NCBI RefSeq assembly: GCF_009914755.1
Contig: NC_060934.1
Source: the human T2T-CHM13v2.0 reference genome, Homo sapiens
Reading direction: 5' to 3' (one strand)
DNA: 64,000 nt
In this document: positions 1 to 64,000 of the stretch, piece by piece
Layout of the letters: each line of letters begins with the position of its first letter
How positions within the stretch are numbered: the first letter of the stretch is position 1
Notes under the pieces: generated by a model
Database searches by the model: none
What the model was told of the DNA's origin: nothing
The model's input: only the letters and a program-made list of their open reading frames with translations
Made by a program: the position numbers and the translations under genes

Positions 1-953
1 GCAAGAGGCCACTGGGCAGAGAAGGCAGGGTCCTGCGTGTTCCTGATCAGGCCTGCTCTGGTCTCAGGCTGGGGAGGACACTGTGTCCTGGTGCTCGGCG
101 GTGTCTGGCACAGATGGGCGTGTGTGGGTGGGGCAGGAGGAGGAGCAGTTACCCGCAAATGGAGCCTGCGTGCTGGACACGGAGAGTCTCTCCCTTGTCA
201 GGCCTAAGGGGACACCAGGAGCCCCCCGGGCAGGAACAGTATCTGGGCGGCCAGCGGTTGGACACAGGGCTGCAATAGGGTCTGATTTTGTTCCTGAGGA
301 AGAAGAGACATTTGACTGGTCAGCCACAGAGGGCAGACGAGGATTCTGGACGCAGATTTCAGCGTGGCACAGCCTGTGTACTCACTGCTGGGGCACTGCC
401 ACCTGTGAGGTGATGAGCTCCCAGTCCCCCGATGAGTGGTCTTCTGTGAGGGTGTGGAGGAGGGGACTCCATGAGGGAAGGGCTGGATTAGGCTGGTGGT
501 CCCCAACATGGCAGCACATCAGAATCCCTGGAGGAGTTTGCTTATGGTACAGATCCCCGAGTCGCCCCCCGAGCCCCCACTAGATAGGACTCCCCAGGGA
601 TGAGCTGCACAACCTCCACGTCAGGCCTTCAGAGGCTGGGGCTCCATTTATCCCAGCCTCCCTTACCCACCCCTGAGATACGCTGTTGAGGTTTCAAGCA
701 CAGTGCAGCTGCACATGTAGTAGCAGTCCATAGACAGAGAACAAACGGCAACCTCAGGAGACTGCGGATTCAGAGCTTAGTCAGTGGATTTGGTGGCTGC
801 ACACAGCTTGGACAATGGCTTCCCTGCAGGCCACTCAAGAGACTGATGTCAGGTGTCATGCCTTTGGGGATTAAGATGCTGAAAGGGTTTTGATATCTTT
901 CAAGGGAAACAGAGCTACAGGGCCTTCAACAAGCTGCTTTGCTCCTGCGGTCA

Positions 954-1559
<606 letters not shown>

Positions 1560-3357
1560 TTACTTGTTTCCCACTGTCTGCTGGAAGTGTGGCTGTCCTG
1601 GCTAATCAGGCAGGAAGGCCTGGTAGCAATGGAGGCAGGGCAGTTGGTGGGCGGGAAGGAGTGAGCACGTGGACCTTCCAGGCAGTGGGGCCGGCCAGGG
1701 GCAGGGTTCCAGGTCCCAGGGCAGGGGAAACTGCCAGGAAACTATAGGCCCTGCCTCAGAGAGAGGACTGGGGCCAGAAGTGGGGGATTCTGGCTTAGTA
1801 CACTAGCCCTTGAGGCGCATGAGTCCTCCCAAGAGCACGGTGGACAAGTGTAATGTATAGGATACTCCTGGGGTTAGGGACGGGACAGGCAAGGAGACAT
1901 TAATGCCACATCTTGAGGGCACATTCAGGGCCAGGCATTGCATTTGTACAATTTCCAGATTTCACAAAACTCATGGGAGTGGATATCACTTGCCTCATTT
2001 ATAGACAAAGATAGGAAGGCCCATGTTAAATGATTTGCTCATGGCCACACAGCCAGTGAGAGGCAGAACGGGATGTGAACTCAGGTCTGGCTGATTCTAA
2101 AATGCACAGGGCTCCCTCTGCATCGTGCACCTCCTCCTCTGTTACAAGCATCGTTCTTCTGAAGCTCAATGGCACCCATCAGCTCAAGGCTCTGCGTGTA
2201 TCTGTCCAAGGTCAGGGGTACGTGCACAGAAATGGACATGCATGAAGGAAGTGTGACTCAGAATTAAATTGCAACAGAGAAATTTAAAATCACCTAGGCC
2301 AACAGAGTGTCAGCAGGATTTGAGCCTGAGACCTGTCAGGTTGCAAAACTGATTGCTGGGGAAACTGAGGTTGATGAGCTCCAGCCCCCGGCCATGCGCT
2401 CACATGGTATGTGGGAGGCCAGCTGCGCAGTAGTTGCAATGCCTCATATTTCTGGGGAGGTGGCCATGAGCTGCTGTGCTGGAGGCAATCAGGGAGGGGT
2501 CCCCCAAAGGGGCAAAGTTTGAGTTGTCTCTCAAAAGATGGGTTGAAATTCACATGCCAGTTAGGTATGGGAGAAAAGAGTTCTAGGCAGCTGGAACAGC
2601 ATATGAAAAAAATCAGAGGCCTGGAAGGATGCGTGGAGTTGGGGAAACTGGGAGTAGCTCCCTGGGGTGGGAGGCTGGGTGCAGGTGAGAAGGGAGGTGT
2701 GGGAGACGAGGCTGGGCAGAGGAGCCAGAGCGTGGGCTGGATTATGGAGGGCGTGTATCTGTGTGACCTTCTGACTTTGGCCAAGCCTCAGTTTCCTCAG
2801 CTATAAAATGGGAGAAATAAGGCCGTCTGTCTGTACAGGTTGTTGTGAGATGTAAACTAGACAGTAACAGTGAAGTGGGTGGCAGTGAGCCTGGTGCAGG
2901 GGCAGTAACTGGCTGTTGCTGCTGTAGTTGGTGATGGTGATGGTGATGGTGATGGTGATGGTGATAATAATAACTGGGTTTCCCAGTTTTCTTTCATCTG
3001 TTCTCAACACAGTAGCAAGAGTAGTTCTGTTAAGACATATGGCAGATAATATCCTTCCTTTGCTTACAAGCCTCCAGGGACTCCCCTTTCATGCAAGGGA
3101 AAAGCCACAATCCTTGTGACAGTCTTCAGGCCCTGCCTGACTTGATTTGCCCCTTAGCATACTCCCTGTGTTCCCATGCTGCTCCCTTCCTGTCACTCTG
3201 CTCTAGCTGCTGGCCTCTTCACCATGCCTGGAACTTGCCAGAGTACTCCTGCCTCAGGGCCTTTGCACTTGCTGCTCCTGCACCTGGAATGCTCCTCCCC
3301 AGGTGTCCGTATGGCTTGCCCTATCTAGCCTCCTTCAGGTCTTCAATCACATGTCAC

Positions 3358-3654
3358 TTTTTTTTTTTTTCAGACAAGGTCCTGTTCTGTCACCCAGGCT
3401 GGAGTGCAATGGTGCAATAATGGCTCACTGTAGCCTCAACCTCCTGGGTTCAAGCAATCCTCCTGGGTTGGCTTCTTGAGTAGCTGGGACCACAGGTATG
3501 CGCCACCATGCCCAGCTAGTCTTTTAAAATTTTTTGTAGACATAGAGTCTCACCATGTTGCCTAGGCTGGTTTCAAACTCCTGGGCTCAAGCAATCCTCC
3601 TGCCTTGTCCCCCAGAAATGTTGGGATTACAGGCGTGAGCTACCATGCCCAGCC
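3358..3654 (-). mobile_element. Alu (AluJ-like)
   Basis: Antisense dimeric Alu with poly-T. Confidence 0.93.
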
Positions 3655-5904
3655 ACGTCACCTCTTTAGTGAGGTCTTTGGTTGTGCTGCCTAAAATTGC
3701 AAACTGCCCCCTGGCCCTTGCCAGCACCCTGCCCCCCCTCCCCATCTTTCCTCCCTCCTCTATATCCCTTCTAAGTGTTGATCACCTTCTAGTTTATTAT
3801 GTATTTGTGTTGCATTGCTTGTTACTCCCGTTAGAACATAATGAGAGCAGGGCCCTTTGCCTGTCTTTTGCCCCACGGTATCTCCAGCATCTAGCTCAGA
3901 ATTGGTGCTCAGCAATATGTTATTATTTTTTATATGATCTCTGGAGGATAGGTTGGGCCAGCCCCCCCCGCTGGTGTGGCTGGGCCATGACCAGGATCCT
4001 CTAAGCTTGCTGTGCTTCTTAGGAAAGGCGTTTCCTGCATCCCTCCCGTCTCTTCCACAGGAGCCCCGGAGCTGCAGGATTCCTGCTGACAGCCTCTCCC
4101 ACCTGCAGTCATCCCACTGATTTCAAAATGCAGCCCCTCTGCTGGCTCTGGGCTCCCTCCCTGCCAGAAGCTCAGTGAGCATCGCGGGAGGATGGCTGGC
4201 AGCCTGTGTGCCATCTCATTCCGGAGGAATTTCCCCAGTTCCCAAAGCAGTCCAGTGCCTCGGGGCCCTGGAGCCTGGGTGGCCTGATTTAGATCCTGGG
4301 AGCAGGGCCCCAGCTGCAGTCTTCCCTAGCCAGCCGAAACTCCTTCTGCCAGAGAGGCCTTCTCTCTAAAAGCTCTCTGGCCTTGTGCATTTCTGCCCCA
4401 GGGAGCTGTTCTTTCTAGATCACTGGGCTGCACCCAAGTATTGGAGTAAGGTACCGCAGTCACTCAGTCACTCTGCTGTACCAAGCTCCTCTTTCTTTAG
4501 GCACACCTCCTGGAGCACCTGCAGGTGTCTCTCAGACCCCCTCCCCTCCCAATAGTCCCAGCCTCATCCCCTGTCAAACCTTGTTGGCCCATGTCCCACT
4601 TGCTTATAGCCTGGCCTGTTGGAGTGACTGACAGTCCGATACCTTCTCCATTTATTGTGTCCCTCTGGGACCTTCAGGAGACAACAGTGCTTTCATTCAG
4701 AGGAGTGGCAAATGGAATTGCAGGCTGGCAGTGGTGGGATTTTGGAATAGGCTGGGCTCCAGTCTCTGGATTCCCACTAGAGGAGTGGAGACTCCTCTGA
4801 AAAGAGGACAAGATCAGGTATCAGATAGACTGGAGTTGGAATCCTGACTTTCCTACTTGGATGTGTCCTCTTGGGGAAGTTCCTTGCCCATCTGTAGAAG
4901 GGGTGTAGCAGAGGTACCACTCCTCCCAGGATGGCTGGGGGGACTAAGTGAAATGATGGATATGAGGCCCTTGGCTTGGGGCCTGGCACAGAGTAAGGGT
5001 AAACAAATGCGAGTGGTTTCCTGCTGCACCAGGATGTGGGTCAGGTCTTCTCCCTGCTGAGTGCTGAGCCATCAATGGTACCCAGCTATCCCAGGGCTAT
5101 CTGAAGCAATGCAGGAGCCAGCTGGTCCCCTAGAACCTGCCCTGGGCACAGGCGAAGCCTCCTCCTCCTGGGATCCAGCATCTCTCTGGCTGTGGCTCTC
5201 CATGCAGAACCTGTTTCTCCCACCTTGCTCTTTCTGTCTGGGCAGTCAGGGCTGATGAAGCTGGCCACCCTGGAGCCATAGGGAAGTCTCTGCCTGTTGT
5301 GTTTGGTAGATCCTCTGGCACTCAGTGACTTCAATTTCACAGACCTCTCGAGGATCCTGATTTCCTGCTCTCTTGTTTGTAAAATGACTCAAATGAGGGA
5401 CAGAAACCCAGACACACATGAACAGCTAGAACGCAGGAGAATTTGCAAATCTCAGGGTGTCAGGCCTGGGAGAGCCCTGAGGGTCATGAGGCCCACCTGC
5501 CTCTGTCAATGATGGAGAGCCCGAGGTCCAGAGAGGGCCTGTTACCTGTCACAGGTCACACAGCTTGTAAAGGACTGAGCTAGGGTTCAAACCTGGATTT
5601 CCTGACTCCCCATCCATTGCTGTCTCCACTGCACCCCACCAGCCTGAACAGTGTGCTGGGGACCCCACAGGGAACCCCACTTTCATTTCCTGCCTCCATG
5701 TCTTGTCCCACATCCCCATACCGGATCAGGTAGAAAGTCACAGGGAGCAACTCACGTGGGGATTGGTGAGGATCAGGATGGTCTCTAATTCCAAACGGGC
5801 CGGTTACAAGAACTTGCTGACTGCCTCCTCTCCACGCCTCTGTCCGTGCTCTTTCTGTAGTCTGGACTGCTCTCCTCCCAACTCTGCTGGTCAAAATAGC
5901 CTTC

Positions 5905-6125
5905 TCACACCTCCCAGGTCCCATACCTACCAGCTCCCACACCTCCCGGATCCCACCTCTCCCAGGTCCCACACCTCCCGGATCCCACACCTCCCAGGTC
6001 CCACACCTCCTGGATCCCACACCTCCCGGATCCCACACCTCCCGTGTCCCACCCCTCCCAGGTCCCACACCTCCTAGATCCCACCCCTCCCAGGTCCCAC
6101 CCCTCCCAGGTCCCACACCTCCCAA
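5905..6125. repeat. 16-bp minisatellite (TCCCACACCTCCCAGG / ...CGGA variants), about 13 copies
   Basis: Direct tandem units read from the sequence. Confidence 0.92.
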
Positions 6126-8454
6126 GAAGCTTTGTGCAGAAAAGGAAGGACTGTACACTGTTCCTTTGTTCCCCATATAGCACTTTGTTTATGCTGCTTT
6201 TATCACATGGTTTCTTATGTTTTCATTGTCGGCTGAAGGAAATGCCCCTTCCCTGCTTTCATTCTAAGACATTTGGGAGCCAAGTCAGTTTCAGAGGCTA
6301 CAAGACAGGGAGCCAGGAATCGCCTGTGTCCCGACCAGAACACTCAGGGGGAGGAGCTTCTCTGCTGCTGAGGCTTGGCTGGCCTGGCTTCCTCCCACCT
6401 GGTCAGACTCTCATCTTCCCTCGGTTTGTGGGAAGTGAGTCCATTCATCTCTGAAATACTCTTAACAGGCACTTATAAACTAGACATTGGGTCCTTCTGT
6501 AAACCTGTTCTGGCACAGATGCTTACAAAAAAACACTCATCTCTCCAGTAGGGTCCTGAGGCCAGATGGCCTTGTGCCCACAGTGCCAGTAAAAGGCTGG
6601 AGTTTGGTTGGTTTTCCCTGCCTAGAAAATAAAGGAAAGGAAGATGTGGCACCTGCCTAACCAGCCTCTCCTGCTGAGGGTTTCCAGTTCTCAGAAATCT
6701 CACACTGTTATGAGCTATGATGTCTGAGCTGGGGCCTGCTATCACCTGCACTTCCCAAGCAGCTCCTGCAGGAAGTTGGACCTCAGAGCCAATCAAAGCC
6801 TTGGGATTCCAGGGATCTGCCTGTATCCTCCTTCTAGCATGGACCAGATATCCTAGCAAAATCCAATGAGTGGCTCCACGCAGATTTTGTAGCTGACACT
6901 TAATGCCTTCTTCCTGTATACCCGGCACTGTGACATGAGCTTATATGTTATCACATTTAATCATCCTGATAGCCTTATAGCACAGGTAGTATTGTCACCA
7001 TTTCATGGATGCAGAAATTGAGGCCCTGGGATGTTGAGCCATGTGCCCAAGGTCACACACAGCTAGAAGGCTGCCAGCTGGGACTGGAATCCAGCTCTTG
7101 CTGACCAGAAAGGCTGTGCAAATGACCATTGCACCACCCTGCCATCAGATCACCTCTGCCCCCTAACACCTGATCCCAGCTTTCTAGAATAAGGCCAGTG
7201 TACTCGTAGAGTCTCCAGGCTTGGCTTGGCTTAACATCGGCTTAAATGCCATCAGTGTGGGACTCCACTCCTTCCATTAGGAAACTGCTGTCCAACCTCA
7301 GAGCTTTTGCTGGGAGAAAATGGTTCCTGCCACTAGGCCTAAAATTCCCAGGGATTCATCTCATGCCATTTTGCATAATTATACCCTCTCATGTTATCCC
7401 CAATACTTCCCCTCCCTCAAAGGCCTTCACACCCCTTGGAGCCTTGCATGCAATTATCCTATTTTGCTTAACTTGGCAAAGCCCAGAGTGTGCGTCTTTT
7501 CATCTGTTATAATTATTCCATTTCCCTTGTTCCTGCATTGTTTCAGATATTTCATCTCTGAACACCCTCCAATTGCAGGGTACCCTCTGGAACAGTGGTT
7601 GCCAAGAGCCCAATGCTGCAGTCAGGAAAGATCTCATTAGGAGCAGATGGAGGGAGGGAACATCCCCACTGGGCAGGGGTTGCCCAAGCTGCCAGTAACA
7701 ATGCCATCTGGAGGGTCTTACCTCCTCCCTTCCTGGGCATCCAGGACTGCCCAGACGCTAGTCTGAAGGCAGAAGGGGCTTTCCAATTGCTCTCCTGGGC
7801 ACAGAGGGTGTGGATAGACACCTCTCTGAGCGGGGACATGGGTCTGAGTCTGTCTGCATGTCTCTTGTCTCAGCCTTCTTTCACTACTCTAGTTCAGCTG
7901 TTCGTTTATTTAACAAACATTTGTCAAAGACCTGCCATATGCCAGATCTACAGCTGGGCAGTGGGGATGCCATGGTAAATATAGGCATGCATTCCCTGCC
8001 CTCAGGGGACATATGTTCCAGTGCATGGGAAAGACAGTAAGCAAGCAAAGCAGCTGATGCATATGGACAGTTGAGGCACAAGGAGGGCAAATGGCAGAGT
8101 CCAGGGAAGGAGAGTAACAAGGGGTCCCACTGAAGTGGGGTGGTCAAGAGGGGCCTCTGAGCAGGTGGCATTGAAGCTGAGACCTGAAGATGGGAAAGAC
8201 CCTGCTAGGGAAAGATGTGGGAGGTCGGTTTCTGAAAAAGGTGACAGGATGTGCAAACCCCTGGGCAGGAGAGTCTTGGCTGAGTAGAAGGATGGATGGA
8301 AGGGCAGTGGGCATGAGCTGAAGCTGGAGGGCCGGCAGCCCAGACTGGGAGGAGGTTACATATGATTGCAAGTAGCTGCCTCTCCCACTGACTTGCTGTG
8401 TGGCATAAGCAAGTTAATAACTTAGGTCTTCTCTTTGGTAAAATGGAGAAGGAA

Positions 8455-8739
8455 GGTCAGGCGCGGTGGCTCATGCCTATAATTTCAGCAATTTGGGAGG
8501 CTGGGGCAGGAGGATCACTTGAGGCCAGGAGTTTAAGACTAGCCTGAGCAACATAGCAAGAACCTGTCTCTATGGAAAATAAAAAAAAAATTAGCTGGGT
8601 GCAGTGATGTGAGCCCGTAGTCCAAGGTACTCAGGAGGCTGAAGTGGGAGGATCACTTGATCCTGGGAGTTCCAGGGTGTAGTGAGCTATGATGTGCACT
8701 CCAGCCTGGGTGACAGTGTGAGACCCTATCTCTTAAAAA
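8455..8739 (+). mobile_element. Alu (AluJ-like)
   Basis: Dimeric Alu with aaatggaga repeated on both flanks. Confidence 0.92.
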
Positions 8740-9515
8740 GAAATGGAGATGGTAATTCCCCCTCCCTAAACGTGTCAGGAGGCTTCAGTGGGAAGCCGGG
8801 CTGCTCCAGGCCCAGGGCAAGCCCTGTATGCAGGGAGCAATTCTTTTCTTTTGTTCACCACTAGTTCCTTAAGGAAAAACATCCTCATGTCTGGCTGTCT
8901 CTCTCCATCCCACTCCTGTCCACCATCCTTTCCCTCCCAAATGCGAGGTTCTCCCCATTCTAAGTGACACCCAGACAGAACTGGCCAGACTTTAGCCATA
9001 ACACATCTAGTTGTCTCAACTCCATGTTGTCTGAGCTCTGGCGGTCCCAGATGGTGATGCAAAGGGCAGGGCTTCTGCCCCCACAGTGGGCTCGCAGGTG
9101 TGCCTTCATCTCACTTGCATTCTCTCTCCTTTTTAATTTTCAAATTGTTTTAATTAGTTATTCAGTGGGTACGAAAGAATATTTCTGGCATCTGTGTAAA
9201 GTATAAAGAATGAGAACACAGCGAACACCAGTGTACCCACCGCTCAGTTTAAGGAGAGCATTTCTTTCCCATTTGGATTTCTGCGTCTGCGTCTCCCCAA
9301 GTTTGCCTAGAGCTAATCGCTTTCTTGAATTTTGTGTTTATCTTTTTATTTCTTTTCTTTATAGTTTTGCACTTATGTTTATATACCCAAGTAACATATT
9401 GTTTTAGTTTCTGCATGCTTTGGAACTTTATGTAAATATAAACACAACCACACTGTATGTATCTTTCCTTTGCCTTTTTTGTTCAACCTGGTTTTTCTGA
9501 TATCCGTGTTGTAAC

Positions 9516-9823
<308 letters not shown>

Positions 9824-10404
9824 TAGTTATTCTATTATGTGAGTAGATCACGATATAATTATTCATTTTCTGACCTAAGGATGTTTGGGGTTGTTTTCAG
9901 GTTTTTTCTTTCACAGTGCTGCTGAGAACATTTTGGTTTGTAACTGGACCCACAGATGCAATGGTGTCGATCTAAGAGTGGAATTGCTGGGTTATGGAGT
10001 AAGGCTAAATTGTTTTCCAAAGCGGCTGTACCTGCTGATACTCCCGTCGGCAGTATAGAAGTATTCCTGTTGATCCACAGCCTTCCCAGCCCATGGTTGG
10101 TGTCTTTTTAAGTTTTGTTGATTTAGAGGGTGGTATCTCATTGTGGTCCCCCTCAATGTTCCAGTGCATTCTTCAAAGCAGCCATTTTTTGTCTTTGCCA
10201 AGGTTAAGGTTACTCTCTCCTCTTCAGAGTCTGTTTCCAGGCCCACCCTCTACCCTTCTTGGCTATGGCAGAAAAGGATGCAGCCTTCCTTCTCTCTCAA
10301 GCCTGGGCTCTTTTCTCTCTAATGTAGGAGCCTACTTCTCCCCTTCATCCCCATCATCTCCAGTGTCCCCATATTTATGATTTCCAGATTTCATAAATGA
10401 GTAG

Positions 10405-10906
10405 TGTGGTAGGTAGTGTTGGTCACATATCCAATCTCTGGCTATGTTCAACCTCTTCTTCCTTGCCTTCCTCTTCCTATAGAGTCTGAAAATGCTGGAG
10501 AGCTTCCTGGCTGCCCTTGCAACTAGACATGGCCATGGGACCCGGTTCTGGTCAATATGATACAAGGGCATGTTTACTGGGAGGCTTCTGAGAAAGATTT
10601 ATCTCCCTGAAAAAAGGAAGTAGGTTCTCCCTCCTTCTGCCTGCCATGGATGTTTATATATGAGAACATGATGTTTGGAGCTGCAGCAGCCACCTTGCAA
10701 CTCTGGGCAGTAAGTCCGAGGACAAGAAGCCAATGTGCTCAGGATGTAGAGAAAGGATGAAAAAGGCCTGGATTCTTAGGGACACTGGGGGCCAGTGAGC
10801 TCATTCTGGAGCTGCCACCCTATAGACTGCTTGTTATGTTAATCAGATGTCTTTATTGCTCAAATGATGTTCATAGGATAATCTATTTGCAGCCCCAAAA
10901 TCCTGA
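10405..10906 (+). mobile_element. Old MLT1-type MaLR LTR
   Basis: Motifs ggaggcttctgagaaagattt, tgatgtttggagctgcagcagccaccttgcaac and ttgcagcc..aaaatcctgac. Confidence 0.6.
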
Positions 10907-11494
10907 CTTTGGCCTTTGTAGTGATTTCTCTGTCTTGCTTTTTCTGTCATTCTGTTCACTGTACTTTTTGTACAGTGTACATCCTGTTCTTTTTGTACTC
11001 CAAATCGCACTCTCTAAAGACTCAGTAATGTAATTCCTGCCAATCCAGTTCCTCCTGAACTTTCTATAATACCTGACACTGTTCATCCACCTTCTGGAGG
11101 GCTTTTCCCTCCTGGGCTTCTGTGATGCTCCAGGGTCCAGGATCTCCAGCTGCCATCGTCTTTTTCTCCTTACACTGACTTCTTCTCTCCATGAGCTACT
11201 TTTGCTGAACACCTGCTACAGACCAGGAGCTGAACATGGTTCTTTCCAGAGGTCATTTTACTCCCTACAAAGCTCCTGTGACTTCGGTATTATAATTTCC
11301 ACTTCACAGATGTGGAGCCTAAGCTCAGAGATGGTAATTAACTCATCTACAGTGATGGAATTAGTAAGTGACACAGCTGGGATTTGAACTGAGGTATCTT
11401 CAACCTCAGTTGAAGATCTTGCCCAAGGCTAGACAGCCAGTCTTTCTCATAGCCCTTTTTAACCCTCTCCTGAGGTCAAATGACACATTCTTAT

Positions 11495-12188
<694 letters not shown>

Positions 12189-13603
12189 CTCATTGCATCA
12201 ATTCTATAGAGCCCTCCCAAGTTTTTCCCAGTCTTTTTTTTTTTTTTTTTTTTTTTTTTGAGATGGAGTCCCTTCAGTCCTGAAAAACCACGAATGCTTC
12301 TCCTCTCCCCTTACATCTGCCATGTGTAATTCTCACCTGGTCTGCCTTTGTGGTTTCTGACCACAGCATCTTCCAGCCATGGAGATGGATGGGTCGTCCT
12401 TCATTCTTTTGTCCACCCCTCCCTTCTCCATCTCATATACTCAATCAGAAGCAGCAGCCCTGGGTGACCACACTGAAAATGTTTCTTGCATCTGTCCCTT
12501 TGTCCTCACTCCTAGGCCATGCCCCATGCCCCACCACCTGGTCCTTCCCCTTCTCATCCACCCCCAAAACTGCTTCCAGATGGATGGTTCCAATACATTG
12601 CTTTCCTGATGCCCTCACATGCTCCCATTGCATATATGGCCCCGTCCTGGCTTTCATGGCCCTTCATGATCTGGCTCCAGCATTGGTTCTTGACAGAGTA
12701 GTTCAAATCCACCAGCATGGGCTGCTGTTTCCAGACATATCTTCCCCTTTCTTAACTTCCAGCTGCCCACTCTCCACCCCCACACTGTCTAGCATCTTCC
12801 TTCCCTAAGCATAAAACACCTCATCTTTCGTATCTACCTCTAGTCCTATGGGTGAGGGGAAGACTTCTGTTACTAGACTGCTGGGATCTCTCCCTGCTCA
12901 GCTTTCCTATAACTCTTGCTGTCTCTATAGGTCCCTGGGGCACCTGTTAGATGCTCACTTTGTCATGGTGTCTAAGCCAGATTTCCCAGACAAGACCATA
13001 CAGTTCTTTATGATTGGAACCATGCCTCTCCCTATCTCAACCTTGGGGAACTGAATGGAGATGTTCCCTTTCCTGTAAGTCAACTCAACTGCCTATATAA
13101 ATATTAACTGAGCATTTACTATGTTCCAGGTTCTATTCTAGGCACTGGGAATGCAGATGAGGAGACAAAGTTCCTGCCTTCAGGAGTTTATGGTGTGATA
13201 GGGAAGACAAACAAATAAATTGTAGAAAGTATGACTTATTATGGGGAAAGTATAGGGTGCTCGTAATAGGGGTACACATGACCAAGGCCAAAGTGACAGG
13301 AAAGCCTTAATCCCAAGGAAGGAAATTGTAAATCGAAACTAGAAGAGGTTTAGCCAGGTGAAAAGGCAGGTGAAGAGCAAGGAATGTTCCAGGTAGAGCA
13401 CATGTGAAAGCTCAGAAGTGAGAGAGCACAGCACATTTGAGAGAGTGGAAAATCAGTCTACTCTGGCTGTGGCTGGCATGGAGTGTGTGTAGAAGAGAAG
13501 TGGTGAGAAGGGCTGGGGGTGGTGGTGTGTGGGGGCCAGATGGGCTGGACACAGGAGAGAGAGGAGTCCTGGGTGTTGTAGTCTTGGTGAGGAGGGATGG
13601 CAC

Positions 13604-13907
<304 letters not shown>

Positions 13908-15209
13908 CCAGCACTTTTTAGCCAAGATAACTTTAGGTCCAGGGGAGTATCAGGAGCCCAGCAGGAGGAATAGATGACGTGGAGGCAGGGAATGGTGAAA
14001 TGGCTGCTAGAACTCGGAAGACTATGGAAATGTTCCAATTGCCGGAACTTGCCCTGTGACCTGGGCAATGGTCAGGAATTCCAAAACCTCTAAGGAGTTT
14101 ACCAGGCAAAGCATGGTAGGATAGAAACCATGAGAGAGATGTCTAGAAAGTCCTGTGTTTGGGAGTGGGATGGTTCAAGAAAGGCTTCCTGGCCCTGATG
14201 GACTTCAAGATGCGTCTGCAACATGGGACTGATAGTGCTGGGCATCGGTGTGGTGAGAATGGTGTTCTCTCCTTCCCGCCAGTGCCCAGAACAGTACCTG
14301 GAACATAGGAGATGCTCAGTCCTAGCCTGTGGCTAAGAGCTTCTGGCTCTGGGGCCTCTGGTGGCCCAGTTACCCCTGGGACCTCTGGTTCTCCTTTCCA
14401 CAGCAGCAACTGACCTTGGGAGAGTGAGGTTGGCAAAGGCCATTTCCTCATCATTCATGTCCTTCCCAGTCTCTACCAAGCTAAGCAAATAGCTACTTTC
14501 TTTCCAAGGTAATTGGACCAATTTGTCCAAACATGGAAAGCCAATAAGTGGGTCTGAACTGAAGTCTTTATCTATTATGGCACCACACCTATTGTCTAGA
14601 AATTTGTATCATCTACAAAATAAAATTTTCATTTATACGCCCTCCCACAGAACAAATCAGATATAAAATGATTGATTCTAACAGTATCTCAAAGAAGCTC
14701 CCTTTCCAGAGAACTCTGCTTTAATCAATTCAACAAATATTTATTGAACCAGACATTATTCTAGGCATTTGGGATACATCAGTGAACATAGCAAAGATCC
14801 TTACCCAAGCTTGCAATTTAGCAGGCAAGACAAACAGAAGACATAATAAGTAAATTATACAGTTTTCTAGAAAAGGTGATGAGTGCTACAGAAAAGGATT
14901 AGAAGGGGGACTAAACAGAGAGTTCTGTTTTCCATAAGCCAACCTACCTGAGTGGGAAGGAGGATTGGGAAGGACGGGAGGGAAGGAAGAGATAGGACAC
15001 AACTTCTGTGTTTTACTGCCCGCATAAGCCTTTGTCCCTGGTTGGAATTTTAAACTAATTGCATGTATTACTTTGATAAAAATTAAGTTTAAATAGTGAC
15101 ATAACTATATTGGGAGGGGAGGGCAGCGGTGTGACCCAAGTTCTCTTCTGTCACTGAAGAAAACAGGACAGTTTCTAAAGTGAATAAATCATAGAAGTAC
15201 CGGTATATA

Positions 15210-15547
<338 letters not shown>

Positions 15548-16360
15548 TCATTATCAGAAGAATTTAAAACAGAAACCACGAAAAGAGTGAAAAGTCATTT
15601 CTTCTAGAGGAAAGAAGACAGAGTGGGAAGGCTCAGGACAGAGCTGGTGGGGGACTCTTGCCTTTTTAAAATAAGTCTTGCTGTATGTTTGGGTTTTTAA
15701 AATCATAGGCATGTGTTACTTTAATGATTAGAAAAAAATCTGCTGAGCCCTTGAGGGGGTCCACGGTGATGGGAGGTGCCTTTGGGACTTCTGCAGGGAG
15801 TGGAGGGTGGTAGAGCAAGCAAGTTCTGCCGCATTTCCTCCAAATCCACTTTCTTTTATTTGTTTTATGTATCTGACTTTCATGCGAGACTTTGAACAAA
15901 GGGTTCTGCAACTAAAATTGGTTCGAACTCTATGATCCCTTTTGGCTCTCGTAATTAATGATGCTTTATAAGCACCTGTTACCCTTTGTGCTCATGTCTA
16001 TTTACTTCCTGAAATAATTTCCTTAATTTAGCCAGAAGCCTTGCAATCTGCCCCCAGTTGGCTATGGTTTGAAATGATTGGTGAGTTTGCTGCCAGTTTG
16101 CTCGGTGTAAAAGTGAGACCTTGCAGTAGGTCATTCCTGATTGCTACTTCAGAGGGCCTCTGGAGCCACTGTTAGAACAAAGGTCCGGTGGGCATTCTGT
16201 CTGGCCTCCAGCACAGTGGCTATTGTAACAACAGGTAAACATTTTGGCCAATAATTCCCCAATGTCATCTCAGTATCTGCAGTCTCTCCTGTGCAGCTGT
16301 GAATCTGCTTATAGAATCTACTTATAGAACCTTGCCTCCCACTCCACTTCCTGGAGATGG

Positions 16361-16363
<3 letters not shown>

Positions 16364-16410
<47 letters not shown>
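16364..16410. repeat. (GA)n microsatellite
   Basis: About 23 pure GA units. Other microsatellites: (GGTGAT)n near 2930-2965, (CA)n 33499-33542, (GT)n 46872-46892. Confidence 0.95.
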
Positions 16411-16412
<2 letters not shown>

Positions 16413-17077
16413 ATGAATGAAGTTAGGAAAGGGAGGGAGGGAGGCAACTCCCCTTTCGCTTAGTCACCTCCTAGTGACTCCACTTCCAAACATGTGTCAT
16501 AGTCAGCCTGCCCTTGTTCTATTTTTAGGGCAGGTCCACTCCATTCATGTTTCTGGGGCCTCTGCAGTTGTTGCTGTGTCTGCCTGGCAGCTGCTTTCTT
16601 GAATTTGAGGTTCCAGAGGTTTTGTGTTTCCAGGCACCTTTCATGCATCCTTGCCTTTGCACACTGTTTTTCATCTGGTGTCTGGGGATCTGACACTAAT
16701 CCCTGAAGGCCAAGCTCAAATGCCACATAGTTAGTAAGACCTTTCTGGGCCCCCAACTGTGGAGAATCTGTCTCCACCTTAGCACTTATCACAGACCCTG
16801 GCCATCACTTGATTATATTTTGTGTCCTTAGGGGGTTGGAAACATCCCATGGTCATCTCTCTGAGGCATACAGTGGGTGCCTAATTAACTACTTGCCGAG
16901 TGAAATGAAGCATGTTTGCCGATATCTCTTCTATGCTTTAGGAAATCCCACTGGGCCTGGAAGAAATGTCAGTGTGGGAAGATCTCTCTCAAGGCATCAC
17001 CATAAATCTTTTCCTGTTTTCCTCTTGAAAGACAAGATTTGGAAAAGTCAGGTAACATCTAGAGAAAGCCTCTAATA

Positions 17078-18734
17078 GCCCTCTCCCTCTCCCTCTCCCT
17101 CTCCCTCTCCCTCGCCCTCTCCCCTTTCCACGGTCTCCCCTCTCCCTCTCTTTCCACGGTCTCCCTCTCACGCCGAGCCGAAGCTGGACTGTACTGCCGC
17201 CATCTCGGCTCACTGCAGCCTCCCTGCCTGATTCTCCTGCCTCAGCCTGCCGAGTGCCTGCGATTGCAGGCGTGCGCCGCCACGCCTGACTGGTTTTCGT
17301 ATTTTTTTGGTGGAGACGGGGTTTCGCTGTGTTGGCCGGGCTGGTCTCCAGCTCCTAACCACGAGTGATCCGCCAGCCTCGGCCTCCTGAGGTGCCGGGA
17401 TTGCAGACAGAGTCTCGTTAACTCAGTGCTCAATGGTGCCCAGGCTGGAGTGCAGTGGCGTGATCTCGGCTCCCTGCAGCCTCCACCTCCCAGCCGCCTG
17501 CCTTGGCCCCCCACAGTGCCGAGATTGCAGCCTCTGCCCGGCCGCCACTCCGTCTGGGAAGTGAGGAGCGTCTCTGCCTGGCCGCCCATCGTCTGGGATG
17601 TGAGGAGCCCCTCTGCCTGGCTTCCCAGTCTGGAAAGTGAGGAGCCTCTCTGCCCGGCCGCCATCCCACCTAGGAAGTGAGGAGCGCCTCTTCCCGGCCG
17701 CCATCCCATCTAGGAAGTGAGGAGCGTCTCTGCCCGGCCGCCCCGTCTGAGAAGTGAGGAGACCCTCCGCCTGGCAACCGCCCCGTCTGAGAAGTGAGGA
17801 GCCCCTCCGCCCGGCAGCTGCCCCGTCTGAGAAGTGAGGAGCCCCTCCGCCCGGCTGACACCCCGTCTGGGAAGTGAGGAGCGTCTCCGCCCACACCCCT
17901 TCCGGGAGGGAGGTGGGGGTCAGCCCCCGCCAGGCCAGCCGCCCCGTCCGGGAGGGAGGTGGGGGGGGTCAGCCCCCCGCCCGGCCAGCCGCCCCGTCCG
18001 GGAGGTGAGGGGCGCCTCTGCCCGGCCGCCCCTACTGGGAAGTGAGGAGCCCCTCTGCCCGGCCGCCACCCCGTCTGGGAGGTGTGCCCAGTAGCTCATT
18101 GAGAACGGGCCATGATGGCAATGGCGGTTTTGTGGAATAGAAAAGGGGGAAAGGTGGGGAAAAGATTGAGAAATCGGATGGTTGCTGTGTCTGTGTAGAA
18201 AGAAGTAGACATGGGAGACTTTTCATTTTGTTCTGTACTAAGAAAAATTCTTCTGCCTTGGGATCCTGTTGATCTATGACCTTACCCCCAACCCTGTGCT
18301 CTCTGAAACATGTGCTGTGTCCACTCAGGGTTAAATGGATTAAGGGCGGTGCAAGATGTGCTTTGTTTAACAGATGCTTGAAGGCAGCATGCTCGTTAAG
18401 AGTCATCACCACTCCCTAATCTCAAGTACCCAGGGACACAAACACTCTGCCTAGGAAAACCAGAGACCTTTGTTCAGTTGTTTATCTGCTGACCTTCCCT
18501 CTACTATTGTCCTATGACCCTGCCAAATCCCCCTCTGCGAGAAACACCCAAGAATGATCAATTAAAAAAAAAAATAAATAAATAAAATAAAATTAAGCCA
18601 AATTGCAATCTAAAACTAACTTTTTTTAAAAAAATGTTTTAATGGGAACAGAAATGTTAAAACTCACAGTAGAACAGAATTTTAAAAATAGTAATTTTAA
18701 CAATAAATTTGTTTTCATAACCATAAAAAAAAAA
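17078..18734 (+). mobile_element. Full-length SVA retrotransposon (SVA_D-like) with 3' transduction
   Basis: (CCCTCT)n head, Alu-like region, GC-rich VNTR, SINE-R, A-rich tail, extra unique segment and second polyA. 15-bp TSD AGAAAGCCTCTAATA at 17063-17077 and 18734-18748. Confidence 0.96.
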
Positions 18735-19935
18735 GAAAGCCTCTAATATTTGGATGAATTCTATCTGGGAAGGGAGAATTATTGCCACCATTTTACAGAT
18801 CAGAAATCAGAGGCTCAGAGAGATTGAGACTTGCTAATGATTACATAGTAAATAGGAGAGCCAGAGGTTGAAACCTATGTCATCTGACTCCAGGGATGCC
18901 GTTTCCTACCACATACTTCCTAGTAGTCTCCGCAATGTGCCATGAGATGACATTGTTTAAGGCTTTCCAGACCACAATTTCCCCCTCAAGCATTCATGCA
19001 ATTGTTTTCCATCCAGACCCAAGTGCTGAGAATTTCCTCGTCTCCCCTGCTTTTTCTTCATCTCCCTGAGGTTTGCTAGCTCTTTCCCTGGCTTCTCTGC
19101 CGTCTGCAAGAGTTCGTTTTTCTCTCATCTCTTTCCAGCTATTATGATTTCCAAATCTTTCAGTTGGTTTCTTTTTCCGGCTGTGGTCCTTTATGGGGAG
19201 GCTTTCCAATGCAGCCGCAGATTGGAGGATGATAACACTGAATGTTAGTGGATCTTCTTTGATGTTATTTTGTGGGTGAACTCATTAATTTATGATAAAA
19301 AACATCAAAGAGCTAGGCTCTTGCATAGGACTAGGTTGTCCCAAGGCAGCTGGATAATAATGATTAGTCAGATTAAATCTCAAAGAGCTCTCTGCCTCAA
19401 ATATAGGAGTTAAAGTCCAGATGACTGCATTTGGGAACATCCCATCCTCTAGCATCTCATCACAGCCTTGAGTCAGCCCAACATGGAATGCTGCCCACTC
19501 TGAATGTGGGTCTCTCTCTGTGGCTTCCACTTTGAGGCCTCTAAGACTTGAGGTCTGTTGAGATTGTTACAACCCTGGAGGCAATGTAGGGGAAATAGGG
19601 TGAGGCTGTGAAAGCCTCTTTCCCACCAGAGGAGCTAGATATTAAAAGGGATCATTTGTCCTTGCATGAGTGATCTCAAAGCTCTCTATAGACTCTAGTC
19701 CTGTGACGTCAATGGGGAGAACTCTCTCTGGGCTAAGTGCCAGCTCCATGCTTGGCACGGAGCAAGCTTTCTATAGGTACTGGCTGAATGATGGACCAAG
19801 CTTTCTAGAGGTAATGGTTGAATGATGTGTGAAAAGCCGTTGGCTAGTTGAAGGGGAGCAGGAGTGGAGCTCAGGTTTTTCTTTATGTGACAAAACCTCC
19901 TAACCAGCTCCCATCTGTGGCCATTTACTGTGTTT

Positions 19936-20327
19936 TTTTTTATTGTTATACTTTAAGTTTTAGGGTACATGTGCACAATGTGCAGGTTAGTGACATATGT
20001 ATACATGTGACATGCTGGTGCGCTGTACCCACTAACTCGTCATCTAGCATTAGGTATATCTCCCAATGCTATCCCTCCCCCCTCCCCCCACCCCACAACA
20101 ATCCCCAGAGTGTGATGTTCCCCTTCCTGTGTTCATGTGTTCTCATTGTTCAATTCCCACCTATGAGTGAGAATATGCGGTGTTTGGTTTTTTGTTCTTG
20201 TGATAGTTTACTGAGAATGATAATTTCCAATTTCATCCATGTCCCTACAAAGGACATGAACTCATCATTTTTTATGGCTGCATAGTATTCCATGGTGTAT
20301 ATGTGCCACATTTTCTTAATCCAGTCC
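19936..20327 (-). mobile_element. 5'-truncated young L1PA 3' end
   Basis: L1 3'UTR (ttatactttaagttttagggtacatgtgcac...) little diverged from consensus. TSD ACTGTGTTT at 19927-19935 and 20328-20336. Confidence 0.9.
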
Positions 20328-21229
20328 ACTGTGTTTCTTTCGCCTCTGTGGGAAATTGTCTGTGCTCCTCTCCTGAGCCATCCCCTCTCTGTTTGCCCTG
20401 TGTCCCATTCTCTGCTGGCCTGTTAAGGGCTTGCTCCTGCAATTAACCCTCTCTTTTCTGAATCATCAGTGTTTCCCTCTCTACTAGATGATTCCTGTCA
20501 GCAGACAAACATGCCCTAATGTCTTCCCTCTTGAAAGGAAACTCCCTTGCTTCCATGTCTCTCTCAGACCCCCATGCTAGTCTTTGCTTCCCTTTGCAGG
20601 AGAAAGAATTGTCTACACTCTCAGTACCTCTCCTCTCTCTCCTCCATGCTAACTCTCAAACCCACTTTAATCAGGATCTTATCCCTGCACCACTAAAATG
20701 GCTCTTGTCAAGGTCACTGGCGAACCTTCTTGCTGCCAAGTCCAGTAGTCATTCCTCAGTCCTCATCTTATTCCACCTGTGAGCAGCATTCAACATGGCA
20801 GGCAAGGCTCTCTTTCCAGCCTTCTTTGCTTGGCTCCAGGACACCGCCCTCTCTTGAATCTCCTCCTACTTCACTGGCCCCTCTTCTCAGTCTTTTGTCT
20901 TCCAGCCTGTCAGTGACCAAGTGTCCTGAATCAGTTCTTGGACAGCTTTTCTAGCTATGCCTACTCGCTCGATGATGTCTCTAGTCCCATGGTTTTAAAT
21001 GCTATCCACATACTGAAGGGTCCTGAAGTTATATCTCCAACTCCTCATCCTCCCTTATAATTTGCTTATAACATGCACATCAAACTTCAAACCTAAGTGA
21101 ACAAAACACAACCAAAATGCTGTGTTCTCTATCCCTTCAGGCCTGCTCAGTCCCTAGTCTTCCCCTCTCAGTAGATGGCCACTCCTTTCTTCTGATGGCT
21201 CAGATCTCAAGACTTAGACTCATCTTTGA

Positions 21230-22263
<1,034 letters not shown>

Positions 22264-23411
22264 TCCTGCTATTCTTTGAACATACCAAGCCCAGTCCTGC
22301 GTCAGGGCCCTTGGATTCTGTCCTCTCTGCCTTGTCACTCTTCCTCCAGGTATCTATATGTCTAGTTCTCTCTCTTCCTTCAGGGCTCTACCCAAATTTC
22401 ACCTTATCAAAAAAAGTATTCCCTGACTATTCTTTCGAAAATAAGCCCTCTCTATCACTATCTCCTTACCATATCTTCTTCCTAGCAGTGATCACACTTT
22501 TCTTCCTAGCAGTGATCAAAACTTGACATATTTTACACATATTTGCTTATGTCATGGATTGTTACCCCCATTACTATATAAGTTCAATAAGGACAGAGGC
22601 TTTGCATTTTTAGTCACGACTGTATCCCAATTTCCTAGAAGAGTGCCTGATACACAGTAGGTGTTCAACAAATAGATGTTGATGAATGGATTTGTTGAAT
22701 GGCCTCATCCAGATATCTAGTCATCAGGTGAAGAGAATGGTTTCCAGAAGGTTGTCTAATTGATGTGATAAAAATCAAGTGGGAGGAACTGTGAAATTTA
22801 CATGGAGATCATCAGATTATGTGTTCTTTTATTACCAGTGACCACTGCAGGATTCATAGATATTCTGTTTGGTCCTTTATGCCAAATCCTATGCCAAACT
22901 ATAAGGTAGAATGAGACACCCGCCTTTAACTTCTTTAGCATGTCACTTACACTCTGGGACTCAGCGTTTTCATCTGCAAAATAGGCAGCTGGAGATGTGG
23001 TCATTGCTCTGCTAGTCTATGGTCTACCAGATGCTGGAGGGAGGCAATACAGTTAGGAGGATCAACCACACAGGCTCTGGAGCTTGACTGCCCATGTCTG
23101 AATCCTGTCTCCATTCCCCACAAACCCTATGACCTTGGGCAACTTACTCAGTTCCCTCATTTATAAAGTGGGAATAATAAAAAGATCACAAGAACACAAC
23201 TCAAAGAGTAATTGTGAGGATTACGTAAGATCATACATGTAAAGTGTGTAGCATATGGGCTGGCACATGGTAAGTGCTCACTAAATGTTAGCTACTAAAA
23301 ATGAAAAGTTCTGGGAAAATTTTTGAGGGGTCATCGCTATTAATGTGTTTTAGGGGTGACAAACTGTTCTAGAATATTAGATAATATGGGCATTTTAAAA
23401 GCATGATAATT

Positions 23412-25238
<1,827 letters not shown>

Positions 25239-26222
25239 TCCTTTTTATTAAACAAATAGATCATTTAGTTGGAATTTATGATGTCAAAAGTGCGAAGGTG
25301 GCACCAGAGCCAGACCTGCCATCCTTGGAGAGTGAGCATACCGGTTTGGCACCATCTGCTTGTGGTTTTTGAGTGGTGGTGGTAGTGGTGGTGCGTGTAT
25401 GTAAACTCGGGTTGCAGAGGAGAGAGGGAAGAGTAAAGGGTGGGGACCAGGTCCAGGAAGAGCAGCAAGGAGAGACTGGCTTCAATTCTGGAGCTGCCTG
25501 AAAGAAGGGACCCCAGGCTATGGCTGAGAACGAAATGTGGGCACGTATTTAAAGAAAGGAAATGATTCTCTGCGGTCGGCAGGATCTTTGTCTAGCTAGT
25601 GGGGTTCCAGGAAGTGCAAAGGAGAGGGGAAAAGAGGGGCCGTCCGTGCAAGCCTGACTGTGTGTATATGGGGGGGGGGGGCACACAGAGAGGAAAAGGG
25701 AGAGAAAGAAAAGAAATTATTCTAAAGAGGAAGCTGGGGGCGGGGCGAGGGAGGGGTAGAGCCGGGGCACTGGGGGTGGCTGGAAAGGTAGAGAGGCCTC
25801 ACCTGCGGGCCTGCGAGCGGCTCGGGAGCGGTCAGCCTTGCAGGCTGAAGCGTCTTGCCCCGGAAAAATTCCTGCCCCACTGTCCTTCAGGCTGGATGTC
25901 CCGGGGGCCACGGAAGCGAGCGCAGAGCTCCGGGGCTCTCACGAGGGGGAGGGCAGGAAGGGGAGGCGGGGCCTCGCGCGGGGCGGTAGCCGAGCCTGTG
26001 GCCCGGGCGGGGCTCCTCTCCGGCGGCGCCGGAGTCTGGGGGCCGCGGCTTCCCCCTCCCGGCCAGCGGCGGCTCCTGGCCCCTCCTCCCCCGGCCGCCC
26101 CCATCCCCGCCGCCGCCGCCGCCAAAGCTAAACCCGGCCGTTGCCTGCAGGAGCCGCGGCAGCGGGCGATCGGGCCGTGAGGAGCCTCGGGCGCGGCCTC
26201 GCCTCCCGGGCCCGGCGCCTGC

Positions 26223-26400
26223 CTCAGCACAGCGGACAGCGCCGCGCCCCTTGCCTGGACCCAGCCGCCCGCCCGCCCCCGGCCCACCTGAGCCCGGGCC
26301 CGCGGCGCCCGCATCAGCACTGCGGACAGCGCCCCGGGCCCCAGCTCGCCGCCACCGCCGCCGCCCACCTGCTCCCGGGGTCAGCACCGCGGAGACCCCC
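26223..26400 (+). promoter_or_regulatory. Three RE1/NRSE (REST)-like elements
   Basis: CTCAGCACAGCGGACAGCGCC (26223-26243), ATCAGCACTGCGGACAGCGCC (26313-26333) and GTCAGCACCGCGGAGACCCCC (26380-26400), compared with the RE1 consensus TTCAGCACCnnGGACAGcGCC. Confidence 0.85.
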
Positions 26401-26440
26401 CTCGCCCGGCCCCGCGACAGCCTCCGAGCGCCCCCGGATC

Positions 26441-26452
26441 ATGGCCACCGAG
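26441..26452 (+). CDS. GOLGA7B: GOLGA7B coding exon 1 (MATE)
   Basis: ATG in strong Kozak context (atcATGG) at the 3' end of the CpG island, followed by donor GAG|gtaggg. Joins in frame (phase 0) to exon 2. Confidence 0.95.
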
Positions 26453-29400
26453 GTAGGGGCGAGCGCCCCACCCGCAGGCAGTGCCCGATTGCCGCGGGAC
26501 CAAATGCCCTAGGGGTGGGCTGGGCAGGAGTGGGAGGCGGGAGTTGGGGGTGGGATGGGGTGATTCCCCAGGTCAGGTCTGGAGGGAGGAGGTAGGGGCT
26601 TAGTGAGGGCTCATCTCCCCCTTGCGTGTCAATCTTCCCCTCGCCCCACCTGAGCCCCCAAGCTGTCCGCGACACTTGTTGGCATTAGCGCCAGGGTTGC
26701 TTCAGGGCCCCAGGCTGGGGTTTCCCCTTCCCTGGACTTCACAAGTCCTGAAACCGCTTTCCTAGAGGGTTGGAGACGCGTGTGTGTGCGTGTGTGAGGG
26801 GAGGGAAGGCGGCTGTCCGCTGTTGCTATGCAGTCAGCTTCTGAACCCAAAAGCTTGGCTAAGGGATGACAGACTTACCTCTACATCCGCATTTCCTTTG
26901 CGGGAGGGAGGGGACAAAGACATCCTCAGGCTGAGAACCCAAATGGTTGGTCTCCACTTTTGCATATCACCCTTCTTGCTTTTTTACCCCATTCGAGTTT
27001 TTTTTTTTTTTTTGTCCCAGGGTGTCCAGATTTCCCCTCCATCTGATGGGAGTTTCTGCCTTCTTCAAGGTGCACTGATAGGTGTGTCACCTTCAAGCAC
27101 TTGAAGGCTGAACCACGGGGCCTGTTAGCTAAGGGCAGAATCTTGGTATAATGCTTGAGGTCGAGGATTCCCCCCTCTACCCCTAGGGATTGCCCTTTCC
27201 CCCCTCATTTCAGGAGGGAGATTGGGCTCTTTATGTTCCCACTTTATACATGATAAAGGTGATGTGTGGAAAACGAAAGGACTAATTTGCTACTCCACAC
27301 AGCATGTCAGCAGCAGAGCGGAAAGTTTTTGCCTTTGAATTTTTGGAGCGAAACTCAGGACATCAGGGTCTCCCCAGTTCTGATGTTGACTTCCTTTGTG
27401 GTGTCTCCCCATTTCCAATCCAGCTGGCATACACTGGGGGAGAGCAGAGGCCTGTGAATGATTCAATGCAGTGCTTCTGGGCATCCTGGTGAGCAGTGTG
27501 ACATTAATACCAAGTGTGGCTGTTGTTATTCCACTCAAGTTTCCACCACAGAACAAGGTGCTGTTGCTTGGCATTGCTTGGCATTCTGACAAGGCACAAG
27601 GTTAGCTAGGCGGAGAGTTGCCCCTCAGGACTTGGTGTGAGGGCAAGCCCTGGGCAGACCCTGGGAGCTTGGTTTCTAGAGTAGAGGAATGCAGAGTACT
27701 CACAAAGCACCAAAGACATGGAGGACAGCAGGAAGAACAAAGGGAGAAACCAAGGAGTTGGTTACCTTCCAGATAGGGCTGCCAGACTGCAGCAGAGGCT
27801 GCTGTGTTGGACAGAAAAGGGGAACTTCAGCTACATGGGCATGGCTGGGCCAGCAGCGTGGGCAGAGAAGGCAGCTGCCTCTGCGATGTGATCTGACAGA
27901 TTCCAACAGGCCCATCTGTCCCAGGATGTCTGCCATGGCCCACAGATTCCAACCAGCAGGCTTCTATCTCTATGTCAAGACAGCGTTTCCAGGAGGCTGC
28001 TATGAGACATGTGTGACTCTCCCCTGGGAGGGGCTCTGCTCATAACGCCTCTGAAAATATTGCGCTTTCCTGTGTACAAAGCACTATCGCATGAGTGATC
28101 TCTTTCAAGCCTCAGAGCAGCCCTATGAAGTGGGTAAGGATGGTGTTATTATGCCCAATTAACAGATGAGACAACTAAGGTTCAGAAACTTGCCTGGTCC
28201 CTGTGAAGGAGCCAAAGAAGGCATCATTATCCCATTTTACAGATGATGGAACTGAAGTGCTGAGACTTATTCAGGAAAATATGGCTAAAAGGTGGCAGGG
28301 ATGGGATAAGAACTTGAGTCTTCTGCCTCTTTGGCCAGTGCTTTTTTTTCCTGCATCCAATTAGCCTATTGTGTCACCTGATAGAGAGGAGGGCCCTCCA
28401 GGTCTTGATGTGAAGCTTTGGTGGAGAGAGGGATGCAAAGGAAGTCATGAAGGGCTGGAGTGTGGGGACTCAGGCCCCCTGCTTGGCCTGGCTGGGTTGG
28501 TTTGAGGGCAGAGGGACAGAGGAAAGTCCCGGAGTGATGGGGAGCTGAGGACAAACATTCCTCACTTCACAATTTGGCCTTGGGTGGACTCTGATGGCAG
28601 AACTGAGGCAGGAAGCCTTAGCTCTGCCAGGGCACAGGACCTGCACGTATTCTGGGTTGTGGGGTGAGTCATTCTCCCAAGGCTGTTTTTACTGTTAGAA
28701 TTGAGTTGAGATTACCAGGATAAACTTGTTGGGAGAGGGAAAACATCGCTTTAAGTTCCCATGATTATTCTGTTAGGATTCTCAATAGGAACTCCTCAGC
28801 TCTAGGAGAAGCTGTATTGAGAGAAGGAGAGAGGGAGAGGAAGGGGGTGGGGAGAGGGACAGAGAGGGAGGGGTGAGGGAGAGGGAAGAAATTCATGGGT
28901 GGAAACTGGGTCTTTTCTGTTCCCTAATTTCTGTTTAGGAGTTAGCATTAGGGGAGAGGTGTCTGTAAGGAACTCAGAGGAGGGATGGAGCCTCCTGAGT
29001 GATACACTGACCTCATTTGGAGAGCTGCAATGAGCCCATTTTCTGAGCAGCAAACCTCTGTGAATGTGTGTCACTGGGAGCAGGGTCTGCCCTGGGAAAT
29101 AGTCCAGATGGCCAAGGACAACTGGGAAGTGCCTGGCTGGGAGGGGCTTCTCCAAGTGGTGGGGTTTGGTCTCTAAGAGATTTTTAAATGCATCCAAGTA
29201 GCGTTATTCAAGCAGGGTGTTTGGAGGTTTGATCTTTGAGGCATGGAATTAATGATGAGTAGACAACTGGGTCAGGCTTGAGCACTGGTACAGGCTGAGA
29301 AGAAGGGAGGTCTTGTGGCTGGTGTTTTATCCTTAGGCCTGACCTGGCTGTCTGTGACTCATGATCCTCACTCCTCCTTCACACCCCAGCCAGGAAGCAG

Positions 29401-30037
29401 AGTGCTGGCATCAGCGGAACCTCCTAATTCTCGATGCCTCACATGCATCCTATGGAATGAGATGGTTTTTAATGAGGATGAAGATGGCGCCAGGGGGGCA
29501 CTCCTGTTGGACTTGGGCAGACTGGACCAGGAGCTCATTTGCACTCTAGAGCTTGTTCCTCTGCACCCCAGCTAGTTGACTGTCAGGTGAACAGGAGCCA
29601 AATGTGTGACCTGTGGTACCCACTCTCCAGGCAGACTCCCCCTCCTTCTCATACTGCAGTTTGAAAATTGGTACCCATGGGTCTCACCACTGATTTTCTT
29701 CCTTATGAAATGCTTCTCGGCCCTGTCTTCACTCTGCTGCCAGTGAGCCAGGGGTGGCAATGGGAGAGAGGGGCAGGGTTGAGGAAGGTGAGAAGTGGAG
29801 AGAGGCTCAGGTCTCTGGGTCAGTTAAGAACCCCCTGGGAGACACCCAGGGGAAACACAGAAACTGCAGCTTCAGAGAGAGTTGTGCACATATTTTGATA
29901 TCCTCTGGTAGGATTTCAGAGCATCACGGATCTCTGCTGAAAACCCCACCAGCTTTCTGAAAACTTAGTAGCTGGCCAGTGGCCTGGAGCCTGGCTTAGC
30001 TCTTGCCCAAGGGGCCCCAGCCATGGGATTCTTTATT

Positions 30038-30348
30038 TAGAGGTCTTAAACTAGCAGCTCTAGAAATGAGTCTGGTCCATGGGTGTGCCTTACTTAGTCT
30101 GTTGAGTGCTTATACATTTTAAAAATGTATTGGAAATATTCAAAAATCAGAATATTTGATGTTAAAAAGATCTAGATTTCTGGCTTCTTTTGAGACACCA
30201 GAAGTGCTGGCAACCTGGGTATACATTCCCACGTGGCAATAGTCATCTGTCTCCTTGAGATGGGGCACCAGTTTTCTAATTAGCCCCAGGCCCCACCTGG
30301 CCCACTTATTGCTCAGCCCCTGTAAACATTTGCATTCATAATCCCTGA
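30038..30348. mobile_element. MER102-like hAT element
   Basis: Motif tctagatttctggcttcttttga...ctggcaacctggg...cattcccacgtggcaa. Confidence 0.55.
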
Positions 30349-30879
30349 TAAAGCCTCTAGAATGTCAGAGATGAAAGGGGCTTGAGCAATGATGTAGTTC
30401 CAGTTTCTTAGTTTCCAGTTGAAGAAATGGAGGTGCAGAGAAGGGAAGACTTTCCCAGGGCCATGTGGCCCAGGGTCAGGTCTCCTGCCCCCAGGTCAGT
30501 GGGCCATCTTTCCACTAGGGCTTCCTGGCACTTCACACTCAAGCCACCATGAATGGAGAAAACCAGGAGACCCTGCCTTGCCTTAAATCCGGCTCTTCAC
30601 CAACTTCAGATGAGTCTGTAATATATGTACTCTATGTAGGTCTGGGAGACTAAGGCTCTGCCATATAAAATGTGTCTGATATCATCCTTTAGCAACTCCT
30701 CAGAGTTGCTCCTCCACAAACACTCTCCAGGGAGAGAAGCAGATCTCTGGTCACCCAGAGCCTGGATAGTAGTCTAAGGCTCAGGATATTGTTGGTGCTG
30801 AAAAGGGTGTTGACTTATCCTACTCTGGCTACTTGAGAACCTGTGGATCAAAGCCAAGAGGAAATGGGAATTTATTATG

Positions 30880-31270
30880 TAAGGTAGCACCCCCAAATCT
30901 TAATGTATTAATAGCTTAATACAATAGAAGTTTGTATCCTGCTCAGTGAAGTTCCAGGTAAGTGTTCCTGATCAACAGGTATTCCAGGCGGTGATTCAAG
31001 GCAGTGATTCAGTGATTCAGGGACCAAGGCTCTTCCCAACTTGTGGTGTCACTATCTTCAACACAGGGCTCCACCAGCCTCCATGAAAGGGGAAAGAGCA
31101 GGGAGAAATGGTACATCTTTATGAATCAAGCCTACACATGGCATTCGTCACTTCCTCTCACATTCTACTCAGTCATAGGGACACACCTAACTGCAAGGGA
31201 GGCTGGGAATTAATATAGCTGTATGCCTAGGAGGAAGAAGAAATGGCTTGGGTCAGTAGCTAGCCAGTCG
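30880..31270 (-). mobile_element. Old MLT1-type MaLR LTR in GOLGA7B intron 1
   Basis: Motifs gcttaatacaatagaagttt and acacctaactgcaagggaggctgggaa...aggaggaagaagaaatgg (antisense MLT1). Confidence 0.7.
31017..31078 (-). CDS. CRTAC1: Candidate third CRTAC1 last exon (GWWSPVLKIVTPQVGKSLGP*) in an MLT1 LTR
   Basis: Polypyrimidine tract catttctccctgctctttcccctttcatggag|, phase-1 compatible with the EGF exon, TGA, and minus-strand AATAAA at 30876-30871. Confidence 0.45.
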
Positions 31271-31332
31271 CTAGAGACACACGCCTTCAGGACAGCACAC
31301 AAATATGTGTGTACACATGTGTGCATTCAGGC

Positions 31333-31559
31333 ACAGATTTAACACAATCCCTATCAAATTAGCAACATCGTTTTTCACAGTATTGGAAAAAACAATGCTA
31401 AAAAAAGAAAAAACAATGCTAAAGTTCACATGGAACCAAAAGAGAACCTGAATAGCCAAAGCAATCCTATGCAAAGAACAAATCCAGAGGCATCACATTG
31501 CCTGACGTCAAATTATACTACAAGGCTATAGTAACCAAAACAGCAGGTTTTGTATGGGT
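31333..31559 (+). mobile_element. L1 ORF2 fragment, local copy of 33695-33924
   Basis: Near-identical to 33695-33924, including the private motif cagcaggttttgtatgggt. Confidence 0.85.
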
Positions 31560-32199
31560 CAGAGGACAGGAAGCTGAGTCCATATCAGAATGGTTTCTTC
31601 CCTTTCTTTCCATTCTCACCACTGCTTTTCTCACCACCTCTTTAGTTTTTTCCATGGACTATTAGAAAGAGAATCATCCCTCCAACTGGCCCCTCACCCC
31701 AGTCTTGTCCACTTCCCACAAAACTGCTAGAATGAGCCTTCTAGGGGTAGGGGAGTCCATCCTCAAGATTGACTGACTTTCATAAGTTGGTTTTAGAGGG
31801 GCAGAGGAAGGCCATAGCCTTGTTCTTTACTCTTGAAAATACAACATTATAAAACCTTAACCAGAGCAGACATGTTAACAATTAACTTATTTATATTACC
31901 AAAGCATTCCTTATTTCTCCGAGTTATCATAGGTTCCTAGTAGATATCAAGGGGATTTCCTCAATGAAAACCTTGATTAGAGGAATCAACTCATATAAGC
32001 CTACAGGAGGGCTTATACATTATTTAATCCAGTCACAATACTTTGAGATCACATTTCGTACATACAGCAAGGTCCACCTGGATTTAGGAAAGTCACATAT
32101 AGTGTTTTTGGATTCCCACCTTTTCAGGACCTTGATCTACCAATTATCTGCTCCTTCTACTTTATTGATAACCTTTCCTAGTTATTTATTATTTCCCAA

Positions 32200-33498
32200 G
32201 ATTTTTGTTTGTTTTTAAATTTTATTTTATTTTAGATTCAGGGAGTACATGTGCATGTTTGTTACATGGGTATATTGCATATTGGTGGAGATTGGGCTTC
32301 TAGTGTACCCATCACCCAAGTAGTGAACATTGTACCCGATGGGTAATTTTTTAACCCTCACCCCCTCCCCTCTTTTGGAATCCCCAGTGTCTATTATTTT
32401 CATCTTCATATCCATGTGTACCTCTTGTTTAGCTTAGATTTATAAGTGAGAAAGTGTGTTTTGTGGTATTTGGTTTTCTGTTTCTAAGTTAGTTCACTAA
32501 GGATAATGGCCTCCAGCTCCACTCATGTTGCTGCAAAAGATATGACTTTATTATTTTGTATGGCTGTGTAGTATTCCATGGTGTATATATACCACATTTT
32601 CTTTATCCAGTCAAGTGTTGATGGTTGTTACTCTGAAGTTGGTTCTATGACTTTGCTATTGTGAATAGTGCTATGATGAACATATGAGTACAGGTGTCTT
32701 TTTAACATAATGATTTATTTTCCTTTGGGAGGATACCCTGTAGTGGGATTGCTGGGTTGAATGGTAGTTCTCTTTTTAGTTATTTAAGAAATCTTCATAC
32801 TGTTTTCCATAGAGGTTGAACTAATTTACATTTCCACCCACAGAGTATAAGTGTTCCCTGTTCTCTGCATCTATGCCAGCATCTGTTGTTTTTTTAATAA
32901 TAGCTATTCTGATTGGTGTAGCATGATGTCTCACTGTGGTTTTAATTTGCATTTCTCTGATGCTTATTGATGTTGATCATTTTTCATGCGTTTATTGGCA
33001 GCATGTATTTCTTCTTTTCAGAAATGTCTGTTCATGTCCTTTGCCCAGTTTTTAATGGGGTTGTTTTTTTTCTTGTTGAATTGTTTGAGTTCCTCATAGA
33101 TTCTGGATATTAGTCTTCTGTCAAAGGCATAATTTGCAAATATTTTCTCCCTTTCTGTAGGTTGTCTGTATACTTTGTTGATTATTTCTTTTGCTGTGCA
33201 GAACTTTTTAGTTTAATTAAGTCCCATTTGTCTATTTTTGTTTTTGTTCCATTTGCTTTTGGGGACTTCATCATAAATTATTTGCCTAGGCCAATATCCA
33301 GAAGAGTTTTTCCTAGGTTTTCGTCTAGAATTTTTACAGTTTCATGTCTTAAATTTCAGTCTTTAATCCATGTTGAATTAATTTTTGTATATGGTGAGAA
33401 CTAGGGGTCCAGTTTATTCTTTTGCACATGGTCAGCCAGTTTTCCCAGCACCATTCATTGAATAGGGAGTCCTTTCCCCATCCCATTTACAATAGCCA

Positions 33499-33543
<45 letters not shown>

Positions 33544-34020
33544 TTAACCAAGGAAATGAAAGATCTCTATGAGGAGAACTACAAAACACTGATGAAAGAA
33601 ATCGTAGATAACACAGACAAATGGAAAGACATCCCATGCTAAAGGATTGGAAGAATCAACATCATTAAAATGACCATGCGGCCCAAAGCAATCTACAGAT
33701 TTAACACAATCCCTATCAAATTAGCAATATCATTTTTCACAGAATTAGAAAAAACAATGCTAAAGTTTATATGGAACCAAAAGAGAACCTGAATAGCCAA
33801 AGCAATCCTATGCAAAGAACAATCCTATGCAAAGAACAATCCTATGCAAAGAACAAATTACATTGCCTGACGTTAAATTATACTACGAGGCTATAATAAC
33901 CAAAACAGCAGGTTTTGTATGGGTTACTGGTACAAAAATAGACACATAGACCAATGGAACAGAACACAGAACCCAGAAATAAAGCAACATACCTATAACC
34001 AACTGATCTTTAACACAGTC
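32200..34020 (-). mobile_element. Older L1 (L1PA/L1PB) with 5' inversion
   Basis: 3'UTR and ORF2 end on the - strand (32200-33480), joined to an ORF2 segment on the + strand (33481-34020) that contains a (CA)n at 33499-33542. Confidence 0.85.
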
Positions 34021-35199
34021 TTTCCCCGGTGTTTAAGCAAGTTTAAGTATCTGTCATCCTAAATCCTCCCCTTCAGCAGGAATCTTTCCTGCTTCTTGTG
34101 ATCTGACCCTTGCCTCCTCTACAATCTCATCTCCCACTGTTTCTTATCTAATCTGCAAACCACCTCCATTCTTGCTGAAATCTGCCTCTAGTAGACCATG
34201 TGCTCTATCTTTGTCACTTTGCGCAAGCTTCTCTTTTTGCCTGGGTTGCCTTTTCCTCCCTCTCCACACTCTCTGCCTGCCCCCTGCTACTGGTAACCCC
34301 TGGACTTCCTTTATGACTCAACACAGGCTTCAGGAGGCCTTTTCTGAGTGAGCATTTCTGGGTAAGATGTTACTTCTCTGTGGCATTTGTCACTGTCTAA
34401 TTCATTATATATTTACTTGTCTTCCTCCCTGGAGCTCACAGACTCTTTTGCTCAGCACCCCCAGAGCTTGGCACTAGGAGAGACTCAATAAATGAGAGCT
34501 GAGTGACTGAATGGATCCAGCTTAATTACATGGGATGAACTGGCTGTTGTTCACTCTGCCTTTGGGGCTTGGTCTCCACGTGTTCTCAGTGTTGGGCATA
34601 TTTCAACCAGTGGGATGCTTGTCTTGAATGTGGGTGACTGAGGCTGGAGAGGTGGAAAAAGTGGGCTTGTTCTGTGGAATTGAGCCCATTCCCCTCAAAC
34701 ACTAGAGTCTGTGTCAATGTGAAGTCCACAGATGTGCACAAGGGACAGATATCTCCCCTCTCCTTCCTGCCAGGGAAGGCTATTTCTTCCATTTCTGGCC
34801 TCTGTCCATTTCATCTACACTATTCTCTGGAGAAGTTTGGACATTCATGGGCCCTTTGTTTCCTGTGGTGAGAAGTGCTGGATGTGAAAAGCATCTGGGG
34901 TGCTCTCTGGCCGGGGCCATAAAACTCGGCCTGGACCCCAGTCTCTGAGTTCAGGGGTACCTCAGGTATTCCTCTGTCCCACATGTTCCCTGCCTGCAAC
35001 TCTGTTGTGAGCTCCACTTGGCAGGACTGGAGCACTGGTCTTGTTCAGTGCTGGGTTCCCCAGGCACAGGGTCTCACAAGTGAACGCTTGGTACTTGGTG
35101 AATGAATGAAAGTATGAAAGGTTCTTCTGTGTGTGTGTGTGTGTGCACGTGCACGTGCGAGAGAGACTCAACTTTGGCCCTGCTTTAGGCTTGTTAAAA

Positions 35200-35355
35200 A
35201 TTTTTTTAGAGTTGGGGTCTTGCTCTGTCACCCAGGCTGGAGTGCAGTGGTGCAATCACAACTTACTGCAGCCTTTAACTCCTGGACTCCAGCAATGCTC
35301 CCACCTCAGCCTCCCAAAGTGCTGGGATTACAGGCACAAGCCACTGCACCCAGCC
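35200..35355 (-). mobile_element. Monomeric Alu (FLAM-like)
   Basis: Single antisense Alu arm. A similar + strand monomer lies at about 61352-61495. Confidence 0.75.
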
Positions 35356-35594
35356 TTGCTTTAGGCTTTTAAAAGATCTCTCTGGGATAGCTCAGGGCAG
35401 CTTCTTGGGTAGACCCCACAGCCCTGCCTCCCTTGGCCTCTTGGAGCACCTGTAGAGTGCCCAGCTTGTCTCTGCATGCTGGGAACTTTCCTGGTGTTAG
35501 TGCTGGAAGACCTGCATTCTGGGAAACCCCTGCATTTGGGATATGCCGAGATGGATGGTCACTCTCAGCACATGCCGCCCGCACGTCTCCTCAG

Positions 35595-35720
35595 GTCCAC
35601 AATCTGCAGGAGCTCCGGCGAAGTGCCTCACTGGCCACCAAGGTCTTTATCCAGAGAGACTACAGCGATGGGACCATCTGTCAGTTCCAGACCAAATTCC
35701 CCCCAGAGCTGGACAGCCGG
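35595..35720 (+). CDS. GOLGA7B: GOLGA7B coding exon 2 ([42 protein letters not shown])
   Basis: Acceptor tctcctcag|, donor CGG|gtaagg, 126 nt. Contains the KVFIQRDYS motif of the GOLGA7/GCP16 (Erf4) family of DHHC palmitoyltransferase cofactors. Confidence 0.97.
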
Positions 35721-36279
35721 GTAAGGATGCCTTTTTCTGCACTTGGAACCCAGGGCTGTGATGGAACTGAGGTTCTTATTGGAATGTATTTTATCCAGGA
35801 TCCTATGACACATAATATCATAGGACACGTAACATGTTTGGCCACTTCAAAAGGATGAATTTTAAAAAATCAAAAGGATGATTCTTAATATTGTCTTACT
35901 GTCTCCTCATAGAAAATTAGAGCTGAAGGGATCTCAGGGATTTTCTGGTCTGGCTGCTCTCAAGTTTCAGTTGCCTAAAAATGATATAGAGAGCTTGTTA
36001 AACAAATGGAAATTCCTGAGTCCTACTGGATGATACAGGTGTTGTCCAGCAGTGCTGATCCAGTTGTTGGACTGTGGCTCAGGAGTCTCCATTTATTAGC
36101 AGCTGTTCTCAACCTTGGCTGTACATTAGAGGTTCCTGGGGAGCTTAAAAAATCCTGATGCTCAGACTGCAGCCCAAACCAACTACATTAGACTCTCTAG
36201 GGGTGGGACTCTGGAATCAGCATAGTTTTAAATCTTAATTTTGAAATGAATTTTAATCATGATTGTTTAAACTTTAGTA

Positions 36280-36506
36280 TTTATTTATTTATAATTTTGT
36301 GGGTACCTAGCAGGGGTACATGAGATATTTTGATACAAGCATGCCATGTGTAATAATCACATCAGGGTAAATGGGGCATCCATTACTTCGGACATTTATC
36401 TTATCTGTTACAAACAATCCAGTTATACTCTTTTAGTTATTTTAAAATGTACAATTAAATTATTATTGACTATAGTCACCCTGTTGTGCTATCAAATACT
36501 AGGTCT
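36280..36506 (-). mobile_element. L1MA 3' end fragment
   Basis: ggggtacatgagatattttgatacaagcatg...atagtcaccctgttgtgctatcaaatactagg, typical L1MA 3'UTR. Confidence 0.75.
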
Positions 36507-36796
<290 letters not shown>

Positions 36797-38424
36797 TAGG
36801 TCTTAAGCCTTAATTTTTAATGAGGAATTCCCAGGTGAATCAGAATCAAGTGGTTCATAGATTACACTTGGAATTGCTAGTCTTGTTCAGCTGGTCTTCT
36901 TCAGAAACAGCGCTGCTTCTCATCCTTGGCTACACCTTAGAGGCACCTGGGAACTTTGAAAAAGGAAGCTTGCAGGGCGTCAGCTTGGGTAGGGCAGGGC
37001 AGTGGTGATCTTTGCTGCTCTGACCTATCCTCCCCCTTCCCAGACCATTGACTCAGAATCTCCTGGTGGGGGAGACTTGGGCATCATAGGGTTTAAAGGC
37101 TGCTCAGATAATTTCAGTTTGCAGCTGGAGCTGAGAACCATTAAGTCCTTGTTACTAAAACTGTGGCCTGTGGATCAACAATATCAACAATACCTGGGAG
37201 CTTGATAGAAATGCAGAATCTCAGCTCCCTCCCTGGATCTGCTGAATCCGAATCTGGGTTTTAATCTATTCCTTGGGTTATTCAGATATGCATGAAATTT
37301 TGAGAAGCTCCACACTAGTCCATCCCTCTCATTTAACAGAGGAAACTGAGGGCCAGAAAGAAGTGACTTATGGGAGTTAGTAAGTACCAGACAGGCTTAA
37401 GTGCCCCGCCTCTCTGCTTTTTCACAGGACTCTTATTTTCTTGCTGACACAATTGCATCTTTTGTGGGTACAGATCAAACTAAATGTCTTCATGATCACA
37501 GTCTCGCAGGGAAAGCTTAGAGACTCAAAGGAAGAGCTGCAGGCTGCTTTTCCCTTCTCCTTGCCTCAGGCAAAGGGGAGAGCCAGATGCACCATCCCAC
37601 AGTCTGCTGGGTGGCATAAAAGGCAGTCAGCCAAGGGCTCTGCCTACAGCCTCTGCCTCTAGACTCAGCTAGTTGGGTGACTCATGGACCTCAGGCTGCT
37701 GTGAGGCATCAGCTGCTGAGTTTTGCTTCTGGTCCAGGGGTGTCCTCAGCTTTCATCCTAGGCTGCCCTAGAGTGGGCCTGGGACTGGGGAAGCCAGAAG
37801 GCAGATCCTGAGCTTTCACTCAGCAGCCCAGGTAGATCTGAATGGGTTTGGGAAGTGGGGGCAGGGATGGTCTGTACTGATATGACCCGGAGCCAGCTTT
37901 CGGAGAGAATGTGGGCCTCTTTCTCATCTTAGCATGCTTGTCCTTTAGGGCGGGGTGACCCCCAGGGTGGAGCAGCAGGGCTTGTGGCATGGACTAGATG
38001 GGCAGGATTTTCATAGGATTTTCTCTATGAGTTCTCCCCAGGTCTGTGTAGGGGGAACTCCTAAGCTTCCAACTATTCTTGGACAGAGGTTTTGTCCTAG
38101 AGAGGCAGGGAGGTCCCTAAACTGTGTGATGAGCATTTCTGGTCCTGCTGCATGAGTGAGGAAGAAGGTACTGTGAAGAATGTGAAAAATAGGGCTACTA
38201 TTTTGACACTGTGACACCTGCTGAGTTTGGAATGTGACCTTCCCGGCTGTCTGGTGTTACACAGTGAAGAGCACAGACTGGAGTCAGAGCTGTAACCTTG
38301 GACAAGTTTACTTAGCAGTCACTAAGTATTTATTGATTATGTATTAGTCTCTAGAGATATAGGAGTAAACTCATGGCATTTATTTTCTATTAGATGGTGT
38401 AGAAAATAAAAAACCAAGCAAATA

Positions 38425-38863
38425 CAGTTGACCCTTGCACAACACAGGGTTAGGGGTGCCTGTCCCCTGCACAGTCAAAAATCTGGATATAACCTTTGAC
38501 TTTCTAAAAACTTAACTACTAGTAGCCTACTGTTGACTGGGAGTCTTCTGTTAATACAAACAGTTTATTAACACACATTTTGCATGTTATGTATATTATA
38601 TACTGTATTCTTATAATAAAGTAAGCTAGAGAAAAGAAAATGTTAAGAAAATCATAAGGAGAAGAAAATATATTTACTACTCATTAAGTGGAAGTGGATC
38701 ATCATAAAGGTCTTCATCCTCGTCATCTTCATGTTGGGTAGGCTGAGGAAGAGGAGGAACAGGACAGGTGGATCTTGCTGTCTCAGGGGTGGCAGAGTCA
38801 GAAGAAAATTCACATATACATGGACCCACACAGTTCAGACCCATGTTGTTCCAGGGTCAACTG
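38425..38863 (-). mobile_element. Tigger2a DNA transposon (TcMar)
   Basis: Terminal inverted repeats CAGTTGACCCTTG...CAGGGTCAACTG flanked by TA on both sides, about 440 bp. Confidence 0.88.
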
Positions 38864-40066
38864 TAAATATACCTCACTCAGGAGGTAACAAATACTAGAA
38901 GAATAAGGGGAGGATGTCACGGGGGTTGGGTGTGCTGGGGAGAGGTGAATGATCCTGGGCACAGGGGGAGGCTGTTGAATAAGGTGAGACCCAAGGGTGT
39001 TAAGGGTGTCACGGCAGCCTGCAGGGGAAAGTGTGGCAGCTAAGGAGATGGACACAAAGGGCCTGAGGAAATTTCAAGAAGCAGGGGTACTGAGTGAAGA
39101 GGAGAGGAGGAGACGGGCCCAGGGGTAGCAGGGTCGGGCCATGGAGGGCCTAGCGGGCATTGTAAGGACTTCTTGGATTTAACTTGCAGAGAGATGGGAA
39201 GATTGTGGGAGCTCTTGATCACAGCTGTGACATAATCTGACTTTAACTGGAAGTTAGGGCAGGAGCAGGGGCAGGGAGGCCAGTGAAGGGGCCAGAGACG
39301 GTGGCAGCTGGAACCACAGAGCAGTTCGTGGTCCGCGTGGTCTTAGGACCACAGAGCAGTCCTCACCTGTAAAATGGGGATGGCAGTAGTACTTTTCTGA
39401 TAGAATTGTTCTGAGAGTTAAATGAAAGAGTGCATTTCCTGGCACACAGAAAGTGCTTAATACATATTAGCCATTCCTATTATGGATACGGGCAGGACAG
39501 CTTCTCAGGTGTCCAAACACACAGGGTGGTGGTGTTGTGGGTGACCTCTGAGCTAGAAGGAAATGCCCCTTCCTGGAGAGATGCCCCTGAGGTCTCACTG
39601 AAGCAGTCTCATGCAGTCCCATCCAAACATGGAGAGCCCCTATGAATCTAGTCCTGAGCTCTCTCACAACCAGCAAGATGGGACGTGTCAAAGTCACTAG
39701 AATACTCGTTTGATCTTCTGCAGAAAACATCTAGGATATCATGGGAATTTCCTGTTTCCAAGGGAGGACAAGCAGCCATTCTTATTCCCATTTTATAGAT
39801 GAGGAAACTGAAGCCTAGATGGTTAAGCTGCTAGTTCAATGTCACTCAGCCAGTTAGTTGATGGCCAAGTCTGGACTGGCCCCCCCAGTCTCCTGACTCC
39901 CAGGCCAGTGCTCTTTCGGCTCTGCCTGCAGCCTCTTTGGTCTTGCCTGTGTGCCAATGTCATCTTCCCCATCTACATGGCCCCACCATTGTCACTTCCA
40001 GCCCTACCTGTGACTGTGCACACTCCAGGGAGGCTAACCGCAGCCTGGCTCTGTCCCTTTCTCCAG

Positions 40067-40219
40067 ATCGAGCGGCAGCTCTTTGAAGAGACTGTGAAGA
40101 CCCTCAACGGATTTTACGCAGAGGCTGAGAAGATTGGGGGCAGCTCCTACCTCGAGGGCTGCCTGGCCTGCGCCACGGCCTACTTCATCTTCCTCTGCAT
40201 GGAGACCCACTATGAGAAG
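40067..40219 (+). CDS. GOLGA7B: GOLGA7B coding exon 3 ([51 protein letters not shown])
   Basis: Acceptor ccctttctccag|, donor AAG|gtggcc, 153 nt. The EGCLAC motif (C78/C81) corresponds to the palmitoylated cysteines of GCP16. Confidence 0.97.
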
Positions 40220-40304
40220 GTGGCCCCTCCCGCCCCACCGTGCATCCCTTCCCTCAGGGCTGCCCTGTGGCATGCTCATCCTTGTCTGGCTCCTCTTTTT
40301 GCAG

Positions 40305-40406
40305 GTTCTCAAGAAGATTTCCCGCTACATCCAGGAGCAGAATGAGAAGATCTTTGCACCTCGAGGCCTCCTACTTACAGACCCTGTGGAGCGTGGGATG
40401 AGGGTT
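40305..40406 (+). CDS. GOLGA7B: GOLGA7B coding exon 4 ([34 protein letters not shown])
   Basis: Acceptor ctttttgcag|, 102 nt, followed by the U12-type donor |GTATCCTT. Confidence 0.96.
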
Positions 40407-41169
40407 GTATCCTTCTGGGCTATTCTGTGTTGAGGGCACAGGACTGCTAACCAGTAGAGATCCTGGTGAGGCTGCCAGGAAACGAGGCCACCTTAGGGGC
40501 CTCCACTCAGGTTTTCCCAGGATTCCCCACATCAGTGGTCCTCAGCCCTCCTCCACCACCCTAAGTTATTGGAGGCTTTGTGAGTTTCAGGATTTGCACT
40601 TGTTGGGCTGCATGTAATCAGTGCTTAGAATATGCCAGCTATCATGTGAAGTGCTTTGAAAATACGAATTCATGTACTTCTCATAACAATCTTACCAGGT
40701 GGGTTGCTCTGATTATTCCCAGCAACCTGCTTAGAGTCGTGCAGCTGGTGAATGTGGGAGCCAGGAATTGCACCCAGGCTCACCCTTAACTACAAAGACC
40801 CCTCCAGGAATATGCAAATCACCACATTCATTTACAGGTCCACAGTCTCATGCAATCCTCATGGAATCTCCCGTGGCAGGTCGCATTGTCCTCCTTTCAC
40901 AGATGAGAGACATGAGGTCTAGAATGATGTGACTACCCCAAGGTCTCAGTCCTGGTGAGAGGCTGGACGGGGGTGGGGCGTGGTTCTGCTGACTTTATCT
41001 CCACTTGGAATAGTGTGATCTGGGTGTGCACAAATCCCTCCCCCCGGGCAGCAGCAACACGAGTAGAATTGCTAAAAAATAAGGTTTACTGGAAAACTGA
41101 GGAGAAACAGAGTCAAAAAACCACAAACACCCAGAATCACGTGTTGACAAAGCCCAGTGAGAGGCACTT

Positions 41170-41366
41170 GTTTTTATTGAGCCTTTACTATGTGCCAGGT
41201 TTTGTGCCAAGTGTCTTACATACATTTAATCTAATCTCCACACTAACCCCAAGATTCTATTCTTAATCCCCATTTTGCAGATGCGATAATGGATGGCTAA
41301 CAAGTTAAGTGACTGGTGTAAGGTCACATAGCTTTGTGAGTTCCTGAATCAGGATTTGAACTCAGG
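41170..41366 (-). mobile_element. MIR SINE in the GOLGA7B U12 intron / CRTAC1-A 3'UTR
   Basis: tttattgagc..tactatgtgccagg...cccattttgcagatg...gttaagtgact..taaggtcacatagc...ggatttgaactcagg. Many further MIR and L2 fragments occur across the window and are not listed. Confidence 0.8.
41173..41178 (-). terminator. CRTAC1: PolyA signal of CRTAC1-A
   Basis: First minus-strand AATAAA after the exon-A stop (about 500 nt 3'UTR), located at the end of a MIR. Confidence 0.75.
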
Positions 41367-41684
41367 ACACTAAAGTCCTCATACTTCCTGTGCAGTGACA
41401 CCACCTCCCTGGGCACATCTGTGTCCTAAGATATGGTCATTAGACCCACTGGAATGTAAGCGCCATCAGGGCAGCGACCCTGTCTGCTGTGATCACAGCT
41501 ATGTGCCCAGCACAGGGCCTGGCCTTACGAGTCTCCCTAATTGTTAGCTAAGTAATGTGCATGGATGGGCTTGGGGAGGGTCTAGCTCCCAGGCCTTTAC
41601 ATCCCTACTGTCTAGGCAGCAGCACAAGCCCACTTTCCCACTCCCCTGCTGGACTCCATCCGCTGGTTCATGTCCCACCCCTGC

Positions 41685-41851
41685 TCAGCAGCTGGGCTCG
41701 CAGCTCTCCTTAACCACCGACCCCAGATTGAGATCTCCATCTACGAGGACCGGTGCAGCAGTGGCAGCTCCAGCAGCGGCAGCAGCAGCGGCAGTGGCAG
41801 CAGCAGCGGTGGGGGTGGTGGGGCGGGGGCCCGGTGACTGGCCGAGAGTCC
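41685..41851 (-). CDS. CRTAC1: CRTAC1 alternative last exon A ([55 protein letters not shown]), secreted cartilage isoform
   Basis: Acceptor ctccctacag|, phase-1 compatible, 55 aa then TGA. It is the 3' part of track ORF 41685..41984 and matches the CRTAC1 C-terminus as I recall it. Confidence 0.93.
41727..41837 (+). CDS. GOLGA7B: GOLGA7B coding exon 5 ([10 protein letters not shown] + Ser/Gly-rich tail, TGA)
   Basis: Acceptor ccccag| preceded by the U12 branch site TCCTTAAC. 36 codons plus TGA. Spliced total 4+42+51+34+36 = 167 aa. Confidence 0.95.
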
Positions 41852-42642
41852 CTGTAGGGAGGTGTATGGCCGGAGTGAGGGCCTTGCAGACCTGCGGCGG
41901 CTGCGCTACCAGAGCACCCGCTTCTGAGTCATTCTTTGGGCTCACCCTGCTGCCCGGGGTGGGAGGGAGGGTGACGGGCCTCATATTTCCTGTGGGCCAT
42001 CAACCTATGCCCCCTGTCCCTCACCCCCGTCTGGATCAGTCCATTTCCTGACCTGGGGGCTTTTCCTTCCCGATGGGGCTGGTCTGGGCCACACAGAGAC
42101 AGATCTTCCTAGGAAGGCTGGGGTGGGGAGAACACAACCTAGGCGGCCCCTCTCTTCCACAGCCCCTCTCCCAACCCTGCGAGGGGGGCCGAGGCCTACC
42201 ACATAGAGGACTCCCACACTGCATGACCCCTCATCCCAAACCCATATCCACCAGGACTCTTTCCCTTGGGCCCTGCGTCCCGTGGCTGTCTCCCAGTATC
42301 TGTTCCTTCTCATGCCCCTGCAGGGCCCCGGCCTGTCTATGATCCTGCCTCCACCAAATTCAAGGTGTGGGGAGACGGGTGCCGTGGTTGGGAGCTGTTC
42401 AGCGCACTCCTGACCTCTTCTAGACCTATGGCTTTCCTGTCCTGCATTCAGAGCTAGAGGCCAGCTCGGCCTTGCGAGAAGCATCCAACTTTGAGACTTT
42501 GCAGGCTGCCAGGTGCTGGTTGGGGGGCACAGAGCCTGGGGCTCTGGGAGGTAATATGGGGGTCTGGGAAACTCCGTGAAGAGACATAGCCATGCGGGGC
42601 CTGAATCTCCTGAACTACAGCCAGTTTCCTGAGATTAGAACC

Positions 42643-42985
42643 TGTGTGTATGCACATGTGAATGTATGTGTGAGTGCACATGTGTGTAAGTGCAGTGTGC
42701 GTAAATGTGTGAGTCTGCGTGTGTTAGCATGCCTGTATGTGAGCGCGTGTGTGAGCGCATGTGTGTGCACCAGTGCACAAGTGTATGAATGTGGACACAT
42801 TTATAAGCACACCTGTGTGTGTCTGAGTACATGTGCACACACGTGTGCACAAATGTGCATTTATATGAGTGTGAGTGCATGCATGTGCATGAACATGTGT
42901 GCACAAGCATGTGTGTATGAGTGTTCATGTGTATGAGTGTGTGTGTATGCAGGTGAGTGCATGTGTGTGTGAGTGTGTTTGTGTG
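42643..42985. repeat. Degenerate (TG/CA)-rich alternating purine-pyrimidine tract in the GOLGA7B 3'UTR
   Basis: About 340 bp of tgtgtgtatgcacatgtg-type sequence. Confidence 0.9.
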
Positions 42986-43860
42986 TTCCCCTTGGCTGCC
43001 AGGCCAACGACTGCTTCTCTGCATCCTGCTGTCTTCGCTACCTGAGGGTCTGTGACTTCTTCCCTGTGTGGGTCCAGCCTGACCCCCTGTAAGTAAATGT
43101 CCAAAAGCCCCTTGCCCCTCCCCTAGGGCTACCAGGGAACATACTCTACTGCATATGTTCTAGTGGAAGAGAAGCCGGGGTTCTAGGAAAGAAGAGCCAA
43201 ACTTTGGTGGCCTTTGGTGCCCCCTCTCAGCTCCCCATGACAAGACAACGGGGCTGCAGACACTGTGTGTTCAGCCTGCCCAGGGGCTGGGGCTCTTTAA
43301 GGCTTTGTAGGTGAGGTTTCCATGGACCTTCAAAGGTGCCAGCAGCCTGCAGGGGAAAGGCAAACTCCCTCCTTGCAAGGAAAGGAGATGTCCAGCCAAT
43401 GATGCCCGGCTTCTGAGGCCCAGAGGAGCAGGTGGGATGGGAGCAGCCCCTGGGGCTGGTGTCCCGAAGATGAAATGAAGGGGGCTGCCTATCTCAGTTG
43501 GCGGGAGGTGTTAGAAGTGGATGTGCAAGACCAGCCACTGGAGGTAGCTCTCTGGAGTCAAAGAGAGGCCTGCTTTTCTACCAGACATGGGAGCAGCATG
43601 TAGGATACAAGGGCCTACCCAGAGACCAGAGAGAGTCAGCCTAGTCCTTGCAGCCTCAGGAAGTCCTCGGCCCAAGTGAGTCCTGGTCCAAGGATCCCCC
43701 TGGAGAGCCGCAGTTCAGTGGGCTCCACCGCAGCCCCTGGCCACGGCCTATGCCCTCCCTGGGCCCCTGTGGGGCTGGGCATTGTGTCTGACCTGTGCAT
43801 CTCCCATGGGAGGGCTGGGCACAGGCAGTGCTATGGCCTTTTTTTTTTTTTTCTTTTTCC

Positions 43861-43866
43861 AATAAA
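43861..43866 (+). terminator. GOLGA7B: Candidate proximal polyA signal of GOLGA7B
   Basis: AATAAA after a T-rich upstream run, with GT-rich sequence downstream. Confidence 0.5.
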
Positions 43867-46800
43867 AGAACTTGCCCAGCGTGAAGCTCTGTGATGCTTT
43901 CTCTGCCCCGTGACGATGGAGGGTCAGTTCTATGCTCCAGGACCACATGAGGGGATACTCAGCTGCCTGAACTGGACCTGACATGGGGAGCAGGATGAAC
44001 TCTGTCTTCTTGGAGCTTGCAGTCTACTGAAGAGGCAGACACCTCAGCATCTCTAATCTGGAATCTTTGGGGCACTTGTAGCCTTGGGTGGGGGAACAGG
44101 TTGGACTGAAAGCGAGGCCAAAAGTAATCAATTAATGATATCAATAAATCCTCATTTCTTGAGCTCTTCCCCTGGGTTGGGTCCTGTTGGGAGCTGGATC
44201 ACACAGGTCACTCAGTACTGAAGATGAGAAAGTAGCTGGATGATCACTTCTCGGCCTTTTGGCCAAGATCAAATATGGAGAAAGTAGCTGGATGTTGGAA
44301 CCTAGCAGAGTTGTGTCTTGAATTTTATAATTTATTGAGCACCTACTATGTGCCAGATACTTTGCTGAAACCATATGTTAGAGCTGGCAGGGGATTTAAA
44401 GATCACTTGAATCCTGTCACAGAGGTCCAGAGAGGGTGGGTGACTTGCCCTAGGCCACACAGCTGGTTGATGATAACAGGGCCCAAGCTTGGAACCCAGG
44501 TCTCCTGACTCAGTGCCCACTCTGTTACCACAGGGATGGCACCCAGATGGGAAGCTGCCTGAGGCTGCAGGGAGGCTGGGATCACAAACTCAGGCCTGTT
44601 CCCAGAGAGGGGCTCATCAGACTGTGGGGACAACGGCTCCAGCCTCTTAGGTGGGGGCTGGGCAGTCCCCTCTGGGTGGTTCTCATGTTTGTTGTCACTG
44701 CCGCTAAGGGCTGCAGTGAGCTGTGTGCAGCCTGGACTCACTCCCTCTGCTGGAACCTGGGCCGTGTGTGGGTTGCCACAAGTGAGCGTGTTCTCTAATA
44801 TGAGGGCAGGTTCATTCTGTTTTGGGATAGGAAGTTTGTTCTACCCCGAGGCCAGATTTGAATCCAAACTCAGCTCTTCTAGAGATGAGGTCCTGGGGAG
44901 GGGGTGAGGATTTACTAAACGGGTAAAACCAAATCTGGGTGCTTATCTGACTGAGAGGCATTCAACCCTTCCATTTTCAAATGGTAATCATAATAATAAT
45001 AGTAGCTGACGTTTATTTAGCACTTCCTATGTGCCAGGCACTAGGCTAAGACTCTACATAATTAGTCATTCAATTCTCACAGCAACCCTCTATGGCATGG
45101 ATTCTTATTTCCCATTTTACATATGGGGAAACTGAGGCTCATGGACGTTAAGTAACTGGGAAATTGCAGATCTTGGCTTTGAATCTAGGCAATCTGACTC
45201 CAAACTGCAAGGAAGAAGACAGATCCAGCCTCAGAGGCCGCTTAACAGCTTGAGGGCCTCAGCCGTCCTGGGATTAGGATCAGGCAGATTCCCAGGGAAG
45301 GACTTGGAGCCATGCCTGGGTTTTGAGGCCGGGCTGGCACCTCCACTTCCAGGGCATCACGGGAGGGTGCATGGGCTGTGCTCGCAGGCATGCGGGACCC
45401 AGAGGCAGCCCGGTGAAGGGTAGTGGGGGACTCGACTCACTGTGGGCCTGGGGAGGTGTGGTTTCTCTCTGCTGGCTTAGTTACAGGTGGTGGCCTGTCT
45501 CTCCGGGGTCTGGCTGTAGCCATGTCCCTGCACCCACCTTGCCAGCCAGGGACAGGCCCCATCAAGACCCAGGAGCAGCTCCAGCCTCAGCCAGACTGTC
45601 CCCGAGGTCCCAAGTGAGGCCCCAGCCACTCAGGCATGCCTCAGGAAGCTCCTGCTGCACATGCTCCTCTCCCTGCGCCAGCACCCTGCTGTCTGGCTTC
45701 CTTCCTTTGGCCACAGGGCGGGTGTGTGTGAAACCACAGGGTTTACAGAAGCTCGAGGTGCCACTGAGTGGCAGGATTATGCACTGCACTCGGGGAATCA
45801 AAGGTGGAGACAGAAAGAACTATGGCTGTTGTGACACGTCCCCCACGGCTCCCCGGTTGGCAGCCACTGCCACCCGCAGGGACTTTTCTGTGGCTTCCAG
45901 AGGTGTGGGGCAAAGGTGGAGTCTGGTGACTTTCTCCCTAGGGCCAGCCCCTGGGCTGTCGAGCCTGGGAAACTCCACATCCCTCTCCACACCTCTAGAA
46001 GGACTCACAATGAGGGGGGCCCAGACAGGAGGCATCACCACCTGGTTTGGGCTTTACCATTCACCCAGGGATAAGGCAAGGCAAACACCACTCCACATCA
46101 GATCTGAATTTGAGCTCTGGCTTCATGACACTGACACATGAAGACTCTTGGAGCCTCAGATTCCCCAGTTGTTAAATAGGGAGACTAATATCTCACAGAG
46201 TTGTTTAGACCCGAGGCGTTCAACCTTGGTGGCAATGGATGTCAACTGGAAGCATGAAAAATCACCAATGCCTGATCCTATCCTCAGAGATTCTGATTTA
46301 ATTGTTTTGGGGGACAGCTTGGGCATCAGGATTTTAAAGAGTTTCCCTGGTGATTTTAATGTGAAGGTAAGGCTGAGAATCCCTGGTTTTGACAGTACCT
46401 ATAGCCTATAAGCCTTTAATACACCTCTGAAAATGCCTGAGACCTGAATAAGAAGTTTATGGTTCCACAGAAGCAGCCAGACACAAAAATGCATATGCAC
46501 CATGTGATTCCCCTTATATGAAACTGAAAGACAGGCCAAACTCGCCTTTGATTGGGAGTCAGGATCAAGATTACCCTGGGTCGGGGGTAGCGAATGGATG
46601 GGGACCTGGGGGGCTTCTGGGAGCTCAGGATGTTCTGTTTCTTGATCAGAGTGCCAGTTACACGGGGTGCTCACTTCATGAGAATTCACTGAGCTGTATA
46701 CTTAAGAGCTGTGTATTTGTCTGTACTGGTGATATATTTCAATAAAATTCACCAGAAAAGCCTGTTGGCTACAAAATAGGAAAAGAAAGGACACACTTGA

Positions 46801-47652
46801 AATTAACGTTTTGTTAAATATCTGGAAATGTAACACATATGCCAAACAGACAACTGCAACTCTATGTTACGTGTGTGTGTGTGTGTGTGTGTGAAAATGT
46901 AATGTCTGCTCTGCTGTGGGTGGGCCCTCTAAAAGGGAAGGTCCCTGATGCCTAAGAAAATCTGAAAACAGCCCAGGTTCACACCAGGAGTTCTTAACCT
47001 CGACCCGACTGCATTCAGGTGCATATTATGTGCCGTTATCTGAGGAGAGCATCTACAGCTTTCAGCAGATTCTCAAAGGGGTATGCAACCCCCTAAAAAG
47101 GTTAAGAACAATTGGTTTTGAGGAGTCAGTAAGAAACTGGCCATGAATGTGCTTGGCATGAAAGAGATGCTTGGTAATGTCGGTTTCTTTCCTTCCTTTC
47201 AGAGCCCAGCCTTCGGAGGTTTCCGCATGAGCCTTCTCGGGCGACTTCTAGGAGGATTTATTCCCCTGGCAGTGCCAAGGGCAGCCTGCACCAAGCTCAC
47301 AACTCTTCCTCCAAGAGGATGTTCAAAGGGCCTGTCATTTCAGCATCTGCTGGACAGCAGAACTTCGCATGCAGGATCCTGGAGCTGCGTCGGGTTTTGA
47401 ATCAGGGACAATGGAGGAAGTGGGAAACTGTGAAGAGAGTCAGAGGGCTGTGCCAGCTGCCCCCTTTCCCACCCCCAGCAATTCACTTAACTTTCCTGAG
47501 TCTCACCTTTGTCATTATGAGAATGTGTATATTTATAAATAATCATCTGTTTCTCCAATGTAAGATATTGTTATTGCAGAAGTGATACTAGGACCTCGTT
47601 ATACGATGGCCTCATGATGTAGATTTATAGCAGGCTTCAGATTCTGGCATAG

Positions 47653-47696
47653 AATAAACAGATATTTATCCAAGGGTTCACTGATTCCCGAATAAA
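47653..47696 (+). terminator. GOLGA7B: Candidate distal polyA signals of GOLGA7B (about 5.8 kb 3'UTR)
   Basis: AATAAA at 47653-47658 and 47691-47696, at the end of an AT-rich, non-repetitive UTR-like block (47510-47670). Confidence 0.55.
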
Positions 47697-50600
47697 TGCC
47701 AGGAACATTCATGTACATTATTATTCCATTTAATTCTCGAACACTGGGGTGTTGAAATCTTATTTTACAGATGAGGAAACTGACGTTCTAGGTGGTTAGG
47801 TAGCTTGACAAGGGCTAGTAAGTGTCAGAGCAAAGACTTGAACCTAAGTCTCTGACTCCAGATCCCACTCTCACTCTGCCACAAGAGTGAGACGTGGGAG
47901 AAGAGAGAGTGTTCTACCTGGATTGACTCATAAAGATAGAAGACAGATTCCAGACCAGAGAGAAACTCGTGGGCAAATGCATCCCCAGAAAAATTAGCTT
48001 TGCAGGGGCATGAAGGTACTAGTTATTTTGGAGTAATTCAAGTTATCGATTTCTGTAATGGAAAAGTGATTGGGAACCAGCTATCACCTGAGAACAGTGC
48101 TGAGTGAGGCCCCAAGAAGGGGGCAATGTTACACACAAGCTTACACACAGCTTACAAGACCTCAGAGATTGCGAGGGTCCTTTTCCCTGCTGCCCACAAT
48201 TAATCAGTACACTTCTCAAGGGCAGGGAGCCTGTCTTACTCACTCCCCACCCCCACCCCCACCTCCCCCTATCCTGAGTGCTTGTTTCAGGGCCTGGCCC
48301 TGGCCAGGTGAATGGAAGATGCTGCCCATCTCAGGTTGGCAGGAAGAGGCAGGCCTATACAGATGTGTCATCTGCAGACCCCTAGGGCAAGGTGCCACTG
48401 AGAAGCAGCTCAGTACCATGCAGATAGGCAGTGGTCACTGAAGGATACAATTCACCTGCAAGTGGTCACCTTATAACTCAATTAAAGGATGGATGCAGTG
48501 ACCCCAGGCTACCCCCTGAGCTGGGCAGCAGCTCTCAGTGATGTTGCCCTAGCTGTGACATTGTGGCTCTGCTCATGACCTCTACCTATCCTGGGAGAGG
48601 AGGGGAGGAAGCGTGTGTCCCACCCCAGTCGGCCCTGCCTGACACTCCCCAAACACCATTTTGAGGTGGGGAAAATCCTTCTGGTGCTGAATTCTTTACC
48701 TGAGAGATCTGGACCTCAGGCCCTAGAGAGTGAATTACTGTGAGTGAATCACTGGCTGGATGGCTGGCTGGCTGGATAAGTGGATGGATACAGAGAAGAT
48801 GGGTATAGAGAGATGACTGATAGATCAGAGATGAGCGAGAGGCCTGCCTGGCTTGAGATGGATGCTCGCAGACCCTGGAGAGGCAGGTGAATGGATGGGT
48901 ACCGATCGCCCCTGGGCTCCCCAGTGCAGATCTAAATATAGGGCTGGAGCTCTTCAAAGGGAAGATGCCGTGCTATCCCAGTCCCCAGATGAACTCCGCA
49001 TTTGTAACTCTGAGTGATGGATGTGTCTTGTTGGGAAGAATCCTTATAGGTCTAATATTGCCCCAGCTAATGGCTTATGGATTGTTTTAAAGTCAGGCAT
49101 TGCTGGAAGTGAAACCAGGAGGTTAAACGTCCTGGCACAGATTTTATGACAATATCTGCATTTCATCAGTCAGGCACTGCAGCAAGTACCTTATAGGCTC
49201 GAGGAAGCCTCACAACAACTCTATGAGGATTTTATCACTGCCTCTATTTTGTGGATGAAGAAACTGAGGCTCAGAGATGAAATAACTTCTTAAGGCCACT
49301 TCCAAATGCCTGGGTGGAGGGTCTGGATTTCAAGTCCATTTGATCCCAGAGTTTCAGTGTGAAGGGAAAATTTTAAGGACAGTTGAAAGGAAGGGAGAGG
49401 GGAGGGCCATAGGATTTGTGCACAGCTCTAAGAACGAACATGGCATTTTGGCACATGTGAGACACCTTCTGCAGTGGGAGGAGGCACTGAGACTTTCCAA
49501 TGACTGGGTGACACGAGGGCAGCCCCAGGCTTCCTTCTCCCTCTTTCTTCTGTGTCAGCCTTCGAGGGCTCTAAACCTTGAGTCTGGGGATCTGAACTGC
49601 AGAGAGGGTGTATGTTTGGCTCACTTTCCTTCCTTTGGCCTAAACTTGTCCTTCTGCCATGGTCTCCATAAGCAGTTGGGGAAAGAGGATGTGCTTTTTT
49701 CCTGTTCCAGGAGCTCTACAGCCAGGTCTGGGGTGGAGGGAGGGAAGTTAGCCCTTAGATTTGTGGGGAGGGTGCATTAAATGACTCTAGGGGATGAGAT
49801 CCTTCCTGGCTGCTCTGGGGCTGGCCATGAAGAAGGAGAACCAGCTAGCTTTAGGGGAATTATTCTGGCCCCAGACTGCTTTCCTGCTGGCAGGCAGGCT
49901 GAGGGCATGAGGTTCTGGGCGGGACGTTCTGGGAACGGGTGATACAGATTCTCCATCTGCCGCACCCTTCTCCTGACCCTGCCTCCCTCCTCACAGCTGA
50001 ACAGGCTCCTCTCTGCACTCGGGACCCCCATTCAGATCTGTATTTAATCCCAGCTGAGTTCTAAGGACCAAGTATGGTTCTTCTGTTACTTGATGGGCAC
50101 GTATCCTGACTCAGTTTCCATGTCAGCAAAGTGGGAAGGATAAGCCCTGCCTCTCTTATTCCTGATCTTGTTCATACACTTGGGCTTCTGGAATACCTGG
50201 AGCTTTCTGGAGAAGGGTGCTGGGAGCAGCCTGGAGCTGAGCTCTTTTGAGGAGCAGCCGGCAACCCGGCAGGAAAAAGGACCAGACGGGGGTGCAGATG
50301 CCTTGGGAAAGTTGCAGCTCCTTTTTGGGCCTTGGTTTCCACGTCTGAAAAGGAGGGAAGAGGACTAGATGACTTCTCAGGTGTTCCTGGATTTAAAGCT
50401 CTAGGATTCTGTGATTGTTGAGGGCCAAATTCCCAGGCCAGTTCACTAGCTCCTGGTGACCTCTGCTCTGTATGGCCCAGTCCATGCCATGCCCGCCTAG
50501 CTCAGTTCACTTTGTTTTATGACTATTCTTTCTGGGAATGGCACTGCATGAGAATTCAGCAGAACATAGCACAGCCCAGGCCCCAGGAAGGTTGGCTCTG

Positions 50601-51948
50601 CACCTTATGGCCATTTGCCATCTTTTTCTGGTGAATCTGTCAGTTCTCCAGAGGTGGCCCCGTCCTGCCCATCTCTCCCACCGCAGGTGTCCTGGGTGGC
50701 AGCAGGGTGTACCGGGAAGCACAGGAGCTTTGGCACTGAACGGGCCCGGGGCTCCATCCTGAACGTGGCTACTTAATAATAGTATCTCTAATTTGTTGGG
50801 GGCTTTCTATGTGCCAGGCACCATGTCAAGTCTAATATAATAACTCTGTGAGGTATTATCCCCATCTTGCAGATGGGAAAACTGAGGTTCAAAGACACCT
50901 TACCTACTTTAAGTCTTTGCCCAATGCCTCTTTCTCAGGGAGCCCCCCTGCCCCCGCAGCTATTTAAAATGGCATTCCACCTCCATCCGGGCCTTCCCGG
51001 ATGGCCTTGATGTTACTCTTCTTCAGCCCTCCATAGCACGTCTCATGCTCCAACATGCTACAGACTTTCCTTATTCTGGGTATTGTTTAGTGCCTGCCAC
51101 GTCTTGCTAGGGCAGGGACCTTTGCCAGTGTTGTTCACAGATGTATATCCCAAGCCACTAGAACAACATCCAGCACACAGTAGGCGTTCAGTCACTGTAC
51201 ATCACATGAACAACTGGTTAAATAACTTCCCCAGTGTCAGTTACCTAGAGATCGCACAGCATAAGGCTTAAGAACCCAGGCTTTGGAGCTAGTCATGAGG
51301 TTGAATTACAGCTCTTGCCACTTTAGCTAGCTATGTGACTTTGTGTAATTTACTGTTTCTGAGTCTCAGTTTCTCTGGTAATAAAATAGACTCATAACAT
51401 TTATATTCTGGGATGGGTGTGAGTATTCATGGAGACATGGATGTAAAGTTCTTGGCATATGGCAGGCATTGCATAAATGTTAGCTGCTTTCCTGGAGGAT
51501 GTTTTTCTTCTCTCTTGCGTCTCATTTTCCCTCTGGTGGCCTATTTTTTGACCACTTCACTGTCAACAGTAGTTCCTTAGAGGACAAGCCACCGTGGGAG
51601 AGGCTGGCGTCATCTGTGGTGTTAACCAGCCCATGTTCTCTTGCCTTCCTTCCAGGATATGCCTGTTGCTACAGACACAACAGCAACTTCTGGCATGTTC
51701 CTGACCCCTGTGGCTGGGGTTCTGGCCTCAGAGAAGACTGGCCCTGGGCACAGGGAGGCAGGGAGGGGCTCGGTTTGCCTTCTGGGCTGGAAGTCTGGGT
51801 GGAGGTTCAGCCTGGAATCTGTTGGAAGAACTTGGCTGGCTCCCTGCAAAAATGAAGTGCTCATCTTCCTGTCTACACGGGGCTCTTGGAGTCTGGAGCG
51901 GAGTTCCTGCTTCGGCCGAGGTCCAGTGGCACTGGCCTGGGTGTGATA

Positions 51949-52034
51949 CCCAGACCCTGGGAGGGGGCCATAGCAGCCAGAGTGACACATAATCAAACTC
52001 CTGGCCCTCAGAATGGCACCTTCCCAGAGTAGGG
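51949..52034 (-). ncRNA. MIR3085: pre-miR-3085 hairpin in the CRTAC1 last intron
   Basis: The minus strand folds into a hairpin: CUCUGGGAAGGUGCCAU pairs with AUGGCCCCCUCCCAGGG. The 5p arm AGGUGCCAUUCUGAGGGCCAGGAGU (52021-51997) and 3p arm UCUGGCUGCUAUGGCCCCCUC (51981-51961) match miR-3085 as I recall it. Confidence 0.88.
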
Positions 52035-53466
52035 TTGGCAACCGTGTAGATGCTTGAAGAGGCCTAGTGGATGGTTTACCATTCTGCCTCAGTGAAGGTT
52101 GGCTGAGCCCGCCTGGCGAGGGGACTCTCGACATTAGCAAGCACTGCCACCTCTTCCTGCAGACTTGAACGTGACCGTGGGGAGGACTATTTCAGATCAC
52201 TAGGCCTCCAGGGGCTCCATTTTTCCCCTCCCAATCCTGCTCTTGATCCTGGGCAGCATGAGTGACTGTGGCTTTTGCTTAAACCAATTCACCATCCCAA
52301 ATGAAGAAGGGAGTGGTAGTTGAGAGTGCCAGCTGACAGCCAGACTCCTGGGATCCAGTCCTGCCTTCGTCTGTCTGGGCTGTATGACCCTGCACAAACC
52401 ATTTAGCTTATCTGTAAACGTGGGATAATTACAATACCTTCCTCTTGAGATTATTATGAGGATTAAACGAGTTGATTATTGTAAAGAGTTTAGATTCAAC
52501 CCAGACACGCCAAGCCCACTAAATGTAAGCTATTATTGTCATTTTAAGGGGTATGTGCCTGTGAAGAGGGAGTATTCTTGAGCAGAATAAAAATGGTATT
52601 ATTCTTATTATTTCTTTTTTGTTGAAAAATGGGGAGCATTTTTGTGGCAGCACTGGCCCACCTTCCCACTGGAGTGAGTTGTGGCTGCCTGGTGCAGGCA
52701 GGTGGGGCACCAGCTCCTCCATTTGCATAATCCCTTCCGGGTCCATTTCATTACTTGACTGCCCCTAAAGGCATTTGTTATTTTTGTTACAAATTAAAGT
52801 GTAGCATAAGGCAACAAAGATGTCAGGAGCCTAGGTGGGGCTAAGGGACAGGGAAAAGACAGACTTATCTGTGTGCAGGAGGGGACGGAACGGTTTGGGC
52901 TCCCACGGGTCTCAGAGAAAGGGATTAGAAGAAAGAGGGGAATGGGAATGCTGAGCCTGGGTAGCTTGGGGGTGGCTTTGCACCCGCAAATCTGTGGCTG
53001 GTATAGCACAGACCAGTAGATGCATTGAATTTGAGGCACCTGTTCAAAAAGCCTGTACTGCTAGCTCAATGAGGAGGCTCTGTTTTTTTTTTTTTTTTTT
53101 TTTTTTGGTAAGGGGGTAGGTAATGTTGAGTGGGTTCACTATCCACCTGTCCTCTGTATCTTTCAGCCTTGTATCTCTTGCAACACAAGCATCTTGGGGG
53201 CAGGGGACTTGTCCACCTCATTAGAGGGTCTCTATCACATTCCTCATGGGAGGAACCTAGTGCTTGTCATACAGGATATTCTCAATAAATGCTTGCTGAA
53301 TGAATATGTAAATGAATGAATGCAGAGAGCTTGCTTTCTGGTATAGCAACCTGAGAATTCAGCTCAACTTTTTAGAAAGCCCCTTGGTGTCCCACTCCCA
53401 TCCCATGCACTTGGCTCCTCTATCTGGCTGGAGGGAAGGCAGCGTAGGGGTGGCAACAATGTTACC

Positions 53467-53765
53467 TTCACTTACCATTATATACCTAGAGCGTAGCTCA
53501 GTACCTGGCACATAATAGGTGCTCAACAAATATTACTTTCACTTACCATTGTATGCCTAGAGCCTAGCTCAGTACTGGGCACACAGTAGGGGCTCAACAA
53601 ATATTGCTTTCACTTACCATTGTATGCCTAGAGCCTAGCTCAGTACCTGCACATAGTAGTAGGGGATCAACACATATTACTTTTACTTACCATTGTTACC
53701 TTCATTTACCATTGTACGCCTAGAGCCTAACCAAATATTTGGCACATTGTAGGTGCTCAATCAGT
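53467..53765. repeat. About 71-bp tandem repeat (about 4 copies) derived from an L2 3' end
   Basis: The unit marker (c/t)acttaccatt recurs at 53469, 53540, 53611 and 53684. The unit contains the L2 tail cctagagcctagc.cagtacctggcaca.agtaggtgctcaa.aaata. Confidence 0.88.
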
Positions 53766-55816
53766 ATCTGTTGAACTCATGAATGAATCAAATGGAAGCC
53801 TTATCCTGGAGTCTGAGTGCTGCAGTGGTGCTCTTATCAGCTGTGGGAACTTAGAACTCCTCTTTGCAACTCACTGGACCCCACTCACCCAACAGGATCA
53901 CATGACACAGATATACCCTGTTATATAAAACTCATTGTGAAGGCATTCATGGTTATCACTTATAAGGCATCATCTGAAGTCTGCTGTCACCCTGAACCCC
54001 CTGATGTCCTTGGCAGGCCATCTCTGTAGTTGTCTTGTCCCTTATTTCTTGTGCTGTTGTGTATGGACAGTCAATGGGCTCTGTTATCTTGTCATTTACC
54101 ACTGCATTTGGAACCATTCCTCCATGGGTTTTGGGTTTTACTTATCTCACTATCTTAGATCCACTTTGTTCATTTTTTAAAAGGCAGCAGCTTCCAGAAG
54201 GACTAGGGAATAGTCTGAACAGTGACAGAGCTGCCTGTTACCCTCTGACAAGATGGTGTGGTGGGAAAGGGCTCCAGCCCTGGCCTGGGGAGCAGTGGGC
54301 TCCATGACCTTGGGCACAGTGACCTTGAACACTTCAGCTCTCTGAGCCTCATCTCTGGAGCCCTTTCAGATCTTTAGTTCTATGTCAATACACAGGAATG
54401 GGCTTTCTAGAAGTGGAATGATTTTTAAGTTGGTGTCTGCTTTTCAGGGAAATTGTAGCTGTTTTAATTTAAAAACTTTTCATTTATGCTTCTGTTCTAA
54501 GTGTAAAAACAGCACTAGCTACAAGGAATTCATATTTTGTGATTTATTAGGAGTATTACCATGATATCAGAAAATGGCAGGGGCTTTTTTTTTGTTGAAT
54601 ATGTTTTTAAAAGGGTTGCTGCATTCTTAAGTGTAATTTTATTATATCCTGGGATGACTTTTTTTCCCCATGAAGAATAGATCTATGTTTTATAACAAGC
54701 CTTCACTACTGAGGCTGGTCGTGAGCATATTCTGTGGCGTTACATCATTTCCAAAGAGTGTTCTGGCTACAGGAGCATTCTATTTTCCAAGGAGATTGCA
54801 GAGACCAAGTAGCAAGGTTCTTTCTAGAAATCAGAGTAACCTGAGATGAGCCAGGCCTATGTCCAGCCAGACATTGAGGAGTCTTAGAAAGGAAAGGCCC
54901 TTAGGGATATACCAGCCCAACTCTCTTGTCATCTACATTAGGGAAACTGAGGCACAGCATGGAGAAGTGACTTCCTGCAGGTAAAAGGCCTAGAGTACAC
55001 ACTCCATTTCTGCCCCTCACTCATCACACATCCTTCACTTGGCCCAAACCCTGGTCCCCCAAATGTGAACATTGTTGTACGCAACCAAACCACTGCTGGT
55101 GCCTGAGGGTGACACCTGCTTTGTGTTATGATCTGCTTTCAAAGCATCTCATGGTGGAAGGGCTGCTCCTAATTCAGCATTCCAATCAGTTCTACTTGCC
55201 CCAGACCCTTTTTATCATCAGTTTGGCACTAATATCTAGTAGAGAGTTTATTGGCATAATTTCTTCAGAAAAGAGGCTGGAAGGCTTAGCAAGTTCAAAT
55301 GATAACATTTTTATCAAGAGTCCCAAAGGACCACCCTTTTCCCTCCCATCACCACCACCAACACCAATAAGGCTTTCTCTAGCACAGGAAGTCAGGGGCA
55401 AAAAGCAGAAACAGCACAGGCCAAACCAGCAGGCACATGGTACATTATCGGATCAACCGGCAAGCAACCACCTGGGAGCCATCTTTGTTAAGGGCAAAAT
55501 AATGAGCTCACGAGACACTGGAGGATACAAGACTATCTTGATTCTTCTGAAGGAGTGAGGGAGACTGGATGGGGTATTGGAGACTTTCCTTTCTGTTTTC
55601 TCAGAAAACATGCAAAGAAAGTCTTCACAAACAACTAAGGTTGTGTCAGTATCGCCCAACCTTCCCTTTTCAAAGATGGCCACCCCTGTTGTCCATTCAG
55701 AGGGAGCACACAGCAGAACCTACTGGGCGTGGAGAGAGAGACAAGCAGCAGGAGAGAGATTTAGTTTTCCACAAAGGCTGTTAGTTTTGTTTTGTTTTTT
55801 CCTTTATTGATGGGAT

Positions 55817-55935
55817 TTAAAGTGCATATAACTGAAGGCAAAGTCCAAGGCCTAGAGAAAGATATGAGGCCCGAGAGAGAGGCTCAGAGATTCTAGAGGC
55901 GGCTGAAGAATACCCACCTAAAAAGGCCACTTGAG
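55817..55935 (-). CDS. CRTAC1: CRTAC1 alternative last exon B (AQVAFLGGYSSAASRISEPLSRASYLSLGLGLCLQLYAL*), brain isoform CRTAC1-B/LOTUS
   Basis: Acceptor gtttttgcag|, phase-1 compatible, 39 aa then TAA, hydrophobic C-terminus. AATAAA follows at 55808-55803. Too short for the ORF track. Confidence 0.92.
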
Positions 55936-56382
55936 CTGCAAAAACGATGCGGCGGGGAGACAGAAAATGGGAAAAAGAGAAAGGGGGTGGGGACGGGGTG
56001 GGGGTGGAGGAAGGAGTTTGGGAAGAAGAAATTACCAGTTTAGAAATTCAGCCAAAGATGAGTAGTAGGAGTTAGTTTATATCCCAGCTATGAAAATACG
56101 GGCTGACCTCAAGGTAGGAACAGTTGTTTTAGGAAAAGTAAGAAGAATGATAGCCTCAGGCCAGGACACAGCATCCCCTGGCCCTTCAGGTGATGGTAGA
56201 AGTGATGGGGCTTCTCCAAGCCTCTGTCATGGTCTTCCCTGGAGACCCAATATGGGTCAAAGGAGACTCTATCCAGCCAGGAGAAGGAAGGGGCTGGGGA
56301 CCTTGATCTGGGGCCTACCCAGAGCTCCCCAGTGGAAAGCAACATCCTTTTGCTACTGGCCTATGGCTGGGGCCCCACTCAC

Positions 56383-56526
56383 CCACGCAGGCTGTGCCAT
56401 CCTCGTTGGGCTCGTAGCCCCGACTGCACTTCTTGTTGGTCCGGCACCTGTAGCTTCCATAGGTGTTGACACATACGGGCTTGTCTCGAGGGCACACGAA
56501 TGGGAACTGGATGCATTCATTGGTGT
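56383..56526 (-). CDS. CRTAC1: CRTAC1 calcium-binding EGF-like exon (DTNECIQFPFVCPRDKPVCVNTYGSYRCRTNKKCSRGYEPNEDGTACV)
   Basis: Acceptor ccttgcag|, donor GTGG|gtgagt, 144 nt, symmetric phase 1. cbEGF signature DxNEC...CxNTxGSYxC with six Cys. Confidence 0.97.
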
Positions 56527-58919
56527 CTGCAAGGCGAGGGGAACCACTCACCATGAAGGTGTGGGGCAGCAAGTACCAGCCCAGGCTCTGCCTGCCTATA
56601 CACTGTCTGGCTTTGGGAATGTGCCTTCCTCGCAGAGCCTCAGTTTCCCTGCTTCAGTTCCCTTGGCTGGCTCCTCCTGTACTTGGTCTCTACATGCTGG
56701 GGGCAGGGGGTGGGCACTCAGGCTTGGTCCTGGGTCCTCTCTTCTGTCTACTACAATCGTTCTAGGTGATCTCTTCATGCATGGATGATTCCGAAAGTTC
56801 TATCTCCAGTCACAACCTCTCCCCGTGGCTCCAGACTCACGAATACAATAACCCATGACCTACTTGACAGCTCCACTTGGATGTCTAAGATGCACCTCAT
56901 GCTTAATATGTCCAAAATAGAACTCCAGATTCTGCCCTGCCCTGCCCATATTCTGGCCCTCTGTTCTGTCTTCTCTAGCTCAATCAACACCCCCATCATC
57001 AATCAGCTGCTCAAGGGGAAATCAGAGCGACCCCTGATTTCTCCGTCTTTCTTGCCCCCTGTGCAATTTCACAGCAGAGCCTGTCCACTCTGCCCCGCAG
57101 TCCACCAGTCCACCTCTCTCTGTCACCTCTTTCTCATTCCTCTGCCACCACCCAATTTCCTGCCATCGTGACCTCTTGCCTGGATTTCTGCAGCTGCCTC
57201 CTCACAGAATACCTGGCTTCCCCTCTTCCCTCCAATCCACTCTGCAATTCAGCAGCTGGAGGGAGCCTTTAAAAATGTGAATCACATCATGTCACTCCCC
57301 AGTTTAGCTTCTAAGGCTCCTAAGAGCAAAATTCAGACTCCCTACAGGGGCCTCATGGACTCTCCATCATCTCCAGGCCATACTGGCATCCCTCCTGCTC
57401 CTTCAACACACAAAGCCTTTGTCCTGTCTCCCGCTTTTCACTCCTGCCCTTCCCTCAACTCTTTCTGGGCCTAGATCCTTCTCATCCTTCAGGTCTCAGC
57501 TCAGAGTCTTCCCCCCGAGGCCCTCCCTGACCACTCTCTCTGGAACAGTCTCCAGGGAGCACCTTGCTCAGAGGGTTCTGAAATCATCTTGTCCAGGTGT
57601 GTGGTCATGCGTTCAGGGTCTGTCTCCCTCCACTAGAATGGATGCCCCTCTTGTGGAGGCGCGGGGGTGGCACTTGGCCTACATCCCCAGCTCCCAGCAT
57701 GACACTTGCTGTGTACGAGGCACATAACTGCCTGTTGGGCGATGAAAAGGAAGAGGAGGCTGATCTCAAAGGGTCCTTCCTGCAGGCAGAGAAGACTCTG
57801 GAATTTCTATGCACCTGCACTATGTGTTTGGAGTGGGGCTGGGTGGGCATGTGGAGAGTGTAGGGGAGTCATTTCCTCCTCCAGCCACCCTTGGCACCAC
57901 TGCTCCTCCACCTCCCCACCTGTGCTCCTTTGTTCAGACAGTGCCCCCCACCAGAACCATGTCTCCCCTCTCTGTGACTGCCGAACTGCTCCTCATTCCT
58001 CAGGGCCCAGCTTGGACCTCACTTTCTCTAGGGCACCTTCTAGGACCCTCCCTAGGCTGGTTTAGGGCCCCTGCTTTGTCGTCTCCAAGCCCCTGCCCTC
58101 CCCCATCTGGGCCCTGATCACACTGTGTGGTCGACAGCTGTTTACTTTTGTGGCTCTCCATTGGTTTTCAGCTCCTGAGAGTGGTATCTGTCTTGTTTAC
58201 TCCTGTATCTCAGTAGCAAAGGGTTAATGAGCAGCTGCAGAGTAGACTTGGGAAGAATGCTGGATGAGGGTTCAAGGAAGGAGGGATCCTTGGCCTGACC
58301 CCTCCTTGCTGGTCACTGGGATGGAAAGTGTTGGGGGTGAAGGTCTCCTGGACACTGAACTTCTAGGCTGCCCCTTCCCATTCCAGGCTCTTGGGGACTT
58401 TCAGAAGGTTCTTGGACCGTCAAGGAGCTGCCATCCTGGTAGTGCTGCAGCTACCTGCCTGCCCCAGTACTGCACCAGGCTGCAGTCTCCGTTCCACACT
58501 GTGACCACACTCCATACACTATTTTGCCCCAATGCCCTTGGCAATGCACACCCTTGCCTGCCAGCCCCCTTGCTTGCTGCTCCACATGGACTTGCTGGCC
58601 ATGGCATGTGGCTATTCCCCCTGTGCCAGGTTGGTGGTGTGTCTCCTTCCCATCTGCAGTTTCTCGGTACTCATGGCAGGGAAACACTGCCAGTTTCCAG
58701 AACCGCAGTGATTCAGCCTGTGGGTCACTAATATCACTACCACCCTGGTGAGTCATGTGGTGGTTGTCTTGGCATCTGGAGTCCCAGGACAAACAACACC
58801 CTCCCCTGTCCTCCTTTCTGCCCCTTGCTTGCACCCTGGACCTTGGCATGAGTCAGGCGGGCATTCCCCAGGGAGATTCCGGCCTCTACCCCATGCCCTG
58901 GTGACTGAAGGCAACTCAC

Positions 58920-58962
58920 CCATGCAATGGCCATTTTCCTGCTGGGAGAATCCTTGGCCACA
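58920..58962 (-). CDS. CRTAC1: CRTAC1 43-nt exon (CGQGFSQQENGHCM)
   Basis: Acceptor cttacag|, donor ATGG|gtgagt, phase 0 to 1. Links the flanking exons in frame. Confidence 0.93.
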
Positions 58963-60339
58963 CTGTAAGGTGGGCAGAAGCAGAGACATGAGTGAGTTGA
59001 GAAGGTCCCATCCCAGGTTCCCTCCTAGTCACAGCCACAGAGTAGTTGTCACCCTAACCACAGTGTGAGGCATGCTCTGAGCTCTGGGCCTGGGGGGAGC
59101 CCCCTCCTTTGTAAGACCCTTCCTTTGCGCTGAGAACAGAAGGCTGGCGGGAAGGCCATGAATGGATACGGTTCAGACTCTTGCTCATTTCCCTGTGCAA
59201 AGGATCCACACGAGCTGGGACGTCTAACAGAACCTGTCCCTTCTGTAGCATCACCCTGTGACTGAGGCTGGGTCTGTCAGGGCAAAGTGTAATGAGGGCT
59301 GGGAGATGCTTTTTGAGGTGTCTGCTCACTGCCCACATTCACTTCTCCAAGAACCTCTCCCTCACACGGGTGGGTGCCTGCAGCCATGCTTGTGTCCCAC
59401 CTCTCTGGCCAGGGCTGATGGGTGGACATCCTAGCAGGAGGGAAGACTCAAGGCTTTGCAGCAAGAATTTGAACAAATTGACTCAGAGACTTAAGAGTTG
59501 GGAGCCGGCCCTGCCAGGCTGTGGAGGCTCTACCATGCCCATATGGGGGTCTCAGAGACAGCAGCCTGGGGTGGGGCAGGGGACTAAAAACGTAACACAC
59601 ATGACACAAAATGTCAATCAACCGTACTGATGAATGAGGTGGGTGGATGGGGATTGTTGGGGAAGAGGGGCCCCTCTCCTCCCAAAGCCAGTGCACTGAC
59701 AAAGGTCCTTGAGCTCCTAGGGCTGAGGCCATCAAGCTGCCAGTTTCTACTCATCCTGAGCTTCCCTGAGTTTTATGAGTGATCCTCCTTATAAGCCCCC
59801 TTCATTTGTGTCAGTTTCAGTGGGTTCCTGTTAATCGCCACCAAGTGAACCCCATCAGAGTTGGAACGACACTGCTGAGATGGGTCCAGAGCTGCTCCTC
59901 AAAGAGCCTCCAGAAAACCTGGTGCAGGCTCTGAGCCCCACCCTAGGGCAATAGGAGGTCTTGTCAGAGACTCAGAAAGAACCAGGAGGGCAGCAACAGA
60001 CCTGGGGTCATTTTAAAACTTTGCTCACAACTGGCTGTACAGCCTTGGTGGGCCTTGGTGGATTTCCTCTCTTAACCTCAGTTTTCTTCCTCTGTAAAAT
60101 GGGTGCAAAAATGCTTGCCCTGCCAATACACCAGGGATTCTTTGAGAAGCAGAAGAGATGTGGGTGTGATAGTGTTGTGCAAACTACAAATGGAGGGATC
60201 AGTATGAAGCCTTCGCTTTGCCAAGATTTCCATCACTCTAGAGGCTGAGTTTGCAGATTCCTGGGAACCCAGCTTCAGCCCATGGGGTTGTGGGTGGTGC
60301 CCGCTTTTCTGGCTATGAGGCCCAGATGCCTTTGCCCAC

Positions 60340-60485
60340 CTCCAGTGGGGCTGGGTCCTGAAGTGTGTCCTCATCCCGGGGGTAGAGGATCTCCAGCACT
60401 GAGTTCATCTCCCCGCTGGCCACGTTCCGGCTCACCATCTTGCCATCTGGCCACGTCACCTCCACACTGCTGGCTTCATCCTTCC
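60340..60485 (-). CDS. CRTAC1: CRTAC1 internal exon ((G)KDEASSVEVTWPDGKMVSRNVASGEMNSVLEILYPRDEDTLQDPAPLE), end of ASPIC/UnbV domain
   Basis: Minus-strand acceptor ttctgcccctcag|, donor GAG|gtgggc, 146 nt, phase 1 to 0. The VEVTWPDG motif is typical of ASPIC-UnbV. Confidence 0.95.
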
Positions 60486-60653
60486 CTGAGGGGCAGAAGG
60501 AGAGAGCATCAGCAGCAGAGGAGAGCAGGAGGCTCTCAGCGGAAGCATCAGCATCAACTAATTCATCCATTGAATAAAAGCATGAATTGAGCACTGTTCT
60601 AAGTGCTAGGGAAATGGTGAACAAGACAGATTTGAGGTCCCTCCTCTCTGGAG

Positions 60654-60865
60654 CAATGCTGTCCAATAGACCTGTCTGTCTGCAAGGACAGAAATGTCCT
60701 GCATCTGTGCTGTCCAGTACAGTAGCCACTGGTAACATGTGGCTGTTGAGCACTTGAAGTGGGACTCACGTGATTGAAGAGGTGAATTTTCAATTTTATT
60801 TAACTCTAATTAATTTAAATTTAATGGCCACACATGGCTGGTGGCTGCCATGTTGGATAGTGCAG
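60654..60865. mobile_element. MER3 hAT element
   Basis: Ends caatgctgtccaata ... tgttggatagtgcag, internal gtagccactggtaacatgtggctgttgagcacttgaa. Confidence 0.75.
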
Positions 60866-62737
60866 CTCTTGAACTCACGTTCTAGCAGACAGGCCAAGCA
60901 TCAGGAGGCTGTACTGGAGGATACAGTAAGGCCTGTGATAAGCAGGTTGTCTTTGGAGTCTGGCATTCAAATCATGGCTCTTCCCCTTACCTGGTATGTT
61001 GGAAAGAGCATGGTGGGAAGTGGGTGGGAGACCTGGGGACAAATCCCAGCTGTGCAGCTAACTGGCTTTGTTATCCCAGGAATGCTTCTTGTGTTTCTAT
61101 TTATTGAGCTCTGCTAAGGGCCAGGCTCTCTCTTGTCACTGGGGATGCCCCTGTTCTCATGGAGTTCCCAGTCCAATTGGGGAGACAAGCAAACAGATGA
61201 ACAAATAAATAATGCCAGATATTGACAAAAGTAGGGCAAGTAGGTAAGGAGGAGCTGGGGGTTGCCAGGGCCTTGTCTAGTCAGGTGGTCAGGGACAGCC
61301 TCTTAGGGAGGCGGCATTTGCACTGAGCTCTACATAATAACTTGGAAAAAGAGCTGGGCATGGTGGCTCATGCCTGGAATCCCAGCTACTCAGGAGGATG
61401 AGGCAGAAGTATTGGCTGAGCCCAGGACTTCAAGGCCAGCCTGGGCAACATAGTGAGACCCTGTTTCTGAAAAAAATAAAAACAAACAAAAAACAACTTA
61501 GAAAAGATGGAGTGATAAAGAGATGGCAGGTGGAGGACAGGGGAGAAAGACCATTCTACAAATCTAAGATGCTTACAGAAGATGATGGGAACCTCAGAGA
61601 TATTCACAGTGAATCCATTTGCACACAACCCTAAAGCAACGTGCCACATCATTGGTGGAAAGCAGGCTGAAAAGATTTGTCAGATGTTTAGGCACTGTCA
61701 AAGCAGGCCCCAGCTCCCCGCGTAAGGAAACAGGCCCGTCACTGTGGCAAGGTCAGGCTAATGGTGATGGATTGGGGTGGGGAGGAGGCGGGGGCTGGGC
61801 CTCACCTTCCAGGAGAGGCTGCTCTCAGGTCAGCCCCTGGGAAGGAGAGCTGTGCCCAGCACAGACAGGGGGAGAACACAGCCCACTCTATCACCCATCA
61901 GGGCTGAGCAGATGTGGGGACACGGGGTCCTGCAGGGGGACCTGAAGTCAATACACTCCCCCAAACACCATTCCCAGGCTAAATAATATATCACCCACAT
62001 ATATGCACCATTATTTTTCCTAATATATGTAGATACTGTTAGAAAACAAATTAAACTTAAAATTGCTGTTGAATGTATATTCGCATTTGGTCATTACTAT
62101 CCACCAATGAATTTTACAATGATAGCTACTATGGGGTGGACGGTAGTTGGCAAAATGTCTTGATGTATAAAAGGGGTTCCCATATTTTAGAAAAGGAGGT
62201 TTGGAGGCCACATGCAGACTTGGAGGAGAATCTCTGTGTAGACTTCCTGTAGAGACCACTGTGGGGCATGGAGGAAGGGAGCCGGGTGCTGGGGGGAGGA
62301 CCCATGATGAGGGAGGTTCCAGAGGGAGTTACGCCTTGTGAGCCACATCCCCCAGCTTCTAGATCCTTCCCATGTTTGGTCTCCTTTTGCTCTCTCACCC
62401 TGGCCTCCAGGGGAGTATCACTGGAACATCCCAGCCTTGCTGCTGCCATGCTGTGAGCCTATGAGGGCCAGGACCAGAGCTACACTCTGAAGAGTCCATG
62501 GAGAGGCAGCCGCTGCCCTCATGGGCACAGCAGGCAGCAGCAACGGAGAGGCTCGGAGACAGAGGCTCATCCTCACACACTGAGTTCCCCTCCCACACAG
62601 CTCAGTTTCTCTTCCCACAGGGAAATCCTCTCTTTCCAGGCCCAACCTTACCGTTCTGGGTTTTGCTTTATCAAGCAAGAAATTATTTCTCATCACTCCC
62701 TCAATCTACAAGAATTCCTTCTGCAGAAGCGGGGTGA

Positions 62738-63677
<940 letters not shown>

Positions 63678-64000
63678 GGACTTAGTTTTGAGTACTGCTT
63701 CCGCAGCTTCCTCCAGACCCAGACGTGGTGCAGGGGGCCTGGGGCTATGAGATAAGCAGGCCTCAGAAAGCACAACCAGCAGGACTCCCTCCTCTGCCAC
63801 TGTGTTTTGCTAACTTGGGCATCCTCTCTGGGCCTCAGCTACTTCATCTGTAAGATGGGGGTGCTGGCCAACAGCCTTACCACTCCTAGGAAGCACAGCC
63901 TTTCTACCCTGGAGCAGGAGTCCTGGCCTGCTGTTAACCATTCACCTCAGCATCCCTGGCACCATCGGCTCTTGGTCATGGGGTCTCCCTACAGTTTCCA

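What the first reader, a model, noticed from the sequence alone, without database searches (positions are those of the whole stretch)
26223..56090. Hypothesis: a REST-gated, mutually antagonistic sense/antisense switch couples GOLGA7B to CRTAC1 A/B choice and miR-3085
Seen in sequence: (i) GOLGA7B has tandem RE1 sites; (ii) mature GOLGA7B mRNA is complementary to the CRTAC1-A acceptor and branch region (41852 upward); (iii) mature CRTAC1-A mRNA is complementary to the GOLGA7B U12 branch point and 3'ss; (iv) exon B has a PTB-type distant-branch acceptor; (v) MIR3085 lies between last exons B and A. Inference: in neurons (REST and PTBP1 low) GOLGA7B is on and occludes exon A by duplex or polymerase collision, favouring membrane CRTAC1-B. 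In chondrocytes and other non-neuronal cells GOLGA7B is repressed, exon A and miR-3085 are made, and residual GOLGA7B minor-intron splicing is blocked. This resembles THRA/NR1D1 but is reciprocal and involves the minor spliceosome. I know of no description of this circuit.
Basis: inference. Interest (0 to 1): 0.85.

Follow-up and report, generated by a model that had tools for sequence, protein, structure and literature searches.

The report
GOLGA7B–CRTAC1 tail-to-tail coding overlap

Summary
All five observations are in the sequence. (1) GOLGA7B's 5'UTR has two exact RE1-type sites and one degenerate one, far above chance. (2) GOLGA7B intron 4 is a textbook U12 GT-AG intron, already catalogued in human and mouse. 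(3) CRTAC1 exon 15A lies antisense over the end of that intron and over GOLGA7B exon 5, with a 111-nt coding-on-coding overlap. (4) Exon 15B has a 150-nt AG-free, pyrimidine-rich acceptor with CTAAC at -137. (5) mir-3085 lies between 15B and 15A. Each part is annotated or published.

The proposed circuit is inference. Published passages support REST control of GOLGA7B, its cortex-restricted expression, and a brain-B versus cartilage/lung-A pattern with a B-to-A shift in glioma. But PTBP1 and REST would co-vary with GOLGA7B. Exon A inclusion is also reported to rise across many cancers. Mouse cartilage uses only exon B with Golga7b silent. Rodent miR-3085 is made without an annotated exon A.

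New here: the A tail is not human-specific (same junction in macaque, deer, bat and seal models), and the B tail is pan-mammalian.

My reading: a THRA/NR1D1-like anatomy, with exon choice probably made at 15B. Antisense modulation is possible (about 0.2). The reciprocal U12 block is unlikely.

The parts
26224..26243 (+). RE1/NRSE-type site 1 in GOLGA7B exon 1 (5'UTR)
   Evidence: 0 mismatches to the search pattern; sequence read
26314..26333 (+). RE1/NRSE-type site 2, the second copy of a 90-nt tandem duplication
   Evidence: 0 mismatches; tandem repeat 26205-26366
26381..26400 (+). Degenerate RE1-like site 3 (left half intact)
   Evidence: 3 mismatches
40407..41726 (+). GOLGA7B intron 4, U12-type GT-AG; 5'ss box 40407-40414, branch box 41707-41714
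   Evidence: listed with the same 12-mers and length in the PMC6717393 supplement
41727..47715 (+). GOLGA7B exon 5 (CDS to 41837, then a 5.9-kb 3'UTR; first AATAAA at 43861)
   Evidence: hub annotation; translation; hexamer scan
41137..41851 (-). CRTAC1 alternative last exon 15A (CDS 41685-41851; AATAAA 41178-41173)
   Evidence: hub annotation; translation; hexamer scan
41727..41837 (.). Bidirectional coding overlap, 111 nt, with the codons of the two genes in the same register
   Evidence: frames (41847-41727 = 120, divisible by 3)
41852..41880 (-). Exon 15A acceptor region (AG-free zone 29 nt; candidate CTCAC with A at -25), inside the GOLGA7B 3'UTR 14 nt past its stop codon
   Evidence: the branch candidate was read by eye and not scored
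51948..52036 (-). mir-3085 precursor
   Evidence: Rfam RF03288, 93.6 bits
55785..55935 (-). CRTAC1 alternative last exon 15B (CDS to 55820, stop 55819-55817, AATAAA 55808-55803); the tail ends in a hydrophobic stretch
55938..56087 (-). 150-nt AG-exclusion zone and long pyrimidine tract before exon 15B; CTAAC 56075-56071
56383..56526 (-). CRTAC1 exon 14, the shared donor for 15B and 15A
   Evidence: hub annotation; sequence

Best explanation
The region is an old convergent gene pair. GOLGA7B is a neuron-restricted gene held off elsewhere by REST through two or three RE1 sites in its 5'UTR. CRTAC1 ends in one of two alternative terminal exons. The proximal exon, 15B, is conserved in all mammals. 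It gives a tail with a hydrophobic end, which the literature calls a transmembrane domain. The distal exon, 15A, is written on the antisense strand of GOLGA7B's last coding exon and of the end of its ancestral U12 intron. It gives a secreted Thr/Pro/Ala-rich tail.

I think the A/B decision is made mainly at exon 15B, which is transcribed 14 kb earlier. Its distant-branch-point, long-pyrimidine-tract acceptor and its own AATAAA are recognised in neurons. In human non-neuronal cells they are silenced, most likely by a pyrimidine-tract repressor, with PTBP1 the leading candidate. When 15B is skipped, polymerase runs on through mir-3085 to 15A. On this view the overlap with GOLGA7B is an overprinting by-product and at most a secondary modulator.

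Shown: the anatomy, the motif statistics, the conservation of both tails, and the published expression patterns. Inferred: the repressor at 15B and the ranking of causes.
For: - Exon 15B's acceptor is an outlier: AG-free zone 150 nt against 1-57 nt for the 11 other acceptors, 78% pyrimidine, 6 PTB-type motif matches in 150 nt against 0-4. Only 2 of 10,177 AG-to-AG gaps in the window are that long.
- Exons with AG-free zones of 150 nt or more numbered only 165 in the data set of PMC1431707, and long zones go with alternative splicing (passages).
- The B tail is 85-95% identical in 50 hits of 135 candidates, including 8 rodent entries, a marsupial and platypus.
- Mouse brain and cartilage both use only B (PMC4945026 passages). 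B is therefore the default exon and does not need Golga7b.
- Exon A inclusion is reported to rise broadly across cancers, not only in glioma (preprint 10.64898/2026.05.06.723198, passages). In the non-neural tissues sampled, GOLGA7B is near-silent.
- The U12 intron is shared with mouse and with GOLGA7, so it predates any circuit.
- REST control.
Against: - There is no direct evidence that PTBP1 or any other factor binds the 15B tract. In the 10 papers holding both CRTAC1 and PTBP1, no title or abstract start concerns CRTAC1 splicing; the texts were not opened.
- Neurons generally favour distal 3' ends (recalled general knowledge). Proximal 15B use in brain therefore needs a specific cause, and antisense blocking of 15A would supply one.
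- The anatomy matches THRA/NR1D1 almost point for point. Antisense RNA has been reported to inhibit the overlapped splice in that system (recalled from Munroe, Lazar and Hastings; not read here).
- The direction of the brain-to-glioma shift (exon A PSI 0.32, 0.73, 0.84) fits loss of GOLGA7B as well as it fits gain of PTBP1.
- The A junction is kept in primate, deer, bat and seal models, so the overlap has been retained for a long time.
Confidence: 0.5

Rival explanations
1. One-way antisense switch of the THRA/NR1D1 type. In human neurons, loss of REST turns on GOLGA7B. Its transcription through 41137-47715, or pairing of its RNA with nascent CRTAC1 pre-mRNA at the 15A acceptor, lowers use of 15A and so shifts output to 15B.
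For: - Every polyadenylated GOLGA7B mRNA must cover the 15A acceptor, because the first AATAAA lies 2 kb beyond it.
- The acceptor is only 14 nt from the GOLGA7B stop codon and looks weak (70% pyrimidine in the last 20 nt).
- GOLGA7B is cortex-restricted, and B is the brain form in human.
- Exon A inclusion rises from normal brain to glioma.
- The topology is the same as TRalpha2/Rev-erbalpha: proximal poly(A) form against a distal exon overlapped by a convergent coding gene, with the 3' splice site near the partner's stop codon.
- None of the 13 papers naming both genes has a title or abstract start on such a circuit. I opened 2 of them; one notes only the overlap.
Against: - The evidence is correlation only. 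REST and PTBP1 co-vary with cell type.
- Bulk normal brain still shows A at PSI 0.32 (n = 5).
- Exon A inclusion also varies across cancers outside the brain.
- Mouse uses B without Golga7b.
- 15B is transcribed about 14 kb before 15A, so it can be committed before the overlap is reached.
- GOLGA7B expression is moderate (16.7 units in cortex), so polymerase collisions should be infrequent (my inference).
Confidence: 0.2
2. As above, and in addition mature CRTAC1-A mRNA blocks the U12 branch point and 3' splice site of residual GOLGA7B pre-mRNA in non-neuronal cells, and miR-3085 output is coupled to exon A choice.
For: CRTAC1-A mRNA is complementary to 41707-41726. mir-3085 lies in the A-specific intron. 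miR-3085 and CRTAC1 change together in chondrocyte culture models.
Against: - GOLGA7B is already REST-silenced where A is made, so the second arm has little to act on.
- Mature mRNA is exported, so it is a poor nuclear antisense agent (general knowledge).
- The U12 intron is ancestral: it is present in mouse Golga7b and in GOLGA7.
- Rodent miR-3085 is expressed although it lies 3' of the annotated gene.
- SOX9 induces CRTAC1 more than miR-3085, and IL-1/NF-kB induces the miRNA.
- No intron-4 retention data for GOLGA7B turned up in the PMC6717393 supplements: hits were in 3 of the 8 files held (list, expression, coordinates).
Confidence: 0.04
3. Choice driven by the cleavage and polyadenylation machinery. 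The A/B ratio is set by how efficiently the 15B poly(A) site is used in each cell type, through cleavage-factor levels or U1 telescripting. Neither PTB nor antisense plays a specific part.
For: 15B is a complete terminal exon with a canonical AATAAA 18 nt before its annotated end. CRTAC1 appears in a glioma APA survey, with its distal-site usage index linked to survival (PMC7900014 passages). Two 3'UTR lengths were seen for mouse exon 15B.
Against: This does not explain the 150-nt AG-free pyrimidine tract at the 15B acceptor. The APA index measures 3'UTR tandem sites, not the 15A/15B choice.
Confidence: 0.15

Closest known systems
THRA (TRalpha1/TRalpha2) - NR1D1 (Rev-erbalpha) antisense overlap
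   Same: Both are convergent protein-coding genes. One gene has a proximal 3' end form and a distal alternative last exon, and that distal exon overlaps the partner's last exon. The overlap includes bidirectional coding sequence, and the distal 3' splice site lies close to the partner's stop codon: about 60 bp there (PMC4569393 passages) and 14 nt here. The overlap is retained across mammalian orders.
   Different: - Here the proximal form is a separate terminal exon with its own acceptor, not a poly(A) site inside the upstream exon.
- The partner's overlapped intron is U12-type.
- The partner is REST-gated and neuron-specific rather than circadian.
- An miRNA sits between the two ends.
- The G-rich run lies on the partner's strand, not in the overlapped exon's own RNA.
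- No experiment shows antisense regulation at this locus.
Distant-branch-point exons with long AG-exclusion zones (Gooding et al. 2006, PMC1431707), many of them PTB-regulated
   Same: AG-free zone of 150 nt, a strong branch-type CTAAC at its 5' end, a pyrimidine-rich interval, and an alternatively used exon.
   Different: The exon is a terminal exon, not a cassette. Branch-point use and PTB binding are untested.
REST/RE1-silenced neuronal genes
   Same: Two full-length RE1-type motifs within about 350 nt of the transcription start, cortex-restricted expression, and derepression in REST-deleted cells.
   Different: REST occupancy was not examined here. The consensus used is recalled.
Intronic miRNA with host gene (mir-3085 in CRTAC1)
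   Same: [quoted passage not shown]
   Different: It is intronic only for the A isoform and lies 3.7 kb downstream of the B poly(A) site. In rodents it is annotated outside the gene, and its regulation is partly separate.

Membership tests
THRA/NR1D1-type cis-antisense control of alternative 3' exon choice | Convergent genes whose mature mRNAs overlap at their 3' ends | tested here: met
   Exon-exon overlap 41727-41851 (125 nt). CRTAC1 exon 15A lies wholly inside the GOLGA7B gene (hub annotation).
THRA/NR1D1-type cis-antisense control of alternative 3' exon choice | The overlapped exon is the distal one of two alternative 3' ends, and its 3' splice site lies inside the partner's mRNA | tested here: met
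   15B (55935-55785, own AATAAA) is proximal and 15A is distal. The 15A acceptor at 41851/41852 is 14 nt past the GOLGA7B stop codon.
THRA/NR1D1-type cis-antisense control of alternative 3' exon choice | Bidirectional coding overlap | tested here: met
   111 nt, 41727-41837, both frames open and in the same codon register.
THRA/NR1D1-type cis-antisense control of alternative 3' exon choice | Partner transcription or RNA changes the isoform ratio | not testable with these tools
   Only correlative passages are available. None of the 13 papers naming both genes has a title or abstract start on this; 2 were opened.
U12-type (minor) intron | 5' splice site /GTATCCTT, and a TCCTTAAC branch box 10-15 nt from the 3' splice site | tested here: met
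   40407-40414, and 41707-41714 with 12 nt to the AG. The same 12-mers, with scores 97.07 and 88.75, are in the PMC6717393 supplement.
U12-type (minor) intron | Removal depends on the minor spliceosome | not testable with these tools
   Catalogue listing only.
RE1/NRSE (REST site) | Match to the roughly 21-bp bipartite motif | tested here: met
   Two sites with 0 mismatches and one with 3. Expected 0.12 per window; 0 of 100 shuffles reach 3. The consensus is recalled.
RE1/NRSE (REST site) | REST occupancy, and derepression on REST loss | tested here: inconclusive
   One preprint passage lists GOLGA7B among genes derepressed in REST-deleted HCT8 cells. No ChIP data were seen.
Distant-branch-point / PTB-regulated exon | AG-exclusion zone of at least 100-150 nt, with a branch-type sequence at its 5' end | tested here: met
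   150 nt, CTAAC with the A at -137. Class definition from PMC1431707.
Distant-branch-point / PTB-regulated exon | PTB binding and PTB-dependent repression | not testable with these tools
   6 PTB-type motif matches in 150 nt. In the 10 papers holding CRTAC1 and PTBP1, no title or abstract start concerns CRTAC1 splicing; texts not opened.
mir-3085 (Rfam RF03288) | Covariance-model score above the gathering threshold | tested here: met
   93.6 bits against 80.6, full length 1-89.

The most novel reading that the evidence does not exclude
This locus is a second, independently evolved THRA/NR1D1-type switch. A REST-controlled, neuron-only convergent gene (GOLGA7B) transcribes through the acceptor of the distal last exon of CRTAC1. 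Acting in cis, it tips CRTAC1 from the secreted matrix form (A) to the membrane, Nogo-receptor-antagonist form (B) in human neurons. The overlap, including codon-aligned bidirectional coding, would have been kept since before primates, bats, carnivores and ruminants diverged, and lost or disused in rodents. Loss of GOLGA7B would then contribute to the B-to-A shift seen in glioma.
Probability: 0.2. Interest if true: 0.7.

Novelty: new member of a known kind. Interest (0 to 1): 0.4.

Why it matters
CRTAC1-B (LOTUS) is a Nogo-receptor antagonist studied for axon regrowth. CRTAC1-A is a cartilage, lung and plasma matrix protein used as an osteoarthritis and lung-injury marker, and it is now reported as a glioma restraint. 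What sets the A/B ratio is unknown.

If a neighbouring neuron-specific gene sets it by antisense interference, that would be only the second well-defined mammalian case of coding-gene antisense control of 3' exon choice. It would also give a handle, through antisense oligonucleotides or CRISPRi at GOLGA7B, to shift the isoforms.

That matters for the choice of animal models: the rodent is the odd one out.

Tried and rejected
- Steck et al. 2007, the primary A/B paper, is not held. Its content is known here only through citing passages.
- A paper search with min_terms 2 returned minor-intron papers that do not mention GOLGA7B, so the search was wasted. GOLGA7B + U12 gave 0 main-text hits; the listing was found in a supplement instead.
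- GOLGA7B + REST terms gave the same single preprint twice.
- The LUAD paper names GOLGA7B only inside long gene lists, with no direction of change, so it says nothing on co-expression with CRTAC1.
- PMC2585104 mentions CRTAC1 only in a supplementary-figure legend.
- I first took alignment A1 to show that the 15A acceptor AG is conserved in the unnamed contigs. I rejected this: the rows are protein translations, and Ala-Gly does not fix an AG (correction note).
- I suspected that the exon 15A poly(A) signal comes from an antisense MIR SINE. A self-BLAST of 41137-41430 against the window found only one 24-nt match, and no repeat library is available. This remains recall only.
- A canonical four-run G-quadruplex in the G-rich stretch 41808-41834 (+) is not met when the sequence is read by eye (three runs of three or more G).
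- Vertebrate genomes are not searchable with these tools. The state of the exon 15A acceptor in rodents could not be examined.
- bioRxiv supplements and all figures were not visible. The pan-cancer PSI panel and the isoform plots of the glioma preprint could bear on the claims.
Full report
**What was checked.** The window is human chr10 (hub annotation). GOLGA7B is on the + strand and CRTAC1 on the - strand.

**RE1 sites.** Exon 1 of GOLGA7B (5'UTR) carries TCAGCAC-N3-GGACAGCGCC twice without mismatch, at 26224-26243 and 26314-26333. A third, degenerate copy with 3 mismatches (good left half only) lies at 26381-26400. The window holds 3 matches against 0.12 expected, and 0 of 100 dinucleotide shuffles reach 3. 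No other match with 3 or fewer mismatches exists in the 64 kb. Sites 1 and 2 are the two copies of a 90-nt tandem duplication (26205-26366, 1.8 copies, 78% matches). The RE1 consensus is recalled, not taken from a call.

Three findings from print fit REST control:
- A preprint passage lists GOLGA7B among genes derepressed in REST-deleted HCT8 cells (10.1101/2025.10.21.682573).
- A supplement table gives GOLGA7B 16.7 in cerebral cortex against 0.09-1.05 in seven other human tissues (PMC6717393 supplement file 2).
- The only paper found for GOLGA7B with REST terms is that same preprint.

**U12 intron.** Intron 4 (40407-41726) begins with GTATCCTT and has TCCTTAAC at 41707-41714, 12 nt before the AG. 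The 8-mer alone is not rare (2 in the window, 1.65 expected). Its place at the annotated donor together with the branch box makes the case. The minor-intron catalogue of Olthof et al. lists exactly these 12-mers and the 1320-nt length for human GOLGA7B. It also lists a matching intron in mouse Golga7b and one in the paralogue GOLGA7 (PMC6717393 supplements). The intron is therefore known and ancestral.

**The overlap.** CRTAC1 exon 15A runs from 41851 to 41137 on the - strand.
- It covers the U12 branch box, the 3' splice site and 125 nt of GOLGA7B exon 5.
- GOLGA7B exon 5 (to 47715) covers the 15A acceptor and 5864 nt of the 14,531-nt intron upstream of it.
- The acceptor is 14 nt past the GOLGA7B stop codon.
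- The first AATAAA in the GOLGA7B 3'UTR is at 43861, so any polyadenylated GOLGA7B mRNA spans the acceptor.
- The two coding regions overlap for 111 nt (41727-41837) in the same codon register. GOLGA7B's Ser/Gly tail is the mirror image of CRTAC1-A's Ala/Thr/Pro tail.
- The U12 branch box is antisense to the Val-Lys-Glu codons of the A tail.

Points (ii) and (iii) of the finding are true, but they follow directly from the annotated overlap.

**Exon 15B.** Its acceptor (55935, - strand) is preceded by a 150-nt AG-free zone (55938-56087). The zone is 78% pyrimidine over 120 nt and has CTAAC with its A at -137. The 11 other annotated acceptors in the window have AG-free zones of 1-57 nt. Only 2 of 10,177 AG-to-AG gaps in the window reach 150 nt. 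Gooding et al. found only 165 exons with zones of 150 nt or more, and long zones were linked to alternative splicing and to known PTB-regulated exons (PMC1431707, outline and passages). The exon encodes a 38-residue tail ending in a hydrophobic stretch and has an AATAAA 18 nt before its annotated end. In the 10 papers holding both CRTAC1 and PTBP1, no title or abstract start concerns CRTAC1 splicing; I did not open them.

**mir-3085.** Rfam RF03288 scores 93.6 bits against a gathering score of 80.6, at 51948-52036 on the - strand. It is the only family found in 25000-57000. Two papers place it in the final CRTAC1 intron in man but 3' of the annotated gene in mouse and rat, and describe it as cartilage-selective. 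They also report that SOX9 induces CRTAC1 more than the miRNA (PMC4769094 and PMC7736321, passages).

**Conservation (new here).** I searched with the A tail (54 aa) among longer proteins. This gave 20 hits with E at or below 0.01 among 2062 candidates, 7 of them named.
- Of the 6 named hits I fetched, 5 join the CRTAC1 body to the tail at the human junction: macaque, fallow deer, two Myotis bats and elephant seal. The seal entry is a cluster of 636 members.
- The sixth, a plover model, carries the tail after a different junction, at E = 1e-3.
- No rodent is among the 7 named hits.
- The tail is alike down to the part that is antisense to GOLGA7B's conserved coding sequence. It diverges in the part that lies in the U12 intron.

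I then searched with the B tail. Resent with two more window codons, it gave 50 hits among 135 candidates at 85-95% identity.
- These include 8 rodent entries, carnivores, bats, ruminants, a marsupial and platypus.
- Fallow deer and two Myotis species appear in both lists.

So B is pan-mammalian. A is at least boreoeutherian in gene models, contrary to the glioma preprint's remark that A is human-specific. Two caveats apply. Most of these are automated models that may lean on the human annotation. And conservation of the overlapped stretch is expected from GOLGA7B alone.

Thirteen further hits are reading frames on unnamed contigs. They show that the DNA upstream of the acceptor is conserved, but they cannot show the AG itself (correction).

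**Expression evidence from print.**
- Human B is described as brain-only and A as cartilage and lung. Mouse 3'RACE from brain and from articular cartilage gave only the B-type exon (PMC4945026, passages).
- A preprint reports median exon A PSI of 0.321 in normal brain (n = 5), 0.726 in lower-grade glioma (n = 516) and 0.843 in glioblastoma (n = 152). It also reports raised A inclusion 'broadly across cancers' (10.64898/2026.05.06.723198, passages only, figures not seen).
- Of the 13 papers naming both genes, I opened 2. One remarks that the genes overlap; the other only lists GOLGA7B among many genes. No title or abstract start among the 13 proposes regulation.

**Weighing.** It matches THRA/NR1D1 closely: a proximal form against a distal exon overlapped by a convergent coding gene, bidirectional coding, and a 3' splice site near the partner's stop codon (PMC4569393, passages).

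The causal claims have no data, and four findings speak against parts of them:
- B is used in mouse cartilage with Golga7b silent.
- The A/B ratio moves in cancers outside the brain.
- miR-3085 is made in rodents without an annotated exon A.
- The U12 intron is ancestral.

15B is transcribed 14 kb before 15A and has a rare, regulatory-looking acceptor. The simplest account is therefore that the choice is made at 15B, with confidence 0.5. A one-way antisense contribution from GOLGA7B remains open at 0.2. The full reciprocal circuit is unlikely at 0.04. A purely poly(A)-site-driven choice stands at 0.15.

**Verdict.** The parts are known. The locus as a THRA/NR1D1-like overlap has not been described in the papers searched. 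Interest is moderate: a good, cheap-to-test hypothesis, but not evidence.

Noticed in passing
41727-41837: The two coding regions overlap in the same codon register. GOLGA7B's Ser/Gly-rich C-terminal tail and CRTAC1-A's Ala/Thr/Pro-rich tail are therefore mirror images. The A tail looks like an overprinted reading of GOLGA7B's last coding exon.
   Followed up: partly
41685-41726: The last 13 codons and the stop of CRTAC1-A lie in the 3' end of GOLGA7B's U12 intron, and the branch box is antisense to Val-Lys-Glu. This part of the tail differs between the primate, deer, bat and seal models, while the part over GOLGA7B coding sequence is kept.
   Followed up: partly
26205-26366: RE1 sites 1 and 2 belong to a 90-nt tandem duplication (1.8 copies, 78% matches). 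The doubled site therefore arose by duplication of a 5'UTR segment.
   Followed up: partly
window 41685-41851 versus proteins P0005, P0007, P0014, P0017, P0020: A 2026 preprint calls CRTAC1-A human-specific. Yet gene models of macaque, fallow deer, two bats and a seal carry the same exon 14-15A junction and tail. Rodents appear only in the B-tail list.
   Followed up: yes
42825-42990 (- strand): This is the only other AG-free stretch of 150 nt or more in the window (166 nt, 54% pyrimidine). It lies in the CRTAC1 last intron and the GOLGA7B 3'UTR, about 1 kb upstream of exon 15A. It is unexplained.
   Followed up: no
41808-41834 (+ strand): A G-rich run lies on the GOLGA7B sense strand just before its stop codon, which makes it C-rich in CRTAC1-A RNA just after the 15A acceptor. 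It recalls the G-rich element near the overlapped splice site in THRA/NR1D1, but it is on the opposite strand and has only three runs of three or more G.
   Followed up: no
41137-41430: From memory, the 3'UTR of exon 15A and its AATAAA (41178-41173, - strand) resemble an antisense MIR SINE core. A self-BLAST within the window gave only one 24-nt match, and no repeat library was available.
   Followed up: partly
proteins P0009 and P0021 (unnamed contigs; alignment A1): In these two rows the antisense reading frame runs from GOLGA7B exon 5 straight into the antisense of exon 4, without intron 4. The contigs therefore hold a spliced (cDNA-like or retrocopied) non-human GOLGA7B sequence (compared).
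   Followed up: no
51961-52461: The hub annotation lists a RefSeq enhancer element that overlaps the mir-3085 hairpin. Together with the reported NF-kB/IL-1 induction of the miRNA, this hints at regulation separate from the CRTAC1 promoter.
   Followed up: no

What the first reader, a model, noticed from the sequence alone, without database searches (positions are those of the whole stretch)
41685..41851. Dual-coding, codon-in-register antisense exon shared by GOLGA7B and CRTAC1-A, with a third layer of splice-signal constraint
Seen in sequence: the whole GOLGA7B last CDS (41727-41837, +) lies inside the CRTAC1-A last CDS (41685-41851, -), and the codons are in register. GOLGA7B AGC/GGC/AGT (Ser/Gly tail) read as GCT/GCC/ACT (Ala/Thr mucin-like tail) in CRTAC1. 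The GOLGA7B U12 branch point and acceptor are the antisense of CRTAC1 codons L-G-S-V-V-K-E. Established: exon sharing at this locus has been described. Inference: any indel in the (AGC)n/(GCT)n run changes both proteins at once, and synonymous CRTAC1 variants at V-K-E could break GOLGA7B minor splicing.
Basis: partly seen in the sequence, partly recalled or inferred. Interest (0 to 1): 0.8.

Follow-up and report, generated by a model that had tools for sequence, protein, structure and literature searches.

The report
GOLGA7B and CRTAC1-A shared antisense exon
The last coding exon of human GOLGA7B is read on the opposite strand, codon for codon, as the tail of the CRTAC1-A protein; this is real but already annotated and published, and CRTAC1 looks like the later user of an old, conserved GOLGA7B exon.

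Summary
GOLGA7B's last CDS (41727-41837, +) lies inside the CRTAC1-A last CDS (41685-41851, -). The codon triplets coincide. GOLGA7B intron 4 is a U12-type GT-AG intron, and its branch site and acceptor are the antisense of CRTAC1 codons L-G-S-V-V-K-E.

Little of this is new. The exons are RefSeq annotation. Terminal exons 15A and 15B trace to Steck 2007, and the minor intron is listed in the Olthof 2019 supplements. Only the combination was not found in the held library.

The implied selection on both frames is not supported. The GOLGA7B Ser/Gly tail is conserved across amniotes. In 21 CRTAC1-frame sequences, the changes in the non-repeat block fall at two sites that fit silent GOLGA7B third-position transitions. 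Thr content ranges from 0 to 8. The tail past the acceptor is read in three different frames across the conserved branch site. Mouse 3' RACE found only the B isoform. GOLGA7B third positions are no more conserved in the shared exon than in exons 2-4.

Best reading: CRTAC1 captured the antisense of GOLGA7B's last exon as a weak alternative terminal exon. The closest analogue is TRalpha2/Rev-erb-alpha. Interest is low to moderate.

The parts
41727..41837 (+). GOLGA7B last coding segment (36 codons plus TGA), phase 0; the doubly coding stretch
   Evidence: tail conserved across amniotes.
41685..41851 (-). CRTAC1-A (exon 15A) coding part: 2 nt of a split codon plus 54 codons plus TGA
   Evidence: A-type tails in other mammals.
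41137..41851 (-). Whole CRTAC1 terminal exon 15A; its 3'UTR lies inside GOLGA7B intron 4; AATAAA at 41173-41178
   Evidence: Hub annotation.
41852..41896 (-). CRTAC1-A 3' splice site region (AG at 41853-41852), lying in the GOLGA7B 3'UTR about 15 nt past its stop; weak pyrimidine tract (63% pyrimidine, 17.5% T over the last 40 nt)
40407..41726 (+). GOLGA7B intron 4, a U12-type GT-AG minor intron, 1320 nt
   Evidence: listed with the same length and the same 12-mers in the Olthof 2019 supplements.
40407..40414 (+). U12 donor GTATCCTT
   Evidence: read-through gene models begin V-S-F/S/L in 30 of 38.
41707..41714 (+). U12 branch site TCCTTAAC, ending 12 nt before the exon; antisense of CRTAC1 codons V-K-E
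41724..41726 (+). GOLGA7B intron 4 acceptor CAG; antisense of a CRTAC1 Leu codon (CTG)
41757..41833 (.). Interrupted (AGC/GGC/AGT)n run: Ser/Gly on + and Ala/Thr/Pro/Gly on -. Tandem Repeats Finder core 41773-41809, period 18 (also period 6)
55785..55935 (-). Alternative CRTAC1 terminal exon 15B (hydrophobic tail, own AATAAA, strong T-rich acceptor); the competitor of 15A
   Evidence: for isoform biology.

Best explanation
This is a convergent (tail-to-tail) gene overlap in which CRTAC1 uses the antisense strand of GOLGA7B's last exon as an alternative terminal exon (15A). Shown from the sequence: the 15A acceptor sits about 15 nt past the GOLGA7B stop. The frame then runs codon for codon back through the GOLGA7B Ser/Gly tail and the [10 protein letters not shown] block. 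It crosses the GOLGA7B U12 acceptor and branch site, stops 42 nt into that intron, and the transcript is polyadenylated about 0.55 kb further in. Inferred: GOLGA7B is the older, constraining frame, and the CRTAC1-A tail is a low-complexity Ala/Thr/Pro passenger whose residues are set by GOLGA7B codon choice. The register needs no special explanation. It is the most permissive antisense frame, because its stops would require the sense codons TTA, CTA or TCA. The U12 branch site is conserved for GOLGA7B splicing, not for CRTAC1, and small changes in branch-site-to-acceptor spacing put CRTAC1 into different frames in different mammals.
For: Anatomy. U12 status. The Olthof 2019 supplements list a 1320-nt GOLGA7B minor intron whose human 12-mers match the window exactly, a mouse ortholog and the paralog GOLGA7. 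Permissive frame: the in-register antisense of the whole human GOLGA7B CDS has 2 stops in 168 codons, against 8 and 6 in the other antisense frames. It is fully open in the two unnamed spliced cDNA-like sequences P0009 and P0021 as far as each ORF reaches. GOLGA7B frame old and constrained: 55 of 120 listed relatives carry the last exon. Of the 46 with tails of 38 aa or less, 36 share the first 17 residues with human, and these include marsupial, platypus, bird, alligator, turtle and snake models. CRTAC1 frame as passenger, over 21 rows: in [11 protein letters not shown] only V/I (15/6) and N/D (6/15) vary. Given the human codons, both fit GOLGA7B-silent TAC/TAT and ATT/ATC changes. Thr in the run ranges 0-8, and the Thr two residues before APVL is present in 14 rows and absent in 7. 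After DL[ND]L the reading is V-K-E in 6 rows, L-R-[RST] in 5 and R-then-end in 6. Of the other 4 rows, 1 is truncated, 2 are spliced and 1 is a bird without any of these patterns. No extra silent-site constraint: antisense-residue identity to human is 98/113 and 111/127 (87%) in unshared exons 2-4, against 8 of 10 comparable residues in the shared block. Weaker, probably younger splice site: the 15A acceptor tract is 63% pyrimidine and 17.5% T, against 78% and 42.5% for 15B. Mouse 3' RACE in brain and cartilage found only the B type (passages).
Against: The first 11 residues of the 15A tail ([11 protein letters not shown]) are 94% identical (114/121) across 11 unnamed sequences. That is higher than the virtual translation of the 25 codons upstream (80%, 219/275). 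This could reflect CRTAC1-A coding or splicing constraint, although these residues also cover the GOLGA7B stop and the start of its 3'UTR. Spacer length is nearly constant at 28-31 codons. A-type tails appear in gene models from primates, a deer, bats and a seal, so the isoform may be widespread in placental mammals. All comparisons are at protein level. The taxonomy and independence of the 13 unnamed sequences are unknown, and predicted models may have been built by homology to the human protein. Sample sizes for the silent-site control are small (2 sequences).
Confidence: 0.78

Rival explanations
1. True two-way dual coding: both proteins' tails are under purifying selection, so the exon evolves under three stacked constraints.
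For: Constant spacer length of 28-31 codons. [11 protein letters not shown] is 94% conserved. A-type tails occur in models from several mammalian orders. One bird model carries 21 tail residues identical to human. O-glycosylation of the human tail was reported by Steck 2007 (recalled abstract, not seen).
Against: The changes in the non-repeat block fall at two sites that fit GOLGA7B-silent changes that are missense in CRTAC1. Thr count ranges 0-8. The C-terminus is read in three frames. There is no excess conservation against exons 2-4. Mouse lacks the isoform by RACE. The GOLGA7B tail is equally conserved in birds and reptiles, where only 1 CRTAC1 model shows an A-type tail and a targeted search found no other.
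Confidence: 0.12
2. The overlap is mainly regulatory. Convergent GOLGA7B transcription or RNA pairing in neurons blocks use of exon 15A and pushes CRTAC1 to the brain isoform B, as proposed for Rev-erb-alpha and TRalpha2. This can coexist with the best explanation.
For: The architecture matches TRalpha2/Rev-erb-alpha. GOLGA7B is cortex-enriched: 16.7 against 1.05 or less in 7 other tissues. CRTAC1B is reported in brain and CRTAC1A in cartilage and lung. Inclusion of the A exon is 0.32 in normal brain against 0.73-0.84 in gliomas. The GOLGA7B 3' end (47715) lies between exons 15B and 15A, and the genes overlap by 6579 bp.
Against: No experiment exists. The tissue pattern is confounded by cell type. 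Mouse cartilage uses B although Golga7b is not expected to be high there. The weak 15A acceptor alone could explain B as the default.
Confidence: 0.15
3. The CRTAC1-A frame is an annotation artefact or an untranslated transcript end.
For: The tail is low-complexity. All three frames from the acceptor are open for at least 36 codons. Some non-human models may be homology-driven, such as the isolated bird model.
Against: It is the selected RefSeq transcript NM_018058.7 (hub annotation). Exon inclusion was quantified in TCGA data. Isoform A is reported as the secreted cartilage and lung form (citing Steck 2007). Recombinant human CRTAC1-A is in use.
Confidence: 0.03

Closest known systems
TRalpha2 (THRA) / Rev-erb-alpha (NR1D1) antisense 'bidirectional coding sequence' (Munroe et al. 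2015, PMC4569393; passages read)
   Same: The genes are convergent neighbours. An alternative last exon of one gene overlaps the last exon of the other, and both strands code. The acceptor of the alternative exon lies in the neighbour's 3'UTR just past its stop. The isoform is lineage-restricted while the neighbour's frame is old. The antisense virtual translation already resembles the tail in lineages that lack the isoform.
   Different: Here the constraining frame is a low-complexity Ser/Gly tail, not a folded ligand-binding domain. The overlap is 111 coding nt. The second frame also crosses a U12 branch site and acceptor. No regulatory test exists for this pair.
Published CRTAC1-A/CRTAC1-B description (Steck et al. 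2007, Matrix Biol 26:30, PMID 17074475)
   Same: This is the same locus and the same exons 15A and 15B. My recollection of the abstract is that it reports exon sharing with the tail-to-tail neighbour and O-glycosylation in the last exon of CRTAC1-A.
   Different: The paper is not held. I saw only citations of it. I cannot say whether it states the codon register or mentions the U12 signals.
Catalogued U12-type (minor) introns, Olthof et al. 2019 (PMC6717393, supplements searched)
   Same: GOLGA7B intron 4 is listed with length 1320 nt and with 12-mers identical to the window. Mouse Golga7b and the paralog GOLGA7 are listed as well.
   Different: The catalogue rows seen do not mention that the branch site lies inside an antisense coding sequence.
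Overprinted or dual-coding regions in general (recalled: dual coding is linked to intrinsic disorder, and the in-register antisense frame is the frame poorest in stops)
   Same: Both tails are low-complexity. The register is the stop-poor antisense frame. Variation is asymmetric between the old and the new frame.
   Different: Most textbook mammalian cases are same-strand alternative frames. This one is antisense and involves two separate genes.

Membership tests
U12-type (minor) GT-AG intron | 5' splice site /RTATCCTT | tested here: met
   GTATCCTT at 40407-40414, directly after exon 4.
U12-type (minor) GT-AG intron | Branch site TCCTTAAC close to the 3' splice site (about 10-15 nt, a recalled range) without a long pyrimidine tract | tested here: met
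   The only TCCTTAAC in the window is at 41707-41714. The second A is 13 nt from the last intron base, and the spacer is CACCGACCCCAG.
U12-type (minor) GT-AG intron | Conserved in orthologs and paralogs, and listed in a curated catalogue | tested here: met
   Human, mouse and GOLGA7 entries appear in the Olthof 2019 supplements. Thirty of 38 read-through models begin V-S-[FSL], as the donor would translate.
U12-type (minor) GT-AG intron | Removed by the minor spliceosome | not testable with these tools
   This needs U12/U6atac inhibition or minor-spliceosome knock-down data.
Antisense coding-coding gene overlap | Two annotated coding sequences on opposite strands share nucleotides, and both frames are open | tested here: met
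   111 nt are shared, and both translations are stop-free up to their annotated stops.
Antisense coding-coding gene overlap | Both products are made | not testable with these tools
   Literature only. CRTAC1A is reported as the secreted cartilage and lung form, and exon inclusion was measured. GOLGA7B was studied mainly as an expressed cDNA. No peptide data were seen.
Dual-coding region under selection in both frames | Lower silent-site change in the shared segment than in unshared exons of the same gene | tested here: not met
   87% identity (98/113 and 111/127) in exons 2-4 against 8 of 10 in the shared block. This rests on two sequences only and on protein-level proxies.
Dual-coding region under selection in both frames | The second frame's residues and its end are conserved across species | tested here: not met
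   Thr count 0-8, A/T flips, and three different frames after DL[ND]L. The exception is [11 protein letters not shown] at 94% identity.
TRalpha2/Rev-erb-alpha-type regulated antisense terminal exon | An alternative terminal exon overlaps the neighbour's last exon, and both code | tested here: met
   comparison passages.
TRalpha2/Rev-erb-alpha-type regulated antisense terminal exon | The neighbour's expression changes the isoform ratio | not tested
   Only a correlative tissue pattern is available.

The most novel reading that the evidence does not exclude
GOLGA7B transcription in neurons decides between CRTAC1-A and CRTAC1-B (LOTUS, the Nogo-receptor antagonist). It would do so by convergent transcription or by masking the weak 15A acceptor, as proposed for Rev-erb-alpha and TRalpha2. 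A smaller and more likely novelty concerns the C-terminus. In many mammals the CRTAC1-A stop appears to be the antisense TAA of the GOLGA7B U12 branch site, and one-base changes in branch-site-to-acceptor spacing switch the CRTAC1-A C-terminus between three frames. On this reading the Cys-containing 13-residue end seen in the window and in the two monkeys arose within or near the primates; the deer keeps the V-K-E reading but ends differently.
Probability: 0.15. Interest if true: 0.6.

Novelty: already known. Interest (0 to 1): 0.27.

Why it matters
Variant interpretation is the practical point. Every change in 41727-41837 must be scored for two genes, since only 2 of 333 possible substitutions are silent in both. 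Some changes that are silent in the selected CRTAC1 transcript (41709, 41712, 41724, 41726) touch the GOLGA7B minor-intron signals. For biology, the locus is a second example of the TRalpha2/Rev-erb-alpha layout. It links a brain-enriched palmitoylation cofactor to the choice between secreted CRTAC1-A and membrane-type CRTAC1-B. It also warns that conservation of an antisense frame can be a by-product of the sense gene, and that homology-based gene models can spread such a tail to species that may not express it.

Tried and rejected
- Steck 2007 is not held. What I say about its abstract is recalled.
- Four full-text searches returned nothing: CRTAC1 with 'exon sharing', GOLGA7B with 'minor intron', GOLGA7B with U12, and the old gene names or 'CRTAC1 antisense' (1 irrelevant hit). 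The claim that the combination is not in print rests on these searches of the held library only.
- The search for further bird or reptile A-type tails used residues 540-584 of the bird model. It found only the bird model itself and two primates.
- No vertebrate genomic DNA other than the window's own genome is reachable. No nucleotide-level dN/dS, indel spectrum or population variant density could therefore be computed.
- The idea that an open in-register frame is evidence of function was rejected. All three frames from the acceptor are open for at least 36 codons, and the in-register frame is nearly open across the whole gene.
- Enlarging the sample with the representative-protein search was considered and not run. 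Clustering at 50% identity would collapse these tails, and the library carries no names.
- bioRxiv supplements, and the PDF figures S1 and S2 of PMC4945026 (the mouse RACE data), were not seen.

Full report
**What is in the sequence**

The + strand 41727-41837 translates to [36 protein letters not shown]. The four upstream GOLGA7B coding segments sum to 393 nt. This exon therefore starts in phase 0, and the spliced CDS gives 167 residues.

On the - strand, the annotated CRTAC1 segment 41685-41851 is 167 nt. Its first two bases complete a codon begun in exon 56383-56526. From 41849 it reads [54 protein letters not shown].

Both codon sets fall on the same triplets (41727 and 41847 are both divisible by 3). 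The two frames are therefore in register: position 2 faces position 2, and position 1 faces position 3.

**The third layer**

GOLGA7B intron 4 (40407-41726, 1320 nt) begins with GTATCCTT. It carries TCCTTAAC at 41707-41714, ending 12 nt before the exon, and it ends in CAG with no real pyrimidine tract.

Each 8-mer occurs in the 64-kb window at chance frequency: 2 hits against 1.65 expected, and 1 hit against 2.08 expected. One sits exactly at donor +1, and the only copy of the other sits at the right distance from the acceptor. That placement is not chance.

The antisense codons are L (the acceptor), G, S, V, then V-K-E over the branch site.

**How much is chance, and how tight is the coupling**

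The register by itself is a 1 in 3 event. Entering from the 41851 acceptor, the other two minus-strand frames also stay open, for 36 and 46 codons.

Across the whole human GOLGA7B CDS, the in-register antisense frame has 2 stops in 168 codons, against 8 and 6 in the other two antisense frames. GOLGA7B uses one CTA codon, one TCA codon and no TTA codon. In two unnamed spliced cDNA-like sequences (P0009, P0021), that frame has no stop anywhere in the GOLGA7B coding part that each ORF covers. An open, in-register antisense frame is thus the expected by-product of codon usage here, not evidence of function.

The coupling itself is real. Of the 333 possible substitutions in 41727-41837:
- 2 are silent in both frames;
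- 148 are missense in both;
- 98 are missense only in GOLGA7B;
- 70 are missense only in CRTAC1;
- 15 touch a stop.

**What is already known**

- The hub annotation gives both coding sequences, and the A form is the selected CRTAC1 transcript.
- PMC4945026 (passages) describes human terminal exons 15A and 15B, with CRTAC1B in brain and CRTAC1A in cartilage and lung, citing Steck 2007.
- PMC10477339 (one passage) notes that the two genes overlap.
- Steck 2007 is not held. I recall that its abstract reports exon sharing with the tail-to-tail neighbour.
- A preprint quantified inclusion of the A-specific exon in TCGA data: median 0.32 in normal brain, 0.73 in low-grade glioma and 0.84 in glioblastoma.
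- The supplements of Olthof 2019 list a 1320-nt GOLGA7B minor intron with the 12-mers GTTGTATCCTTC and CTCTCCTTAACC, identical to the window. They also list mouse Golga7b and the paralog GOLGA7.
- Searches for GOLGA7B with 'minor intron' or U12, for CRTAC1 with 'exon sharing', and for the old gene names found no main-text discussion.
- Only the combination, a U12 branch site inside an antisense coding frame, appears undescribed in the held library.

**Which frame is the constrained one: GOLGA7B**

Among the 120 best relatives of GOLGA7B exon 3, 55 carry the last exon. Of those 55, 46 have tails of 26-38 residues. Of those 46, 43 share the first 10 residues with human, 36 share the first 17, and 33 share the first 21. 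They include marsupial, platypus, bird, alligator, turtle and snake models. The Ser/Gly tail therefore dates back at least to early amniotes.

**Which frame is the constrained one: CRTAC1**

A search with the CRTAC1-A tail returned 20 proteins:
- named models from two monkeys, a deer (flagged low quality), two bats, a seal and one bird;
- 13 unnamed sequences, of which 10 are open frames that run on upstream into sequence that is intron for CRTAC1, 2 (P0009, P0021) are antisense frames of spliced GOLGA7B cDNA-like contigs, and 1 (P0003) is a spliced CRTAC1 fragment identical to the window over the tail.

The comparison set is 21 rows, counting the window's own translation. Across these rows:
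- The spacer between LGQSP and APVL is 28-31 codons in the 19 rows where it could be measured.
- In [11 protein letters not shown] only two positions vary: V/I (15/6) and N/D (6/15). Given the human codons, both fit silent GOLGA7B changes (TAC/TAT and ATT/ATC).
- Thr in the run ranges from 0 (seal) to 8.
- The Thr two residues before APVL is present in 14 rows and absent in 7.

**The end of the CRTAC1-A tail is not conserved**

After DL[ND]L, the reading across the branch site differs between rows:

| Reading after DL[ND]L | Rows |
|---|---|
| V-K-E (window, two near-identical sequences, two monkeys, the deer) | 6 |
| L-R-[RST] | 5 |
| R, then the protein ends | 6 |
| Truncated | 1 |
| Spliced cDNA-like | 2 |
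| Bird, none of these patterns | 1 |

The three patterns are what the antisense of the branch site gives in its three frames (V-K-E, L-R, and a stop). I infer that the branch site is conserved everywhere, and that changes of one or two bases in its spacing to the acceptor shift the CRTAC1 frame. This rests on back-translation and was not checked on DNA.

**A control for extra constraint**

P0009 and P0021 give the in-register antisense translation of the unshared GOLGA7B exons as well. Their identity to human is 98/113 and 111/127 (87%) in exons 2-4. In the shared non-repeat block it is 8 of 10 comparable residues. The shared exon therefore shows no excess conservation of GOLGA7B third positions. 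The sample is small.

**Evidence that runs against the passenger reading**

[11 protein letters not shown], at the start of exon 15A, is 94% identical (114/121) over 11 unnamed sequences. The other segments are lower: 80% (219/275) for the 25 codons upstream, 71% (167/234) for the Ala/Thr run and 84% (102/121) for the block. Part of that stretch is not coding for GOLGA7B. It may therefore reflect use of the 15A splice site or coding in many mammals, or it may reflect a conserved start of the GOLGA7B 3'UTR.

**Age of the isoform**

Mouse 3' RACE from brain and articular cartilage found only the B type (the supporting figures are PDFs that I did not see).

The single bird model has 21 tail residues identical to human. 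A targeted search with its last 45 residues found no other bird or reptile CRTAC1 with such a tail. That model may have been built by homology to mammalian proteins. If the model is taken at face value, about 20 GOLGA7B codons are identical to human at silent positions in a lineage with no other sign of the A isoform. That points to constraint unrelated to CRTAC1.

The 15A acceptor tract is weak (63% pyrimidine, 17.5% T). The 15B acceptor tract is strong (78% pyrimidine, 42.5% T).

**How it most likely works**

CRTAC1 pre-mRNA that skips the proximal terminal exon 15B (55785-55935, which has its own AATAAA) splices 14.5 kb downstream to a weak acceptor in the GOLGA7B 3'UTR. It then reads the antisense of the GOLGA7B tail as a disordered Ala/Thr/Pro-rich end, stops inside the GOLGA7B minor intron, and is cleaved after the AATAAA at 41173-41178. 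These steps are shown by sequence and annotation.

The inferred part is that GOLGA7B is the older frame and CRTAC1-A a lineage-restricted capture.

The closest described case is TRalpha2/Rev-erb-alpha. It shares the alternative last exon, the acceptor just past the neighbour's stop, the bidirectional coding sequence, and an antisense virtual translation that predates the isoform. By analogy, GOLGA7B could bias CRTAC1 toward isoform B in brain. GOLGA7B is cortex-enriched, at 16.7 against 1.05 or less in seven other tissues. This is untested, and I give it about 15%.

**Verdict**

The feature is already annotated and published, and the minor intron is catalogued.

Noticed in passing
P0009 and P0021 (unnamed proteins), corresponding to window GOLGA7B exons 26441-41837 antisense: Two unnamed sequences are antisense open frames on spliced, intron-less GOLGA7B-like sequence. 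The in-register antisense frame is open over the GOLGA7B coding part that each ORF covers (P0021 almost to the start codon, P0009 into exon 2) and continues into the 3'UTR. In human the same frame has only 2 stops in 168 codons.
   Followed up: partly
P0022 (Charadrius vociferus CRTAC1 model), tail residues about 545-565: A bird CRTAC1 model ends in 21 residues identical to the human A-type tail. That implies about 20 GOLGA7B codons identical to human at silent positions. No other bird or reptile model with this tail was found. It is either a homology-driven model or a sign of strong silent-site constraint in GOLGA7B exon 5.
   Followed up: partly
Window 40407 onward (GOLGA7B exon 4 donor); proteins: Thirty of 38 GOLGA7B models without the normal last exon read straight through the U12 donor as V-S-[FSL]. 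Minor-intron retention models are therefore common in annotations of mammals, birds and reptiles.
   Followed up: no
P0120 (Trachemys scripta elegans): A turtle gene model named CRTAC1 is fused to GOLGA7B exon 3 sequence. It shows the two genes are neighbours in turtles, and that automatic models mix them.
   Followed up: no
P0123, P0124, P0126, P0140 (Bos, Moschus and Bubalus models) and P0087 (Octodon): Some ruminant GOLGA7B models leave the Ser run after CSSGSSSS for a different long tail, which suggests an internal donor in the repeat. One rodent model enters the last exon in a shifted frame, which suggests an alternative acceptor a few bases upstream.
   Followed up: no
Window 55785-55935 (-): CRTAC1 exon 15B encodes a 39-residue hydrophobic-ended tail (AQVAFLGG...LQLYAL*). 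It has AATAAA at 55808-55803 and a much stronger T-rich acceptor than exon 15A.
   Followed up: partly
Window 41838-41935 (GOLGA7B 3'UTR start, which is the CRTAC1 intron end): The virtual translation of the 25 codons upstream of the 15A acceptor is 80% identical across 11 unnamed sequences, and all but one align to the human reference without a length difference. The first ~100 nt of the GOLGA7B 3'UTR are therefore strongly conserved for reasons not established here.
   Followed up: partly
Window 48441-48448 (-): A second GTATCCTT lies on the minus strand inside the CRTAC1 last intron. It is at chance frequency and is not at any annotated exon edge.
   Followed up: no
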